Virus record (IMG/VR): IMGVR_UViG_3300028048_000069
Location: 72,047 to 136,046 of that record
Reading direction: 5' to 3' (one strand)
DNA from: a virus
Taxonomy: Duplodnaviria > Caudoviricetes
DNA length: 64,000 bases
Of the stretch, positions 1 to 64,000 are shown piece by piece. The translations under genes were made by a program, and so were the position numbers. The notes beneath the pieces are model-generated. The model searched no databases. It was given only the letters and a program-made list of their open reading frames with translations, and was not told the DNA's origin. Position 1 is the first letter of the stretch, and the number at the start of each line of letters is the position of its first letter.

Positions 1-2
1 GA

Positions 3-86
3 AAGTTTATAGGTATAGAGATAGCAGAAGATTATTTTAAGATGGCTGAAGATAGAATTTTTGAAAAGAAAGGGGGTTTGTTTTAA
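3..86 (+). CDS. C-terminal end of an N6A/N4C DNA methyltransferase (partial, runs off the window)
   Basis: Frame 3 reads KFIGIEIAEDYFKMAEDRIFEKKGGLF*, matching the C-terminus of the MTase at 25672 (NFIGIELDTNYFNIAKNRIEK). Its stop overlaps the ATG at 86. Not in the ORF track. Confidence 0.7.
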   Translation, partial: KFIGIEIAEDYFKMAEDRIFEKKGGLF

Positions 87-424
87 TGAAGCCTACACGA
101 TACTATAGTTCTAGACAAGAAAAACAGATAGCCAAATCTATTGGTGGAAAGCAAGTTGCAAATTCAGGTGCTACTTCTTTTCATAAAGGTGATGTTAAAA
201 CAGCCGATTGGCTTATAGAGGCCAAAACAGTAACAAAGGTTAAAGATTCCTTTTCTATTAAGAAGGCTTGGCTTATAAAAAATCAAGAAGAAGCATTCGC
301 TATGAATAGAAGATATGCTGCTCTTGCTTTTAATTTCGGGCCTGATGAAGAAAATTATTATGTAATTAGCGAGAAACTGTTTAAAGAATTAGTAAAATAT
401 ATACAAGAGGACAGGGAGGTTTAA
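86..424 (+). CDS. Holliday junction resolvase-like PD-(D/E)XK nuclease
   Basis: QE...SGA...KGDV...LIEAKT motif pattern, 112 aa, located in the replication module. Confidence 0.7.
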   Translation: MKPTRYYSSRQEKQIAKSIGGKQVANSGATSFHKGDVKTADWLIEAKTVTKVKDSFSIKKAWLIKNQEEAFAMNRRYAALAFNFGPDEENYYVISEKLFKELVKYIQEDREV

Positions 425-1429
425 ATGGCAACACTTGCAGTGAAGTATAGACCCACCACTTTTGAAGATGTGTGCGGTCAACAGAATATTATTACTATTC
501 TTAATAATCAATTAAGCACAAAATCTTTCAAAAATGCTTACCTATTTTGCGGTCCATCAGGTTGTGGTAAAACAACAATGGCTCGTATATTTGCTAAAAA
601 ATTAAATAATGGTGGCGGTTCAATAATTGAAATAGATGCCGCTAGTAATAATGGTGTAGATGATGTTAGGCAAATTATAAAAGACGCTCAATTCTTACCA
701 TTAGATGGTTCATATAAAATATACATATTAGATGAGTGCCATTTATTTAGTACTGGTGCTTGGAATGCAATGCTTAAACTTATTGAAGAACCACCTGCTA
801 AAACCATCTTTATTTTTTGTACTACCGACCCACAGAAAATACCTTCAACCATCATAGGTCGTGTACAAAGGTATAACTTTACAAAAATTAGTAGTAAGCA
901 AATTATTGATAGATTAACTTATATTTTGAAGTCCGAAAATATAAATACTTTTGATGGTTCTTCTTTACAACTTATCGCTAGATTATCAAAGGGCGGTATG
1001 AGAGATAGCATAACCACACTTGAGAAATGCCTAGGATTTAGCAAAAACCTTACTGTAAGCAATATTACACAAGCCTTGGGGGTAGTGGGTTACGATAGTA
1101 TGTTCTATGTGTTTAAAGCAATTATAGAGCATAAAACAGATGATGTTTTATCGCAGATAGAAACCCTTTATCTTAATGGGTTGGATATAAAGGTGTTTGT
1201 AGTAAGTTTTTTACAATTTGTATTGGACATTTCTAGATACATAGTAACAAAAGATTTTTGTGTTAGTTATCTTCCAGATGATTATAAATCAAAGATAGAT
1301 GGATTATCACTTAATAAAGAGCAACTAGCAAATTTAGTGGATGGGTTGGTTAAATTAAATAGTTATATAAAGTATGAATCCAATCCATTTGTATTTGTTC
1401 AAGCATTTCTATTAAAGGTATCTATATAA
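425..1429 (+). CDS. dnaX: Clamp loader ATPase, DNA polymerase III gamma/tau-like (gamma-length, no Zn module)
   Basis: LAVKYRP..F.DV.GQ, Walker A GPSGCGKTT, IEIDAAS, Walker B ILDECH, NAMLKLIEEPP, GGMRD. Confidence 0.92.
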   Translation: MATLAVKYRPTTFEDVCGQQNIITILNNQLSTKSFKNAYLFCGPSGCGKTTMARIFAKKLNNGGGSIIEIDAASNNGVDDVRQIIKDAQFLPLDGSYKIYILDECHLFSTGAWNAMLKLIEEPPAKTIFIFCTTDPQKIPSTIIGRVQRYNFTKISSKQIIDRLTYILKSENINTFDGSSLQLIARLSKGGMRDSITTLEKCLGFSKNLTVSNITQALGVVGYDSMFYVFKAIIEHKTDDVLSQIETLYLNGLDIKVFVVSFLQFVLDISRYIVTKDFCVSYLPDDYKSKIDGLSLNKEQLANLVDGLVKLNSYIKYESNPFVFVQAFLLKVSI

Positions 1430-2220
1430 TGATTGGTCAGAAGTTATTTGCTACCTATTTAAGCAATTGGACTATACCGCCTCATTTTATTATTTTGAAT
1501 GGGGAAGTAGGTTCTGGTCGTTCCACAATTATAGAAGAAATTAAGAAGAAATTTAAGTATAAATCGGTGTTATGCGGAACTTCTACAGAAGAAGTTAGGC
1601 AGATAGTAGATATGGCATACACTGTAGAGACACCTGTTTTTTATATATTTTACAATGGGGAAAAATTATCATCTAACGCTAAAAATGTGTTGCTTAAAGT
1701 AGTTGAAGAACAGCCTAAAAATGCATTTTTTATAATGAGAACAGAGTCTGGTACTATAGAAACATTAAAAAATCGTTCATTCTATTATAATATACAGCCA
1801 TATTCTTCTTCGGAGTTAAAAGAGTATTTTTCTAAACAGAATAAAGAAGATGTTTATGATAATTATGGCGAAATATGTAAAAATATAGGGCAGATAAAAA
1901 TATTTTTAGAGATGGATTATGAAGGGTTGATTGATTATTGTGATATGATTGTTACAAAGATTAATCGTGCGTCACAAGGTAATGTGTTTAATATAACACG
2001 AAAGATTGATTTTGGTGATAATCCTAATGGTTGGGATGTACAACTATTTATAAATGCTCTTGAGTGGAAGTTAAAAAATGCTTACAAAACAACCAAAGAA
2101 GATAGGTTTTTTCAAGCAATTTTTAGATTAAATTCTTTTAAGTCGCAGATTAAAATAAATGGTGTGAATAAATCGGTCGCATTAGATAATTTTTTACTAG
2201 GGTTGAGAACATTATTATGA
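1429..2220 (+). CDS. Clamp loader delta-prime (HolB-like) subunit
   Basis: Degenerate Walker A GEVGSGRST, NVLLKVVEEQPKNAFFI, ETLKNRS; translationally coupled to dnaX. Confidence 0.75.
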   Translation: MIGQKLFATYLSNWTIPPHFIILNGEVGSGRSTIIEEIKKKFKYKSVLCGTSTEEVRQIVDMAYTVETPVFYIFYNGEKLSSNAKNVLLKVVEEQPKNAFFIMRTESGTIETLKNRSFYYNIQPYSSSELKEYFSKQNKEDVYDNYGEICKNIGQIKIFLEMDYEGLIDYCDMIVTKINRASQGNVFNITRKIDFGDNPNGWDVQLFINALEWKLKNAYKTTKEDRFFQAIFRLNSFKSQIKINGVNKSVALDNFLLGLRTLL

Positions 2221-3146
2221 ACTTGGTTGAGTTAAAAACAAGAATGTCTAAAAAGGATATTCCTAATTTTTTAATTTTTACTGGCCCAGAACTTGGGGTT
2301 CTTAACACATATATTGGTAAAATAGGATCCATAATAAATACAGCAATTAAAAGAAGAGAAACTGTGTCGAGCGCATTGGAATTATGCCGAAGTAAATCTA
2401 TTTTTAATAAAATAAATTTTGTAGTTGTAACAGATGACAATGATTTTTTAAAAAATGAAACTGCTTGGGATAAGGTAATTATGCAGTTAGGAGATAATAT
2501 TTTATTACTCCACTATCATACATATGATAAACGATTAAAATTTTGGAATAAATTTGCAGACCAAACTGTCGTTTTTGATTACCTTAAACCAAATGTAATA
2601 GCAAAGCATTTGTGCAAAGATTATGGGTTAAGTGAATCTTTCGGAGAATTGATTGCAGAAGGGTGCGGATGTGATTATACTCGTTGCTTGTTAGAAGTAG
2701 ATAAGATTAAAAATCTTTCTGATGCTACTCATCAATCTATAGATGAAGTGTGCTCAAACAATCTAAAAACAGGTATAATTTGTTTTGATAAAGATGTGAA
2801 TATTAATCCATTTGTTGAAGCATTTTTAAGAAGAGATTTATCATTAGCATATTCACTATATGAAGAACTATTATTGCAAGGTGAGCCAGTTTTAAGGATG
2901 CTTTCTTTTCTGTATAATGCCTTTAAAAATGTTTTAATAGTGCAGACCGCTACAAGTACTTATAAACTGCGAGAAACCACAGGCATAACCTATTATGGAG
3001 AAATAGAAGGAAAAAAGTTTAAGGGCAATTATAGTGATGTAGAACTTGAAAATATACTATACATTTTGATGTGGTTAGAGCAAGGCATAAAGAGTGGCAC
3101 AATACAGCCAGAATTTGTTGTTGATTTTTTGTTGGTAAATTTGTAA
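2217..3146 (+). CDS. Clamp loader delta (HolA-like) subunit
   Basis: FLIFTGPE N-terminus, SIF..., DKRLKF, D...LLEVDKI, L..GEPVLRML, E.GIKSG: HolA-type pattern; third gene of the loader operon. Confidence 0.7.
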   Translation: MNLVELKTRMSKKDIPNFLIFTGPELGVLNTYIGKIGSIINTAIKRRETVSSALELCRSKSIFNKINFVVVTDDNDFLKNETAWDKVIMQLGDNILLLHYHTYDKRLKFWNKFADQTVVFDYLKPNVIAKHLCKDYGLSESFGELIAEGCGCDYTRCLLEVDKIKNLSDATHQSIDEVCSNNLKTGIICFDKDVNINPFVEAFLRRDLSLAYSLYEELLLQGEPVLRMLSFLYNAFKNVLIVQTATSTYKLRETTGITYYGEIEGKKFKGNYSDVELENILYILMWLEQGIKSGTIQPEFVVDFLLVNL

Positions 3147-3160
3147 TATAGGATTGTGTT

Positions 3161-3328
3161 ATGAAATTCTTAAAACTAATATACAAGAAGTTTTTCGTCG
3201 GTAAAGAGAAGAAAACATATACTTGTTGTAGGAGGTGTGGTAAGCAATTAAAAAGTAAAGAAAGTCGTAAGTTGGGTTTAGGAAAATGTTGTTATAAAAA
3301 AGAGTTGTATAAAAATAAATTATTCTAA
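3161..3328 (+). CDS. Small Zn-finger protein (DUF6011-like)
   Basis: Hand-translated, 55 aa: CRRCGKQLKSKESRKLGLGKCC...KNKLF. Confidence 0.55.
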   Translation: MKFLKLIYKKFFVGKEKKTYTCCRRCGKQLKSKESRKLGLGKCCYKKELYKNKLF

Positions 3329-3355
3329 AAACTGTGGTTGTATGGGGAGGGTGAA

Positions 3356-4207
3356 ATGAAGGTTGACAGTTATTCTTTTAGAGCCTTTTATTCAGGGCAC
3401 TATGATTCAAAATTGGACTCAAAACCAGGTGAATACTTGGTAATGAACTACCAAAAAGCAACAAAACTACTAGACGATTCTCTCGTCGATTTATCTCAAA
3501 AATTTAAGACACAGGAGAAGTACCTAGCATTTAAGGAAAAATTGGAGAATTTAAAATCTCAATATTTTTCTGCTTTATGCAATAGGTATATGGGTGTTGT
3601 ATTTAATTCTGGTCGTCGCATTATAAGTAATTCAATCTCTGACTCGGATATGATTAGTTATGGGGAAGAAGTACTGTTACAATGCGCTTTGAAATATAAG
3701 TTTGATAAGAAGATTTCTTTTATAACTTATTTTACCAATGCGGTGTTTAATATGTCTTACACATTAGTAAGAAAGAAACACTTTAGAGATTGGAATATAA
3801 ATATGGCATCCTTGAACACACTAATGGAAATTGATGACCGAATAAGTGAGTTATCTGAAGATAAAAAATTTATTCCAGCCAAAAAGAAAAAGCCATTAGT
3901 AATAAAGCCATCAAAAATAAATGAAGAGTTAGATAAGATACTTTTTAACCCAGAATTGGCTGAATCTATAAAGGTTAAGTTGGGTATTAAGGATGACTTG
4001 TTTTTGCATTATTTAATATTGAAAACAAAGCACAAAAAGTCAACTATTAATTCCGACGAAACAGAAAAACTATCTTATTTAGAACCCATTTATGAAAATG
4101 ACTATAACAATTTTAGTAAGATATATATGTATGAGTCAGATATTGACGATTACAGAGAAAAAATTCAAAAAAATCGTATAAAAGAGGAAATACTATGTCA
4201 AGAGTAA
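3356..4207 (+). CDS. Phage sigma70-family factor (candidate late sigma)
   Basis: DMISYGEEVLLQCALKYKFDKKISFITYFTNAVFN resembles sigma region 2.2-2.4. Start moved from 3338 to the ATG at 3356, which follows GGAGGG. Confidence 0.6.
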   Translation: MKVDSYSFRAFYSGHYDSKLDSKPGEYLVMNYQKATKLLDDSLVDLSQKFKTQEKYLAFKEKLENLKSQYFSALCNRYMGVVFNSGRRIISNSISDSDMISYGEEVLLQCALKYKFDKKISFITYFTNAVFNMSYTLVRKKHFRDWNINMASLNTLMEIDDRISELSEDKKFIPAKKKKPLVIKPSKINEELDKILFNPELAESIKVKLGIKDDLFLHYLILKTKHKKSTINSDETEKLSYLEPIYENDYNNFSKIYMYESDIDDYREKIQKNRIKEEILCQE

Positions 4208-4818
4208 CAACAGAACAAGCAAGAAAAATAACAACTTCAAATTCAAATGGCTATTTTAGCCTTAAAGATGATGGTGATAAAGCCACTGTTAGATTTATGT
4301 ACAACAATGTTTCAGAAATTGAAACCTATTCTGTACACGATGTTACCATAAATGGGTTTAATAAGCATGTAGATTGCTTAAAAGATGCTGAAGGTAATGG
4401 AGTATGCCCATTTTGTGAAAAGGGTGTAAAACGAACTGCTAGAACATTTTTTAAACTGTACAATGTAGATAATGGCGCGGTTGAAATTTGGGATTGTGGT
4501 ATTAAACGCGCACCAGGTTTAGAAAATATTTTAAAGATGTCTCGGTCGCCGAAGTTGGTAAATGATGTTTTTGAAATTGTACGACATGGTAAAGCAAAAT
4601 CTACCGATACGACCTATGAACTTATTTATAAATCTTCTGATGATGTTACCTTGGAAGAACTTCCGAACTCACCAGACCTTTATAGTAAATATATTCTAAA
4701 GAAATCTCCCGAAGAAATGGAATATTATATTACTCATAATGAGTTCAAACCTACAGGTGAACAATCAGCCAAATCTGATGCTACTGTTACCAAAAGAGTA
4801 AATAGGAGTGTCTTTTAA
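4195..4818 (+). CDS. Single-stranded DNA-binding protein (gp32-like, Zn-binding)
   Basis: YFSLKDDGDKATVRF, H...C...CPFC, IVRHG...DTTY; lies directly before the polymerase. Confidence 0.7.
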   Translation: MSRVTTEQARKITTSNSNGYFSLKDDGDKATVRFMYNNVSEIETYSVHDVTINGFNKHVDCLKDAEGNGVCPFCEKGVKRTARTFFKLYNVDNGAVEIWDCGIKRAPGLENILKMSRSPKLVNDVFEIVRHGKAKSTDTTYELIYKSSDDVTLEELPNSPDLYSKYILKKSPEEMEYYITHNEFKPTGEQSAKSDATVTKRVNRSVF

Positions 4819-7142
4819 TGGCATTGTTCGCACCTAGGTCTAGTAGGGAACTCGATAAGAAGATAATACAGAAAGCACATTCTGTAAAAAGTGTTTTTGT
4901 CGGTAGTTCTAAAGGTGCAAAAAGGGGGCTATCTGAAAGGATAGCCTCCGCCGAAGTTGAAGTAAATAGATATTTTAGTAAGTTTAAAGATGATTTTTTA
5001 ATTATTCGTACAGAAGAAGAATTAAAAAATTATGTAGATAATATTATAAAAGATGGAATTGTAGCCATCGATACAGAAACTGATGGGTTGGATACCTTTA
5101 ACGGAACATTAGCAGGTATCTGTCTGTATAGTCCTTCAAATAAAGCATCCTATATTCCTGTTCACCATGTATCCTATATTACAGGGCAAGAAGTTAATAA
5201 TCAACTAAAAGAAGATATTATTAAAAAGTACTTTGAAAGGGTAGTTAATGCTAATGTAAAAATAATTATGCATAATGCCTCTTTCGATTTAAAAGTATTT
5301 GCAAATTTAGTAGGTATTAGATTGCCTTGTTATTGGGATACAATGATTGCTTCTAATATTTTGAACGAAAATGAACCGCATGGTTTGAAAGCACTTCACG
5401 ATAAATATTGCGGAGATGGTACAGGTGTATATAGCATTACAAATTTGTTTGAAGGAATTATATTTACTCACGTTCCGATAAAATTGGGTTATTTATATGC
5501 TGCTCGTGATGCTAAAATGACTTATGAGTTATATAAATATCAAAGCCAATTCCTATGTGAAAACCCATCAAAAGAACACGAAGATTTGAAGTCTTGTTAT
5601 GATGTGTTTATGAACATAGAAATGCCATTGGTGCCTGTCATTTTAGATGCAGAACTGCGCGGAGTTAGATTAGATTTAGCAACTGCGGATAAATTGAAAG
5701 AAGAATATAATGCTAAATTGGCTGTTTGTAAGGAACAATTTACAGCGATAGTTGAACCGATAAAAGATTTAGTATTACAGTTTATTAGAACACATACTAC
5801 AATTACATCTAAACCTAAACTTGAATGGCCTATCAATTTTGATTCACCACTGCAGATAAGTGAATTACTTTTTAATGTGCTAAAGGTAAGTGATAAAAAT
5901 GGTAAGAGTACAGGTGTTAAAGAACTTAATGCTATTATGGAAAGCACCAAAAATGATACAGTTCGAAATTTAATTAAAACCTTACTTGAGTACAGAAAAG
6001 TACAAAAACTATTGACCACTTATATTGAGAAATTGCCTAATGAAGTAAATCCTAAAACAGGTAAAATTCACTGCAACTTCAATCAGTATGGAACAGTAAC
6101 TGGTCGTATGAGTTCTAGTTCACCGAACTTACAAAATATTCCTTCAAAGAATAAAGAAATTAGAAAGATGTTTGTAGCAGATGAGGGGTATTGTTTAATC
6201 GGTGGAGATTATTCACAGCAAGAACCGCGTATTTTAGCACATATGAGTGGAGATGAGCAGTTAATACACGCATACACTACTGGTAAGGATTTATATGCAC
6301 ATGTAGGTTCTTTAGCCTTAAAAGTACCTTATGAAGATTGTTTGGAACATTACCCAGATGGTAGTGTAAATCAAGAAGGTAAATTAAGAAGAAGTAGAAT
6401 GAAGGCCATTGTGTTGGCTTTAATGTATGGTAAAGGAACTAAAGCATTGGCAGCCGATTTGAAAATATCTTTGGAAGATGCCTCATCCCTTATGAAATCC
6501 TTTTTTACAGAATTTCCTAAAGTTAATGAGTTTATCAATAAATCACAATCATTCGCTAAATGTAATGGGTATGTAAAAACATTGTGGGGAAGAAAACGAA
6601 GGCTACCAGATATGCTTTTAGACCCTTATGAATTTAGTTATGCTAATGGGGTTAGTAGAGATTTTGACCCATTAGATGATATTGATAGTGATGAAACCAA
6701 TGATTTAACTGTCGATCCAGTTTTAGTACAAAAATGGACAGCAAGATTAAATAAAGCATTTGGTTCTTTTAAGAAACGAGAAGTAATTCAGCAAGCATTA
6801 GCAGAAGATAATATTCAAATAAAGGAAAATAGTCTTAAAATTGCTGATGCTGAACGACAGACAGTAAATAGTATTATTCAAGGTTCGGCTGGAGATATGG
6901 TTAAACGCGCTAGTATTTTGTGTTATAACGATAAACGACTACAAGATATGGATTGCCATATTTTAATTTGGGTTCACGACGAAATAATTTCTACAGCACC
7001 TATCAAATATGCTAGGGAATGTGCAAAAATTATTGATGAAAATATGAAAAAAGCCGCAGATAAATTAGTAGTTCCTATGAAAACGGACTTTGAAATAACC
7101 AAAATTTGGTATGGTGAAGAAATTGATTTTAGTAAGATATAA
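4818..7142 (+). CDS. polA: Family A DNA polymerase with 3'-5' exonuclease and no 5'-3' exonuclease
   Basis: ExoI DTET, ExoII HNASFD, ExoIII YAARD; TGRMSSSSPNLQNIP; motif A DYSQQEPR; motif B R...KAIVLALMYG; motif C VHDE. Confidence 0.95.
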   Translation: MALFAPRSSRELDKKIIQKAHSVKSVFVGSSKGAKRGLSERIASAEVEVNRYFSKFKDDFLIIRTEEELKNYVDNIIKDGIVAIDTETDGLDTFNGTLAGICLYSPSNKASYIPVHHVSYITGQEVNNQLKEDIIKKYFERVVNANVKIIMHNASFDLKVFANLVGIRLPCYWDTMIASNILNENEPHGLKALHDKYCGDGTGVYSITNLFEGIIFTHVPIKLGYLYAARDAKMTYELYKYQSQFLCENPSKEHEDLKSCYDVFMNIEMPLVPVILDAELRGVRLDLATADKLKEEYNAKLAVCKEQFTAIVEPIKDLVLQFIRTHTTITSKPKLEWPINFDSPLQISELLFNVLKVSDKNGKSTGVKELNAIMESTKNDTVRNLIKTLLEYRKVQKLLTTYIEKLPNEVNPKTGKIHCNFNQYGTVTGRMSSSSPNLQNIPSKNKEIRKMFVADEGYCLIGGDYSQQEPRILAHMSGDEQLIHAYTTGKDLYAHVGSLALKVPYEDCLEHYPDGSVNQEGKLRRSRMKAIVLALMYGKGTKALAADLKISLEDASSLMKSFFTEFPKVNEFINKSQSFAKCNGYVKTLWGRKRRLPDMLLDPYEFSYANGVSRDFDPLDDIDSDETNDLTVDPVLVQKWTARLNKAFGSFKKREVIQQALAEDNIQIKENSLKIADAERQTVNSIIQGSAGDMVKRASILCYNDKRLQDMDCHILIWVHDEIISTAPIKYARECAKIIDENMKKAADKLVVPMKTDFEITKIWYGEEIDFSKI

Positions 7143-7159
7143 ATACAGAGGTACAAACA

Positions 7160-8233
7160 ATGAACATTAAACTAAAAACTGAAGAACTAAAAGATGCAAT
7201 TAATAAAATTGTAAAAGGTTTGGGAAATAATAAAATGTTGCCCATTACCGAAATGATAGGTATAAATGTAGATAAATCTACCTTGTCATTAGTATCTACT
7301 GATGGTACAAATAAAGTACAAGTAGTAATACCTATCGAAGGGGATAACGAACCTACATCTTTTGTGGTAAATGGTAAGACATTCTCTCAATTGGTTTTAA
7401 AAACAACAACAGAGTTTATCAATTTATCCGTAGAAGATGGAAAATTGGTTGTAAAGGGTAATGGTAGTTATTCTTTTTCATTTCCCACTGATGAAGATGG
7501 TGAATTTATTGTAATTCCAAATGTAGAAGTAGATAAGGATACTAAAGTTGAATTATCAGCCGAAGATTTGAAAAATTCTTACAATATCAATAAATCATCC
7601 GTATCAGTTACTATGGAAACCCCTGCATATACAGGTTTCTATTATGACGATAATGGATCTGTAGCCACAAATTCATTGAAAATTAGTTATGTAAATAAGA
7701 AATTATTTAGTAATCCTATCTTATTGAATGCAAAACTTGCAAGTTTGTTTTCTATATTACCAGAGGAAAAGGTATATGTTTATCAAGGAAATTCAGAAAT
7801 TGCTTTTGAATCTGGTAATGTAACAATCCAAGGATTTAAAATGGATGATGTGAGCGAGTTCCCTATCAATGATATTATTCCATTTTTAACCGCCGATTTA
7901 CCACATAAGGTTAGATTGAATAAAAAGGCATTATTAAACCTTTTAGAGCGCATCGCAGTATTTGTAACTCCCTTTGATAAAAACTCAATTAAAATTGATT
8001 TTACGAAGAATGGTGTGCGTGTATGGACATTGGATGGTATCAATAATGAAATTATTCCATATACAGATTCTGAAAATGTAGAAGAAACTTCAATCAAAGT
8101 GGATGTAACGAACTTTAAGGATTTAGTAGGTTCTAACCCAGAAGAAGAATTAGTAATTATGTATGGGCATCCAGCGGCCATTAAAATGACCTTTGGAAAT
8201 GTTTCTCAAGTATTAGCACTAGTAGGTGAATAA
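7160..8233 (+). CDS. dnaN: Sliding clamp, DNA polymerase III beta-like
   Basis: 357 aa beta-rich protein with LPI...I.I, LVSTDG and ATNS repeats typical of the three-domain beta clamp; next to the polymerase and loader genes. Confidence 0.75.
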   Translation: MNIKLKTEELKDAINKIVKGLGNNKMLPITEMIGINVDKSTLSLVSTDGTNKVQVVIPIEGDNEPTSFVVNGKTFSQLVLKTTTEFINLSVEDGKLVVKGNGSYSFSFPTDEDGEFIVIPNVEVDKDTKVELSAEDLKNSYNINKSSVSVTMETPAYTGFYYDDNGSVATNSLKISYVNKKLFSNPILLNAKLASLFSILPEEKVYVYQGNSEIAFESGNVTIQGFKMDDVSEFPINDIIPFLTADLPHKVRLNKKALLNLLERIAVFVTPFDKNSIKIDFTKNGVRVWTLDGINNEIIPYTDSENVEETSIKVDVTNFKDLVGSNPEEELVIMYGHPAAIKMTFGNVSQVLALVGE

Positions 8234-8985
8234 TGCGCTTATTTAGTGAACCAGACCAAAGTATTGCTACTAATTTTTTGAACGATTTAGAGAAATCTAT
8301 TTATATAGATTCTAAACCTTCAAAAGATACGAAGAGCACATATTATAAACCTTCTTCACTAAATTGTTTGCGTATGATGTACTACTATCGAACAAATACA
8401 AAGATAGATGGGGCAGTTAGACCTGCCTCATCTATCGGTATACTTCATAGTGGGGAAGATAGACATTTAAGAATACAAAAAGCCATTACAAATATGAAAA
8501 ATAATGGCTTTGATTGTGAATGGGTTGATGTAGAAACATACATAAAAGAAAATAAATTAACAAATTTAGAAGTAATCTCCAAAAAAGAGTACGAAACTAC
8601 AGTACATAATAAAGAACTTGATTTGTTATTTTTATGTGATGGCATAGTTAAAATAAATGGAAAATATTTTATTATAGAAATTAAAACTGAAAACTCAAGT
8701 TCTTTTTATAATCGACTTGCAGTAGCGGAAGAACATAAACATCAAGCGGCCTGTTACTCAATATCTTTTAACATAAACTATGTTATTTTTATTTATGAAA
8801 ATAGGGATTTATGTTTAAAGAAATCGTTTTTATTTTATGTTCCTGTTTCGTTGAAAAACGAAGTGGTAGGTATGATAGAAAGATGCAATGAGTTTGTTGA
8901 GAAGAAAGAATTGCCTACTAAAATTGTGTGTAAGTTTTGTACTTACTGCGACTATAAGAAAAAATGTTCAAAAAATGAGGCTTAA
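8233..8985 (+). CDS. Cas4-like / PD-(D/E)XK exonuclease with Fe-S cysteines
   Basis: PSSLNC.R, G...H, CDG, IEIKT, H..QA.CY, C-terminal CKFCTYCDYKKKC. Confidence 0.8.
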   Translation: MRLFSEPDQSIATNFLNDLEKSIYIDSKPSKDTKSTYYKPSSLNCLRMMYYYRTNTKIDGAVRPASSIGILHSGEDRHLRIQKAITNMKNNGFDCEWVDVETYIKENKLTNLEVISKKEYETTVHNKELDLLFLCDGIVKINGKYFIIEIKTENSSSFYNRLAVAEEHKHQAACYSISFNINYVIFIYENRDLCLKKSFLFYVPVSLKNEVVGMIERCNEFVEKKELPTKIVCKFCTYCDYKKKCSKNEA

Positions 8986-8987
8986 AT

Positions 8988-9536
8988 ATGTCAAAAATAG
9001 AACTTGGATCCAATATAAAAGAAGAATTAATAGAGGTTGAGCGCGTAAATTTAGAAAATAAAAGTGCCGATATAGAGAAGATAGTAAACAAGGTAATAAA
9101 TACCTATGCATCAGAACTAGATGCATTAGTTCGTAATATAGATATGAAAGTTAGAAATCAAGAACTAGATGGATTTTCTGACCAAGAACTAGAAAGTTAT
9201 TGTTTGAAATTATCTTCTTTTATGTATTTTGCTGCCGCTGGCCAAGAATTAATAGGGTTAAGAGAAGATATAGCAACAGCATTAAACAAAGAAGATTATA
9301 ACAATAAATATGCTGAAGCAACAGGTACTATCAATGATAAAAAAGCAACTGCAGAATTGGAATCACAAAGTTCTATGTTGGTAGAGTTAATTTATGATAG
9401 AGCCGAAAAGATGATGAACTCAAAATTAACCTATGCGACACACTTATTAGGGTCTATAAAAAGAGTACTTAATAGAAGAATTGAACAGATGAAAATGAAC
9501 CCAACAACTGTAACATATACAGATTCAACTAAATAA
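8988..9536 (+). CDS. Coiled-coil protein, possible recombination mediator (UvsY-like)
   Basis: All-helical 182 aa protein between the exonuclease and RecA; positional inference. Confidence 0.35.
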   Translation: MSKIELGSNIKEELIEVERVNLENKSADIEKIVNKVINTYASELDALVRNIDMKVRNQELDGFSDQELESYCLKLSSFMYFAAAGQELIGLREDIATALNKEDYNNKYAEATGTINDKKATAELESQSSMLVELIYDRAEKMMNSKLTYATHLLGSIKRVLNRRIEQMKMNPTTVTYTDSTK

Positions 9537-9545
9537 GGAGTAAGT

Positions 9546-10637
9546 ATGAATAAATTAGATGAACTGATGAAAGAGGTAAATAAAAAATTTAAGGACGAGA
9601 TTTTTGTAAAGGGTGTAAAGTGGGAAGACACTAATGATAAAATACCATTTTCAAGTCCACGCGCAAACTATATGACTTATGGTGGAATCCCATTAGGTCG
9701 TGCAGTACAATTTTTTGGGGTAAATTCTGGCGGTAAAACAACTACATCATTAGATATTGTAGCCAATGCTCAAAAGTTATTTGAAAGAATGGCGATTAAA
9801 AATGATGAGCCAGAAAAAGAAATTTTATTTATTGACGCAGAAAATACCCTAGATGAACTGTGGGCAACTAAATTAGGTGTAAATTTAGATAAATTGCGAA
9901 TATTAAGACCACAAGCACAATCAGCCGAAGATATATTCCAAATCATTTTAGATGCTGTAAATACAGGTGAATTAGGGTTGGTAGTCCTTGATAGTGTAGG
10001 TGTTCTTTTAAGTAATGCTGCTTGGGAAGCAAATATGGATGAAAGAACCTATTGTGGTATTGCTGGGCCTTTAACAACTTTTGTTGGAAAGATAACTCCA
10101 TTATTGCATAGATATCACACTACTCTTATTTATATTAACCAAATTCGTGATGTATTAAATGCTCGTATTCCTATGCAGAGCACACCAGGTGGTCGTGCCT
10201 TATCACATAGTTTATCATTAAACATTAAATTTTGGAAAGGTTCGTTTATCGATGAATTGGGTGCTGAAATGAAATCCTCTTCAGAAAACCCTGCAGGCAA
10301 TTTAGTTATGATGTCGATTGAAAAAACAAAGGTGTGTAGACCAGATAGAAGAACAGGTTTTTATACATTAAATTATAAAGATGGCATTGATAAAATAAAT
10401 GACTTAGTTGATTTGTGTATGAAAGAAGGTATTGTTGAACAATCTGGCGCGTGGTTCACTGTAAATAATTGGACAAAACTAATTGAAACAGGTGAAATTG
10501 AACCCGCAAAAGTTGACGGAAAAAATATTCTTAAATTTCAGGGCAGACCTAAATTAGTACAATATTTAAAGGACAATGAACATATCACCAATTCTATTAG
10601 TGAATGTGTATTAAAATTATTAAATAAGGAAAATTAA
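9546..10637 (+). CDS. recA: RecA/UvsX recombinase
   Basis: GGIPLGR, Walker A GVNSGGKTT, FIDAEN, VVLDSV, INQIR, TPGGRAL, QSGAWF, FQGR. Confidence 0.95.
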   Translation: MNKLDELMKEVNKKFKDEIFVKGVKWEDTNDKIPFSSPRANYMTYGGIPLGRAVQFFGVNSGGKTTTSLDIVANAQKLFERMAIKNDEPEKEILFIDAENTLDELWATKLGVNLDKLRILRPQAQSAEDIFQIILDAVNTGELGLVVLDSVGVLLSNAAWEANMDERTYCGIAGPLTTFVGKITPLLHRYHTTLIYINQIRDVLNARIPMQSTPGGRALSHSLSLNIKFWKGSFIDELGAEMKSSSENPAGNLVMMSIEKTKVCRPDRRTGFYTLNYKDGIDKINDLVDLCMKEGIVEQSGAWFTVNNWTKLIETGEIEPAKVDGKNILKFQGRPKLVQYLKDNEHITNSISECVLKLLNKEN

Positions 10638-10638
10638 T

Positions 10639-11406
10639 ATGGATAATATAACAGAAAAATTAAATGGCGCAACAAAAGAAGAGTTGGATATTCTTAACTC
10701 AAAGGTAGATACAGCCACAGAAGAAATGGGTAAAATCAATGGTAAAAAGGATATGATTAAAATTCTAAAGAAGGATTTTACTGATAACTTACTTACTGCT
10801 GTAAAAGAAGAATTTCCTAAGGCTAATTTAAAGCGCGAGGAAAAAGTACTAAAAGGGTTATTTGGTAAATTATTAAAAAGCCAAGTAGATGTGGATGCAG
10901 AAGATAAGGATGGGTTAGTAGTTGCTGGATATCTACGAAAAAAAGTAGAAGAAATGGTTATGCTAATCTATGCTTATAGATATTTAAAAGACCAATCTAT
11001 TAATAGAATGTTTGAAAGTTATGGTATTAAATTAGATTATGAACCTATTGAAACTAAATTAAAATATTTAGCAGGTACTACTTTTAAAGAATCTGTTACC
11101 ACTTATGTAAATCAAGCAGTTGAATTACAAGTAGATAGTGATAATATTAAAACTAACATTGAAGAAAATATTTATAATGAAATTCCAGCCACTTTGAAAT
11201 ATAATAAAGATGTGAACCCATCTGGAATTAAAAAAAGTATTTTTAAGAAGTTTTCATTATTAAAACTGTTAAAGAAAATTAATTTGATTAAAGCAAAACA
11301 CAGTTATGAAAAAATGGCAGTCGCCGCTGAAGTCAGTAGTCGTGCAAATACTTTAGCAGTTGCTATCGCCGATAACTTAGTTTCTGATGGGAAGGAAGCA
11401 ATTTAA
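10639..11406 (+). CDS. Hypothetical helical protein
   Basis: 255 aa ORF in operon; no motif recognised. Confidence 0.6.
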   Translation: MDNITEKLNGATKEELDILNSKVDTATEEMGKINGKKDMIKILKKDFTDNLLTAVKEEFPKANLKREEKVLKGLFGKLLKSQVDVDAEDKDGLVVAGYLRKKVEEMVMLIYAYRYLKDQSINRMFESYGIKLDYEPIETKLKYLAGTTFKESVTTYVNQAVELQVDSDNIKTNIEENIYNEIPATLKYNKDVNPSGIKKSIFKKFSLLKLLKKINLIKAKHSYEKMAVAAEVSSRANTLAVAIADNLVSDGKEAI

Positions 11407-11407
11407 T

Positions 11408-12112
11408 ATGAGAGCACAGGTATTAAGTATAGATAATCATTATGCATATAGAATAATGTACACAGCAGCAAGAACTTGTTATTCTAAAGACTCACCTATT
11501 GATATTTTTTATAATAGTGCGAGTAAGGATGTTTCCGATATGGAAAAGGTTATTTGCAAAGCATTGGATGCAGGTCATTTATCTATAGCAGAGCATTATC
11601 AATTTAATATCTTAATTGAAGGTGTAAGCAGAGCATTAACTCATCAATTAGTTAGACATAGACATTGTACTTTTAGCCAACAAAGCCAAAGATATTGTAA
11701 ATTGGATAAAGGTTTTGACTATCTTATTCCAGAAAGTATAAAACAAAATGCAGAGTTGGAAGAAGGATTTAAAATTGCAATGAATAGTTTATCTGATTTT
11801 TATGATATTTTAATTGCTGAAGGCATTAAACCAGAAGATGCTAGATTTATTTTGCCTAATGCCTGTGCCTCTAATATTGTTTTAACCTGTAATTTGCGCG
11901 AACTTATGCATATTTGTAATGAAAGATTATGCACTTGTGCACAAACAGAAATAAGAGTATTATTTGGCGAGATAACAAAACAAGTCGTTGATGGATTACC
12001 TTTAGCAAAAAAATATTTGGTTCCTAAATGCGAACTATTAGGGTACTGTAATGAAATTCCCAATAGAAGTTGCGGAAGAAAAATACTTAAAGAAAAATTA
12101 TTTACTAAATAA
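11408..12112 (+). CDS. thyX: Flavin-dependent thymidylate synthase
   Basis: AARTCY, GHLSIAEH, SRALTHQLVRHR..TFSQQSQRY, EDARFILP, AQTEIR. Start moved from 11387. Confidence 0.95.
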   Translation: MRAQVLSIDNHYAYRIMYTAARTCYSKDSPIDIFYNSASKDVSDMEKVICKALDAGHLSIAEHYQFNILIEGVSRALTHQLVRHRHCTFSQQSQRYCKLDKGFDYLIPESIKQNAELEEGFKIAMNSLSDFYDILIAEGIKPEDARFILPNACASNIVLTCNLRELMHICNERLCTCAQTEIRVLFGEITKQVVDGLPLAKKYLVPKCELLGYCNEIPNRSCGRKILKEKLFTK

Positions 12113-12129
12113 ATTAAAATTAGTATAAT
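12101..12129 (+). promoter_or_regulatory. sigma70-like promoter TTTACT-N17-TATAAT; the ATG at 12136 is probably leaderless
   Basis: Exact 17 bp spacer; ATG 6 nt after the -10 box; no Shine-Dalgarno. Confidence 0.6.
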
Positions 12130-12135
12130 ATAAGT

Positions 12136-12333
12136 ATGATTACATTTTTAATAGTATATAAACACAATGCCTCTATATCTGAATACAAAAATATGAAATT
12201 TGTATCGGATGGCGCGCCTAGTTTATCAGAAATTCAACTAAAAATCATTGACCTTCATAAATGGAAAGTCAATGATTTTGCTATTATTAACATATTACCT
12301 ATTAAAACAGAACTATTCGAACATGGAAAATAA
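12136..12333 (+). CDS. Hypothetical protein
   Basis: 65 aa ORF directly after the promoter. Confidence 0.5.
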   Translation: MITFLIVYKHNASISEYKNMKFVSDGAPSLSEIQLKIIDLHKWKVNDFAIINILPIKTELFEHGK

Positions 12334-12336
12334 TTA

Positions 12337-12365
12337 TTTACAAAATTGAAAAAATTTAGTATGAT
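12337..12365 (+). promoter_or_regulatory. sigma70-like promoter TTTACA-N17-TATGAT
   Basis: 17 bp spacer; similar ATTTAC...TAGTATRATATAAGT context to other early promoters. Confidence 0.6.
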
Positions 12366-12405
12366 ATAAGTGTAAGAACAAAAACTAAAAAAACAGGAGT
12401 GTAAA

Positions 12406-13017
12406 ATGTTAGTAAAAAATGTAAAAGTATGTACCCACTGTAAAAAACAATTGCCAGTAACGGAGTTCTATGTCGATAGACATTCAAAGGATGGACTTCA
12501 AAATTGGTGTAAATCTTGTAAAAATGAATCAAACCGAAAAAATCAACTCAAGATTAAAAATCAAAAAAGAAACACAGAACTAAAACGATTATCACATTAT
12601 CACTTAAAGCATGGTCTTGAGTATGAATTAAGGGGCGATAAATTACACAAAGGTTTAAGAAAATATGTTGTTTATAAATGTTTAGATTGCGGTAAAGAAG
12701 TTGAATCTAAAGTAACGACCGCTTGGGAACATAAATTTAAATGTGATGATTGTTTAGAAAAAAGTCTTGCTAATAAACCACAAAAACGAGCCTACAGAAA
12801 AAAGAATGTAATTAAAACAAGGCAAGAGCCTTATGAAATTCCGCATTTCAATGTGGATAAATTAAATGATGTAGAACAAAAACAAATTCGTAGAAGATAT
12901 TATAGGGAAAATGACCCTATTATTAAAGTAATTGTAGTTCCTGTTCCACAACCTCAAACAGAAAATAGATTTACCAAATGGCTTAAAGGGTTATTTGGTA
13001 AAAAAGACTTACAGTAG
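12406..13017 (+). CDS. Zn-finger protein (HNH-associated N-terminal Zn module)
   Basis: KVCTHCK...EFY...DGLQNWCKSC plus CLDC/CDDC; AGGAG SD. Confidence 0.55.
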   Translation: MLVKNVKVCTHCKKQLPVTEFYVDRHSKDGLQNWCKSCKNESNRKNQLKIKNQKRNTELKRLSHYHLKHGLEYELRGDKLHKGLRKYVVYKCLDCGKEVESKVTTAWEHKFKCDDCLEKSLANKPQKRAYRKKNVIKTRQEPYEIPHFNVDKLNDVEQKQIRRRYYRENDPIIKVIVVPVPQPQTENRFTKWLKGLFGKKDLQ

Positions 13018-13046
13018 TATCAAGTACCTAAGAAAATAACACTAGT

Positions 13047-13085
13047 TTGCCAGTTCTAGTACCTCAATAAAAACTGGCAATTTTA
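13047..13085 (+). terminator. Hairpin / probable terminator
   Basis: TTGCCAGTT (13047-55) pairs with AACTGGCAA (13072-80), followed by TTTT. Confidence 0.45.
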
Positions 13086-13104
13086 TAAAAGGGTGGGGAT
13101 TTAT

Positions 13105-13602
13105 ATGAGTACAGGAGAAAAGTTGTTTGTAGGTATAATTACAGCATTTATTTTAGGTTTTAGCACTGCTATTTATGTATGGTCACATTGGATAGATGAC
13201 ACACCGAAAGAAGTGATGGTAGAAGTTCCACAATCACTAGTAATAGAAATTCCGCAGAAGTACAATCTAACTGGTACAGAATATACCAAAAGGGTGTTAA
13301 ACGACATCACTATAACATCCTACAATAATCATGCAAATCAAACAGATGATAGTCCGAACATTACTGCTACGAGCCGACCTGTAAGAGAAAATATGGTGGC
13401 AGCATCACCTGATTTATTAACTAAAGGGATAATCAGATATGGGGATTTAGTTTATATTGATTGTATGAAACAGTGGTATGTGGTTGAAGATACAATGAAT
13501 AAACGCTTTGAACGAAGGATAGATATATTTTTATTTAGTAAAGATGAAAGTTTAAAAATAAATAAGAAATGCAATATCGAAGTTTTGCACATTAATAAAT
13601 AG
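13105..13602 (+). CDS. Membrane-anchored 3D-domain protein (putative lytic transglycosylase)
   Basis: N-terminal TM helix; ITSYN..QTDDSP.ITA, VAAS, YGD.V.I, VVEDT, RIDIF (the three Asp of the 3D domain). Confidence 0.75.
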   Translation: MSTGEKLFVGIITAFILGFSTAIYVWSHWIDDTPKEVMVEVPQSLVIEIPQKYNLTGTEYTKRVLNDITITSYNNHANQTDDSPNITATSRPVRENMVAASPDLLTKGIIRYGDLVYIDCMKQWYVVEDTMNKRFERRIDIFLFSKDESLKINKKCNIEVLHINK

Positions 13603-13603
13603 T

Positions 13604-13822
13604 ATGAATGATAATGAATTGGAAATTTTAGTAAGATCTTGCATAAGAAAGCATCGGTATCCCACTGCTCAAACTGCTCAAGAGGCAATAAATAGAGTGC
13701 ATAAGAAAAGGGATACACCATTGCGCTATTATTACTGTAAGAGATGTTGTGGTTATCATTTAACAAAGAGAGTTGGGGAGAATATTGTGGATGGAAGAAA
13801 AAAGGTATATAAACCAATTTGA
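13604..13822 (+). CDS. Small Zn-binding hypothetical protein
   Basis: C.RKHRY...A...RYYYCKRCCGYHLT, a common phage family pattern. Confidence 0.55.
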   Translation: MNDNELEILVRSCIRKHRYPTAQTAQEAINRVHKKRDTPLRYYYCKRCCGYHLTKRVGENIVDGRKKVYKPI

Positions 13823-14351
13823 TACAACCGAAAAGTGTAGTGAGTTTGGTAAACTAGCAGAAGATTTATTTCAAAAATTTCTAATAAATAATCGTATATT
13901 TTTTAGAAAAGCAACGCAAGAAGAACAGTTTAATCACATAGATTTTATTTATCTACACGATAAGACCTTAAATCCTTGTTCAGTTGAAATAAAGTATTCT
14001 AAAAAGATAAACAGAACAGATATTGATGTTTCCCCAGATTATATGTGGGTTGAGTTCAAAAATGTCTGCGGTGGGAAAGGTTGGCTATTTGGTAATAGTG
14101 ATTATACAGCCTTTTATGACAAGTTTAAGAACAAATTTATTATGGTAGAAACTGCTAGATTAAGGGAAAGATGCATAGAGTTATGTAATCAAGGAACTAC
14201 TGATAATAAAAGTGATGCTTTATATAAGCATTATACAAGGGAAGGCAGACAAGATGATATTTCTTTGGTAAAAATAAAAGATTTAGAGGATATAGCAAGG
14301 GCAATTTTTGACCCTAACAAGGAGTTAGATTATGCTGATGTTAAATATTGA
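13791..14351 (+). CDS. PD-(D/E)XK-fold hypothetical nuclease
   Basis: G..AE..F, HIDF, VEIK, WVEF.NV.G.KGWL. Confidence 0.5.
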   Translation: MEEKRYINQFDTTEKCSEFGKLAEDLFQKFLINNRIFFRKATQEEQFNHIDFIYLHDKTLNPCSVEIKYSKKINRTDIDVSPDYMWVEFKNVCGGKGWLFGNSDYTAFYDKFKNKFIMVETARLRERCIELCNQGTTDNKSDALYKHYTREGRQDDISLVKIKDLEDIARAIFDPNKELDYADVKY

Positions 14352-14850
14352 AAGATTAACTGCTGTAACATTGCCTAAAAAGGCACATAAGACAGATGCT
14401 GGAATTGATTTTTATATTCCTAATGATTTAAATTATGTTCTAAAAAATGGTAAAAATATTAAGATAGGGTTATATACTCGTAATATGGATCCCACTAATG
14501 ATAAAATCACTTCGGCTGCCATTGAGATTAAACCGAATGAATCTTGTTTAATTCCTATGGGTATTAAAACATCCTTTAATAAAGATTATGCATTGGTATT
14601 CTTTAATAGGTCTGGTATCGCCACGAAAAAGCATTTATTAAGAGGTGCTTGCATAGTAGATAGTGAATATAGGGGAGAGATTTTTGTTAATTTAAATAAT
14701 GTATCAAACGAAACTCAATATCTACTTCCTGGTGAAAAATTGATACAAGCAATGTTACTTCCTGTTCCAGAAGTAGATATTCAAGAAGGAAAAGTAGATA
14801 TTGATACAGAAAGGGGAGAAGGTGGATTTGGTTCTACCGATAAAAAATAG
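14332..14850 (+). CDS. dut: Trimeric dUTPase
   Basis: DAGIDF, NRSG, IVDSEYRGE, Q, RGEGGFGST. Confidence 0.95.
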   Translation: MLMLNIERLTAVTLPKKAHKTDAGIDFYIPNDLNYVLKNGKNIKIGLYTRNMDPTNDKITSAAIEIKPNESCLIPMGIKTSFNKDYALVFFNRSGIATKKHLLRGACIVDSEYRGEIFVNLNNVSNETQYLLPGEKLIQAMLLPVPEVDIQEGKVDIDTERGEGGFGSTDKK

Positions 14851-14858
14851 GGTGAAAT

Positions 14859-15344
14859 ATGACATTAGATGAAGCAAAAAAGTTAAAAGTCGGCCAGGAG
14901 ATATGGTATAGTTCATTTGGGGATTTACCAGAAAAAGTAGTTATTTCTAAAATAATAACAGATGGGTATGGTAAATTAGAAATACATTTGGTAGATAATT
15001 GTTATATACCAGAAAGAGATTTAGATTATGTATTTTTAACATTTGATGAATGCGCTGATGCTTGTCAAAAATATTTTGAAAAGAAATTACAGAAATTAAG
15101 AGAATTAATTTTAATGGAAAAGTAATTAGTATAATATAAAATAAGGGTGGGTTAAAAGATGAAATTATTACTAGTATTCTATATTGGATTTACAATGGGT
15201 ATGTGTATAATGGATTATTTAGATGTAAAAAATACAATAGATGTTCATCTATACAAGAGGTCAATATTTAATGTAATATTAGCCACATTATTTTCACCTA
15301 TTACCTTCCCTATATATTTATTATTAAATATAAAGGGGCGATAG
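14859..15344 (+). other. Two small hypothetical ORFs (14859-15125; 15159-15344, membrane)
   Basis: ORF track; SD-like sequences upstream. Confidence 0.5.
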
Positions 15345-15495
15345 TAATGATAACTAAATATATGTGTAAGAATTTTCAAAAAGATAATATTATTTGTGAG
15401 TTATGTGTTGCAAATAAAACTTATATTGATATTCAAAATGTTGAATGTCAAAGTTGTTTCGAACCAGAAATCAATAATTTAAAATAAGACATTAT

Positions 15496-15987
15496 ATGGA
15501 ATATAGAAATTTATATGTATTTGATTTAGATGGCACATTGTGTGATATTACACATCGTCTAAAGTATATTAGAAATAGTAATGGTACTAGATTAACACAT
15601 CCTAATTGGGAAAAGTTTTTTAAAGAATGTGTAAATGATGAACCATTATCTGGAACCATTGAAATATTGAAATCATTACAAAGATGCGGAAAGCAAATAT
15701 GTATATGTTCTGGACGTTCTGATGAAGTTAAAGCAGAAACAATTCATTGGCTTCAACTTCAAGGCATAGATATAATTCGTTTAATTTTAGTAATGAGAAA
15801 AGATGGAGATTATAGATCTGATATTACTGTAAAAGATGAATTATTAACTGGAGTATTAAGCATTTTAAATAACGAATTTGAAGGAGTTACTTGGAATCCT
15901 ATTATTTTTGAAGATAGAAAACAAGTAGTTGATATGTGGAGAAGTAAAGGATTTACTTGTTATCAAGTAGCACCTGGAGAATTTTAA
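15496..15987 (+). CDS. HAD-family phosphatase, like the T4 PNK 3'-phosphatase domain
   Basis: FDLDGTL, SGR, MR..GD.R.D..VK, FEDR.QVVDMWR..G..C.QV. Confidence 0.85.
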   Translation: MEYRNLYVFDLDGTLCDITHRLKYIRNSNGTRLTHPNWEKFFKECVNDEPLSGTIEILKSLQRCGKQICICSGRSDEVKAETIHWLQLQGIDIIRLILVMRKDGDYRSDITVKDELLTGVLSILNNEFEGVTWNPIIFEDRKQVVDMWRSKGFTCYQVAPGEF

Positions 15988-16001
15988 AAAGGAGAATAAT
16001 T

Positions 16002-17336
16002 ATGTGGCCGTTTAAAAAGAAAGAACAACTTAAATATAAATTAACTAGAGATTCAAAAGGACATTATCATCTTAATTATAAGGATGTATATACAAATGAA
16101 TATGAAACATTAATTGCTGAATCCACTGATGAATGTTTAATAAGATGTTTATTTGTTTCTTTGTCTCAACAAGTTGATTTAGCAGAAGAAATTAAAAAGC
16201 ATATTGATGATTCTATGCCAAAAGGATATGTTGATAGAATTACAATTGGAAATCATACTTTTATTAGCGATAATATTGTGAGTAGTACTATTCCAACAAC
16301 AGAAGATATTAAAAATATAATTGAAGACCCTAATATTTTTTATGCAGTACAAGGAAATTATCCTAATATTGTAATTAGTAAATATGAAAAAGTAGCAGAA
16401 GATTCCTTTAATTATTGTTTAAGACAAGAAGAAGGTAATTTATCTTTATTGCCTAAAACTATTTGTTTTAATTCAAAGGCGGATGCTATAATTTATCAAA
16501 ACAATTTAATACAAAAATCATTAGAAGAACAATCAAAAGGTAAAAAGAAAAATTAAGGTATAGTATGAAAGTTAAAAAATATAAAACAGAACAAGAAAAA
16601 CGACAAGCATATAATGAATATGCCAAAAACTATTATTACTTACATAAGAATGACCCAGAGTTTAAGGCGAAAAGAAAAAGTTATTATAAAGGCTATTATG
16701 ATAGTTTATCAGATGTAAAGAAAGAAGCCTATAGAACCTATAATTCTGAATATTCTTTTTATGTAAGAAGTGTTATTACAGGTAAATTAGAAAAGAAAAT
16801 AGTAAAGAATAAAGAAAAAGTAAAAGAATTAGAAAATAAAATACACGAAATGCAAGGAAAACTCAACTATATGAGAAATAAATTTGAACATCTCGGAAAG
16901 AAAAAATGAACATATATAATATCAATGACTTTTTAGACGAAGAGTTTTATAATAAAATAGTATCTAAATGTAGTTTTCAATTTCAAAGATGGTGGAAAAA
17001 ATGATTGATAAGAAATTCTTTAAAAAAGTAATGAATGCAATAATAGAGATCGATACAAAATTAGATAAGTTAAACTCTGTTAATGCAGAAGCAGTATCCT
17101 TTGTTATAGATTACTCATTACAAGATGAACTAATAGATACTCTCGGAGCCGCTATGAATTTAGATAATAACGAGTACTATGGGAATACTATTAGTTGGTG
17201 GGTATATGAAACTAACTTCGGCAAAAAGAATAATGTAGTAGTTTTTAATAATAAAACTATGAAAGTAGATACTATTGATAAACTATATGATTTATGTGTA
17301 AAAGAAGGTCAGCAAAATATATCCATATCGGAGTAA
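16002..17336 (+). other. Three hypothetical ORFs (16002-16556, 16565-16909, 16989-17336)
   Basis: ORF track; first start moved to the ATG at 16002 after GGAG. Confidence 0.55.
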
Positions 17337-17338
17337 AA

Positions 17339-17977
17339 ATGAAGATAGCAGCATTTAGTGATTGTCATTGGTTATATAAAGATATAAAAGATTTCCCAGA
17401 AGCAGATTTATGTATATTTGCAGGTGATTGGTGCGGTAGTGGATATTATATCAATGAAACAACAGATTTTTTAAGTTGGTTTAAGGATTTACCTTATAAG
17501 CATAAAGTGGCTGTTCCAGGTAATCACGACCGATTATGTGAATTAAACGAAAAGATGGTGAAAGACCTTTTCCTGCAGGCTGGCTCTCATCTATTAATTG
17601 ATGAGCAAGTTGTAATAGAAGGGATTTCAATATATGGCTCACCTTGGAGTCCCTTCTTTAATAATTGGGCTTATATGCTAAATGAAGAACAGTTAAAATG
17701 GAAATTTAAGCACATACCCAAGGATGTAGATGTATTAGTAACACATACACCGCCGAAAGGTATTTTAGACCCAGATGAATATGGTAGTGAGTCATTAAGA
17801 AAAATATTAAATGATGTAAATCCTAAAATACATATATTCGGTCATAATCATGGTGGGTATGGTTATAAAGAAACTATTAACACAAAGTTCTATAATGTAA
17901 GTGTATGTAGTGATGCTGATACAGAACATCATAATACATATGAATTGGTAAATCCAATTTCCTTAATTAATATATAA
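17339..17977 (+). CDS. Metallophosphoesterase
   Basis: SDCH, AGD, GNHD, THTPP, FGHNH. Confidence 0.88.
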   Translation: MKIAAFSDCHWLYKDIKDFPEADLCIFAGDWCGSGYYINETTDFLSWFKDLPYKHKVAVPGNHDRLCELNEKMVKDLFLQAGSHLLIDEQVVIEGISIYGSPWSPFFNNWAYMLNEEQLKWKFKHIPKDVDVLVTHTPPKGILDPDEYGSESLRKILNDVNPKIHIFGHNHGGYGYKETINTKFYNVSVCSDADTEHHNTYELVNPISLINI

Positions 17978-18000
17978 TTAAGGGTATTGAGTTAAAATAT

Positions 18001-18036
18001 TGCCCCCAGTTTAATTAAATTCTGGGGGTAATTTTA
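18001..18036 (+). terminator. Intrinsic terminator-like hairpin
   Basis: TGCCCCCAG ... CTGGGGGTA followed by ATTTT. Confidence 0.55.
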
Positions 18037-18049
18037 TAGAGGCAGTAAT

Positions 18050-18616
18050 ATGAAGAAATGTAAACAGTGTGGATGCGAATTTGAACCTTTAACTCATAAT
18101 CAGCAATTTTGTAAAAAAGAGTGCGGAAGGGAATATAATTTAAAAATTCGTAGGGATAGATATAAACAGCCATTAAAGCGCATAGAGTATTGTGTATATT
18201 GTGGTAAGCCATTAAATCCTTATGGATCTCAAAAATACTGTAATGCCGAATGTAGAAGATTGCATAGAAATCAAAAGAGAAACAAAAGCGGTAGGATATG
18301 TAATAGGGTTGTAGTTCCAGAAACACTAAAGAAGTGTGAATATTGCGGAAAGGATATCCCCTTTAATAAGAATTATGCTAGTACCTATAGCCGAAAAAAG
18401 TACTGTTCTAGAGAATGCTGCTCAAATAGTTTTAAGGAACATAGAGAAAGATTTAGTGGAAATCAATTAGTTATTGATGGTTTTAAAATTATAATCAAGC
18501 ATATAGGAAATAATTTTATGTGGGATGCCTATAAAGGTAATAAATTGGTTTTGAAAGGAAGTAATCCATTTGGTACTTTTATAGAATGTAAAAAGGATGC
18601 TCTGTCGGCATTTTAA
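18050..18616 (+). CDS. Protein with three CxxC...[FY]CxxxC Zn-finger repeats
   Basis: CKQC..FCKKEC; CVYC..YCNAEC; CEYC..YCSREC. Confidence 0.65.
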   Translation: MKKCKQCGCEFEPLTHNQQFCKKECGREYNLKIRRDRYKQPLKRIEYCVYCGKPLNPYGSQKYCNAECRRLHRNQKRNKSGRICNRVVVPETLKKCEYCGKDIPFNKNYASTYSRKKYCSRECCSNSFKEHRERFSGNQLVIDGFKIIIKHIGNNFMWDAYKGNKLVLKGSNPFGTFIECKKDALSAF

Positions 18617-18623
18617 AATATTG

Positions 18624-18652
18624 TTGACTTTTTTAAAAAGATTTATTATAAT
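18624..18652 (+). promoter_or_regulatory. Near-consensus sigma70 promoter TTGACT-N17-TATAAT
   Basis: TTGACT 18624-29, TATAAT 18647-52; AAGGAGGT SD before the ATG at 18681. Confidence 0.85.
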
Positions 18653-18680
18653 ATAAGTATAAAGTAAAGGAGGTAGTAAA

Positions 18681-20124
18681 ATGAAAAAATTAAATGTGTC
18701 GGAATTTAAGAAATTAAGTGAAAAACTTATTAATGATAGAGAAAAATTATATAAGGTATGGGAAAAAGAACTTACCAAAGAATTGACCCCCTATGTTAAA
18801 TCAATTTCAGAACGGGAATGTCACAACTGTTTGGGTGAGTTTTATTTCGTATACACATTAGTAACAAAGAAAACTGGTATGATGCTAGACTTTTCTGTTG
18901 AAGATGATAATAATGGCGCGGAAAAGGATTGGATGGTGCATATACATGTTTATGATTTACCAAAAGGATTTGAAGATAAATATAAGATGGTAGATGATTG
19001 TTGTATCTTCAAAAACAAAGATGTATATAAGGCCATAGAATTTCTTAAAAAACTAACCAAGGAGTTTTAATATGAGAGTATGTCCTAAATGCCATAAAAA
19101 GTATAATGGATACCCAGCAATTAGTAGGCGCGACAATAAAACTGAAATATGTTCTATGTGTGGCCAGTTAGAGGCATTAGAAGATTTTTGGAAATGGAGA
19201 GTTAAATGAAGAAAGTGTATTTAATTTTAGCATTATTATTTGTAGCCATATTAGGTTATTCATTTGCCAATGTAATGAAGATAAATCCTACCGATATTAC
19301 TTCTCGTAAAGATTATGTGGGTAGTGGTATTACCAGATACGACCTTGGTGATGTAGAATGCTTTAAGGTTGATGTTGGTAATGGTGGAGTGGCATTATCT
19401 TGTTTGAGGAAATGAATATGAGCGAAAAAGAAGTTACTAAAAAGTATAGATGGTACAAAGAGTTTTCCCTTCCACTAAACGACCATTTGTATAGAATTAA
19501 TCTATTGCACGATATGGCAGAATTTGAAGTAAGGTTTGGTGATAAGGTAGTTGGTATTACAAGTGAACAAGAACATAATCATTTTGTAGTAATATATTAT
19601 ATAGAGGAGAAATAACAATGAAAAATACATCAAAAAAAGAATCAAATAAGGAACAAGAACTAATAAATGAATTGGTTGAAACAGTAGAAAAATATCCTAT
19701 ATGTAATACTATTGTATTTAATACATATAAGGAAGATAAAAAACTCACAGCGGCCATTAAAGAGTTATTATCATCTAAAATGAACAAGGATTACAAAATT
19801 ATAGTGGATGAACCAAACGAAGATCATCCAGAAGGAACTTGTCATTTGGCTTTTATACCTGAAAACCCGATGACATTAAAAGAATTGTTCAATAATCTAC
19901 ATAAGTAAGGAGTTAATATGTTCGATAGCGATAAGTTTGAATATACTGAATATTGGCGCGATAAACATAATTATGAACAACTCTTTGTAAAGGTTCAAAG
20001 GAACTGGAATAAAGGTGTTATTTATCGTAAGCAAGTAAAAGAACTGCAAAGGTTACAACATAAGTTGGTATATCATCATTATCCGACCTATCTAACATTA
20101 CAAACAATAGGTGAATACAGATGA
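18681..20124 (+). other. Run of small early hypothetical ORFs (18681-19070, 19072-19209 CxxC, 19206-19415 secreted, about 19412-19615, 19618-19908, 19918-20124)
   Basis: Tightly packed + strand ORFs with SDs; 19072 is hand-translated (CPKC...PAISRRDNKTEICSMC). Confidence 0.55.
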
Positions 20125-20229
20125 ACATATTACAAACAATCTATTTAATTTTAATGGGTCTAGGAATATGGTATCTTATTCACCTATTAATAGAGTTCTA
20201 TCAGATGTACACTTTATAGGGAGAGAATT

Positions 20230-20391
20230 ATGGCAGTTAAAATAGAAGATATGGATATGCCGAAAACTTGTGCTGCTTGCGATTTGTCGTATGTAGATGC
20301 TGATACGAGCGAATTGATATGTTCTTATAATGATTGCCCTGCCTCATATACAGACAGATTAAAATGTTGTCCATTACAGCCTATAGAGTAA
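20230..20391 (+). CDS. Small Cys-rich protein, MPKxCxxC...CPL family (copy 1)
   Basis: Hand-translated MAVKIEDMDMPKTCAACDL...LIC...RLKCCPLQPIE; not in ORF track. Confidence 0.65.
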   Translation: MAVKIEDMDMPKTCAACDLSYVDADTSELICSYNDCPASYTDRLKCCPLQPIE

Positions 20392-20406
20392 ATAAAAGGA
20401 GATTAT

Positions 20407-21029
20407 ATGAAAGAAGTAAAGTTTTATTATTTATGTTCTGAACGTGCACATGAAGAACATATTTGTATAAATAATCCGAAGTTTGATTATAGATATTTTA
20501 GACCTTTAGAAGGAATAGAAATATATACAAATATGGAAGAATTAAATAGAAATTTCCATAATTGGTGTATTAGAAATCATAAAGATACCGCTTATATTGG
20601 CGAAATAGTATTTAAACCAGGAAAGCATGTAGAATTAGTAACTAGCTATAAAGATTATAAGGAGAAAGAAAAATGACATTAGGAGAACTAATTGATGCTT
20701 TAAAATCATTTCCAAAAGATTACTTAGTTGTTATTAAACCATATGATTTAATTCCTCATAGTTTTACTTCTTATCGTGGATATTATGAACAATTAGCATT
20801 AGAGTATGATGTCGAAGGACATTGTACAGTTGAAGATTTATTAAAGATTGCTAAAAAAGTCGTTGGAAAAGAACTTATGGGATATAAGGGCGGAAATTTT
20901 TTAATGACTAAAAATACACCAGTATGGATCTCAAACTATGGAAATACATCTAATATGTTATTAACCAAAGTAGAAAGTCCTTTTACAGGTTATGTATATC
21001 TTTATGGAGAATATAGGGAGATTGCTTAA
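20407..21029 (+). other. Two hypothetical ORFs (20407-20676, 20673-21029)
   Basis: ORF track; the second has an MTLGELI..L / SYRGYY..LA / GYKGG.F pattern common in phages. Confidence 0.55.
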
Positions 21030-21030
21030 T

Positions 21031-22395
21031 ATGGAACATTATTTAGATTATTTATTAAGATTTGTAACTGAATTAAGAAGTACTAATTCTCGTATTTTAA
21101 AAGAAGAGATATTAGCTAAATGGTGGAAAGAGTATTTAGATATGTATGCTAAAAATAATGATAATGAACCTTTAGCTTCATTGTTAAATTTATTCAGATA
21201 TGTATATAATTATGATACTCAATACTATATTACTTCTGCTAATATTTTAAAGAAAGATTTAACTGAAAAAGGTTTATTTGCGGGTAAAAATTATCCTTTA
21301 TTATGGGACTTATTAGATGATTTATCTAATAGAGTTATTACTGGTCATCAAGCAATAATGGCGGTACAACAATTCTTAAAGGAATTACATAACGAAAAAT
21401 GGGAACAACTTGTATTGGATATTATTGATAAAGATCTTAAATGTGGTTTATCTGAAGTAACTATTAACAAAGTATGCGGTAATGTTATTAAAACCTATGA
21501 TTGCTGCTTGGCTCAAAAATTTGATGCTAAAAAGCATATTTTAACATCAGATTGGGTTATTGAAAGAAAATTGGATGGTGCTAGAGTTCAAATAATCAAT
21601 AAAAATGGGCAAATTAGAGCATTTTCAAGGCAGGGTAAGGAATTTACTACCCTAGGCAAGGTAATTGATGAATTAAGCGGTAAAATGCCTAATAATACAG
21701 TATTTGATGGGGAAGTGTGCCTTGTAGATGAAAAAGGATTAGAAAGTTTTCAAGGCATTATGAAAGAAATAAAGCGCAAAGACCATACCATTGAAAACCC
21801 ATTAGTATTATGCTTTGATATGCTTACATTAGAAGAATTTGAAAATAAAAAGGGAACTACCCACTATACTGCTCGTATGGAAAGGTTAAAAGAATGGTAT
21901 AATTTACAGAAATGGAATACCCAAAACAAAGTAGCCAAACATTTATCTATTGTAAATTACGAATATTACAGTCCTAAAGTATTGGAAGAATGGAGTAAGA
22001 GAGTACAAAAATATGGTTGGGAAGGTTTAATGTTTCGTAAAGATGTAGGCTATGAAGGTAAAAGAACTAATAACCTTTTAAAGTTCAAATCCTTTTTAGA
22101 TGCTGAATTTAGAGTGGAAGCAATAGAAGAAGGTGATGCTCAAGAACTTATTGATGGTAAAATGGTTAAGATTAAATGTGTAGGTTCTTTAATTATTAAC
22201 TATAAAGGCAGTAAGGTCGGAGTTGGTACTGGTTTATCATTGGCGCAAAGAAAGAGATGGTATGAGCATCCAGAAGAAATTATTGGAAAGCAAATTTGCG
22301 TAAAATTCTTTGAAGAAACTATAGACCAAAATGGTAATCCTTCATTAAGGTTTCCAGTATTAAAGTTTATATTTGACGAGGATAGAGATGTATGA
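21031..22395 (+). CDS. ATP-dependent DNA ligase
   Basis: Motif I ERKLDGAR, FSRQGK, FDGE, FD, EGLMFR, LLKFK, VGTG, SLRFP. Start moved from 20992. Confidence 0.93.
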   Translation: MEHYLDYLLRFVTELRSTNSRILKEEILAKWWKEYLDMYAKNNDNEPLASLLNLFRYVYNYDTQYYITSANILKKDLTEKGLFAGKNYPLLWDLLDDLSNRVITGHQAIMAVQQFLKELHNEKWEQLVLDIIDKDLKCGLSEVTINKVCGNVIKTYDCCLAQKFDAKKHILTSDWVIERKLDGARVQIINKNGQIRAFSRQGKEFTTLGKVIDELSGKMPNNTVFDGEVCLVDEKGLESFQGIMKEIKRKDHTIENPLVLCFDMLTLEEFENKKGTTHYTARMERLKEWYNLQKWNTQNKVAKHLSIVNYEYYSPKVLEEWSKRVQKYGWEGLMFRKDVGYEGKRTNNLLKFKSFLDAEFRVEAIEEGDAQELIDGKMVKIKCVGSLIINYKGSKVGVGTGLSLAQRKRWYEHPEEIIGKQICVKFFEETIDQNGNPSLRFPVLKFIFDEDRDV

Positions 22396-22765
22396 TAGTG
22401 GAGTTTATTGAATCATTGGGTCCTAATAATGATGAAGTTAAAATAAAAGAAACAATAGAAAATTATACTAAAAATGGTTATAAACTAAAGGAGTTCAAGT
22501 ATATAGATTATTCAAGGGATAATGAATATTATACAAATAGGTTCATTTTAATCTTTGATAAATAAGTTTTAGTATAATATAAATATGCCAAATCTATCCG
22601 CCAATATTAGCATATTTATAAACAAATTAGTGTATAGGGAAGAAGGTAATCCGATATGCTATACTGTATATAGGGAAAAGAGTATATGGTATAAAATATT
22701 TGATACCTTCTTTTTTTGGCAAAATCAGCATTGTAGAAAAGTATATTTGATGAAGAGGATTCATA

Positions 22766-23368
22766 ATGCTAATAAACAATAAAAATGTTTTCTTTTATGC
22801 AGACCCTCATTTCGGTCATAAAAATGTTATTAGATATTGCAACAGACCATTTACTAGCGTAAGTGAGATGAATACCCAACTTATTAAAAATTTTAATAAG
22901 GTTGTAACAAATAGTGATGTTGTATATATTTTGGGTGATGTATCATTTTTGAATACCACTAGCACAACTGAGATAGTTAAATCTCTAAAGGGTTATAAGA
23001 TTTTGGTTAAAGGAAACCATGATAACAAATCCAATACAGCATACCGCAAGATGGGGTTTATGGAAGTGTATGATAGACCTGTTATTTTCAATATACAATA
23101 CATTCTTTCCCACGAGCCGATTATTGATGAACTGTACGAGAACTCTGGGTTTATAAATATCTACGGACACATTCACAATAACGCGGTTAATAACAGCAAT
23201 AATAAATTCTGCGTATCGGTTGAATCGATAGATTACAAACCTATTAGTTTTGAAGATATTAAAACAGAACTTAGAAAGCCGAAAGGGTTGGGTAGTCCGT
23301 ACTATGTACCTAGATGTGATTTGTTTAGTTATACGGGGGAAATGGATGAAAATAGCAATTGTAGGTAG
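22766..23368 (+). CDS. Calcineurin-like phosphoesterase
   Basis: ADPHFGH, LGD, GNHD, SHEP, GHIH. Confidence 0.88.
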   Translation: MLINNKNVFFYADPHFGHKNVIRYCNRPFTSVSEMNTQLIKNFNKVVTNSDVVYILGDVSFLNTTSTTEIVKSLKGYKILVKGNHDNKSNTAYRKMGFMEVYDRPVIFNIQYILSHEPIIDELYENSGFINIYGHIHNNAVNNSNNKFCVSVESIDYKPISFEDIKTELRKPKGLGSPYYVPRCDLFSYTGEMDENSNCR

Positions 23369-23906
23369 CCATGGAGTAGGTAAAACATCTTTAATGAATA
23401 AAATGGAAAGTGATATATATTTCTGCGATTATACATTTTATCCAGAGGCAGTAAGAGAAGTGAGTAGAGTTGGATTTCCTTATAATGAAGCAAGTACCGA
23501 TTGTTCTCAACTCGCTATGTTAGCATTACATCTACTTCATGTGGAAAGAGATACTGATATGGTAACAGATAGATTTATTGTAGATGGTTTAATTTACTCA
23601 CAAATTTTACGATCAAAAGGCTCTGAAATAAGTAAAGATTGTATAGATATATTAAGAACTTATTGGGATAAATATAAAGATAAAATAGACCTATATGTAT
23701 ATTGTCCAGCAGAATGGGAAATTAAAAATGATAACTTTAGAATGACCGATACCTATATGAGAGATATGATTTCTACATTGATGCTCGCGCAGTTATATAT
23801 GGATATTCCAAAAGAAAAATTCTTAATTGTACATGGCGAAACAGACCAAAGGAAAGAGCAAGTTAAACAATATGTTAAATCGTTAAGAGGTGAACTAAAT
23901 GTGTAA
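23346..23906 (+). CDS. P-loop nucleotide kinase (NadR/AAA_28-like)
   Basis: KIAIVGSHGVGKTS, E..R, TDR..VD, D.FR. Confidence 0.75.
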   Translation: MKIAIVGSHGVGKTSLMNKMESDIYFCDYTFYPEAVREVSRVGFPYNEASTDCSQLAMLALHLLHVERDTDMVTDRFIVDGLIYSQILRSKGSEISKDCIDILRTYWDKYKDKIDLYVYCPAEWEIKNDNFRMTDTYMRDMISTLMLAQLYMDIPKEKFLIVHGETDQRKEQVKQYVKSLRGELNV

Positions 23907-24094
23907 ACAATTACATCCCTCATTAGTTATAGATGATGTTATAGAGTTTTTACAGAGAACAATTGAATTTAATGAAAATTATTTAAAACGTATGCCTGAT
24001 GGATGTCATAATTCATATGGGGCAGGAGAAGCAATAGGCTGTAAGAATACAGCAAAAGAAATTTTACATTTAATTGAAACAGGAGAATATCCAG

Positions 24095-24379
24095 ATGATT
24101 GAACTTACAGAATCAAATTTTAATAAAGAAGTAGTAGAATATAAGGGTAAGGTAATAATTGATGTATGGGCAAATTGGTGTGGTAGATGTAAAATGATTA
24201 AACCAACCTATGCTCAAAAAGCGACAGAAAATAAAGATTATAAATTTTGTACATTAGATGCTGATGCTAATCAAGCCTTATGTGGAGTATTAACTATTAC
24301 CAATTTACCCACCTTTATCATTTATGAAGATGGTAAAGAAATTAAACGTGGTGGCGCAGAAGTATTGGAGACTTTATGA
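24095..24379 (+). CDS. Thioredoxin
   Basis: WANWCGRCK, LPTF; start moved from 24074. Confidence 0.88.
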   Translation: MIELTESNFNKEVVEYKGKVIIDVWANWCGRCKMIKPTYAQKATENKDYKFCTLDADANQALCGVLTITNLPTFIIYEDGKEIKRGGAEVLETL

Positions 24380-24967
24380 AATTATTATATTGTTATATAG
24401 CATTTGCTTATGGATATGGGTTATATATGATGGGGGAAATCCATGATGAGATAAGTTATGAATATAGATATGATGTAAATAATTATAGAAAAGCCTTATT
24501 TCATAATATATTGATATTTATGATATTTCCTATTATTTGGCCTTTTGTAATTATATGTGGATGGATTAATGATTTAAAAGACATAATTAAGAGGTAATCC
24601 TATGGAAATTAATACTTATACTTTAAGAAAAAATAATGATGAGTTTTCAAATTTAACTGAAAATCAGTTAATGGCTATTGCAAATCTCTGTATGGATTAT
24701 TATAAAAAAGGCGAAAGTGATGCTATCGATGATGCCTATGAAGATAAGCAAGACGAGATAGATGAGTTAGAAGATAAAGTATCGGAATTAGAAGACCAAG
24801 TTGAAGAATATAGTAGATTAACAGATAAATATGAAGATTTAGTAAAAGATATTTATAGTGCAAATGATATAGAAGAAGCGCAAGGATTGATTAGAGATTT
24901 CGCTGACTTTGAAAGATATAATTATAGATGGGAAGATTGGTTAAAAAATGATAATAACTCAAAGTGA
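24376..24967 (+). other. Membrane hypothetical (24376-24597) and acidic coiled-coil hypothetical (24602-24967)
   Basis: ORF track; amino-acid composition. Confidence 0.5.
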
Positions 24968-25490
24968 TAGAAATTTCTATAATGCCCAAAAGGATAATTA
25001 TACCCACATTATTTCTATTGTATGCCCAGATGAAAAAGAAATTGTGGAGCCGCTTCACGACAAACATTATATAGTAAAAATGTGGGATATAGATAAGCCA
25101 CTTAAAAATAAGTTTAGAACTTATAACCCACCATCATTTTTAGAAGTTAATTCTGCTATTGTATGGGCTTGTAAAAGATGGGAAGAAGCGGTAAGAAACA
25201 ATGAGTTCTATAAATTATTGATACATTGTGATGCTGGTATTAGTAGAAGTCCAGCCATTCTATTAGGTATATTATGGAAAATGAGCGAACTTGTTTTTAA
25301 TGAATGTCCTAAAGACTGGATTATGAAATCCTATTTGGATGCGAGAAAACAATGGTGTATTTCATATTTAGATTGGAATAATTCTATTGCATTGAAACGA
25401 TTTATTGAAGGTCGATTAAATCCAGGCATAAAACCTAATCAAGCAATATTACAGATTTTTAGAAAAGAATTATCCTATTTCCCTTGGTAA
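24948..25490 (+). CDS. Cys-dependent protein tyrosine / dual-specificity phosphatase
   Basis: LIHCDAGISRS (CX5R) and a C-terminal PN. Confidence 0.85.
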   Translation: MIITQSDRNFYNAQKDNYTHIISIVCPDEKEIVEPLHDKHYIVKMWDIDKPLKNKFRTYNPPSFLEVNSAIVWACKRWEEAVRNNEFYKLLIHCDAGISRSPAILLGILWKMSELVFNECPKDWIMKSYLDARKQWCISYLDWNNSIALKRFIEGRLNPGIKPNQAILQIFRKELSYFPW

Positions 25491-25671
25491 CTATGAAAAT
25501 TAAAAAGGCGCGTAAAATATGGAATATGACTTTAAGAAGTAAATCGTTACATTGGAATAGAAATACTTTTAGAAAAGCGATGGATATTGCTCATACTCAT
25601 TTTCTTATAATGAAAATACGCAGACCAAATGAATTTGAAAATATGAAAGATTGGGTATTTAGGAAATAATT

Positions 25672-26409
25672 ATGTTTGAACTTTATAATGGCGATTGTAT
25701 TGAAGTAATGAATAGTCTAATACAAAAAGGGACTAAAGTTGATGCCATCATTACAGATATTCCCTATGGAACCACTTCGTGCTCGTGGGATATTATCATA
25801 CCTTTTGACAAGATGTGGAATTGTATTAGAAAAATTAGAAAGGAAAACACTCCTACTTTGTTGTTTGGCAATGAGCCCTTTAATAGTTACTTGCGAATAT
25901 CAAATATCAAAGAATATAAATATGACATTTATTGGCAAAAAGAAAGAGTTACAAACATATTTCAGTTAAAGAAACGCCCTGGAAAAATTATTGAGATTAT
26001 AAATGTTTTTTATGACAAACAATGTACCTATAATCCACAAATGACAAAACATGAAGGACCATTGAGAAGCAATAAAATCAAAAATGGGAAATTAGGTCTT
26101 TTGGTAGATTCGCAGAATAGAAAACCTTTTGAATATAAAGATACTGGGAAACGATATCCTTTGCAAATAGTACATTTTAAGAGAGATATTTTATCCTCAA
26201 ATCTGCATCCCACCCAAAAGCCATTAGAACTGATGAAATATTTAGTAAAAACCTATTCCAATGAAAACGATACCATTTTAGATTTTACAATGGGTAGTGG
26301 TACTACTGGAGTTGCTTGTAAACAATTAAATAGAAATTTTATCGGAATAGAATTAGATACTAATTATTTTAATATTGCTAAAAATAGGATAGAAAAATGT
26401 TCGAATTAG
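25672..26409 (+). CDS. DNA methyltransferase (N6A/N4C, beta class)
   Basis: GDC, TDIPYG, HPTQKP, LDFTMGSGTTG, FIGIE. Confidence 0.93.
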   Translation: MFELYNGDCIEVMNSLIQKGTKVDAIITDIPYGTTSCSWDIIIPFDKMWNCIRKIRKENTPTLLFGNEPFNSYLRISNIKEYKYDIYWQKERVTNIFQLKKRPGKIIEIINVFYDKQCTYNPQMTKHEGPLRSNKIKNGKLGLLVDSQNRKPFEYKDTGKRYPLQIVHFKRDILSSNLHPTQKPLELMKYLVKTYSNENDTILDFTMGSGTTGVACKQLNRNFIGIELDTNYFNIAKNRIEKCSN

Positions 26410-27053
26410 ATAGACAAGGTATATGGGAATGTTGGCAATTAGAAGATGATAGTATTGTATTAGTAGATTTAATACAAGAGCCACAACCAGATGTTACCCA
26501 TTATTACGAAAAGAAAATTAAGAAACGATTAGGATTTGCTACAGATAGAAGAAGTGCAGATAATATGTACCAGCAATTTAAAAATGGTTTTGTTGATAAT
26601 GAAGTAGAACTTGAACAACATATTGATGATGGAATAAATATTGGCTATTGGAAATATAGGAGTAAATAAATGAGTCCAGATATGTGCCCAGATTTAATTT
26701 GCGATTTAGATGCCGAAGATTATTCGTTCACATCTTTAAAATATAAGCAATCAGATATAGATAAAACTTTGGCTTATTGTACTAATATGGAATTAGATAT
26801 TTTAAGAGTAAATAAAGATGGTATTTATGGTTTTTGTTATGGAAAAATAAACTACAAACAATCCATTAAATATTGGAGTAGGGAACGAGCCAAATACAAA
26901 AAGTTAATGAAGAAACTAAAAGACCATCATTTAAAGGGTTGTAATCAATATAACGATTATGAACATTTATATTTTAATGCAGAAGATATGATGAACCAAG
27001 TAAGGTTTATGCGTAAGAATAAGTATCAAGAATATAAGTTAATGGTAAATTAA
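26397..27053 (+). other. Two hypothetical ORFs (26397-26669, 26670-27053)
   Basis: ORF track. Confidence 0.5.
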
Positions 27054-27190
27054 ATATGATTTATTATATACCTTATAATTGCTGTACTTTTGATAGTGCT
27101 TTAGAAGGATTTATAGCAACATTATTAGTAATAGGTTTTTTAGTTTGGGTTCATTATAATAGATAATCAAATTTAAGTGAATAACTTAAA

Positions 27191-27220
27191 CCCACTTCGG
27201 TGGGAATTTTCCCGAAAGGG
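27191..27220 (+). other. Tandem tetraloop hairpins (cUUCGg and GAAA)
   Basis: CCCAC-TTCG-GTGGG, then AATTTT, then CCC-GAAA-GGG, in an AT-rich intergenic gap. Confidence 0.6.
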
Positions 27221-27244
27221 CTAGAAAGAAGAGAGAAGTAAAGT

Positions 27245-27805
27245 ATGTTAAATAAAAATGCAATAACAATAGTAACACCAGCGTATCTTCCCGCAGAGGA
27301 ATATACATTAGATGAAGCAATAAACTTTTTTATTCGAGAATTAGATAGAAGAGTTTATTGTGTTTATAATGTAGTTCAAGAAGTAGAAGAGGCTCATCTA
27401 AATGGGATGGAAGTAACATTAGATTCAGCAAAACATGCTGAATTTATTAAAAAGAATATGTATTCAGTAGGATTTTATAAAGCCATAGATTCTGCTGCTT
27501 ACTTATGTAAAACATCCGATAATAGACCTGTATTTAATAATTATAGGTTTAGTATCAATCCTAAAAGCATCAACTTTGAAAGTTGTATCAGTGATATAAA
27601 AGAAAGATATTTATACCACGATAAACCATCATTAGAAGAATGTGAACATGGACCAATTCCAGAAAATAAATCAAAAAAAGTTTGGACTATGAAATATATA
27701 CCAAATTGGGAAGATTTATTTGGTAAAGGAGAATTTCCATTTATTCATATTGTCTTATTTAGATTAGGCAATAACGAATATTATGGCGCAGAGTTCACAA
27801 GATAA
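27245..27805 (+). CDS. Hypothetical protein
   Basis: 186 aa ORF flanked by hairpins. Confidence 0.55.
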   Translation: MLNKNAITIVTPAYLPAEEYTLDEAINFFIRELDRRVYCVYNVVQEVEEAHLNGMEVTLDSAKHAEFIKKNMYSVGFYKAIDSAAYLCKTSDNRPVFNNYRFSINPKSINFESCISDIKERYLYHDKPSLEECEHGPIPENKSKKVWTMKYIPNWEDLFGKGEFPFIHIVLFRLGNNEYYGAEFTR

Positions 27806-27834
27806 TATTTTCCAGCTTCGGAAACATTGAACTA

Positions 27835-27866
27835 TTATTGGGTGGTTAATAGCGACCACCCAATAA
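27835..27866. terminator. Long inverted repeat, probable terminator
   Basis: TTATTGGGTGGT / ACCACCCAATAA, 12 bp stem. Confidence 0.65.
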
Positions 27867-27870
27867 ATTA

Positions 27871-27900
27871 TTGACTTTTTGTACAAAAATTTAGTATAGT
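27871..27900 (+). promoter_or_regulatory. sigma70-like promoter TTGACT-N18-TATAGT
   Basis: Immediately after the terminator; AAGGAGGT SD before the ATG at 27934. Confidence 0.65.
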
Positions 27901-28140
27901 ATATTTGATGGGATTATAAAAGGAGGTAGTACAATGATTATTTCAAATACCTGTGTAGTAACATTAAGTCAATTATTAGAATGGCAAACAAAGTTATTGC
28001 AAACACAAAAAGAAGCTTTAAATATTGCTGTTAAAGAAAATAATGAAACAGTAAAGGCATTTTATATTAATAACTCTGAAGTTATTCAGAATCAATTAGA
28101 TTTACTTAATAGACTAATTGAACAAGCGAAGGTAGCATAA

Positions 28141-28344
28141 ATGACAGTAAAGTTACCTATTGATATGCCTAAAGATTGTTGGCATTGTAAATTCGCGCAG
28201 AAAAATTTAGTTACCGAAACTAGTACTTGTTGGCTAATATTCTTATTTAGAAAATATGTATGGGATCCTCCCTGTTTTATTCAAATAGGCGAGAAGGATG
28301 CAGAATGCCCTTTAATAGAGGTAGAAGATGATACTAATAAATAG
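28141..28344 (+). CDS. MPKxCxxC...CPL family (copy 2)
   Basis: IDMPKDCWHCKF...C...ECPLIEV. Confidence 0.65.
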   Translation: MTVKLPIDMPKDCWHCKFAQKNLVTETSTCWLIFLFRKYVWDPPCFIQIGEKDAECPLIEVEDDTNK

Positions 28345-28757
28345 TTTGATATGTATATTAAGTCTTTTGGCAATGATGGTAGTTACAGTATTAATTGCTT
28401 GGCCTATGCTACTTCTTATAGGAAAGTATTGTAAATGGTGTTACGAGAAAATAATTGGTACAGATCCATACGAGGAATACGATGATAGAAGATATTAAAA
28501 GCAGATGCAGTGAAAGTTGGGGTTTCAGATGGATTTGACTTATTTTGACCTATTGGCATTACTAATTTTATTATTATTTATTATTATGATGCCTATTGTG
28601 ATGTTGTTATTTAAGGAGGAATAATGATAAGTATTTATGGGGAAAATGAAGAAGTATTTATTAGAACGACCTATAATGGTAAGTACTATCAAATAGATGA
28701 TGGTTCTGACTATTTATTAAATCAAATACATATTATATTACAAAATGGCGGTAAAAT

Positions 28758-29498
28758 ATGGAAATAAATAACTTTTATCAACTTGAAAATTTATTAGAAT
28801 TTAAAGAAGGTTCTTATTATAAATTTATTGCCTTGATTAGAGCCAAAGATAATTCTGGTGTTATTGATACAAAAGAACGCGGAGAAATCTTTGTAAGACA
28901 ATGGTTCGTAGATAGTAATCAATCTTTATTAAAGTATAGAGAAGATATGATTAATCTCTGTAAAGCCACAGGCGCTAGATTATATGTTACTACAGATAGA
29001 AAATCTGTAAAGAAAACAGTATTTAAAATGTTAGAGCAATTGAATGATATAATTAAACAATTTGTTTTCAGTTCATATGCTTGCGTATCTTTAAGAAAAT
29101 TATCTAAATTTAGTTCATCTGCATCTTCTTTAGCCGAATGTAGTGATGGAAATAAATATTGGTTAATTGATATAGACGATAAAGATGGAATAGGCGACGA
29201 TAAAGTAAACCAACTCTCACAAGATTTTGAATATATATTTCCTGATAAAAAGATTATTAGATTCAAAACAGTTAATGGTTGGCATCTTTTAATTAAAAGA
29301 GATTTTGATTATAGAGCAGAATTTGCTAAACGATGGCAAAAAGCTAAAGATGGTCTAGAAGATCAAGATGGAATGAAACGTTTATTTTATATTCAACAAG
29401 AGGAAGTATTTAGACGATTATGGAGATATAGAAGTAATTATGAAGATAAAGAAAATGCTTTAACACTTGTATATTTTAATAACGAGGCAACAAAATGA
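28758..29498 (+). CDS. Hypothetical protein with AEP (primase-polymerase)-like motifs
   Basis: WLIDIDD and KTVNGWHLL resemble AEP motifs I (DxD) and II (sxxGxH). Confidence 0.35.
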   Translation: MEINNFYQLENLLEFKEGSYYKFIALIRAKDNSGVIDTKERGEIFVRQWFVDSNQSLLKYREDMINLCKATGARLYVTTDRKSVKKTVFKMLEQLNDIIKQFVFSSYACVSLRKLSKFSSSASSLAECSDGNKYWLIDIDDKDGIGDDKVNQLSQDFEYIFPDKKIIRFKTVNGWHLLIKRDFDYRAEFAKRWQKAKDGLEDQDGMKRLFYIQQEEVFRRLWRYRSNYEDKENALTLVYFNNEATK

Positions 29499-29677
29499 TA
29501 CAGATAAATATGGAAATGCCGAAAAGTTGCTATGCCTGTAAGTTTCTTAGTGGTACTTATGGTGAACATTTTTATTGTATGCTAAATGAAGAAATCAAAT
29601 TAGAGATACAAGAACGAATTTATCAATACTCAGATAAAAGGCATCCGCATTGTCCCCTTCAGGAAGTAAAGGAGTGA
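29495..29677 (+). CDS. MPKxCxxC...CPL family (copy 3)
   Basis: MEMPKSCYACKF...YC...RHPHCPLQEV. Confidence 0.65.
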   Translation: MIQINMEMPKSCYACKFLSGTYGEHFYCMLNEEIKLEIQERIYQYSDKRHPHCPLQEVKE

Positions 29678-30049
29678 TTTATGAGTGTAGAAAAGTTTAT
29701 TAAAATGTTTATTCTTTGTATTGTATTGTTTGGCTTATTTTTAATTGGCATTGGCGAGTGTTTGGACTATATATCTTGTAAACAAAAAGCAGAATTTTAC
29801 AAAAATACTTGGATATATGTTTATAAATTTCCTGCTGGATGTTTAATGACACCTATAAAGGAGTGAGAGTATGAAATCATATTATGTTGTAATGGAAAGT
29901 GAACAGAGGTTTGGTCAGACTATTCGTAAATCGTTTTTTCATAAGGCGCTGAATGATGTGCGTCTTGTAACAGAACTACAAAGGGATAATCCTGGTTATA
30001 TGATTTTATTCTTTAAGGAGTTAGACGTTGTGTATGATGGAGAGAAATA

Positions 30050-30358
30050 ATGATTAAATTAACGGTATGTTTTCCTTATGAAACTGAAGAAATAAAAGAT
30101 CCATTTCTTAATACACATTGGTATAAATGGAGAGAAAGAGAGGAATATTTCAATCCAGATTATATTATTAATTTTAAAGCGTGTAATCATACCACAAAAG
30201 ATTTGCAGAAAATGTGTTTAAATGATGAAAATTTTAATACTGTAATGTTTGTAAATGGTTTTAAAGATATTATTAGAATTAAAGAAACGCCAAAACAAAT
30301 TGTAAAATTGATTAGAGGAAAACAAATATGGAAGAAAGATGCCCTAGATGTAAAATAG
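30050..30358 (+). CDS. FlbD-like small protein
   Basis: MIKLT...YFNPDYI...T.....NG....IKETPKQIVKLI. Confidence 0.45.
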   Translation: MIKLTVCFPYETEEIKDPFLNTHWYKWREREEYFNPDYIINFKACNHTTKDLQKMCLNDENFNTVMFVNGFKDIIRIKETPKQIVKLIRGKQIWKKDALDVK

Positions 30359-30441
30359 TTATGCATGAAAATGAAGTAGGTCAATATGTTTGCCCATTAT
30401 GTAAATTGGCCAGGTGGAATTAAAATTATAGGGGGATAATT

Positions 30442-30885
30442 ATGCCAAAAATAATGATAAAAGGAATGAAAATGCCGAAAAGCTGTAGAAAATGCCCTTT
30501 TACAGCATATATACAACCAGAAGATTATAGATGTGTTATAACAGATCAAAATGTATTCTTTGTTAAAAAGGATGAAAGGGATTTAATATGTCCATTATGT
30601 GAAGTAAATGAGAGTGAGGATATGAAATTAGCTTGGCTACCTGAAGGCGAAGATAAAAGATACTGCTTATTTTTAATAAAAGATGATGGGGTAAAGATAA
30701 AAATTAAAGACCCAAAATACATGGAAAATAATAAAACTTGTACTAATTGTATTCACTATAAAGTAGACGAAATAAATACAGTTGATAAAAGTAATCCGCG
30801 TGGTATTTGTTATGCTTTACCAGTAACAACTGTCGTTCGCCACAGAGAAATGCCCTGTATTTATTATAAAGAGAAAGAGGACTAG
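30442..30885 (+). CDS. MPKxCxxC...CPL family (copy 4) fused to a second Cys module
   Basis: MKMPKSCRKCPF...C...ICPLCEV, then CTNCIHY...C...C. Confidence 0.6.
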   Translation: MPKIMIKGMKMPKSCRKCPFTAYIQPEDYRCVITDQNVFFVKKDERDLICPLCEVNESEDMKLAWLPEGEDKRYCLFLIKDDGVKIKIKDPKYMENNKTCTNCIHYKVDEINTVDKSNPRGICYALPVTTVVRHREMPCIYYKEKED

Positions 30886-30889
30886 GACT

Positions 30890-31054
30890 ATGGCAGAGTT
30901 AAAACCGTGTAAAAAATGTAAAGAAAAAAATGATTTATGTGTAATACGAGAAGATTACCATTATGCGTATGTTAAATGTCTTACTTGTGGCTATATTGGG
31001 CCAGATGCTTCAAACGAGAAAGAAGCCATAGACGCTTGGAATAAGAGGAGTTGA
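30890..31054 (+). CDS. Lar-family (restriction alleviation) Zn-ribbon protein
   Basis: Hand-translated MAELKPCKKC...YVKCLTCGYIGP....EAIDAWNKR; not in ORF track. Confidence 0.7.
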   Translation: MAELKPCKKCKEKNDLCVIREDYHYAYVKCLTCGYIGPDASNEKEAIDAWNKRS

Positions 31055-31057
31055 GGT

Positions 31058-31630
31058 ATGTATTGGACCACTAGAGAAGGCAAAAAGTTAAAAATAAGCG
31101 AAATGGAAACTAACCATATTTATAACTGCATCCGTCTTATGGATAGACAAATGGTAGCGGCTATGAATAAGGCTATGAACAGGAATGACGAGTGCTATGC
31201 CGAACCACCAGAAAGTTGGGTGCAGACCTATCAAGCATTAGCAGATGAATATAACAAACGGAACAAAGGGAGTTGATTATGCTATGGCCTAAATTTGGAG
31301 AGCCGATACGAAAAACACCAAAAGAGTTAGGTGAAGAAGCAGGTAAAAAACTAGCAAAAAAACTGATAAAATTGATATGGAACAAAAGGAGTTAGTATGA
31401 CAATATATATACCAGAACATGCTATTATTTTTACTTTGCTTTGCGTTTTCTTTGTTGGCGGCCTTTTTGCAGGGGTTGTTTTGTGCCATCAAAGAGATGA
31501 GTTTTTGAAAGAGCCAACAAAACCTACATACAAACAACTTAACGAGATAGCACGTATGCTGGGTTTTAAGGTCAGCATACACAGAATTAAAGAAATTATT
31601 GCTCGTTGGGAGGAAACAAAGTATTTATGA
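31058..31630 (+). other. Small hypothetical ORFs (31058-31276; 31397-31630, membrane)
   Basis: ORF track. Confidence 0.5.
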
Positions 31631-31772
31631 CAATACCTACAAAAGAGCAGATTGAGCATATTAGAAAAAATATACCCACTTTTGTATGTGAATTTGATGT
31701 GGAGTGTATTCCTACTTCAGAAGTTATAGAAAAAATTATTACCGAGTGGGAAAAGATAAGGAGAAAACAAAA

Positions 31773-32357
31773 ATGAAATTGCTATGGTTAGATACAGAAA
31801 CAACTGGGTTAAATAAAGAAAAATGCGATATAGTTCAAATTGCAGGGATAGTAGTAATTGATGGGGAAGAGAAAGAAAGATTTAACTTATTTTCACAGCC
31901 AGTTAATTGGGAAAATATAGAACAAGGCGCATTAGAAACCACTGGTATGACCATAGAAAAATTAAAGACATTTCCTATGCCACAAGAAACTTATGCTAAT
32001 TTTAAGAAGATTTTAGATAAATATATTAACAAATATGATAAAGATGATAAGTTTTATATTGCTGGCCACAATGTGCAGTTCGATTTAGACTTTTGCAAAC
32101 TCCTATTTCAAAAGCAAGGCGATAAGTATTTCTTTAGTTATTTTAAGCATCAGACAGTTGATTTAATGAGTTTGGCTACCATTCTGCATACTGCTAACCT
32201 AATCTATACAAAATCGTTTAAATTGGAAGATATAGCCAAATGCTTAAACATTGAGTGTAACAAAGAATTACACGATGCTTCCGTAGATATAGATATAACT
32301 AGAAAGTGTTTTTGTAAGTTGGTTTCTAGGTTTGTTAGATTTGACGAATCCGAATAG
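31773..32357 (+). CDS. DEDDh 3'-5' exonuclease (DnaQ/epsilon-like)
   Basis: WLDTETTG, AGHNVQFD, LHDASVDI; start moved from 31704 to the ATG after AGGAG. Confidence 0.88.
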   Translation: MKLLWLDTETTGLNKEKCDIVQIAGIVVIDGEEKERFNLFSQPVNWENIEQGALETTGMTIEKLKTFPMPQETYANFKKILDKYINKYDKDDKFYIAGHNVQFDLDFCKLLFQKQGDKYFFSYFKHQTVDLMSLATILHTANLIYTKSFKLEDIAKCLNIECNKELHDASVDIDITRKCFCKLVSRFVRFDESE

Positions 32358-32362
32358 TATAA

Positions 32363-32374
32363 TCATTTATATTT
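32363..32374 (+). promoter_or_regulatory. Putative late promoter motif TCATTTATATTT (first copy, early/late boundary)
   Basis: Exact copy of the motif found before the structural genes. Confidence 0.55.
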
Positions 32375-32572
32375 GTGATGATTTTGAAATTAACATTGTT
32401 TGACATTTTTCACGAAGAACTTGTTAATCCTGTTAATGTCAATTTTGACAATGTGACTTATTTTTGTAGAAATTATGCTACAGGGAAGGGCACAGATATT
32501 TTCTTCCCTGATGGCTCAAAAATAATAGCAAAGCAGGAAATAGAAGAAATAAATAGAATGCTTGGTTTATAA
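32375..32572 (+). CDS. FlbD-like small protein
   Basis: LKLT...VNVNFDNVTYF...TDIFFPDGSKIIAKQEIEEI. Confidence 0.45.
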   Translation: MMILKLTLFDIFHEELVNPVNVNFDNVTYFCRNYATGKGTDIFFPDGSKIIAKQEIEEINRMLGL

Positions 32573-32737
32573 TACAGATTTATTTAAGTAGGAGATAAAT
32601 CAAGCATGAAAAATAAAGTAGTTAATACTTTACTACGCGCTTTCGAAATTTATGGAAATAATGAGGCCGATAGTAAAGGTTTAATCAAAGGGTTGTTAGA
32701 GAAGTAATTCTCTAATTAACCCCTAGAAGGAGATATA

Positions 32738-33037
32738 ATGAAATTTGTAAAGTTGATTAAATCCGAAAAAGGAATACCAGCTGTAGAATATAGAAGAATG
32801 AACGATGGCATTCATCATTTAGCAATATTTAATAGTGTACAAGATGCTAAAGAATGTTTTGATGCTTTAAGACATATGGAAGAAATTGATTTTGTGGATG
32901 ATGAATCGGTAAATGATTATTTATATCAAGATGCATTTAAAAATTGTGTAGACGATATAGAAGTAGATTATAGAACAATTCAAAAAGACCCTAAATATAA
33001 CATTATAAATAAATCTTTCGTTTTTGATATATATTAA
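32738..33037 (+). CDS. Leader-tagged protein 1 (putative internal head protein)
   Basis: N-terminus MKFVKLIKSE. Confidence 0.6.
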   Translation: MKFVKLIKSEKGIPAVEYRRMNDGIHHLAIFNSVQDAKECFDALRHMEEIDFVDDESVNDYLYQDAFKNCVDDIEVDYRTIQKDPKYNIINKSFVFDIY

Positions 33038-33046
33038 AGGTACTAT

Positions 33047-33334
33047 ATGAAATTTACAAAAGTTATTAAAGCCGAAGGCATTTACGATAAATATAAACGA
33101 GAAATGGATACAGCCAATTCTAATTATGATGTTATAGGCAAAGAATTAAAAGCACTACAAGATAAATTGTATGAGATTAAATCTAAAGCCTCTAACTTAT
33201 ATTATATGGCTAGTTCTGGTGATAATAAAGAATTAACAAACCAAGCAAAAGAATTATCTAATTTAGTTGATGATGCTGCTTGGGATGGTATACACGAATT
33301 ACAGCAAGCAATTCTTAAAGTAATTTATAAATAA
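33047..33334 (+). CDS. Leader-tagged protein 2 (helical)
   Basis: N-terminus MKFTKVIKAE. Confidence 0.6.
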   Translation: MKFTKVIKAEGIYDKYKREMDTANSNYDVIGKELKALQDKLYEIKSKASNLYYMASSGDNKELTNQAKELSNLVDDAAWDGIHELQQAILKVIYK

Positions 33335-33936
33335 TGAAATTCTTTAAACTAATACCTTATTTAATTATCGCATTTCTGCTTATTCGTATTGTATATTTGA
33401 ATAAGCAGAATACTATTTTAATTGATAAAACTGCTACTCTTGAAGAAAATCTTAAAAATAAAACAGTTATCTATAAAGATAAAATAATCTATAAAGAACG
33501 AGTAGATACAGTTAGTGGTAAGGAAGTAAAGCAAGAAACTGTATATATTCCAATTGATGGTAAGATAGAAATACTTACTCCTTCCGAACAAGAAAAATTA
33601 AATCTAAATATATTAGATAAAGCATTTAACCATATAATTAAACAAGAAGATGGCTCGGTTATTTTAATTAAAAATAAAGGATTTACACTTGCCCCAGAAG
33701 TCGCTGCTTTATATAGTGATAAATTAGAACTAGGGTTACAAGTTAAAGTATTTTATTGGGATAGATATAATCTAGGCGCAGGTATTACTAATAATTCTGT
33801 TTTATATGGTTATGCATCAAGAAATATTTCTGATATATTAAACTTTACAAAAAATACTGCTGCTCAAGTATCATTAGGTAAAGATTTAGAAAATGGTGAT
33901 ACTAAATTCTTGTTTGGTGTTAGTGTAAGATTATAA
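33334..33936 (+). CDS. Membrane-anchored protein with C-terminal amphipathic beta strands (spanin candidate)
   Basis: N-terminal TM, short coiled coil, C-terminal alternating strands ending TKFLFGVSVRL. Confidence 0.4.
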   Translation: MKFFKLIPYLIIAFLLIRIVYLNKQNTILIDKTATLEENLKNKTVIYKDKIIYKERVDTVSGKEVKQETVYIPIDGKIEILTPSEQEKLNLNILDKAFNHIIKQEDGSVILIKNKGFTLAPEVAALYSDKLELGLQVKVFYWDRYNLGAGITNNSVLYGYASRNISDILNFTKNTAAQVSLGKDLENGDTKFLFGVSVRL

Positions 33937-33940
33937 ATTA

Positions 33941-33996
33941 TTTACTTATTTTGTAAAATATTGTATTATATAATTATAATAAATACATTTATATTT
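33941..33996 (+). promoter_or_regulatory. sigma70-like promoter (TTTACT-N17-TATTAT) followed by late-motif variant ACATTTATATTT (33985-33996)
   Basis: Both elements read directly upstream of the ATG at 34016. Confidence 0.5.
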
Positions 33997-34015
33997 AATG
34001 TGGGAGAATAAATTT

Positions 34016-34246
34016 ATGAAATTTAAAAAATTAGTTAAATCCGAAGAAGAAATTAAAGATACTAATAAAAGAAAAACTAAAATCGAAGAGTGGTTAGAGT
34101 CAATAGATGATGAATTGTATTATATTAAAGGTATGATTAAATCTAATGTAGAAGCGCATCCTAATCGTGGAGATATTAAAAGTGCAATAACTAAAAAATT
34201 GCAAGATGCTTATTCTTCACTGCTTGATATAGAGGACCTTTTTTAA
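34016..34246 (+). CDS. Leader-tagged protein 3
   Basis: Start moved to the ATG at 34016 (GGGAGA SD): MKFKKLVKSEE. Confidence 0.6.
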   Translation: MKFKKLVKSEEEIKDTNKRKTKIEEWLESIDDELYYIKGMIKSNVEAHPNRGDIKSAITKKLQDAYSSLLDIEDLF

Positions 34247-34256
34247 ACAGTTAATT

Positions 34257-34784
34257 ATGAAACTAATTAGAGTAATTAAATCTAAAATTGTTAAAAAAGA
34301 TAATAAGTACCAAGTTCAATCCGAAAAGGGAAAGAATTTAGGTACTTATGATACAAAAGAACAGGCCGAAAAAAGACTTAAACAGGTAGAAATGTTTAAG
34401 CATATGAAATCTAGTATGTCTGCATCTGATGTAGAAAAAATGTGGCAGAATAGATATGATGTAATAATTGATAAAATAGATTATGAAGATGTTTATATGA
34501 CAATTATTACAGATGACCAAAAAGAGCATAAACTTACTCTTTCTTTAGATTATGAATTAGGCAGTTTTGTACCAGAAACAAAAGGAACTTCAAGTCCATA
34601 TTTAGCCGATACCCCAGAAGATTATTATGGAAATAAGGCTTATTATGAAGATTTTGATATTAAAAAGATTACTATTACAAATATAGATGGAGAGAAAACA
34701 AATATTGATATCCCATTAAATAGCGATTTAGCGCAGTCTTTGTATAGTATGGTAGAAGAACATTATAGATTTACTCAAGATTAA
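34257..34784 (+). CDS. Leader-tagged protein 4 (two domains)
   Basis: MKLIRVIKSK; basic module KYQVQSEKGKNLGTYDTKEQAEKRLKQVEMFKH; then KSSMSAS and an acidic domain. Confidence 0.6.
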   Translation: MKLIRVIKSKIVKKDNKYQVQSEKGKNLGTYDTKEQAEKRLKQVEMFKHMKSSMSASDVEKMWQNRYDVIIDKIDYEDVYMTIITDDQKEHKLTLSLDYELGSFVPETKGTSSPYLADTPEDYYGNKAYYEDFDIKKITITNIDGEKTNIDIPLNSDLAQSLYSMVEEHYRFTQD

Positions 34785-34808
34785 TATTTTATCGAACATA
34801 GAGTAAAG

Positions 34809-34834
34809 AAACCACCTAGAAATAGGTGGTTTTA
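34809..34834 (+). terminator. Intrinsic terminator
   Basis: AAACCACCTA-GAAA-TAGGTGGTTT(T). Confidence 0.85.
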
Positions 34835-34845
34835 TTTATGCTTCT

Positions 34846-34857
34846 TCATTTATATTT
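34846..34857 (+). promoter_or_regulatory. Putative late promoter TCATTTATATTT
   Basis: 27 nt upstream of the ATG at 34885. Confidence 0.7.
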
Positions 34858-34884
34858 TATATATAACTTTTTAAAGGTGTCCAA

Positions 34885-36678
34885 ATGACTAAACAATACA
34901 ATAAAATTGGTGTTACTACTGGTGGGTATCGCGGTAATAGAGCGATACTAGAACAGAGAGTAATAGAAGGTTTTAAAGTACCTAGTTTTCAAGAAGGAGT
35001 ATTACAATTAGATCCAGAAACTCCTCAAACTTTATATCTAACTAGTACAAATATGGCTGATGGTAATATTATTATATTGCCAAATGCTCAAGATTTATGG
35101 AATAACTGGCGTACTACAATTATTAATGAAAGTGCTTTTCCAGTTAATATTTACTACTATACAAACGATTTAAGCCAATTAAACTTATTTAAAGAGATTT
35201 CTTCTGGCAATATGGCTACACTTATATTGTTAGAAAACTCTTCTACAACTGGTGTTTGGACAACTTTAAGAACAACAGAAATAACATCAGCCGAGCAAGT
35301 AGAAAAATATACATCAAATGTATTAGATACTATTGAAATTAACTGGAACCAAATACAAGGTAATACATCACCGATTGTATTTACATTGTCGCCTATTATG
35401 GCTGGAACTGCAGTTAAAAGTATTTATTTAAAAACTATTGAACAGTTTGTAAGTGACGGTTCGGATGAAGACCCATTATCCTTGTCAATTTCTGTAGGTA
35501 TAGGTACTGATGAATCAGACGAAGAATATAGTGCAGACCACTTTATTTCTAATTATGATTTAACACAACCCGTATCTGATACAAACTTTACTAAAGATTT
35601 ATTTGATGAAATATTATCAACTACTGATAGCAAATATGTTTGCGCCACTATTACAGGAAATAATCTTTCATCTTTGGTCAGTGGCAAATTGCAAATAACT
35701 GTAGAAAGAGCAAAATTAATTGATCCAACTGTATTAAAAAATCCTATTATTCAAACAAATTTGCCTATCGGTACAGTAATGAATTATATATTTGCTGATG
35801 TACCAGAAGGATTTTTAAGATTAGATGGTGCTATATATCCAAATGCAAATGCTGCCATACCTAATTTTATTGAAAAATTGAACGCAATTAATAATCAATT
35901 AGTAGGAGAAAAGTTAATTGTAGGAATAGACGAATGGAATCAAACATTCACTACATATGGTTCCTGTGGTAAATTTGCTTGGCAAGGTTCTAATTTAAGA
36001 TTTCCTGCTATTAATTGTTTTATACAAGGTTTAAGCGATTTAACACAATTATCTAAATTAACAGAGGCTGGATTACCTAATATTACTGGTACGCATGGAA
36101 GTGGTGAAAAATACAATGATGTTGGAACTTCTGGTGCATTTTATAAATTGCCTTATACAAATAGAACAGCTGGCGATGGTACAAATCATCCGCAACAATA
36201 TGGATTTGACGCATCTCGTTGCAGCCCTATATATGGACGTTCAAATACTGTTACGCCATTAAATATTAAATATCCTTATATTATAAGTGTTTATAATAAA
36301 ATACAAAATTCATCTGTAATAGATTTAAATGCTATTATGGAGGCAAGTGTTTATAAAGCAAATACAGATTTGGATAATTTAAGCCAAATAGGTGTTGATA
36401 ATGCTTTAAGAATAACTGAATCAAATTGTGCCGCAGATATGACTACTGGTGTAGGATTTTCTAGTGGTACAGAAATGCCATATAATGCTTTAGTAGTTGT
36501 TAGTGGTTCTTATGGTGGTTATGGAACAGCCTATCTATATGTAGATGGTGTTTGTGTATGGGCTGACCCAAACAATGAAGGTTCTGGTAAATTTCACTGT
36601 GGAAACTGTGTAGCGAAAAAGGGTTCTATAGTAACTTTTTCAAATATAAGTTCTGCTACATACTATAAATTAGGATAA
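34885..36678 (+). CDS. Tail fibre protein with collar domain
   Basis: LPIGTV..Y....PEGFLRLDG (collar), EAGLPNITG, FDASRCSPIYGRSNTVTP, KANTDLDNLS. Confidence 0.8.
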   Translation: MTKQYNKIGVTTGGYRGNRAILEQRVIEGFKVPSFQEGVLQLDPETPQTLYLTSTNMADGNIIILPNAQDLWNNWRTTIINESAFPVNIYYYTNDLSQLNLFKEISSGNMATLILLENSSTTGVWTTLRTTEITSAEQVEKYTSNVLDTIEINWNQIQGNTSPIVFTLSPIMAGTAVKSIYLKTIEQFVSDGSDEDPLSLSISVGIGTDESDEEYSADHFISNYDLTQPVSDTNFTKDLFDEILSTTDSKYVCATITGNNLSSLVSGKLQITVERAKLIDPTVLKNPIIQTNLPIGTVMNYIFADVPEGFLRLDGAIYPNANAAIPNFIEKLNAINNQLVGEKLIVGIDEWNQTFTTYGSCGKFAWQGSNLRFPAINCFIQGLSDLTQLSKLTEAGLPNITGTHGSGEKYNDVGTSGAFYKLPYTNRTAGDGTNHPQQYGFDASRCSPIYGRSNTVTPLNIKYPYIISVYNKIQNSSVIDLNAIMEASVYKANTDLDNLSQIGVDNALRITESNCAADMTTGVGFSSGTEMPYNALVVVSGSYGGYGTAYLYVDGVCVWADPNNEGSGKFHCGNCVAKKGSIVTFSNISSATYYKLG

Positions 36679-36680
36679 TT

Positions 36681-37013
36681 ATGAAAAAATTAGCAAAGAT
36701 TGTTGATGAAAAATTACATACAGTAAATGTTGCCCTTGGTGACGACATGTCTTTTTATAAATCAATGGGATTTGTAAGTCTTAATGTTGAACAAGGATAC
36801 GATGGAAATTGGTATATAGAAGGATATGCCCCAGTAAAACCAGAGCCTACATTACAAGAAACATTAGAAGCATTGGAAGAAAAATATCATATGCCTCGTG
36901 TAGTAAGAGAAGGTATATTAGGAAATCCTTCAATGTACAGTGAATTTAATGTAAATAAAGCGAAAGATTTAGAAGATATTGCAGAAGCAATAAGGAAGGC
37001 AAATAATGGCTAA
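36681..37013 (+). CDS. Tail fibre assembly/chaperone-like protein
   Basis: Follows the fibre gene; VEQGYDGNWY..GYAP.KPEP. Confidence 0.5.
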   Translation: MKKLAKIVDEKLHTVNVALGDDMSFYKSMGFVSLNVEQGYDGNWYIEGYAPVKPEPTLQETLEALEEKYHMPRVVREGILGNPSMYSEFNVNKAKDLEDIAEAIRKANNG

Positions 37014-37944
37014 TCATAACCAATTTAAAAGAATTTCTACAACACCACAAGCAAATACAATTCCATATGCTGATGAAAATGGTAATTTATCTAATTGGTT
37101 AGATAATGACCCTGTTATTCAAGCATTAAAGCAGCAAAACGAATTTATTGGAAGTATAGCAACTGCTCCAGAACCTGATAGACAATCAATTTTAACGCAA
37201 TTTGTAGTAGATACTACAGGTAGACAACCTAGAAATGGTGATGAAGTATCTATTGAAGATGTTGGCGAATTGTGGGAATATAACGGAACTGAATGGGTTT
37301 TCTTTACAACCACTACTTTAGCTGATGCTTCTACAACAACCAAAGGTGTAATGCAAGTAGGAAGCGGTTTATTAGTTACTAATGGTTTAGTTAGTGTAGA
37401 TGATACTAGACTTACGATGGCCAGAACAAAAGTAACAAATACAAGCGCAACTCCTTCTTTAGGATTACAAGCAAATACCGATTATATATTTAGTAATGCC
37501 TTAACAAGTTTAACATTAAGTACTATACCTAATAGCCAATACTTTATTTCATTAAATTTTAAAACAGGTAGTACATTTACATTTTCAGCACCGAACTTAA
37601 CAGATTGGTATTTTGTTGATAATCCGCCTACATTTTTACCAAATAAAAAATATGAAATTATCATTGTAAATGGTAAAGCACATATCTATTATGTAGGTCA
37701 GAGAATTTATCCTATTAATAAAATAGTAGTTACAAATCCTCAAATATCGCCCGTAGGTACAAATGCTACTTGGACAATTTCTAATACATTAGGAACAAAA
37801 GAATTATTTATTAGAGTTTATGAAACAGCAACTGGAGATACAGTAGATGTAAATAGTAATACCACTAACAGTAATATTACAGTTACATTTTATGCTGAAT
37901 CCACAGTTTCAGCAGGTACATATACAGCAGTAATATTGGGGTAA
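37006..37944 (+). CDS. Tail fibre / baseplate-associated structural protein
   Basis: Thr-rich, DASTTTKGVMQVGSGL fibre repeat, beta-rich. Confidence 0.65.
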   Translation: MANHNQFKRISTTPQANTIPYADENGNLSNWLDNDPVIQALKQQNEFIGSIATAPEPDRQSILTQFVVDTTGRQPRNGDEVSIEDVGELWEYNGTEWVFFTTTTLADASTTTKGVMQVGSGLLVTNGLVSVDDTRLTMARTKVTNTSATPSLGLQANTDYIFSNALTSLTLSTIPNSQYFISLNFKTGSTFTFSAPNLTDWYFVDNPPTFLPNKKYEIIIVNGKAHIYYVGQRIYPINKIVVTNPQISPVGTNATWTISNTLGTKELFIRVYETATGDTVDVNSNTTNSNITVTFYAESTVSAGTYTAVILG

Positions 37945-37951
37945 TTAGGTA

Positions 37952-39601
37952 ATGAAAAGACTAAATCTTGATATAGATAAAAATTTAACCGCAAATAGTA
38001 ATATTTTAGCACCTTCACAACAGGCGCTAAAATATTATATTGACCAAAAAAGAGTTTTATTAAATTATTTACAAGCAACCGAGCCAACATCATTTTCTGT
38101 TGGTGAAAAGTGGTTAAATACGAGTTCTAACAAGATTTTTACTGCTTTAAGTAGTAGTACCTGGGATAGTGGTATAGATTTAGAATCGGGGCAAATTTAC
38201 TCATTTAACAACCTTTTATATCATTGGAATGGGGAAAACCTATTAATCTATAGTTCTGGCAGCATTACAGAAACAAATAATAATACAGAAGTTAAAACTT
38301 GGGTAGGAACTCAATCAGAATATGATGCTATAGCTACAAAAGATCCAACTACAGAATATGTAATTACAGATGCTTATTCAAATTTGGATATAATATTAGC
38401 AACCCAAACAGAGTTTAATAATTCATCTACTACCAAAGCAGCCACTCCCTATCAAGTCAATCAAAAGATAGGAAATTACTTACCTTTAGCAGGTGGAAAC
38501 CTAAATGCAGGTGCTATTTTAAGATTAACTAATACAAATAATGAAGTAACCCCATTAGCATTTGATACAAGTGGTTATTTAACAGTTGGTAGCAAATTAT
38601 ATGTAAATACAGAAACTAACACTAACAGTTTAATAGTTAGAAGTGGAAATATTTATAAAACTGATATATCTGGCGATACAGTAGCTTGGAGTAATGATTT
38701 AGATGCTTATCTTCCATTAGCTGGCGGTACAATGACAGGAGATATAACCTGGACAGGCGATAGCAATAAAGTTCTGGGGCTGCAGTTAAATAACAATGGC
38801 ACTAACTTTGATGGCGGATGGAATTATAATTCTGGTGCTGGTGCTGGGTTTGCTTTGCGTTCTACTTCTTATCCTACAGTAGCGGAAAGAGGAGCATTTG
38901 TTTTCTTCGCTAGAAACGGAACAAGTTCTGCTAACACAAAGCGCCTGATGGGGTTTTCAAACGGTAGTTTGACTTGGGTTGGGAAAGAAGTTCTAACTAC
39001 TGCTCATAAAGATGTCGCAAATGGTATAGCTTCGTTGGATGCAAATGTAAAAATTCCATCTGCTCAATTACCATTAGCTACTGTATCTGCTCCTGGTGCA
39101 GTAAAACCTGATGGAACCACCATTACAATAAATGATGGAGTGATTAGTGCAAGCGGAACTGGTGCTTTAGCAAATACAGCGACAGCAACAAATTCTTTAA
39201 CTATTTTAGGTACTCCATCAACAAGTTCATTTGGTCTTAATATAGGTCAAAATACTAGTGTAGGAACAAATGGAAGTACTGCAATAGGTATTAATGCTAA
39301 AGCAGGTGAATATGGAACTGCTGTAGGTGGCGGTAATGCATCTAATACTTCGGCGAATGCCACAGGATATGGTAGTGTTGCAGTCGGATCTGGTGCAAAA
39401 GCAACTGCTACTAGAGCAATTCAGATAGGTAGTGGTACAAATAATACAGCCGATACGACACAATTGGGAAATACTACAATTTTAGATGCTAATGGAAAAG
39501 TACCTAGTACAGTATTACCAGCCGCAACAAGTTCTACTTTAGGTGGAATTATGATTGAATATGATTCTACTACAAATACTTTAAATATTAAAACTTCGTA
39601 A
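37952..39601 (+). CDS. Tail fibre/adhesin with YadA-head-like repeats
   Basis: WVGTQSEYDAI, two YLPLAGG repeats, STAIG.NAKA / SVAVGSGAKA / AIQIG repeats. Confidence 0.75.
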   Translation: MKRLNLDIDKNLTANSNILAPSQQALKYYIDQKRVLLNYLQATEPTSFSVGEKWLNTSSNKIFTALSSSTWDSGIDLESGQIYSFNNLLYHWNGENLLIYSSGSITETNNNTEVKTWVGTQSEYDAIATKDPTTEYVITDAYSNLDIILATQTEFNNSSTTKAATPYQVNQKIGNYLPLAGGNLNAGAILRLTNTNNEVTPLAFDTSGYLTVGSKLYVNTETNTNSLIVRSGNIYKTDISGDTVAWSNDLDAYLPLAGGTMTGDITWTGDSNKVLGLQLNNNGTNFDGGWNYNSGAGAGFALRSTSYPTVAERGAFVFFARNGTSSANTKRLMGFSNGSLTWVGKEVLTTAHKDVANGIASLDANVKIPSAQLPLATVSAPGAVKPDGTTITINDGVISASGTGALANTATATNSLTILGTPSTSSFGLNIGQNTSVGTNGSTAIGINAKAGEYGTAVGGGNASNTSANATGYGSVAVGSGAKATATRAIQIGSGTNNTADTTQLGNTTILDANGKVPSTVLPAATSSTLGGIMIEYDSTTNTLNIKTS

Positions 39602-39616
39602 ATTAGGAGTTATATC

Positions 39617-40105
39617 ATGCCTATACAAATAAATGGTACAACAATAATAGATGAAACCCTATTAGCAGATAAAAATTTAAGTAATTTATCAGAAGATGGT
39701 AAAAATGTTATAAAAAGTTTAGCATCGGGAGCAGGTGGAATGAAAAGACCAGATTATGCAAATGGGTCGGAACAAAATATAGCATGTAGTTGTAGAATTA
39801 GTTCAGGCGGTGTAACAAATATTTCTTATACATCTATTACAATTCCTTCGAATGGTTATATATTATTATATAATATATTAGAAAAATATCCTAATACACA
39901 GACACATTGTGCACTAATATCAAATGCGATAGTAAACATTAATAATAAATTTATAACATTAGATGCTCTATATAAGAATTTAATTCCAGTAACTTTAAAT
40001 GATATAATAAGTTTTACAAATACATTCTCTATAACAGGTGTTCCTTCAACACAAAATTATACATTTAATATTTGCCAATTTATGTTCTATCCTGAATTAC
40101 AATAA
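39617..40105 (+). CDS. Small tail fibre tip-like protein
   Basis: ADKNLSNLS, PDYANG, PSNGYI. Confidence 0.55.
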   Translation: MPIQINGTTIIDETLLADKNLSNLSEDGKNVIKSLASGAGGMKRPDYANGSEQNIACSCRISSGGVTNISYTSITIPSNGYILLYNILEKYPNTQTHCALISNAIVNINNKFITLDALYKNLIPVTLNDIISFTNTFSITGVPSTQNYTFNICQFMFYPELQ

Positions 40106-40118
40106 AGAGGTAATAATA

Positions 40119-40850
40119 GTGAAACAATTTATAGTATTAATTACATTATTATTTTCGACCACTTTATATTGTCAAAATTTAATAAGGATACATAGAACAA
40201 TTAGACCTAGAAATTATACTAGATTAAGTAGAACTATAACAACTTCTATTCCAAGAGGCTTTTTAGCAATTGATATAGCAAAGGCTCAATCATTAAATAG
40301 ATATACAAGTTGGAAATTTATTAATACACAATCTAAATTAAAATTAACAATAGATAGAAAATTAAAAGAACATTCACTAAAATCCCCTAAAACAATATAT
40401 GGTCCTTACAATTATGTAAGGACTTTTTCTAAAATTTCCAGACAAGAGTCTTTAATATCTACGCAGAATTTAACTGAATGGAGACAGTTACATCACCCAC
40501 AAGGGTTTAATGGCGCGCACCATTTAGTAAATAAATATACAATAAAATTAATTCACGAACAAATGAAAGAAAATGGAATAAAATTTAATTTATCGGATTG
40601 TCAAAATAATGCTCCTGCTATATTTCATCCTCTTCATGGAAATCCTAAATTTAAATATATATTTCATAATCCAGAACAACAATTAGCAGAATATAATCAA
40701 TTTGGAATGAAAGTTGTTGTATCTAATATTTTAAATAATATAGAAAAAATAAGTATAGAAAATGGATTAGGAACATTACCAGAATTATATAAAAAATCTA
40801 TATTATTAGAAACAGAATTTTGGTGCAAAGAATACGGATTAAAATTCTAA
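40119..40850 (+). CDS. Secreted protein with His-rich AHH-like motifs
   Basis: GTG at 40119 after AGAGG gives signal peptide MKQFIVLITLLFSTTLYC; GAHHLV, APAIFHPLH, FH. Confidence 0.5.
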   Translation: MKQFIVLITLLFSTTLYCQNLIRIHRTIRPRNYTRLSRTITTSIPRGFLAIDIAKAQSLNRYTSWKFINTQSKLKLTIDRKLKEHSLKSPKTIYGPYNYVRTFSKISRQESLISTQNLTEWRQLHHPQGFNGAHHLVNKYTIKLIHEQMKENGIKFNLSDCQNNAPAIFHPLHGNPKFKYIFHNPEQQLAEYNQFGMKVVVSNILNNIEKISIENGLGTLPELYKKSILLETEFWCKEYGLKF

Positions 40851-40902
40851 TTAGTATTGTTTTAATAATTCCTAATAAAAATAGACTTTAAAGGATAGAA
40901 AT

Positions 40903-41595
40903 ATGGACATCGTATATCCAGTTAAATCTACAAATGAAAATATAGAATTAAGATATAGTTTAAGGTCGTTACAAAATATACAGCACGACCGAGTTTTTAT
41001 TATTGGTGATTTACCTAATTTTGTGCAAAATGTTATACATATTCCTATAAAAAGTGTAAATTCTCGTTATGTTTCTACTACAAATAGTTTAAAAACAATA
41101 TGTTTAAATAAAGAAATTTCAGATAATTTTATATGGATGAATGATGATTTCTTTATATTAAAACTTATACAGCCTAGTGATTTATTATTAAATCGTGGTA
41201 AAATGAAAGATATTGTTAGTTACTATCACAAAATACACAATTCATTAACTCCATATGATAGAAATGTAGAAAATGCTTATAAAGAATTAAAATCTATGGG
41301 TTTTGAAGAGCCTATTAGTTTTGAACTACATTGTCCTATAATCATCAATAAATATAAGTTCCTAACCATTTCAGATAAGATTAAAACAGATGCTTTACAT
41401 TGTTGTAAACGCTCTCTATATGGAAATTATTATATCGGTAATAGTAATACTATAGAAGATATGAAAGTCCTTTCTAGCACTATTTTTGATGAAAAGAATT
41501 ATGATAGATTTATGAGTTGTTCTGAAAATACATTTAAAAAAGTAGAAGATTTTTTAAAAAAGAAGTTTCCTAATAAATGTATTTATGAAAAATAA
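40903..41595 (+). CDS. Stealth-family-like sugar-phosphotransferase / glycosyltransferase
   Basis: MDIVY, ELRYSLRSL, FIWMNDDFF, ELHCP, RSLYGN. Confidence 0.65.
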   Translation: MDIVYPVKSTNENIELRYSLRSLQNIQHDRVFIIGDLPNFVQNVIHIPIKSVNSRYVSTTNSLKTICLNKEISDNFIWMNDDFFILKLIQPSDLLLNRGKMKDIVSYYHKIHNSLTPYDRNVENAYKELKSMGFEEPISFELHCPIIINKYKFLTISDKIKTDALHCCKRSLYGNYYIGNSNTIEDMKVLSSTIFDEKNYDRFMSCSENTFKKVEDFLKKKFPNKCIYEK

Positions 41596-41600
41596 CTGTA

Positions 41601-41612
41601 TCATTTATATTT
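41601..41612 (+). promoter_or_regulatory. Putative late promoter TCATTTATATTT
   Basis: 24 nt upstream of the ATG at 41637. Confidence 0.7.
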
Positions 41613-41636
41613 TTATACTATAATATTGGAGTTTTT

Positions 41637-41909
41637 ATGCTATTAGAATCAGGAAAAATTTATAAAAGAAAATATTTCGCAGATAGTTATATGCTTCCTA
41701 CATTGGAAATAACTGGTTCTGCTCAAGTTTATGTAAGTAATAAAGGCGAAAAACCTACTTCTACTTCAGATATGAAATTAGAAGAGGGATTTGAAAACGA
41801 TAAAATCAATACAGTAATTGCTATGACAAGATGGATTTGTGCTGTATATTCAGATGGTAGTGAAGTATATGAAATGGGATTAGTAGAAAATCCTTATAAA
41901 AATAGTTAA
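41637..41909 (+). CDS. Small structural/hypothetical protein
   Basis: Late motif and GGAG SD; precedes a fibre gene. Confidence 0.5.
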   Translation: MLLESGKIYKRKYFADSYMLPTLEITGSAQVYVSNKGEKPTSTSDMKLEEGFENDKINTVIAMTRWICAVYSDGSEVYEMGLVENPYKNS

Positions 41910-41925
41910 GTAGGAGAACGATTTT

Positions 41926-43899
41926 ATGAGTAAATTAGTAATACCTGGTGTAATAGCACAATCTGGAAATGGTGGCGGTGGTGGAAGTGTAACTGTAGAT
42001 AGTGCGCTTTCCACAACGAGCGAAAACCCAGTACAAAACAAAGTTATTACAAATGCTTTAGAAAATGTTTACACGCAAGATAATTTGGTTGCTGGTACAA
42101 ATATCAGTATTACTGAAAATTCAACGGCTTACTATAATGTGAGCAATTTTAGTGGCTCAAATTATATAACATTAGCCGCTAATAAATTCGCAAAAAGAAG
42201 TTATGAGTGGTCTTTTACATTAAGAGTACAAACGCCCCCTGCTAGTGTTGGAAATATAAGTGGTAACTTTTTGGGTAGTCCTAGTCCTAACGGGTGGATG
42301 AGAATAGGTCTAGGAAGTTCTTGCGACACTAACAACGGGAAATGCAGATTTGCTTTAGGTCTTTCTACAAACGGAACGGGGTGGGACATAGGTTATGAAG
42401 TTCCTAGCACTTATGATTTGAGCTTGGAAACCTGGTATTGGCTAAAATTTAGCTACAATGGCTCAAATACTTATAAGCTACAAGTTTCCACAGACGGAGT
42501 TAATTTTACTGACTATATAACAAAAACTTACAGCGGTGCATTATATACAGGGTATAATAACTACCTTGTACAAATTGGGACAAACAGCTCGGCCGCTGAT
42601 GCATACAAAGGCATTGTAGATATGCGTGGCGTAAAAATAGTTGTAAACAATGTGATTACTTTTGACGGTAGCACAGCCGTAGCTGGTACTGATTTCACAG
42701 TAAACGGAAGTCCAACTATAAGTCAATCTAGCGGACAAACCTACTACCAAATCAATAATACACAACCTTCGCCTGATTTGTCTGCTTATTTACAGAACAC
42801 AGCCACTGGCTCTAATTCGCTTACTATTTTGGGAACGCCAACAACGCACCCAAATGTCATAAACATAGGTTACTCAAATAATACATCCACGTCGGAGAAC
42901 ACGGTTGCAATTGGAAATTCTGTAACAACTAATAATCATCAGTCTGTCGTTGTTGGACATTCTGCTAAATCTAATGGTGGAAGTGTTACAGTCGGATATT
43001 CAGCACAAAGTGATGCAATTAGTAGTGTAACAATCGGTAGTTACGCTGAAAGTAGTGGCTATTCATCAAGATATAAAATCGCTATAGGGGCGTATGCTTA
43101 CGCAACTCAGTCTAAAAGCATAGCCATAGGCGGTGGGGAAAGTAAGGCAGAAGCCGCGCAAGCAAAAGCTAATGAAGCTATCCAACTAGGTACTGGCTCA
43201 AATTCTACTGCCAAAACGCTACAAGTATATTCGTACCCTTTATTAGATGGTAATACGGGGAAGATACCTGCCGAGAGGTTGCCTGTCAAACATAGATTTT
43301 GTACAGAAGGGAAATGTAGTATAGATAAATCTGTAATCCCATGGCTTGAAACGAACCAGGCATTTGTGTTTACATTTAGTTTTAGGACACCCCCATTGAA
43401 AAACTTTGCAAATGGTCAGGCAATAGTTATAACTGGCAACACGCATTATGATATTGGGTTTGAACTTGTAATGGATTGGGAAGATGCTAGTGAAACTAAA
43501 GCAAGAATAGGAGTTGGCTTAACAACCGCAAACAGTTCCTGGAACTTGGGTTGGACCTGGTCGGAGTATTCATTAGAACCCTTAACGTGGTACAAAGTTA
43601 GATTAACGTATGATTTGACTAAATACACCGTTGAATATGCGCCTGACAATAGCGACAGTTGGACAACTATAAAAGAAGTAACATCTTCAGACAAACTGTA
43701 TTGCAACTCTGACATTTTCCTGACGCAACAAAGTAACAGTTCTACAAATGCAATATGGAAATATGGGGAAGTTGATATAAACAGTTTTAAGGCAACAAGT
43801 GGTAATACTACTTACATTGATGGAGTATATAGTTTACGGAACTTGATAACCTTGCCTACAAATTCTTCTCAAGTGAAAGAATATTACGAAATAGGGTAG
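41926..43899 (+). CDS. Receptor-binding fibre: two lectin/LamG-like modules flanking YadA-head repeats
   Basis: Poly-Gly linker, VDSALSTTSENPVQNKVI, W-rich beta-sandwich modules, AIG/VVG/TIG repeats. Confidence 0.75.
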   Translation: MSKLVIPGVIAQSGNGGGGGSVTVDSALSTTSENPVQNKVITNALENVYTQDNLVAGTNISITENSTAYYNVSNFSGSNYITLAANKFAKRSYEWSFTLRVQTPPASVGNISGNFLGSPSPNGWMRIGLGSSCDTNNGKCRFALGLSTNGTGWDIGYEVPSTYDLSLETWYWLKFSYNGSNTYKLQVSTDGVNFTDYITKTYSGALYTGYNNYLVQIGTNSSAADAYKGIVDMRGVKIVVNNVITFDGSTAVAGTDFTVNGSPTISQSSGQTYYQINNTQPSPDLSAYLQNTATGSNSLTILGTPTTHPNVINIGYSNNTSTSENTVAIGNSVTTNNHQSVVVGHSAKSNGGSVTVGYSAQSDAISSVTIGSYAESSGYSSRYKIAIGAYAYATQSKSIAIGGGESKAEAAQAKANEAIQLGTGSNSTAKTLQVYSYPLLDGNTGKIPAERLPVKHRFCTEGKCSIDKSVIPWLETNQAFVFTFSFRTPPLKNFANGQAIVITGNTHYDIGFELVMDWEDASETKARIGVGLTTANSSWNLGWTWSEYSLEPLTWYKVRLTYDLTKYTVEYAPDNSDSWTTIKEVTSSDKLYCNSDIFLTQQSNSSTNAIWKYGEVDINSFKATSGNTTYIDGVYSLRNLITLPTNSSQVKEYYEIG

Positions 43900-43906
43900 G
43901 TAGAAA

Positions 43907-44050
43907 ATGAACCTTGATATTGACACTATTTGGAAGATACTTGGGTTGGTCTTTGCCTGTGGGGATCTCGCTGGAGCGTGGGCAGATGTAACTGCAGGTT
44001 TTGGTGGAACTAATACAACTGTATTGTTCGATTTACCTGCTACAGAGTAG
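43907..44050 (+). pseudogene. Chimeric 47-codon mini-ORF (recombination scar)
   Basis: MNLDIDTIWKILGLVFACG (membrane-protein-like start) fused to DLAGAWADVTAGFGGTNTTVLFDLPATE*. Confidence 0.45.
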
Positions 44051-44075
44051 AAAATAAAAGAATTAAATGCAAGAT

Positions 44076-44110
44076 TACCTCTTCTGTATAATTATAGAAG
44101 AGGTATTTTT
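44076..44110 (+). terminator. Intrinsic terminator
   Basis: TACCTCTTCTGTA / TATAGAAGAGGTA followed by TTTTT. Confidence 0.8.
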
Positions 44111-44124
44111 ATTCATTATCATTA

Positions 44125-44136
44125 TCATTTATATTT
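44125..44136 (+). promoter_or_regulatory. Putative late promoter TCATTTATATTT
   Basis: 35 nt upstream of the ATG at 44172. Confidence 0.7.
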
Positions 44137-44171
44137 TTATAATAAATTTACAATAAAAATTAGGTGTTATA

Positions 44172-45122
44172 ATGGCATTAAGTGGTAAGAAAATTACAGA
44201 ATTAAATCCTATTTCTGATGTAACTAATAAAACAGTATTACCTACAGTTTATATTGATGATACATATACAGAGGCAACTGCTACAAAAGTTACTGTTCAA
44301 CAATTAAAAAATAATATATTAAATGGCGCAGTATTACAACCTAATATTATTACAGATACCGAATCTACATCTATTGAATTAAATAAGATTTTGGCAAATA
44401 CTATTTATCAGTATGGAACATTAAGTTCTTTAAGTATAACTACATTTGATACTTCTTATCAAGATTCATACATATACTTTAAAACAAGCGAAAATGGCTT
44501 TAATTTTAGTTTTTCTAATGCTAATTGGATAAATTTATATGAACCTAGTTTTAAACTAAATACAGACTATATTATCCATTTAAAAAATGGTGTATGTGTA
44601 TTAGAACAACCAGAAAATCCTATATTAAATATCGCTGCCACAGGCGGTAGTATAGCATTAACTACAAATACAGTAAATTCTATAACAATTACTGCTAATA
44701 CTACATTCGTACTGCCACAAACAGTAAATAACAATATTTTAAATAAAATAATTCTTCAAATTAAAATAACTGGAACCCAAACAATCGATTGGGGAACAAC
44801 TCATTATTTAGTAGATAGTTTTACTCTTACTCCAGGTACTTATGATATTGTTTATGAATATGATTCATTGAATAGTTATTGGAAAGTAGGGCTATTATAT
44901 AGTATGGGCGGCGGGGGCGGTGTAGCCCCTAACCTTACTTGGTACACAAACGTAACTGGTACGACCGTAACAATATCTGATACGAGTTCAGTCACTTTAG
45001 TAAAGATTTACAAGAATGGTCTTTTGTTACAACCGACAGAAGATTATACAATTAGCGGTACTATGCTCACGCTTGTTACTGCCTTAGTGAGCACAGACAA
45101 AATTACTGTGGAGGTTTTCTAG
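44172..45122 (+). CDS. Tail/virion fibre adaptor protein
   Basis: KKITELN...TKVTVQQLK N-terminus; module shared with 37006; GGGGG linker; KNGLLLQPTEDYTISG. Confidence 0.65.
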   Translation: MALSGKKITELNPISDVTNKTVLPTVYIDDTYTEATATKVTVQQLKNNILNGAVLQPNIITDTESTSIELNKILANTIYQYGTLSSLSITTFDTSYQDSYIYFKTSENGFNFSFSNANWINLYEPSFKLNTDYIIHLKNGVCVLEQPENPILNIAATGGSIALTTNTVNSITITANTTFVLPQTVNNNILNKIILQIKITGTQTIDWGTTHYLVDSFTLTPGTYDIVYEYDSLNSYWKVGLLYSMGGGGGVAPNLTWYTNVTGTTVTISDTSSVTLVKIYKNGLLLQPTEDYTISGTMLTLVTALVSTDKITVEVF

Positions 45123-45123
45123 T

Positions 45124-47478
45124 ATGGCAGAAACAGTTATCAACAAAAATCAAGCAGGTAGTGGAATTTGGACTAATGATACTCTTACGGCTGGGAACAA
45201 TATAGAAATTAGCAATGCGGTTGATTCTACGAATTACTATCTATTTGGGAATGCCACTGTTAGTTCGCAAGGAATCCTTAGTGGTTGCAGTAGTTATAGT
45301 GGTTTAAGATTGCCTTTTTATTTTTCTCCTGCTTCTTATGATACCTGGGAATGGCAGTGGAAGGTAACATATTCTACTTCTAGCACTACACAACGTATTT
45401 GTGGAACAGGCAATAATACTTCCGTAGCACAAATGACTATTGGTATCGATAGCCACAAACTAATTGCGTGGCTTAGTTCCACTGGCTCGTCTTGGGACGT
45501 CGCAAGTGGAACGGCTGGTACGACTACTCTAGCAGATGACACTGTATATTATGTAAGAGCAAAATTTACTGGCACACAATACGTCATTTCTCTAAAGACA
45601 GAAGGGGGAGAGTACGTAGATGAAATAACAGTAGATAGTACCACAAAACTTTTCAACAGTAATTCTGGGTTTATGATTGGTACTGCAGAATATAGCCATG
45701 GGTTTGCGGGCACTATAGACCTTAATGGCTGCCAATTAAAATCGAATGATACTATTATATGGAAAGGGGTTCCTGACTCTCAAGATTCTGACGAATACCA
45801 CATAAACGCAAGTGGTGTTTATAGCAGAACAAATTTGCTCGGTGGCGCGAATGTAACGATAAGCCAAGTGCAAAAACCTGCTATAACAAGCAATGTGGAA
45901 AGATTGTACCACTTTGACAACAATGCAAAAGAGGTAATACAAGACACTCCTCTCACGTTCGTTAATTATTTCAAGACCTCTTATGTAAGTGGAAAATTCG
46001 GACAAGGAATAAATGTAAAATCTACTACTACAAGTAGTTCTTCTATAAATATAGGGAGTTTTCACGATACAACCAGTACAGATTTTACTTATGACGTTTG
46101 GTTGAAGCCAACTAGCAGTGATAGCACGAATGCTGCTTTATGGACTCGTTATAATAATAATTATGGCGCTGAATCCATAGAATTTAATAACCCCTCCAAC
46201 TCTGGTCTTATTAAAATATCTACTTATTTGGACGGCGTGGGCGGAAGCAGCAAAACTCAAGTAGAATGGCCTGTTAGCATAACCTGGGGGGATTGGTTCC
46301 ACGTGGCCTATGTGAACGACGCAACCCATAGCAAAGTATATTTATTCGTAAATGGGAAGAAAGCATACGAGGCAACAAGAACCACATCTTATAGTTTGGC
46401 CCCTTCTCTTTGTGCTTATGGGAGTGGTGCAAATGCAGGAACAAGTTATGATGAATTTAGGGTAACACTCGCTGCTGTTTGGACTTCCGACTTCACTCCT
46501 TTCACTGAGCCATATAGCGCAAGCGATTCCGAAACGCAATATGCCATTAATGGTCCTGTAGCTGGAGATAATATCGATATAACTGACGGAGTGATTAGTG
46601 TCACTGGAGGTTATACTTCTACTAACTTGATTGCTGGTAAAAACATTCAGATACAGAATAAAAACTTATCAGAATATATTGTAAGCAATTTCTCTACTAA
46701 CAATTACGCAAGTATAAGTGGAACAAAATTTACTGGCAAATCTAATCCCTGGAATATCATTCTAAAAGTCAAAACTCCATTATCGACTGACGCTAATGCT
46801 GGGAATATATTTCTAGGGTCAACTAGAACAGGGTCCTACTCGTACTATTCTGTGGGTATATCCGCCCAAATGACATTGTCAGGAACAAAATGGGGCGTCG
46901 GGTTTGGATTGAGTAGCAACGGAACTTCCTGGAACATTTCCTGGGTAGCAGAGCCGTCTTATCCGCTTAATTCAGATTCTTGGTACTATCTAAAGTTTAG
47001 TTATAACGGCTCTAATCTTTATAAGTTACAAATATCCGACGACGGAGAAACTTATACAGATTATAGTTCTTATGAATCCTCTACTGCTCTGTATTACAGC
47101 AGTTCTTATTCTATTGCTTTAGGAAAAACTGGCAACGATAATAGAGTGTTTAATGGCTCCATAGATATAAGAGGTTGCTCTATTGCTGCCAATGGCTCTA
47201 ATACATTCAACGGTGCTACTGCAGTAAGGCCTACTGATTTTGACTTGCATGGCGCTGTAACAGTACAAAAAACAAACGGCTATGTTTCGCTAATAAATAA
47301 CACGATTGACCCGTTGCCTTCACAAACTGGTAACACTGGAAAGTTCTTAACGACTGACGGGACAAGTACAAGTTGGGCGCAAGCAGGGCAAGATTTAACC
47401 TCTGTCAGTGGATACAGTTCTTATGGTACGCAAGTATTAAAGAACATAAACGGTGTATTGACTTGGGTTAATGAATAA
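45124..47478 (+). CDS. Multi-lectin (LamG/ConA-like) receptor-binding protein
   Basis: Three beta-sandwich modules separated by L.AG.NI.I linkers; LYHFD...GKFG...DFTYDVW...WFHVA...YLFVNG...DEFRV (LamG); LPSQTGNTGKFLTTDG. Confidence 0.8.
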   Translation: MAETVINKNQAGSGIWTNDTLTAGNNIEISNAVDSTNYYLFGNATVSSQGILSGCSSYSGLRLPFYFSPASYDTWEWQWKVTYSTSSTTQRICGTGNNTSVAQMTIGIDSHKLIAWLSSTGSSWDVASGTAGTTTLADDTVYYVRAKFTGTQYVISLKTEGGEYVDEITVDSTTKLFNSNSGFMIGTAEYSHGFAGTIDLNGCQLKSNDTIIWKGVPDSQDSDEYHINASGVYSRTNLLGGANVTISQVQKPAITSNVERLYHFDNNAKEVIQDTPLTFVNYFKTSYVSGKFGQGINVKSTTTSSSSINIGSFHDTTSTDFTYDVWLKPTSSDSTNAALWTRYNNNYGAESIEFNNPSNSGLIKISTYLDGVGGSSKTQVEWPVSITWGDWFHVAYVNDATHSKVYLFVNGKKAYEATRTTSYSLAPSLCAYGSGANAGTSYDEFRVTLAAVWTSDFTPFTEPYSASDSETQYAINGPVAGDNIDITDGVISVTGGYTSTNLIAGKNIQIQNKNLSEYIVSNFSTNNYASISGTKFTGKSNPWNIILKVKTPLSTDANAGNIFLGSTRTGSYSYYSVGISAQMTLSGTKWGVGFGLSSNGTSWNISWVAEPSYPLNSDSWYYLKFSYNGSNLYKLQISDDGETYTDYSSYESSTALYYSSSYSIALGKTGNDNRVFNGSIDIRGCSIAANGSNTFNGATAVRPTDFDLHGAVTVQKTNGYVSLINNTIDPLPSQTGNTGKFLTTDGTSTSWAQAGQDLTSVSGYSSYGTQVLKNINGVLTWVNE

Positions 47479-47488
47479 TAAGTAATAA

Positions 47489-47578
47489 ATGAGCATTTAT
47501 TTAGGCGATAAAAAAGAAGAAAGAATAATTTACTTTTCTGATAACTTTGTAAATGATATGATAGTAATATGTCAATAA
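47489..47578 (+). pseudogene. Chimeric 29-codon mini-ORF (recombination scar)
   Basis: MSIYLGDKK (fibre-gene-like start) fused to AT-rich EERIIYFSDNFVNDMIVICQ*. Confidence 0.4.
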
Positions 47579-47589
47579 ATATAAAATAA

Positions 47590-48873
47590 ATGATTACTTA
47601 CAATAACAAAAATATATTAAAATCCTTTATAGGAAATAAAAGAGTAATTAAAAAATACTTAAACAATAAAATTGTTTATGGTATTCCTGATTTTGCTCAA
47701 TATTATAATATACAAGGTTATGATAATTATAAAGTTGTAGGTAATCCTACTATTGTAGATGGAGTGGCTAGTGATTTCACCCTGCAAGATAGAATAATTA
47801 CATCTCAAAATGCTCCTACGGATGATATTACAAAATATAGTTTCCATATAAAATTCAAAATTGGAACAATAGGAACTTCTCAAAGCGTTTTAACATACAC
47901 AAGTTCAAACAGAGAAGGAGTGACAATATCTAATAAAGGAGTGCTTCGTTGGCTAATTGGGAGAGTAAGCGGTACAACAGGAGATGCTACAATAAATTCG
48001 CCCGTTTCCATATCACAAGGAGATGAGATTTTAGCAGAAGGGTTTTATAAGGGAAACAATACTTTTGCATTTAGAGTATCAAAAGACGGAGGACAAACTT
48101 GGGCAGAAAGTACCCATACAAGAGATACATCAACCCTAACGCCAGTTAGCACAAATTTGCCTTTTTATATTGGTACTTGGTCTAATAACGCAAGTTATGG
48201 ATATCCATTTAATGGTTCAATAGACCTAAAAGAAACATACATCAAAGCCAATGGCAAGTATTGGTTTAATGGAAATTCAAATTATAAAGAATTGTTAGAT
48301 TGTAATCCTAATGTTTATTTACAAAGTAGTGGAACTCAATATATTGATAGTGGTATCTATGCTAATAGTAATCTTTCTAATGAATTGGTTATAAATTTTA
48401 ATGGAAATAATGGACAACGTTTGTTCGGCGCACGTAAAGCATATCTACAAGATGCTTTCGCTTTATTCTATTCAAATATGTTAGCATTTACCTATGGAAC
48501 TTCAGATTTTGGTTATACTATTCCATTTACAAAAAATATCAAAAATACTATTTATAGAAATAAAAATAAAGTATTTTTAAACGGTGAGTTAGTACAAACT
48601 GATACAGAACAAAGTTTTACAACAAATTATCCATTGTATTTATTTACAGTAAATCAAAATGGTTCTGTATTAACACCGAATGCCTCTTCTACAAAAATTT
48701 ATTTAAGTAAAATTTGGAATAATGAAGAACTTGTTCAATATTTAGTACCTGTACCAGAAGGACTACAAATAGGAAGTTATAAAGTTCCTTCAAATGGTAT
48801 GTTTGATATAGTAGAACAAAAATTTTATGCCAATTCTGGAAGTGGAGAATTTATTTGGGGAGTAGATTTATGA
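47590..48873 (+). CDS. Lectin-like virion/tail protein
   Basis: FNGSIDLKETYI module like those in 45124; YLQSSGTQYIDSG...GMFDIVEQKFYANSGSGEF module. Confidence 0.7.
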   Translation: MITYNNKNILKSFIGNKRVIKKYLNNKIVYGIPDFAQYYNIQGYDNYKVVGNPTIVDGVASDFTLQDRIITSQNAPTDDITKYSFHIKFKIGTIGTSQSVLTYTSSNREGVTISNKGVLRWLIGRVSGTTGDATINSPVSISQGDEILAEGFYKGNNTFAFRVSKDGGQTWAESTHTRDTSTLTPVSTNLPFYIGTWSNNASYGYPFNGSIDLKETYIKANGKYWFNGNSNYKELLDCNPNVYLQSSGTQYIDSGIYANSNLSNELVINFNGNNGQRLFGARKAYLQDAFALFYSNMLAFTYGTSDFGYTIPFTKNIKNTIYRNKNKVFLNGELVQTDTEQSFTTNYPLYLFTVNQNGSVLTPNASSTKIYLSKIWNNEELVQYLVPVPEGLQIGSYKVPSNGMFDIVEQKFYANSGSGEFIWGVDL

Positions 48874-49202
48874 TTAAGTTTATAAAAGATGTTATAAATT
48901 TATTACAGAAAATAGTAATAGCAATCCTTGAAGCAAATTTAAGTTTATTTGAGGACTTAAAAAGTTTTAGAAATAAACTAGTGTTCTTTACTTGTTTATT
49001 AGTAGTGTTAATTATATTACTTGATAGAGATTATAGAGTAATGTTAGCAGCACTCGGTTTATTTGAGTTCTTTATATGTTATTATTTCAATAATAGAAAA
49101 ATTAAAGAGCCAACAATCGTCGAGAAAATAACTAAAAATTTAAATACTACAGAAACTCCTTATAGTAACTATAATAACGATAGCGAGCAATACCACGACT
49201 AA
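48870..49202 (+). CDS. Two-TM membrane protein (holin candidate)
   Basis: Two hydrophobic helices and a charged C-terminus; follows the fibre cluster. Confidence 0.4.
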   Translation: MIKFIKDVINLLQKIVIAILEANLSLFEDLKSFRNKLVFFTCLLVVLIILLDRDYRVMLAALGLFEFFICYYFNNRKIKEPTIVEKITKNLNTTETPYSNYNNDSEQYHD

Positions 49203-49222
49203 TAATTATTAAAATCTTATAT

Positions 49223-49251
49223 AATAACCGCCTAAAATGGCGGTTATTTTT
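49223..49251 (+). terminator. Intrinsic terminator
   Basis: AATAACCGCC-TAAAAT-GGCGGTTATT-TTT. Confidence 0.8.
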
Positions 49252-49264
49252 ATGAATAAAATTA

Positions 49265-49293
49265 TTTACTTTTTTACAAAAATGTTATATAAT
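49265..49293 (+). promoter_or_regulatory. sigma70-like promoter TTTACT-N17-TATAAT
   Basis: 17 bp spacer; AAGGAGGT SD before the ATG at 49325. Confidence 0.7.
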
Positions 49294-49324
49294 ATAATTG
49301 TAAGGTAAATACAAGGAGGTAGTT

Positions 49325-49879
49325 ATGATTAGATGTATGCTTTGTAAAAAAGATTTATGTTATGGTCGTTCAATCAACTTTTGTAGCAGGAAATGTGTTA
49401 AAAGATTTAAAAGAAATAGATTATGGAGAAAGATCAAATCTTTTATTAAATCAATTGGAGAGTTCTTACTTTCAATGCTAGTTTTGGGTAGCATTTATTT
49501 GTTTTTTAATTTTTTAATCTGGGCAATTGAAACATATGTAAATTAGTATAATATGAATAAAGGAGAATACAATATGTGCATGCGTGAACCTACAAATAGA
49601 GAATTATTATATGATATTAGACAGTTACTTTATAAGTTAGTATATGGTAATGAGGCCGAAGGAATAGAACCGATAAGTAAGAAATCGGATATAGATAAAT
49701 ATGCTTCATTAGTACTCAAAATCAATTTATTGGAAACTGAAATTAATATGATAAAACAAAGAATTTCAGTACCGACACCATATTATAAACCAACTATATT
49801 TGATGAAAATTATGTTGGTAAACTACCTAGCATTTCTAAAGAATTTGTGAGCGAAAATAAATCCAAGAAAGATAAATAA
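49325..49879 (+). other. Two hypothetical ORFs (49325-49546, Zn plus TM; 49553-49879)
   Basis: Early-type island inside the late region. Confidence 0.5.
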
Positions 49880-49882
49880 ATT

Positions 49883-49894
49883 TCATTTATATTT
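49883..49894 (+). promoter_or_regulatory. Putative late promoter TCATTTATATTT
   Basis: 39 nt upstream of the ATG at 49934. Confidence 0.7.
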
Positions 49895-49933
49895 TTATAG
49901 AAAGATTTTATCATTTAAGGAATTAAAATTAAA

Positions 49934-50203
49934 ATGGCTTCTCAAATTAAAGAAAATACATCTTTTGTATTGAATGTAGTAAAACTAGCATCCATTGTAA
50001 TCGCTTGTATAGCAGCGGTTACATTTTTTATTTACGAAACACAAGGGTTACCGCCTAGAGTAAGTAAATTAGAAACAGACTTATCGAAAACTAATCAAAA
50101 GATTAGTGAAATGCAAACGGAGATGAGTAAATCGTCGGTAAAGCAAGATATTATGCTAGAAGATTTGAAGATTATTAAAATGCATTTATTACATAATAAC
50201 TAG
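49934..50203 (+). CDS. TM plus coiled-coil protein (lysis-associated candidate)
   Basis: One TM helix followed by heptads. Confidence 0.45.
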   Translation: MASQIKENTSFVLNVVKLASIVIACIAAVTFFIYETQGLPPRVSKLETDLSKTNQKISEMQTEMSKSSVKQDIMLEDLKIIKMHLLHNN

Positions 50204-50213
50204 GAGATTAATT

Positions 50214-50447
50214 ATGAAAAAAGTATGGGATAAAATTGTAGAAGTTTTGAAAGTTATTTGGAATGGAATTAAAACAATTTGTTCTTGGTTCTTCAAAATT
50301 TTTAATACGAAAGAAAAATTGGCAGCCATTTTATTAACAGTTTATATTTGGCATAGTTTACCAGTAAATGTTGGTTTGAAAATTCAAGTATTTTCGCTCT
50401 TCTTTATTTTGGGTGTATTACTTTTAGATATTAAGGAAGATAAGTAA
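50214..50447 (+). CDS. Small membrane protein (holin candidate)
   Basis: Amphipathic N-terminus and two short TM segments. Confidence 0.4.
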   Translation: MKKVWDKIVEVLKVIWNGIKTICSWFFKIFNTKEKLAAILLTVYIWHSLPVNVGLKIQVFSLFFILGVLLLDIKEDK

Positions 50448-50950
50448 TGAAGTTTATTAGAGTATTAAAAGCAGGTCGTGGCGCAGGATTAACACTTACC
50501 AATTTTGAATTAAAATTTACAGAGCCAATCAAACTCACAAATGGTTATAGAGGTGAGGTAAATCCTAATTCCATAAAGATTGTTTCATTCGATGTTTATG
50601 ATTCTGATGAAAATCTTATAGGAAATTTTGGTGAAGATATGGCTTCAGTTGTAGATGCCGAACTTAATTTTGGATATACAATTAAAGAACCAATAGAAAA
50701 TGGAGATAACCCAATAAAAGTGGACACTCTTATTCAAAATGAACCTATAGAAGAATATATTGGTAAAGGCCAATGGACTTATGAATATTTAAAGAAAGAT
50801 AATATATATGAAGTTCATTCAGATGGGTGTGTTATGTGCTTTGATTATGGCTATACCGCTGACTTGTCGATTTGGCTTAAAATAAAATTAGATGGTGCTA
50901 ATTTACTGAATATTTTGAACGAACAGGACGGATATGTAGATGAAATTTAA
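50447..50950 (+). CDS. Leader-tagged protein 5
   Basis: MKFIRVLKAG. Confidence 0.6.
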   Translation: MKFIRVLKAGRGAGLTLTNFELKFTEPIKLTNGYRGEVNPNSIKIVSFDVYDSDENLIGNFGEDMASVVDAELNFGYTIKEPIENGDNPIKVDTLIQNEPIEEYIGKGQWTYEYLKKDNIYEVHSDGCVMCFDYGYTADLSIWLKIKLDGANLLNILNEQDGYVDEI

Positions 50951-51797
50951 ATTATTAAAAGCAAATGAATGGAAAGTAGAAAGAAGACATCACGATACAG
51001 AAAATGGTGAAGATTATTACTATATATGGGGACCAGAAGGTGAATATTGTGATGCCGATGGCGAACCCTATCGTTTTGATAGTAGAGAAGATGCTTTAGA
51101 AGAAGTAGAATATTTAAAGTCTGAACATAAGTTTGATAAAAAATCTAGAAATTTGACCCGTTCAGAAAGACATAATAAAATGATGAATGGTATTTTTGAA
51201 TACAAAAATAAAATTGATAATGCCAAAGCAGAATTTTTAAAATCAAAAGGGTTGTCTGAAGAAGAATTAGAATACTTAAAAAAGAATACGGGTTTAGGAA
51301 GAGATGCTCTTGATGAAAAACTTATTGAACTTGGATTACATAAAGAATTTTGGAATACTCAAAAGAATGCTTCAAAAAAAGTAACTTCAAAATTAGAATC
51401 TGGAAAATGGTATAAAATAAATGGTAACCCATTATCTTTACAATTTACTGGTGAAACTACTCGTTCTGGTAATCTTATTTTTGTAAAAGCAGATGGAACA
51501 CAAGTGGTATTAGACCCAAGTGTAGAAAAACTTGCTGAAGAATTTGATTATGAAAAACATAACAAAATAGCATCCAAGAAAGTTAAATCAGGCGAAAGTT
51601 ATGGTTGGTATGTAGATGCAGGCGAAGCCTGGGATAAACTTCAACTGTGGATTGATACTGTTGGTGCGGAAGCAGCATTAGATGATATTGCACATGCTAT
51701 GGGCACAGACGAACTTTCTGAATGTTTAGCCTTTATCTTTAGAAATAATGACTTCAAAGAAGGTTGCTCTGATTATGAAGAAGAGGAAGATGAATAA
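50940..51797 (+). CDS. Leader-tagged protein 6 (putative polyprotein)
   Basis: MKFKLLKAN; internal KNASKKVTSK and KIASKKVKSG linkers. Confidence 0.6.
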   Translation: MKFKLLKANEWKVERRHHDTENGEDYYYIWGPEGEYCDADGEPYRFDSREDALEEVEYLKSEHKFDKKSRNLTRSERHNKMMNGIFEYKNKIDNAKAEFLKSKGLSEEELEYLKKNTGLGRDALDEKLIELGLHKEFWNTQKNASKKVTSKLESGKWYKINGNPLSLQFTGETTRSGNLIFVKADGTQVVLDPSVEKLAEEFDYEKHNKIASKKVKSGESYGWYVDAGEAWDKLQLWIDTVGAEAALDDIAHAMGTDELSECLAFIFRNNDFKEGCSDYEEEEDE

Positions 51798-52456
51798 TGA
51801 AATTTAAATTATTAAAAGCATCGACGAGTGTAAAAACAGTAGTTCCTTTATTTGATGGTTTTTATAATACCATTTTTGAAAATTATTGGAACAGCCAAGA
51901 AGAAATAGGAAGAGTATTTACCGATAAAGTAAATGAAAAAATAGGTAGCATATTACCTTCTTTCAGTTATACTTTTGAAAAAATTTATTCTCCTGCTCAA
52001 TACAATTATAGCACAGATGAAATTTATGCAACCGCTACATTTGATATGAACGAGTTGATGAATTATTTATCTGCTAATAAAAGTGCCTTTGATTCTTTTG
52101 CTCAAAGTAATTTTTCGAGTTATGATGGGTTTATTTCATTCGTTCCTAATAACTATGATGAATTTGTACAAGAATTAACATCCAAAGGTAGCAGTGATTT
52201 ATCAAGTTTTGTAGTTGGTGCTGTTGAATTTATTTTGTATAACGAATATGGAGATAATATTAAGAACGATTTAAATGAAGACACCTACTATGATATGGAT
52301 GTCCCAGAAGATGAAAGATGGGAAGTAGATGGTTTTACTTATGATACGGAAGAAGATGCTCGTTTAGAGTTTAAAAATGTATGTGAAAGTGAACCTTCTG
52401 AAGACCATGTTTTAATGTTAAACGACGAAGAAGTAGAATTTTATAAGGGTAAATAG
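51797..52456 (+). CDS. Leader-tagged protein 7 (acidic)
   Basis: MKFKLLKAS; PLFDGFY, SPAQYNYSTD, SSYDGFISF. Confidence 0.6.
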   Translation: MKFKLLKASTSVKTVVPLFDGFYNTIFENYWNSQEEIGRVFTDKVNEKIGSILPSFSYTFEKIYSPAQYNYSTDEIYATATFDMNELMNYLSANKSAFDSFAQSNFSSYDGFISFVPNNYDEFVQELTSKGSSDLSSFVVGAVEFILYNEYGDNIKNDLNEDTYYDMDVPEDERWEVDGFTYDTEEDARLEFKNVCESEPSEDHVLMLNDEEVEFYKGK

Positions 52457-52458
52457 TT

Positions 52459-52815
52459 ATGAAATTTATAAGAGTTTTAAAAGGTGGTTTAAGCCAAAGA
52501 GAGTTAGACCAAATAGGTGCTTTACCAAGCGATAAAGTAGGAAAGTATAATCTTTATCAAGGTCAAGGTGAATTTTATATAACTAAACATAAATTGGATG
52601 ATACTCTTGCTTTAATGGAAACTGCCGATACTTTTGAAGAAATCTATGATGCATATCGGTTAGATTTTGAAGAAAATCCTTTGGTAATAGATAAGAATTT
52701 ACAATCAGAATATGAAAACTATTGGGGTACAGAAATAGAATTAGACCCAGACATTGAAGATGACAATTTTGAAAATTATGGTTTTTATGATTTGAGTAGC
52801 CATTATGCAGATTAG
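52459..52815 (+). CDS. Leader-tagged protein 8 (very acidic)
   Basis: MKFIRVLKGG. Confidence 0.6.
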   Translation: MKFIRVLKGGLSQRELDQIGALPSDKVGKYNLYQGQGEFYITKHKLDDTLALMETADTFEEIYDAYRLDFEENPLVIDKNLQSEYENYWGTEIELDPDIEDDNFENYGFYDLSSHYAD

Positions 52816-52825
52816 GGAGTAAATA

Positions 52826-53173
52826 ATGAAATTTAAAGTTAAATCAGAACAAACAGTAGAAGTATCAATGAGTTGGTATTTGAGTTTATTGGAAAAGGAA
52901 CTTCAAAAAGCCAATGAAAGATGGGGCGGAGAAGCATCAGTTGCTTTAGCACCTAGATTATTGGAATTAATAGAAGATGTTGGACCTGGCCAGAATAGTG
53001 ACCCCGACTATATAGCCGATAACTTCGTTATAAATGGCGAATTTGTAGAAAAAGAAGAATTTAAAGAAGGCGGAGAACACGATTATTTTTATAAAAAATA
53101 TAATGGTGATTGGCAAGCACTATGTGATGATGCCCTAATTTATGACGAAAACTATGCTTGTATGCAATTTTAA
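52826..53173 (+). CDS. Leader-tagged protein 9 (acidic)
   Basis: MKFKVKSE. Confidence 0.55.
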   Translation: MKFKVKSEQTVEVSMSWYLSLLEKELQKANERWGGEASVALAPRLLELIEDVGPGQNSDPDYIADNFVINGEFVEKEEFKEGGEHDYFYKKYNGDWQALCDDALIYDENYACMQF

Positions 53174-53224
53174 AGAGGCAAAATAAAAAACATAAAATAA
53201 ACTCTTAAAAAATTAAAACACACG

Positions 53225-53262
53225 AATTAAAGCCTCTATACTATTTAGAGGCTTTAATTTTA
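53225..53262 (+). terminator. Inverted repeat / terminator
   Basis: AATTAAAGCCTCTA-TACTATT-TAGAGGCTTTAATT. Confidence 0.75.
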
Positions 53263-53285
53263 TGTATAAGGAGAATAAAGTAGAA

Positions 53286-53639
53286 ATGAAGAAAGTATTA
53301 GTAACAGCAGTATTAGTAACACCCTTACTCACATTCGGTCAAAGCAGAGTAGATACAACCATAGGCTCTTATGGGTTTAAACTAGCATTACAGCCAAAAT
53401 CTGTTACTCAAATGGATTTGCAAAATAATATACAAAGGCAAATTGTAAAGCAGCAGACTAAAGCGAAGGTAGAAAAGGCAAAGAAATTAACCAAAGAGCA
53501 TTGTACAGAAAATAAATGTACATTCAAACAAGTATTAAAGGCAGTATTTTTAGGCGGTAAATTTCCTTGGGAAACAGAAGAACAATACAAGGATAGGTTA
53601 CAGAGAAGTACACATCCTTCAAACTTGCCTTTTAAATAA
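53286..53639 (+). CDS. Secreted hypothetical protein (moron-like)
   Basis: MKKVLVTAVLVTPLLTFG signal peptide; gene bracketed by two terminators. Confidence 0.55.
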   Translation: MKKVLVTAVLVTPLLTFGQSRVDTTIGSYGFKLALQPKSVTQMDLQNNIQRQIVKQQTKAKVEKAKKLTKEHCTENKCTFKQVLKAVFLGGKFPWETEEQYKDRLQRSTHPSNLPFK

Positions 53640-53642
53640 CTT

Positions 53643-53672
53643 AAACCTAGACAATAAAATGTCTAGGTTTTT
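53643..53672 (+). terminator. Intrinsic terminator
   Basis: AAACCTAGACA-ATAAAA-TGTCTAGGTTT-TT. Confidence 0.85.
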
Positions 53673-53679
53673 ATTATCT

Positions 53680-53691
53680 TCATTTATATTT
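53680..53691 (+). promoter_or_regulatory. Putative late promoter TCATTTATATTT
   Basis: 44 nt upstream of the protease ATG. Confidence 0.7.
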
Positions 53692-53735
53692 ATAGAATAA
53701 TTATTTTATACCAAATTTGGAGATTTTAATTTAAT

Positions 53736-55400
53736 ATGCCTTTCAAAAGAATTGCAACTCTTGATATTAAACAAGTGTATGCTACTGATGAAAATGGAAA
53801 ATTTCAGTGGCGTAGTTTCGTAAAACAAGCGAATGATAACCCATCTCAAGATAGAACAGATTTCCTACCTAAAGATGCTTACAAATATGATACAAACCAT
53901 TTCTTATTTTTAACTGCTAGAGCCATTTCTGGTGGCGAAAAATGGGGACATAATGGTAACTATGATTACTTTCCTTGGGAAGAAATTAAGAAAGCATTAC
54001 CGACCTATCCTGGATGTGGTTTCTATATTGAACATAAAGAAGATAGTGAAGAAGATGCTAAAGGTATCGTATTAGATGCTTTTGCTAATGATGAAGAAGA
54101 GTATGCAGTTTGTTTATGCGCTATTGATAAAGATGAATACCCAGAGTTTTGCCAACAAATTTTAGATGGTACTTATAATCAAGTATCAATGTCTTGTTTG
54201 GCTAATGAATGTGAATGCTCTGAATGTGGTAATGTGGCTCATAGTTTTGATGAATTATGTCAACATATGAACCCTAATATGCCAGTTACTTATATGAAAG
54301 GTAAAACAAATGACAAAGGCGAAGATATATACGAAATTAACAGAGATTTATGTTTTAGTGGATTGTCGGCTGTGGCAGTTCCTGCTGATAAAGACGCCTT
54401 CGTATTTGACATTAAGGCTTCGAAGAAAAAAGAAAATAAATTACAAGCAGAATTGGTTAAATATCAAAATATCAAACAAGCCGCTAAAATGAAAGAATTT
54501 AGAACGGCCTGTGAAGAAGAATTTAAAGCATTAGATACAGTTGCTTTATTAAATAAACTTCAAACTTGTGCGAATGCTATTACAAATCAAGTAATGGATA
54601 ACAGTACAGGTGGCAGAGATATTATAAATGCCCCATTACAAGGTATTTTGAAAGAGTTAATGGAACTTCAAATCGGATTAACAGTATTAGATTTAAATAA
54701 ACTAGCAACTCCTTCTGTTGATAATACAGTAGCGGTTGAAGGTGAACCTGAAACAGAAATGCCAGAAATTACTACTAATGTTGAAGAAGAATCTAAATTA
54801 GGAGAAGGTCATATTCTTACTTATAAAGATTTAAAGAACCAATATAACGAAGAAGAAGAAGTTAATTTTGATAAGGAGATAAATTCAATGTTAAAACAAG
54901 CATCCTTCTATGAGGATTTCCAAAAAGACAAGTCAGGTACTGGAGTTATAAAAATAATTGATCAATTAAATGTTATGGCTAATGATCTTCGCGATTCTTT
55001 TACAAATAAAGATAATAGAATGGGACAAAGATCTACGAAAAGTATTGCCGAATATATAATAAAAAAAGCAGATAAATTGAAAGACGCTGCTATCAAATTA
55101 AAAGAAAGATATCCCGAAAAAAATAAAGTAGAACCTATATTTAATTTTGATAAAGAAATAGAATCATATGATAATTGGTCATATACTCCATTTAGTTCCA
55201 CTGCAAGCAAAGGAAGAAATATTAAGTATTTTGATAATACAATGGATATGTTGAAATGGATAAAACAAAATAAAGATTCCATTCAAAACGTAACCATAGA
55301 GATGAATTGTTTTGGAGATTCGTGCGCTAAAGTAACATATGAAACCTCTAAGGAAATAGACTCATCTTTAGATAAAATTATTGAAAAAACTTATAAATAA
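53736..55400 (+). CDS. Prohead (capsid maturation) protease with long C-terminal extension
   Basis: NGNYDYF, YIEH, KGIVLDA, VSMSC...CSECGN...LCQH, YEIN, SAVAVPADKDA: HK97/herpes-fold His/Ser protease with a Zn insert; upstream of scaffold and capsid. Confidence 0.75.
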   Translation: MPFKRIATLDIKQVYATDENGKFQWRSFVKQANDNPSQDRTDFLPKDAYKYDTNHFLFLTARAISGGEKWGHNGNYDYFPWEEIKKALPTYPGCGFYIEHKEDSEEDAKGIVLDAFANDEEEYAVCLCAIDKDEYPEFCQQILDGTYNQVSMSCLANECECSECGNVAHSFDELCQHMNPNMPVTYMKGKTNDKGEDIYEINRDLCFSGLSAVAVPADKDAFVFDIKASKKKENKLQAELVKYQNIKQAAKMKEFRTACEEEFKALDTVALLNKLQTCANAITNQVMDNSTGGRDIINAPLQGILKELMELQIGLTVLDLNKLATPSVDNTVAVEGEPETEMPEITTNVEEESKLGEGHILTYKDLKNQYNEEEEVNFDKEINSMLKQASFYEDFQKDKSGTGVIKIIDQLNVMANDLRDSFTNKDNRMGQRSTKSIAEYIIKKADKLKDAAIKLKERYPEKNKVEPIFNFDKEIESYDNWSYTPFSSTASKGRNIKYFDNTMDMLKWIKQNKDSIQNVTIEMNCFGDSCAKVTYETSKEIDSSLDKIIEKTYK

Positions 55401-55406
55401 GTTATT

Positions 55407-55418
55407 TCATTTATATTT
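55407..55418 (+). promoter_or_regulatory. Putative late promoter TCATTTATATTT
   Basis: 54 nt upstream of the scaffold ATG. Confidence 0.7.
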
Positions 55419-55472
55419 TTAACTAGGAATGTCCTAGGATTGATTTATTTTAATAACGGAGAATAACTCTAA

Positions 55473-57056
55473 ATGGCTAAAAGAAAAATCAAAGCTGAAG
55501 AAGAGGTCAAAGAAACAGCAGACCTCGAAAAAGACGACAAAGATTTAGAAGTTAAAGAAGAAGTGACAGAAGAAACTCCTAAAGCCGACGAAAAGGCCGA
55601 AGAAGAAAAACCTGCCACCGAAGAAAAAGAAGATCTTATCGTTTTATCAGATGGTGCCACAGTTGAAGAAAATGTTAAATTGACGGAAGAAGAAGCCGAC
55701 GATTTAGCAAAAATTACAAAGGCTGATGGTACTGAAATCTTCATTCAAACCCCAGAAGGTTCTGAAGAAGAAAAGAAAGAAGTTTATGAAGCTATCGTAG
55801 ATGCCGAAAAACCTGAAGAAGAAGTCGCTGAAGATTTAGAATCTGAAGTGAATGATGAATTAGGTGCTGAACCTTTACCTGAAACAATGGAAGAAATTGA
55901 TGGAGTGGCTTATGTTCCTGCTGCTTGTCATACTGCCCATGCTTCATTAAATAATTCTTATTATATCTTAAAACTTAAAGGCGGAAAATTGAAAGCCTTG
56001 AAAGCGGGTAAGATTTTAAATAAGCAATTAAAAGCCTCTATTATTAAGGCTTACAAAGAAGGTAAAAAATTGCCTGAAGCAGAAACAGTATTTAATAAAA
56101 TTGCTTCTAAAATTGGTTATACTTTTGGTGCTTTCACAAAATTAGCATCCAAACTTTCTAGAAAAGTTACAAAAAGAGTTGCTAAAAAGATTGCCAAAAG
56201 AATTATCCCTACAGTCGGAGACACTGTTGAAATGAATGGTAAAGAAATTAAAATTACTGCTTCTAAAAAAGGAGTATTAACTTTGGAAAATGGTAAAAAA
56301 TTATTAGCCAAAAGATTAGTGGCTACAGAATTACCTGATACAGTTCCTGGCACAGATAATGATAAAGCCGAAGAATTGAAAAACTTCTCAATTGATGAAA
56401 AAGATATTAAGAAGGAAAATATCGATTCTACAGTTGCTTTAGAAAAAGCCGAATTGGAAGAAGGTAAAGATGGTGTTAAAGCCGCAACTTCAAAAGTAAA
56501 ATCATTATACAACAGATTACCTGGTAAATCTGGTGTAGGTGATGAAGTTGAATGGGCTATGAAAGACTTTAATAAAGAACGCAATAAAACAAGCAAGACA
56601 TTGGCTTCTCAAATTAAAGCCTTGCGTGATGCTACAAAAGAAATTCGTGCTCAAAAAGAAGTAATTGCTTCTAAAGATGCCGAATTGAAAGCATTACAGG
56701 AAAAATTAGCGGCTATGAACTCTAAAGAAGAAACAATGATTAAATCAGCCAAAATTAACAAAATCTTGGCTTCGATGAACATTGAAGATGAAGAAGAAAA
56801 GGCCGCTATGACCGAAAAATTTGCTAAATATACGAAGGCGCAATTAGATGCTGTCTATGAAACTATGACCGCTTGCCCTTCTGAAGAAGCAACAGTTATG
56901 CACGAACGCATGATTAATGAAGAAATGAAAAAAGAAGCTAGCGCACTAAAAGGTTTCGTACCTAGTTTCACAATGGAAGAAGGAACAAAGATTTCTGCTT
57001 CCGACGAAATGGAAAAATTAGTTCTTGAAAGAGAATTAGATTCCATTGGACAATAA
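55473..57056 (+). CDS. Capsid scaffolding / core protein
   Basis: Highly charged E/K-rich protein with a coiled-coil C-terminus, between protease and capsid genes. Confidence 0.7.
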   Translation: MAKRKIKAEEEVKETADLEKDDKDLEVKEEVTEETPKADEKAEEEKPATEEKEDLIVLSDGATVEENVKLTEEEADDLAKITKADGTEIFIQTPEGSEEEKKEVYEAIVDAEKPEEEVAEDLESEVNDELGAEPLPETMEEIDGVAYVPAACHTAHASLNNSYYILKLKGGKLKALKAGKILNKQLKASIIKAYKEGKKLPEAETVFNKIASKIGYTFGAFTKLASKLSRKVTKRVAKKIAKRIIPTVGDTVEMNGKEIKITASKKGVLTLENGKKLLAKRLVATELPDTVPGTDNDKAEELKNFSIDEKDIKKENIDSTVALEKAELEEGKDGVKAATSKVKSLYNRLPGKSGVGDEVEWAMKDFNKERNKTSKTLASQIKALRDATKEIRAQKEVIASKDAELKALQEKLAAMNSKEETMIKSAKINKILASMNIEDEEEKAAMTEKFAKYTKAQLDAVYETMTACPSEEATVMHERMINEEMKKEASALKGFVPSFTMEEGTKISASDEMEKLVLERELDSIGQ

Positions 57057-57081
57057 ATTAAATTAAAGGAAGATAAATTAA

Positions 57082-57516
57082 ATGTTGAATAGAGACTTCG
57101 ACGCTTTAACAGTTAATGGTTTATGTGATCTTACCGAGAAAAACATTCTCGCTGGTTCTCCATTGACTTATGGTGCTAATGGTTATAAATTAGCCAAAGC
57201 TGGCGATAAATTCGCTGGTTTATCATTCAACTATTACTTCGTCGGTAAAGATGATGTGAATGGTGGTGAATGGTTTGCTGACTCAAAGAAAGTTGCAGTA
57301 GTGAAAGTTGCTCAAGTTACTTTGGGTGGTGACGAAATTGATGGTACGACAGTGTATCCATTCGTAGAAACAGATACTTATGAAGCTGGTGATGGCTTAA
57401 CAATCAATGCTGATGGTAAATTAGCCAAAGCTGGTTCTGATGAAGATGCTGTTGCTACAGTAGTTAAATTTGATGCTCAAAGAGCATTATTAACTGTTTA
57501 TGTCAATGTAAAATAA
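57082..57516 (+). CDS. Capsid decoration / cement protein
   Basis: 144 aa immediately before the capsid gene; YEAGDGLTINADGKL beta-tulip-like pattern. Confidence 0.65.
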   Translation: MLNRDFDALTVNGLCDLTEKNILAGSPLTYGANGYKLAKAGDKFAGLSFNYYFVGKDDVNGGEWFADSKKVAVVKVAQVTLGGDEIDGTTVYPFVETDTYEAGDGLTINADGKLAKAGSDEDAVATVVKFDAQRALLTVYVNVK

Positions 57517-57534
57517 TGAGGGAGAATAAATAAT

Positions 57535-58473
57535 ATGACAGAAAGAGAATTACAAATGTTAGCCTCCCTTATTACTGGGAAAGGCATGAAAAAAGAAGCC
57601 TCTGCCGAACAGAAGGCTCAAGATACAGCCAAGTTAAATGAATACTATGGCAAATTAATGCAACAAGGTGCTTTTGGGCAAAAGAAAGCCGCTGTGGCCT
57701 TCTCACAAGCCTTGAAAGTTCGTGTACCTTATGAAGCGGTAACTCCTAAAATCTTCGCTCAAGATAACATTTCTAACAATGTGGCTTGGGCTGATGTAGA
57801 GTTCCCAGAAATTGGTGCCTGTGTGGTTCCTTTCAAAGGTGCTCCTGCTCGCATTGAACGCGGTCCAAAACGTGTTTTCTATAACACCCACACCGCTGCC
57901 ATCAACTGGATTGTTTCTTACGACCAAGTATTCACAGCCGCTTACAATACTTTAGATGAAGCCAAAAACAAAGTAGCCATTGGGTTGGCTTTGGAATTGG
58001 ATACTGAACTCTTCAAAGTATTAGCCGCTGCCGCTTCTGCCAATGTGTATGGTGGTTATCAAGCCGCTACAATGTCATTAGATGTAATCAATGACATCCG
58101 CGCTGCTCAAATGGAATTATCCTTAATCACCACAGCCATTGTGATGCACCCAAGCAAATACTATGACTTGTTGAAAGTAACTCCTCAGGCTGTAGACCAA
58201 GTAACGATGAACACAATCATTGAAAATGGTTATGTTGGTCAGTTATATGGTATCAAATTCATCGTCAGCAAACTCTGCCCGAAGAATTTTGCCTATGGTA
58301 TTACTGCTCCTGAATATTTAGGGAAATATGTGTTGCGTCAACCAGAACAAATGAAAGTGACCGATATGCCTTGGAAACTTGAATATGTAGTAACTGGTTA
58401 TGCCAACTATGGTTTAGTGTTACACAACATTCCAGCCGTATTCCCTGTGGAGTTCGTGGAAGAATCAATCTAA
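57535..58473 (+). CDS. Major capsid protein (HK97 fold)
   Basis: 312 aa; LALELDTELF, AIVMHPSKYYDL, GYVGQLYGIKFIVS; strong high-expression codon bias; followed by a terminator. Confidence 0.85.
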   Translation: MTERELQMLASLITGKGMKKEASAEQKAQDTAKLNEYYGKLMQQGAFGQKKAAVAFSQALKVRVPYEAVTPKIFAQDNISNNVAWADVEFPEIGACVVPFKGAPARIERGPKRVFYNTHTAAINWIVSYDQVFTAAYNTLDEAKNKVAIGLALELDTELFKVLAAAASANVYGGYQAATMSLDVINDIRAAQMELSLITTAIVMHPSKYYDLLKVTPQAVDQVTMNTIIENGYVGQLYGIKFIVSKLCPKNFAYGITAPEYLGKYVLRQPEQMKVTDMPWKLEYVVTGYANYGLVLHNIPAVFPVEFVEESI

Positions 58474-58493
58474 TTTAACGATTAGATAATTAT

Positions 58494-58525
58494 AAGAACC
58501 CTCTAGCAATAGGGGGTTCTTTTTT
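58494..58525 (+). terminator. Intrinsic terminator
   Basis: AAGAACCCTCTA-GCAA-TAGGGGGTTCTT-TTTT. Confidence 0.88.
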
Positions 58526-58536
58526 CATTTATATTT
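58525..58536 (+). promoter_or_regulatory. Putative late promoter TCATTTATATTT
   Basis: Abuts the terminator U-tract; 29 nt upstream of the ATG at 58566. Confidence 0.7.
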
Positions 58537-58565
58537 ATATACTTTATTACAAAGGTGGAACTTAA

Positions 58566-59084
58566 ATGGCTACAGATAATTATTTGAAACCAGGTGCTTC
58601 TAGAATACAATGTTCAGTACAGCACAAAATTTTTGCAATTAATGATGAAGGGAAGAGAGTACAAGTTGGTGCTATTCAATCAATTACCACTTCCCAAACA
58701 AAAGATACTTATAGAACTTTTGAATTAGGTAATCCAGAATGTGTAGAAGTAACACAAGGTTTGATCACCGATATTAACTTAAATGTAAATAGACTTCGTT
58801 TACAAACATCTACTTTAATGGACCAATTTACTGGTAAAGGTGGAATTGAAGCCTTATTTGATGCTTCTTTACCATTCGATATTGAAGATGTAATTTTAGT
58901 ACCCGCCATCAATGCTGATGGTACAGTAAATCCTAGAAAAGATGCCTCAACAGAAAAAGTGTTGAAAGTATATAAAGATTGTACAATTTCAAATTATTCT
59001 GATACATTAAATACAACTGGTGATATCAGAGTAACAGAAACCGCTACAATTGTTGCTAGAAAGATTGAAACGCCTGATATGTAA
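58566..59084 (+). CDS. Tail tube protein
   Basis: 172 aa; VGAIQSI, ELG, PFDI, YKDCTI..YS, V.ETATI; adjacent to the sheath gene. Confidence 0.7.
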   Translation: MATDNYLKPGASRIQCSVQHKIFAINDEGKRVQVGAIQSITTSQTKDTYRTFELGNPECVEVTQGLITDINLNVNRLRLQTSTLMDQFTGKGGIEALFDASLPFDIEDVILVPAINADGTVNPRKDASTEKVLKVYKDCTISNYSDTLNTTGDIRVTETATIVARKIETPDM

Positions 59085-59112
59085 GCGTTTTAGACCCTTG
59101 TAATAACTTTAT

Positions 59113-59149
59113 ACCCCCTATATCATAAAAATGCGATATAGGGGGTTTT
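59113..59149 (+). terminator. Intrinsic terminator
   Basis: ACCCCCTATATC / GATATAGGGGGT-TTT. Confidence 0.8.
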
Positions 59150-59188
59150 AAGCGAATTTTCTGCATAATTTCATTTAAATTGTGAAAT

Positions 59189-59200
59189 TCATTTATATTT
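59189..59200 (+). promoter_or_regulatory. Putative late promoter TCATTTATATTT
   Basis: 49 nt upstream of the sheath ATG. Confidence 0.7.
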
Positions 59201-59249
59201 ATAGAACAAATTTGTTTTTAAAATCTTTTATAAGAGAGGAAGTAATTAA

Positions 59250-60650
59250 ATGGCAATTTATAAGGCCCCAGGCGTGCTTTTTACAGAGTATACTCAATCT
59301 ATTGGTAGTACTGCTTTTGGTTATAACAGAACTGCTATTATCGGTGTAGGTCAATCCTATATCAATGTTTCTAATTTAGAATTAATTAAATCAGAAGAAT
59401 CCGACGAAAGTGATGAAACAAGTACAGATGCAATTTTATTGCCTTCTGGTACACCTGCAGTAGCGGGTGATATTATGGAAATTGTAGGATTAGGAAATAT
59501 TCCTGGTTATTACAATTACACATTAAATACTGATTATACAATTGATGAAGATAACACAACAATTACTTGGATTGGAACTAATAAACCAGTTGCTAATTCA
59601 ACTTTTTATATCACATACAAACTAAATAAATCAGAAACTCGCGGTGATTATGACCCGAAATTGATGTTCAATCAAACACAAATTAAAGAACAATATGGAC
59701 CTGAATATTTAAATGGTGTAATTCAACCTTTAACTTTAGGTGCAGATTTAGTATTAGATGGTCAAACTTTATTAGGTGGCGGTGTATATTGTGTACAAGT
59801 TACAGAAGATACAGTTGCTGCTTATAAAGCCGCTATTGATAAATTAGATAAAATCAATGTTCAAACAGTAATCTGCTTAAAACAAGATGATTTAACATTA
59901 AGAAACTATTTAATCCAAAAGAACGAAGAAATGTCCTCTAACTTATATAAAAAATATAGAACAACTTTTATCGTTCCAAATGATGATACTTTAACACAAG
60001 ACCAAATTGTTGCTCAAAGACAAGGATTAGATAACGAAAGAATTACTTATTTTGCTAATAAAAAAGTAACAATTCAATTAACTGATGATAAAACACAAGA
60101 AACAGAAAATGTTGCATTAAGCGCAATTTATGCTTGCTGTGCTTTAAGTGGTATCGAAGGAAATCCAGAATATGGTTATAGCGAACCAATGTTAAGAAAA
60201 ACATTACCTGCTAGAGTTACTTTAGCAAATAATCAAATTATGGATCCTTCAGAAAGAAACTATTACTGCTCTAACTTCTTATCAGCAATTGATTTTAATG
60301 AAAATACAAATTTAGCATATGTATTTGACATTTATACAACTGATGATACGAATGTAATTACTGAAACTCGTTCAGTAAGAAGAGTAGTTGACTTGTTAAT
60401 GACCGACTTGGATAGACAATTAGATGTTTATATTGGTCAAAAAACACAAGCATCAGTTGCATCTTCTGCTCAAGTAAGAGTTCAATCAATTTTACAGAAC
60501 TATATTAGCGCGGAAGAAATTAAAGATTACAGAAATGTTCAAGCAAGTTATGATCCAACCAATCCTAAACAATTGAATATTTCCTTCGATATAGTGCCAC
60601 TTTTTGAAATTAAGTGGGTTCACGTTACTATCGGAAAATATATTAACTAA
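59250..60650 (+). CDS. Contractile tail sheath protein
   Basis: YKAPGV N-terminus, AIIG, SVRRVVD, YIGQK, P.FEIKWVHVT C-terminus. Confidence 0.85.
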   Translation: MAIYKAPGVLFTEYTQSIGSTAFGYNRTAIIGVGQSYINVSNLELIKSEESDESDETSTDAILLPSGTPAVAGDIMEIVGLGNIPGYYNYTLNTDYTIDEDNTTITWIGTNKPVANSTFYITYKLNKSETRGDYDPKLMFNQTQIKEQYGPEYLNGVIQPLTLGADLVLDGQTLLGGGVYCVQVTEDTVAAYKAAIDKLDKINVQTVICLKQDDLTLRNYLIQKNEEMSSNLYKKYRTTFIVPNDDTLTQDQIVAQRQGLDNERITYFANKKVTIQLTDDKTQETENVALSAIYACCALSGIEGNPEYGYSEPMLRKTLPARVTLANNQIMDPSERNYYCSNFLSAIDFNENTNLAYVFDIYTTDDTNVITETRSVRRVVDLLMTDLDRQLDVYIGQKTQASVASSAQVRVQSILQNYISAEEIKDYRNVQASYDPTNPKQLNISFDIVPLFEIKWVHVTIGKYIN

Positions 60651-60670
60651 TTAGGTTAATGGGTTATAGT

Positions 60671-60701
60671 TAAAGGGCTATCAGATAATGGTAGCCCTTT
60701 A
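60671..60701 (+). terminator. Terminator-like hairpin
   Basis: TAAAGGGCTATCA-GATAA-TGGTAGCCCTTTA. Confidence 0.75.
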
Positions 60702-60713
60702 TCATTTATATTT
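60702..60713 (+). promoter_or_regulatory. Putative late promoter TCATTTATATTT
   Basis: 23 nt upstream of the ATG at 60737. Confidence 0.7.
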
Positions 60714-60736
60714 ATATATAAATTTGAGGATAAAAG

Positions 60737-61510
60737 ATGGCAACACAAATATCTTGGACAATACCTTACAACATATTACAAGACCCTTCTTATACGGAAA
60801 TAAATATTTATAGAGGGAAAGATGAAACAGACGATTCCACCTATAAAATTATTGCTACTATTGATAGATGGGTTGATGGTGATAAAACACAAGAAATAGA
60901 TACTTATACAGATGAAGAAGGAAAACATGATGAGTATTACTATGTTCGTTATAAAAAAGATAATGGTACTTTATCCAAGATTTTATTAACAGTTTTTGAC
61001 TTAAACCCAAAAGAATTAAGATGGGTCGGACAATTAAGAAAAATGTTAGACCCTATTATTACTTCAGATATTTTACAAGATGGTACTATGAGACCTATGA
61101 CTGATACCGATTTAATGTTAGGTATCAATATGGCATTAGGTTTTTGGAATAGTTATCCTCCAACTACAGAACATCATATAAGTAATTTTCCAAAAGAATA
61201 TGAATATATGTTATTGATGTTCGCTCAATATTTTTCAATCTTAAATAAGATGTTAGGACTTGAACTTCGAGACTTCAGTTATAGTGATAATGGTTTAAGT
61301 TTAAATCAAAACTTTACTCAAGCAATACAAAATGCTTTAGCACAAATACTTGGCTTCTTAAATCCTTTATTACAAAAAACAAAAATGGAATTTTCAAGTG
61401 GCTCGGCTGCTTGGTTGGGAAGTGCTCAATATGCTATTGGTTTAAATGGCAGAATGGGGCAGTTCCCTATCGACCTATTATGTATGTTTAGAAGTTTAAG
61501 TATGAACTAA
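60737..61510 (+). CDS. Head-tail connector / neck protein with an N-terminal FN3-like segment
   Basis: ISW...IYR...Y.D...YYYVRY; N..PP.T, FSYSDNGLSL; structural context. Confidence 0.55.
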   Translation: MATQISWTIPYNILQDPSYTEINIYRGKDETDDSTYKIIATIDRWVDGDKTQEIDTYTDEEGKHDEYYYVRYKKDNGTLSKILLTVFDLNPKELRWVGQLRKMLDPIITSDILQDGTMRPMTDTDLMLGINMALGFWNSYPPTTEHHISNFPKEYEYMLLMFAQYFSILNKMLGLELRDFSYSDNGLSLNQNFTQAIQNALAQILGFLNPLLQKTKMEFSSGSAAWLGSAQYAIGLNGRMGQFPIDLLCMFRSLSMN

Positions 61511-61517
61511 TAAATTA

Positions 61518-61546
61518 TTTACATTTTTAATTAAATTTATTATAAT
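61518..61546 (+). promoter_or_regulatory. sigma70-like promoter TTTACA-N17-TATAAT; 61555 is probably leaderless
   Basis: 17 bp spacer; ATG 8 nt after the -10 box; no SD. Confidence 0.6.
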
Positions 61547-61554
61547 ATAATTAT

Positions 61555-61902
61555 ATGAAATTAATAAGAGTAATAAAATCAGAAAAGATATTAAGATGGG
61601 GTATCTCTCGCAGAGCGATAGCCAAGGTTGTTGCTAAACATTTTAAAGAAATAACCAAGGTAAATATAAATAAACTATTTACCAAAGTTGATGACCAATA
61701 TGGTACTTCAATAGAAAATATTGATGCAAAACTATTTGATGCCCAAATTCCTAAAATATATGAATGGGTAAAAAGTAGATTTGAATTAGATAAAGATGAT
61801 TATGATTATATGATTAACGACAGTGATTTTATTGATATGATAACCGATGAATTGGTAAATATGGTTGATATTGATAAAGTTAGATATGAAGAGGAACAAT
61901 AG
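61555..61902 (+). CDS. Leader-tagged protein 10
   Basis: MKLIRVIKSE. Confidence 0.6.
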   Translation: MKLIRVIKSEKILRWGISRRAIAKVVAKHFKEITKVNINKLFTKVDDQYGTSIENIDAKLFDAQIPKIYEWVKSRFELDKDDYDYMINDSDFIDMITDELVNMVDIDKVRYEEEQ

Positions 61903-61905
61903 TTT

Positions 61906-62367
61906 ATGAAATTTGTAAAAATGATAAAAGCAGATATTGAGCCTGATTTTTGGTACTACTTGGATAGAGTAGAAAACCAAATGGAAGTTTTAAGAGAAAG
62001 TAAAAGAATTAACGAAGTTGTTGATATTATATATCCATTAACAGAAGAACTAAAAAAGGCGTCTCAAGCATTATCATCAATTTTAACCAGTGATAATGCA
62101 ACTCAAAGACAAAAAACATTTAAGCAATTAGAAAAAGAGGGAATAGATGTCGAACCCATTAGACAGATTTGTACTTATGTTTGGGGTTATGGTGCTTATG
62201 ATAATAAATTTGCTAAACAATATACACCAGAAAAATGGTTAAAATATTTAGAACGGATGTTAGAACATTCTACAAATACAGAGCATAAAACAGTTGGTGA
62301 TGATATGGTAGTTACGAAATATCCAAAGGCTATTGAAAAATTAAAACAATGGATGGATAACTTATAA
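61906..62367 (+). CDS. Leader-tagged protein 11
   Basis: MKFVKMIKAD. Confidence 0.6.
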   Translation: MKFVKMIKADIEPDFWYYLDRVENQMEVLRESKRINEVVDIIYPLTEELKKASQALSSILTSDNATQRQKTFKQLEKEGIDVEPIRQICTYVWGYGAYDNKFAKQYTPEKWLKYLERMLEHSTNTEHKTVGDDMVVTKYPKAIEKLKQWMDNL

Positions 62368-62377
62368 GGAAAATAAT

Positions 62378-62875
62378 ATGGCTAAAAATGTTATTAAGAA
62401 TTTACAAGAAAAAGGTATAGATGTACAAGCAACTGTTCAAATGTTAAATAAGGCATTGGCAGACGAATATTTGGCTGCTCATCAATATTTAGCACCTATT
62501 GGATTAGCGGTTGGTAAATTAAGACCCGAAGTAGAAGAAGAATTTCAAAAGCATTATGAAGAAGAACTTAAACATGCTCAAATGCTTAAAGAAAGAATTA
62601 TTAAATTAGGTGGTATTCCTTTACAAAGTCCTGAAGAATGGTATGCTTATACAAATTGTGGATATACCAAACCTACCGATTATAACACACAAATTTTAGT
62701 AACACAAAATCTTGAAAGTGAACGTAAAGCTGAGAATGTTTATATAGGAATTATGAAGGCTTGTAAAGAAGTTGATGATATGGTTACTTATAAAATTGCT
62801 AGAAATATTCTTATCGATGAAGAAGAACACGAACAAGATTTGGAAGACTTCTTGAACGATATGGAGTTAATTTAG
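62378..62875 (+). CDS. Ferritin-like DPS-like (DpsL) protein
   Basis: LNKALADEY...QY, EEELKHA..L.ERI..LGG.P, C.Y..P, QNLESER, ILIDEEEHEQDL di-iron motifs. Confidence 0.85.
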   Translation: MAKNVIKNLQEKGIDVQATVQMLNKALADEYLAAHQYLAPIGLAVGKLRPEVEEEFQKHYEEELKHAQMLKERIIKLGGIPLQSPEEWYAYTNCGYTKPTDYNTQILVTQNLESERKAENVYIGIMKACKEVDDMVTYKIARNILIDEEEHEQDLEDFLNDMELI

Positions 62876-62877
62876 TT

Positions 62878-63399
62878 ATGAAATTCATTAGAGTTTTTAA
62901 AGCAAGTGAAAATACTGAATTATCTGTTGATGATTTTGACTTTATTCAAAGTAGTGACGGTAGATGGCATGTTCGACCATTAAATGATAAAGCAAATCAA
63001 GCAAGTTTACCATTATATGCTTTAACTGATAAAGATCGTCAAAGATCTTATAGAAAATTATTAGAATTAGTTAGAAAATATAATAATAGAGAAATTATTG
63101 AAAAAAGAAAGAAATTAATGTCTGATTTAAATAAATTATTTAAACGCAATGGATTAGAAAAAGGTTCATATACTACGACATCAGTAAGAGGTTTTCATAC
63201 AATAAGAGATAATGGTTATTATTTTGAAAAATCATTTGAGCCAAGTGCTTTTGATATTAAATTAACTTGGCATAATGGCAACGAAGAATATTCAAATAAA
63301 ATAAAAAATATATTGAATTCAAAAAATATTAAATATACAGAAAAATTAGGCGATATTCATATCGATTTAAATGATCAAAGTGATATGGAGATTATATAA
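62878..63399 (+). CDS. Leader-tagged protein 12
   Basis: MKFIRVFKASE. Confidence 0.6.
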   Translation: MKFIRVFKASENTELSVDDFDFIQSSDGRWHVRPLNDKANQASLPLYALTDKDRQRSYRKLLELVRKYNNREIIEKRKKLMSDLNKLFKRNGLEKGSYTTTSVRGFHTIRDNGYYFEKSFEPSAFDIKLTWHNGNEEYSNKIKNILNSKNIKYTEKLGDIHIDLNDQSDMEII

Positions 63400-63815
63400 T
63401 GAAATTAATTAGATTATTAAAAGCAAATAATAATAGATATACAATTTGGTTAGAAGGTCTTAATGGTTTAGTTGAAGAGATAGAGGCAGAAAATCTAACT
63501 GAACAGCAAGTAATAGATTGGACAAAACGTTATCTATATGATTATTGGCGTGATTGTAGAAAGGATTGTAAAAGAGGAGAAAAATTTACCTATTTATCGG
63601 CAGAAGTAAATAATTTAGAAGATGCAAAAATGGTATTAAAAGAAATAGCAGGAATGTGTTTATCATATTCAGATGATTTAGATACAGTATTAAATGATAC
63701 ATATAATTCAACAGAAGATATTGTAGAATATGTAGATAAAAAACCAGAACTTGGTATTGGCGAAATTGATACAGAAAATTGGACAGATGAAGATTGGATG
63801 AGAACAGGCCAATAA
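63399..63815 (+). CDS. Leader-tagged protein 13 (acidic)
   Basis: MKLIRLLKAN. Confidence 0.6.
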   Translation: MKLIRLLKANNNRYTIWLEGLNGLVEEIEAENLTEQQVIDWTKRYLYDYWRDCRKDCKRGEKFTYLSAEVNNLEDAKMVLKEIAGMCLSYSDDLDTVLNDTYNSTEDIVEYVDKKPELGIGEIDTENWTDEDWMRTGQ

Positions 63816-63831
63816 AATAGGAGATTTAATT

Positions 63832-64000
63832 ATGGCATTTGCTAAAAAAGGAAAAGCTAATAAAGCTGAAAATAAAATAGAAGTAATTAAAGAAGATAAA
63901 AAGATTACTGCTTCTTTAGAAGAAAAGATTTTATGTCCTCATTGCAAACAAGTAATCGGGACAAAATTAGGTGAAATTTTTCAAATATTAGACCAAAGAT
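63832..64000 (+). CDS. Partial ORF running off the window
   Basis: AGGAG SD; MAFAKKGKANKAENK...KKITASLEEKILCPHCKQ. Confidence 0.55.
   Translation, partial: MAFAKKGKANKAENKIEVIKEDKKITASLEEKILCPHCKQVIGTKLGEIFQILDQR

Follow-up and report, generated by a model that had tools for sequence, protein, structure and literature searches.

About one-eighth (12%) of the genes of an uncultured 136-kb phage begin with a common leader of ~7–9 residues, which raises the question of what this peptide does for the proteins that carry it. The initial annotation of a 64,000-nucleotide stretch of this genome (the window) named 13 such ORFs in three clusters, each downstream of a late-motif copy, and proposed that the leader loads them into the head.

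Pattern and distribution of the leader

All 13 ORFs lie on the plus strand and have the N-terminus MK[FL]-x-[KR]-x-x-K-[ASG] at the starts first assigned to them. The late motif TCATTTATATTT is indeed found 5' of every cluster, and also upstream of the portal, protease, scaffold, sheath, and fibre genes. The features are listed below by window position, with a slash marking the presumed scissile bond.

32364–32374 and 33986–33996, +, late-motif copies preceding cluster 1
32738–33037, +, leader ORF, 99 aa, MKFVKLIKS/E; acidic body, no Pfam or PHROG match
33047–33334, +, leader ORF, 95 aa, MKFTKVIKA/E
34016–34246, +, leader ORF, 76 aa, MKFKKLVKS/E; start preferred over the in-frame ATG at 33998, which is less likely because a GGGAG ribosome site lies just before 34016
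34257–34784, +, leader ORF, 175 aa, MKLIRVIKS/K; residues 7–49 have a G001 orthologue
49884–49894, +, late-motif copy preceding cluster 2
50447–50950, +, leader ORF, 167 aa, MKFIRVLKA/G
50940–51797, +, leader ORF, 285 aa, MKFKLLKA/N; apparently three modules, module 1 being residues 9–63
51369–51389, +, internal junction ASKKVTS, residues 144–150 of the 50940 ORF
51570–51590, +, internal junction ASKKVKS, residues 211–217 of the 50940 ORF
51797–52456, +, leader ORF, 219 aa, MKFKLLKA/S; phrog_37559, function unknown
52459–52815, +, leader ORF, 118 aa, MKFIRVLKG/G
52826–53173, +, leader ORF, 115 aa, short form MKFKVKS/E; weak G001 orthologue with leader MSKFFKVKSS
60703–60713, +, late-motif copy preceding cluster 3
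61555–61902, +, leader ORF, 115 aa, MKLIRVIKS/E
61906–62367, +, leader ORF, 153 aa, MKFVKMIKA/D
62878–63399, +, leader ORF, 173 aa, MKFIRVFKA/S; sole basic body in the window
63399–63815, +, leader ORF, 138 aa, MKLIRLLKA/N

Every member of the original set is real, but its total was an undercount. A strict pattern (M-[KL]-[FL], 2–4 residues including K/R, then K-[ASG]) matches the starts of 22 ORFs across the 136,046-bp genome, adding nine outside the window at genome positions 184, 462, 866, 1360, 3732, 4214, 7411, 11622, and 44459. Because the contig ends have a common repeat of at least 100 bp, cluster 3 continues into genome positions 184–1824. The whole-genome scan found no strict match on minus-strand ORFs and none at internal Met residues (0/763), and shuffling the N-terminal residues left a mean of 0.08 matches. 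As first described, the full leader is absent from ORFs in the initial 32 kb of the window; genome-wide, it is confined to late genes, occurring in 22 of the 72 genes of late-motif units versus none of the 114 early/middle genes (Fisher p = 8.6e-11).

The earlier proposal that selection acts on the peptide also agrees with the codons. Leader serines are encoded by TCA, TCT, TCC, and AGT, arginines by AGA, CGT, and CGA, and various codons are used for Leu/Val; identity between leader genes is 66% in the 30 leader-coding nucleotides versus a background value of 33% in the 30 nucleotides upstream. The use of both codon families for Ser, Arg, and Leu, together with background identity upstream, points to selection on the peptide rather than on the DNA.

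Tagged proteins and their relatives

An all-against-all BLASTP search of the leader ORFs retrieved only the leader and a few weak coiled-coil-like matches (E above 5e-5), in line with the reported dissimilarity of the bodies. Their acidity was confirmed as well: with the leader stripped, pI is below 6 in 20 of 22 bodies (median 4.65), versus a median of 6.5 and 45% acidic proteins in the whole proteome. Pfam and PHROG searches yielded no assignable function for the 13 window bodies. Outside the window, the tagged protein at genome position 44459, adjoining the portal gene, matches ART-PolyVal (PF18760, E 1.5e-19). This ADP-ribosyltransferase parallels T4 Alt, an ADP-ribosyltransferase that bears the capsid targeting sequence (CTS) and is packaged (PMC5694885), and is of a type found in polyvalent (injected) proteins. 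A ferritin-like gene is also located among the tagged genes.

The 916-aa, 1039-aa, and 285-aa proteins of this phage are modular, and the heptad ASKKVKS that joins modules in the 285-aa ORF at 50940 does so too in the 1039-aa and 916-aa polyproteins. In the AF2 model of ORF 50940, residues 1–8 have pLDDT <50 and residues 11–60 have pLDDT 74–84; the leader is thus predicted to be disordered and outside the fold.

The tagged set was expected to be variable, and it is. In relatives whose structural proteins are 70–96% identical, the tag is kept, and for 11 of their 12 tagged ORFs this genome has no detectable homologue. T-even internal-protein loci have the same turnover pattern (PMC9026906, PMC3012670).

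Other relatives have their own versions of the leader. In the 300-kb relative G001, a 739-aa protease polyprotein contains ASKQFFKIKKAS, ending at the presumed cut, twice, and the free-standing leaders of G001 have the sequence MSKFFKIKKAS. Residues 3–70 of ORF 50940 match the module that follows the first internal copy with 46% identity (E 5e-13), and the leader of this ORF lines up, column by column, with the internal joint of the polyprotein. The window ORF at 34257 is 64% identical over 44 aa (E 1e-9) to g1_271400, which has G001's own leader (MNNWTKILSY), and the weakly orthologous bodies of the 52826 ORF and g1_271563 each carry the leader version of their genome. Further versions occur in a G001 minus-strand set, in L058 and L059, and in the cultured Bacillus phage G (MKRLIKK[SA]); in the last three genomes the tagged genes lie between portal and protease or MCP. 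The leader is not private to this phage: it is a trait of a wide clade with a common protease family, in lineage-specific versions.

The protease and related sites in head proteins

Cluster 2 is followed by the genes for the head-maturation protease, a scaffold-like protein, and the major capsid protein (MCP), which contain sites resembling the end of the leader.

53736–55400, +, head-maturation protease, domain ~17–228 plus a C-terminal extension of ~320 aa; phrog_18299
54405–54422, +, candidate self-release site FDIKA/S, immediately behind the final strand of the protease domain
55473–57056, +, scaffold-like protein, 527 aa; KIKA/EEE (N-terminal) and MKKEAS (C-terminal) kept in relatives
57535–58473, +, MCP; N-arm site MKKEAS at nt 57586–57603

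The AF2 model of the protease (pLDDT 87) has herpesvirus assemblins and T4 gp21 as its best Foldseek matches, and the enzyme is predicted to have this fold. Residues H100 and S151 are invariant, as are C161, C164, and C175 of a Cys-rich insertion that, to our knowledge, is absent from assemblins. The N-terminal 16 residues, disordered in the model and outside the fold, bear a family-wide conserved motif. The FDIKA/S site has low pLDDT and a conserved position in G000, L001, L002, both G001 copies, and phage G gp19; no common joint sequence was seen in distant members of the protease family.

The protein resembles the UL26-type protease-scaffold polyprotein (assemblin) of herpesviruses in having an N-terminal domain followed by a long scaffold-like extension, with a candidate self-release site (D-I-K-A/S-K) right after the domain, a small residue before the cut, and a hydrophobic P3, although sequence identity is only 8–14%. 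In herpesviruses, assemblin cleavage takes place behind the Ala of (V/L/I)-x-A/S, a specificity that matches the leader ending [VIL]-K-[AS]. No herpesvirus is known to put this site at the N-termini of numerous unrelated cargo proteins as a tag.

The scaffold has the strongest [VILF]K[AS] excess in the genome (10 found versus 2.5 expected), and its N-terminus carries [IL]KA/EE[ED] at differing distances from Met. Relatives with 59–65% MCP identity retain the MCP N-arm site in the form KK-x-AS or K-I-AS; this site and that in the C-terminal region of the scaffold are conserved among relatives amid variable sequence, and the portal N-terminus has a similar K-[AS] site. Like the end of the protease domain, these are regions that prohead proteases cut in known systems. 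The structural-protein site K-K-x-A-S is similar to, not identical with, the leader ending [VIL]-K-[ASG], and short K/A/S-rich motifs are common in this Lys-rich proteome; the genome-wide [VILF]K[AS] count of 139 versus 107 expected is an excess due mostly to leaders and scaffold.

Leader function and comparison with known systems

We propose, with a probability of roughly 0.6, that the leader functions as a removable N-terminal propeptide and connects the prohead and its assemblin-type maturation protease with late proteins that are otherwise unrelated. Its basic amphipathic residues 1–7/9 (Met, Lys, aromatic, basic, two hydrophobic, Lys) would dock to the assembling protease and scaffold core. 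After shell closure, the protease would cut behind K-[Ala/Ser/Gly], as well as at the like sites after its own catalytic domain and in the scaffold, MCP N-arm, and portal N-terminus, and would split cargo polyproteins at their ASKKVKS-type joints. Mostly acidic mature proteins would thereby be freed within the head, and at least some may exit with the DNA. The head-loading proposal of the initial annotation is thus partly supported, by a late-only leader selected as a peptide, by the joints and sites that tie it to the head protease, by cargo turnover, and by the ART-PolyVal protein with its parallel to Alt; against it, clusters 1 and 3 adjoin tail-fibre and sheath genes rather than head genes, strongly acidic proteins would be unusual partners for packed DNA, and the distant protease-family members lack a common joint.

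The leader could instead be a cleavage site only, a relic of protease/scaffold polyprotein modules devoid of address information, with free-standing tagged proteins entering the head via other contacts or being processed outside; we consider this unlikely. It would fit the identity of the leader with internal polyprotein joints, the entry of the homologous G001 module by fusion to the protease, and the G000 internal joints (ASKKVKS), which do not reach the length of the leader and have no Met-Lys-Phe segment. However, a bare site removing just 7–9 residues gives no obvious reason for conservation on 22 proteins, and conserved aromatic and basic positions 2–5 precede the presumed P3–P1; in T4, targeting and processing determinants are different residues of one 10-mer (PMC9026906).

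A tag for another enzyme or machine (a Clp-type N-degron, docking of a modifying enzyme, or a host Prp-type N-terminal protease) is quite improbable. The phage does encode a ClpP-like protein (genome 35162–35794, PF00574, E 1e-12), and ClpP and ClpX of phage G were found in particle proteomics (PMC12484599), but the ClpP-like gene lies in a region classed as early/middle and has no counterpart in G001 (BLASTP, E 1e-4), which has the leader system. The clusters are not accompanied by any radical-SAM or other modifying enzyme that we could see, the Prp-type motif F-F/A-S is not in the leaders, and the leader copies in the protease polyprotein and the MCP, scaffold, and portal sites point to the head protease. 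Gene order bears on a further, very unlikely reading, in which the tag serves the tail, baseplate, neck, or docking of an assembly chaperone: cluster 1 is directly 5' of the tail-fibre genes (34885 onward), cluster 3 comes after the sheath gene and a conserved 257-aa protein at 60737, and L003 has four tagged genes between those two genes. Yet in this genome cluster 2 lies next to the protease and one tagged gene next to the portal, the head-gene arrangement described above holds in L058, L059, and phage G, and the joint in the protease polyprotein has no tail-gene counterpart. That A+T-rich early codons boost late genes, with peptide likeness a by-product, is hardly credible despite codons 2, 3, and 8 being nearly always AAA, TTT, and AAA in a genome of 30% G+C, since the late genes with the highest expression (MCP, sheath, scaffold) and early genes with equally A+T-rich starts (0/114) lack the leader, positions 5, 6, 7, and 9 keep their residue class across codon families (AGT/TCN, AGA/CGN), and the same peptide is found internally, far from start codons.

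The propeptide reading invites comparison with the T4 CTS, reportedly described by Mullaney and Black in 1996. The CTS is found on IPI, IPII, IPIII, and Alt, and is removed by the prohead protease gp21 (PMC9026906, PMC3012670). Both tags are N-terminal peptides of 7–10 residues common to unrelated late proteins, one an ADP-ribosyltransferase in each phage, in sets that vary between relatives; both end in what resembles a cut site of a head protease of the same fold. Unlike the CTS, to which it has no sequence similarity, the leader has Ala, Ser, or Gly at P1 after Lys rather than Glu after Leu/Ile-x, marks 22 mostly acidic proteins (12% of genes) rather than a handful, and doubles as a polyprotein joint, including one fused to the protease in a relative.

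Phages phiKZ, 201phi2-1, and SPN3US have head and ejection proteins with Glu-cleaved propeptides, and the conserved N-termini on their diverged paralogues have been called reminiscent of the CTS (PMC5694885, PMC7411985, PMC10052503). There, too, one gp21-like protease serves many head-internal proteins, and portal and MCP are processed, as predicted here; in contrast to our leader, the propeptides are mostly 80–160 residues long, end in A/S/G-x-E, and occur on paralogous families. Polyvalent proteins of phages and conjugative elements, reportedly described by Iyer, Burroughs, Anand, de Souza, and Aravind in 2017, likewise chain together unrelated effector modules that are presumably delivered along with DNA, and an ART-PolyVal protein is present here, but a short joint of defined sequence, equal to the N-terminal tag, separates our modules, and many stand alone as tagged genes. 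Encapsulin cargo-loading peptides are also short terminal peptides that bring diverse cargo into an HK97-fold shell, as we infer for the leader, whereas they are usually C-terminal, remain uncleaved, bind the shell protein, and involve no protease.

On this sequence-based comparison, the leader is most likely a CTS-like tag for address and cleavage whose P1 is Ala/Ser. The tag is probably cut off, and its most likely role would be capsid loading of a rapidly changing protein set, for which T4 uses a different sequence.

Leader distribution and genome setting

Twenty-two late proteins of this phage begin with a short leader of the form MK[FL]-x-[KR]-x-x-K-[ASG]. The genome, 136,046 bp long with a G+C content of 30%, is one virus contig bounded by direct terminal repeats; nearly every gene lies on the + strand, and the window covers the last 64 kb of the contig (72047–136046). 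Two promoter-like motifs divide it into early/middle and structural gene units: TTAGTATAATATA is found ahead of early or middle genes and TCATTTA[TG]ATTT ahead of every structural operon. The head region has no nucleotide match by blastn in 50,697 phage records, and the protein matches of its protease and major capsid protein (MCP) among these records are both distant. The protease domain pairs with polyproteins of the mycobacteriophage Myrna and Catera type, and the capsid protein is 28% identical to gp27 of Bacillus phage G.

Principal structural genes.
Window from 34885: tail fibres
Window 53736–55400: head-maturation protease (phrog_18299)
Window 55473: scaffold-like protein, 527 aa
Window 57535: major capsid protein
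Window 59250: tail sheath
Genome 42690, outside the window: portal

Just 5′ of the protease lies a 125-aa ORF (window 53262–53639; 82% conserved in the metagenomic relative L001) with a signal-peptide-like start (MKKVLVTAVLVTPLLTF), which looks from its sequence to be a secreted or lipoprotein-like gene within the head operon. A ClpP-like protease gene (PF00574, E 1e-12) is found outside the window at genome 35162–35794 (L019 15162–15794), in a region classed as early/middle.

The initial annotation had reported 13 leader-bearing ORFs in the window, and all of them start as it gave them. A scan of every N-terminus in the genome with the strict pattern raises the number to 22, each in a late-motif unit; 22 of 72 late genes carry the leader versus none of the 114 other genes (p = 8.6e-11). 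The strict pattern does not occur on minus-strand ORFs of the genome or at its 763 internal methionines, and shuffling the N-terminal residues gave a mean of 0.08 matches, which answers the earlier concern that A+T-rich starts alone might generate the motif. Since the contig ends overlap, cluster 3, the last of the three window groups, runs on into genome positions 184–1824, so that eight tagged genes follow one another with nothing but a ferritin-like gene and a small zinc-ribbon ORF in between.

The bodies behind the leader are unrelated to one another by BLASTP (22 ORFs), and removal of the basic leader leaves 20 of the 22 acidic; both properties had been proposed from the window alone. So had selection on the peptide, borne out by the use of both TCN and AGT codons for Ser and both AGA and CGN codons for Arg across the leaders. 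The 30 nt 5′ of the leader genes resemble one another only as much as random A+T-rich sequences would, and the closest pair of leader-coding sequences is identical at 26 of 30 nt. Together, the pattern statistics, the codon use and the background upstream identity dispose of a translation artefact and of a DNA repeat; a cassette boundary was rejected on the same upstream and pairwise identities. Also rejected were a Sec or lipoprotein signal, the leader having no hydrophobic core, and a host Prp-type site, as the leaders contain no F-F↓A-S motif (↓, presumed cut). Leaders end in K-[ASG], with Glu at the next, presumed P1′, position in only 5 of 22 (4 of the 19 nine-residue ones). A literature search for motif strings (MKRLIKK, MKFIRV and others) found no paper containing them.

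Two other genes of the tagged clusters have starts of related appearance. In cluster 1, a 200-aa ORF (window 33334–33936) begins with the leader-like MKFFKLI and passes directly into a hydrophobic helix (PYLIIAFLLIRIV); judging by sequence, it may encode a membrane protein with a start that imitates the leader or arose from it. The ferritin/Dps-like gene in cluster 3 (window 62378–62875; PF00210, E 1.6e-26) begins MAKNVIKN, resembling the starts of the portal (MAKKVKAS) and the scaffold (MAKRKIKAE), and its product may be a head-internal Dps; the relative locus L002 likewise has a ferritin/Dps-like gene, within a tagged cluster upstream of the protease.

The head-maturation protease and leader-like sites

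The protease matched no Pfam protease family and phmmer against PDB sequences returned nothing, so its fold had to be found through structure. An AF2 model of residues 1–255 (39-row alignment) has a mean pLDDT of 87, with residues 1–16 disordered and the linker past residue 228 of low confidence. Its best Foldseek matches are herpesvirus assemblins and T4 gp21 (5JBL; TM 0.60 by target, rmsd 3.1 Å over 171 columns), with probabilities of 0.9–1.0 but E-values of only ~4e-3. His100 and Ser151 are invariant in the alignment and H177 is kept in at least 90% of it; the model, the structural matches and the conserved His and Ser place the enzyme in the assemblin/T4 gp21 fold. At E ≤ 1e-3 the family has 2,077 cluster representatives, and in most of them the protease is N-terminal in a protein of 400–1,600 aa. 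About two thirds of 149 representatives (P0004–P0153) start M-F-[KI]-[KR]-x-[AG]-[ST], and in the window (53736–53783) these residues are disordered in the model (pLDDT <50). The T4 literature has raised the idea that the termini of gp21 may act like a capsid targeting sequence (CTS; PMC9026906).

A small conserved zinc-ribbon protein of 56–69 aa is encoded at window 63832–63999 (into the terminal repeat) and in two relative loci (L058 9328–9534; L059 9781–9990). In L058 and L059 its first ~16 residues closely copy the N-terminus of the neighboring protease (for example, MFKRKGSPEEIIEV versus MFKRIGSLVDIEL), with only a loose resemblance in the window's genome, and the two starts may represent a second, older N-terminal tag common to both proteins. 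In Mycobacterium phage Myrna, the 1211-aa gp97 (L038 11878–15513), annotated as 'tape measure' and encoded upstream of the major head protein, has a window-type protease domain at its N-terminus and is probably a protease-scaffold polyprotein rather than a tape measure.

Assemblins cut at (V/L/I)-x-A↓S, a rule that a leader ending [VIL]-K-[AS]↓ would fit. FDIKA↓SKK lies right behind the last strand of the protease domain in all close relatives, and the same place holds EKVA↓SKS in phage G gp19 and QVYA↓QNK in the second protease of G001, a 300-kb relative contig; [IV]-[KY]-A↓[SQ] is kept directly behind the domain, in the low-confidence linker, in six proteins from four lineages, and with its small P1 residue is a candidate site at which the protease would release itself from its C-terminal, scaffold-type extension. 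Structural proteins were compared across alignable relatives (MCP 59–65% identical), and sites kept amid variable sequence were found in the capsid N-arm (K-K-x-A-S or K-I-A-S, residues ~18–24) and the scaffold ([KN]-K-E-A-[SG], ~40 residues from the C-terminus, and [IL]-K-A↓E-E-[ED], 8 to 27 residues from the start). The portal starts MAKKVKAS in the window's phage and MSIKKTAS in G001, and no protein of the genome is as enriched in [VILF]K[AS] as the scaffold-like one (10 copies, 2.5 expected). This K-[AS] or KK-x-AS motif of the structural proteins is related, not identical, to the leader ending. Places such as these in capsid, scaffold and portal and behind the protease domain are prohead protease cut sites in T4, phiKZ-like phages and herpesviruses (PMC5694885, PMC9026906).

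Several proteins of the genome have modules joined by ASKKVKS or a closely similar heptad: it is present three times in a 1039-aa protein, also in a 916-aa tagged protein, and twice in window ORF 50940 (residues 144–150 and 211–217). Among repeated 6-mers in 150 polyproteins of the protease family, a leader-type joint was found only in the close, G001-like P0009; distant members repeat other motifs, making the joint sequence lineage-specific.

Leader versions and candidate cargo in relatives

Three metagenomic contigs (L001–L003) with structural proteins 70–96% identical to the window's carry 12 ORFs with the same leader, 11 of which have no homologue in the window's genome at E 1e-3. The tagged gene set is hypervariable among close relatives and the tag itself is retained, as in T4. 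Between conserved structural genes of the relatives lie ORFs of 340–394 aa with no homologue detected in the window's genome (L002 13967–15148; L003 1980–3158, 7719–8741 and 10253–11437; G001 251626–252780), probably mobile elements of homing endonuclease- or transposase-like type, which probably make the regions with tagged genes still more plastic.

G001, of which locus L005 is a part, was tiled over its full length. Its MCP and that of the window share 59% identity, and the G001 leaders differ (MSKFFKIKKAS, MTKWTIKKQAE, MKWTIKKKAA, MSWTKVLKAS and similar); 16 of 412 ORFs carry one at the N-terminus versus 7 of 1,561 internal methionines, a 17th match, in a 45-aa ORF of doubtful reality, having been left out. 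In G001 the protease is a polyprotein of 739 aa in which ASKQFFKIKKAS occurs twice; this is the G001 leader minus its Met, serving as an internal joint. Behind the first joint comes a module that shares 46% identity (E 5e-13) with residues 3–70 of window ORF 50940, and in this alignment the window leader MKFKLLKAN falls exactly on the joint. The same body is therefore N-terminally tagged in the window and joint-fused to the head protease in G001. Other orthologous bodies also bear the tag of their own genome: window ORF 34257 (MKLIRVIKSK...) is 64% identical over 44 residues to g1_271400 (MNNWTKILSY...), and ORF 52826 matches g1_271563. Tags thus change in concert within each genome, as would be expected if all copies must fit one partner.

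Structural and replication genes are present in G001 as two complete sets that have diverged, one on each strand (60–146 kb minus, 150–300 kb plus; loci L021–L036). Portal, protease, MCP and sheath each occur twice, and the two sets use different leader versions; the contig is either an assembly chimera of two phages or a jumbo genome with a genuine duplication. Leaders in the minus-strand structural set read MTRWFIKAE and MSGWFIKSN.

Further versions occur in L058 and L059 (MNWLNKKS, MSWLIKKS and similar), between portal and protease, and in Bacillus phage G, where at least 11 ORFs start M-[KR]-R-L-[IMF]-K-K-[SAG], in addition to gp57 (MKKRLLKKIS), and degenerate forms surround the portal, protease and MCP genes. 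In JN638751, the phage G sequence, products with the MKRLIKK[SA]-type start are gp17, gp38 and gp57 and those of ORFs that begin near 73330, 147654, 207449, 245994, 254652, 255160, 258975 and 446709. At the DNA level, a loose version of the phage G leader pattern matches no more often than its reversed control (23 versus 22), and its ORF starts were told from chance matches only by site-by-site inspection. The main text of the phage G proteomics study does not name the tagged gene products.

Just after the leader, several tagged bodies share K-x-x-K-Y-x-V-x-S-E-K-G-K-x-L-G (window 34257–34400, L058 868–1293, G001 271400–271561), recalling small AP2 or DUF2188-like β-hairpin DNA-binding modules; no protein family reached significance for this motif. 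Pfam and PHROGs assigned no function to the 13 window bodies, the sole matches being two function-unknown families (phrog_3684 and phrog_37559), and an ESM Atlas search of ORFs 51797 and 62878 gave no usable lead. An AF2 model of ORF 50940 (4-row alignment; mean pLDDT 49) is readable only in its leader and first module, where, at this low confidence, the disordered leader (residues 1–8) is set apart from the folded module. Outside the window, a tagged 207-aa protein encoded immediately after the portal (genome 44459–45082) matches ART-PolyVal (PF18760; 71.6 bits versus a 31.2-bit cut-off, E 1.5e-19); T4 Alt would be a close functional parallel of this putative ADP-ribosyltransferase.

The leader as a candidate packaging and cleavage tag

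We favor, with a probability of about 0.6, the reading that the leader is a propeptide like the T4 CTS, acting as both address and cleavage tag and matched to the assemblin-type protease; its P1 residue would be Ala, Ser or Gly. This role would be the same at the start of free-standing genes and at the joints within cargo polyproteins. Like the T4 system, the phage has a short N-terminal peptide common to otherwise unrelated late proteins, here 22 ORFs, a predicted gp21-like prohead protease of assemblin fold, and a tagged gene set that varies between relatives as the tag is kept. Unlike T4, which cuts after Glu in (L/I)-x-E, the leaders here end in K-[ASG], and we know of no similarity between them and the T4 CTS sequence.

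Among other explanations, the leader might be purely a relic of cleavage with no address function, which we consider unlikely. A tag recognized by some other enzyme, for instance the phage ClpP-like protein or a modifying enzyme, is quite improbable. The ClpP-like gene has no G001 counterpart by BLASTP, yet G001 has the leader system, and leader copies inside the head-protease polyprotein are hard to square with any partner but the head protease. A tag for tail or other assembly is given no better a chance. A translation feature is scarcely credible given the peptide-level conservation, the mixed Ser and Arg codon families and the absence of the leader from all 114 non-late genes.

The propeptide reading may extend to a clade-wide, evolvable cargo code, a tentative proposal to which we assign somewhat less than even odds. 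The protease's own substrate sequence would serve as a universal adaptor that lineages retune in concert, orthologous cargo included; a protein gaining this sequence at its N-terminus or as a polyprotein joint would be loaded into the capsid and freed by cutting, and more than one tenth of a genome could go to such cargo. The clade meant here is that of phages with an assemblin-type protease heading a polyprotein (~2,000 sequence clusters), including rumen phages of 136–300 kb and Bacillus phage G.

If true, the T4 internal-protein principle of one short address for many interchangeable injected proteins would not be a T-even peculiarity; it would recur in a large, mostly uncultured phage clade, at a far greater scale and with other chemistry, P1 being Ala/Ser as it is in herpesviruses. 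In this phage the 22 tagged proteins, and in its relatives comparable sets, would be candidate first-wave effectors, including at least one predicted ADP-ribosyltransferase and many strongly acidic small proteins that could mimic DNA, and the modular polyproteins would be explained as cargo trains. Through Bacillus phage G, a cultured phage for which virion mass-spectrometry data exist (Gonzalez et al. 2020; PMC12484599), the idea can already be tested, and the tag, a short peptide open to testing, would offer a ready-made packaging handle for non-T4 phages.
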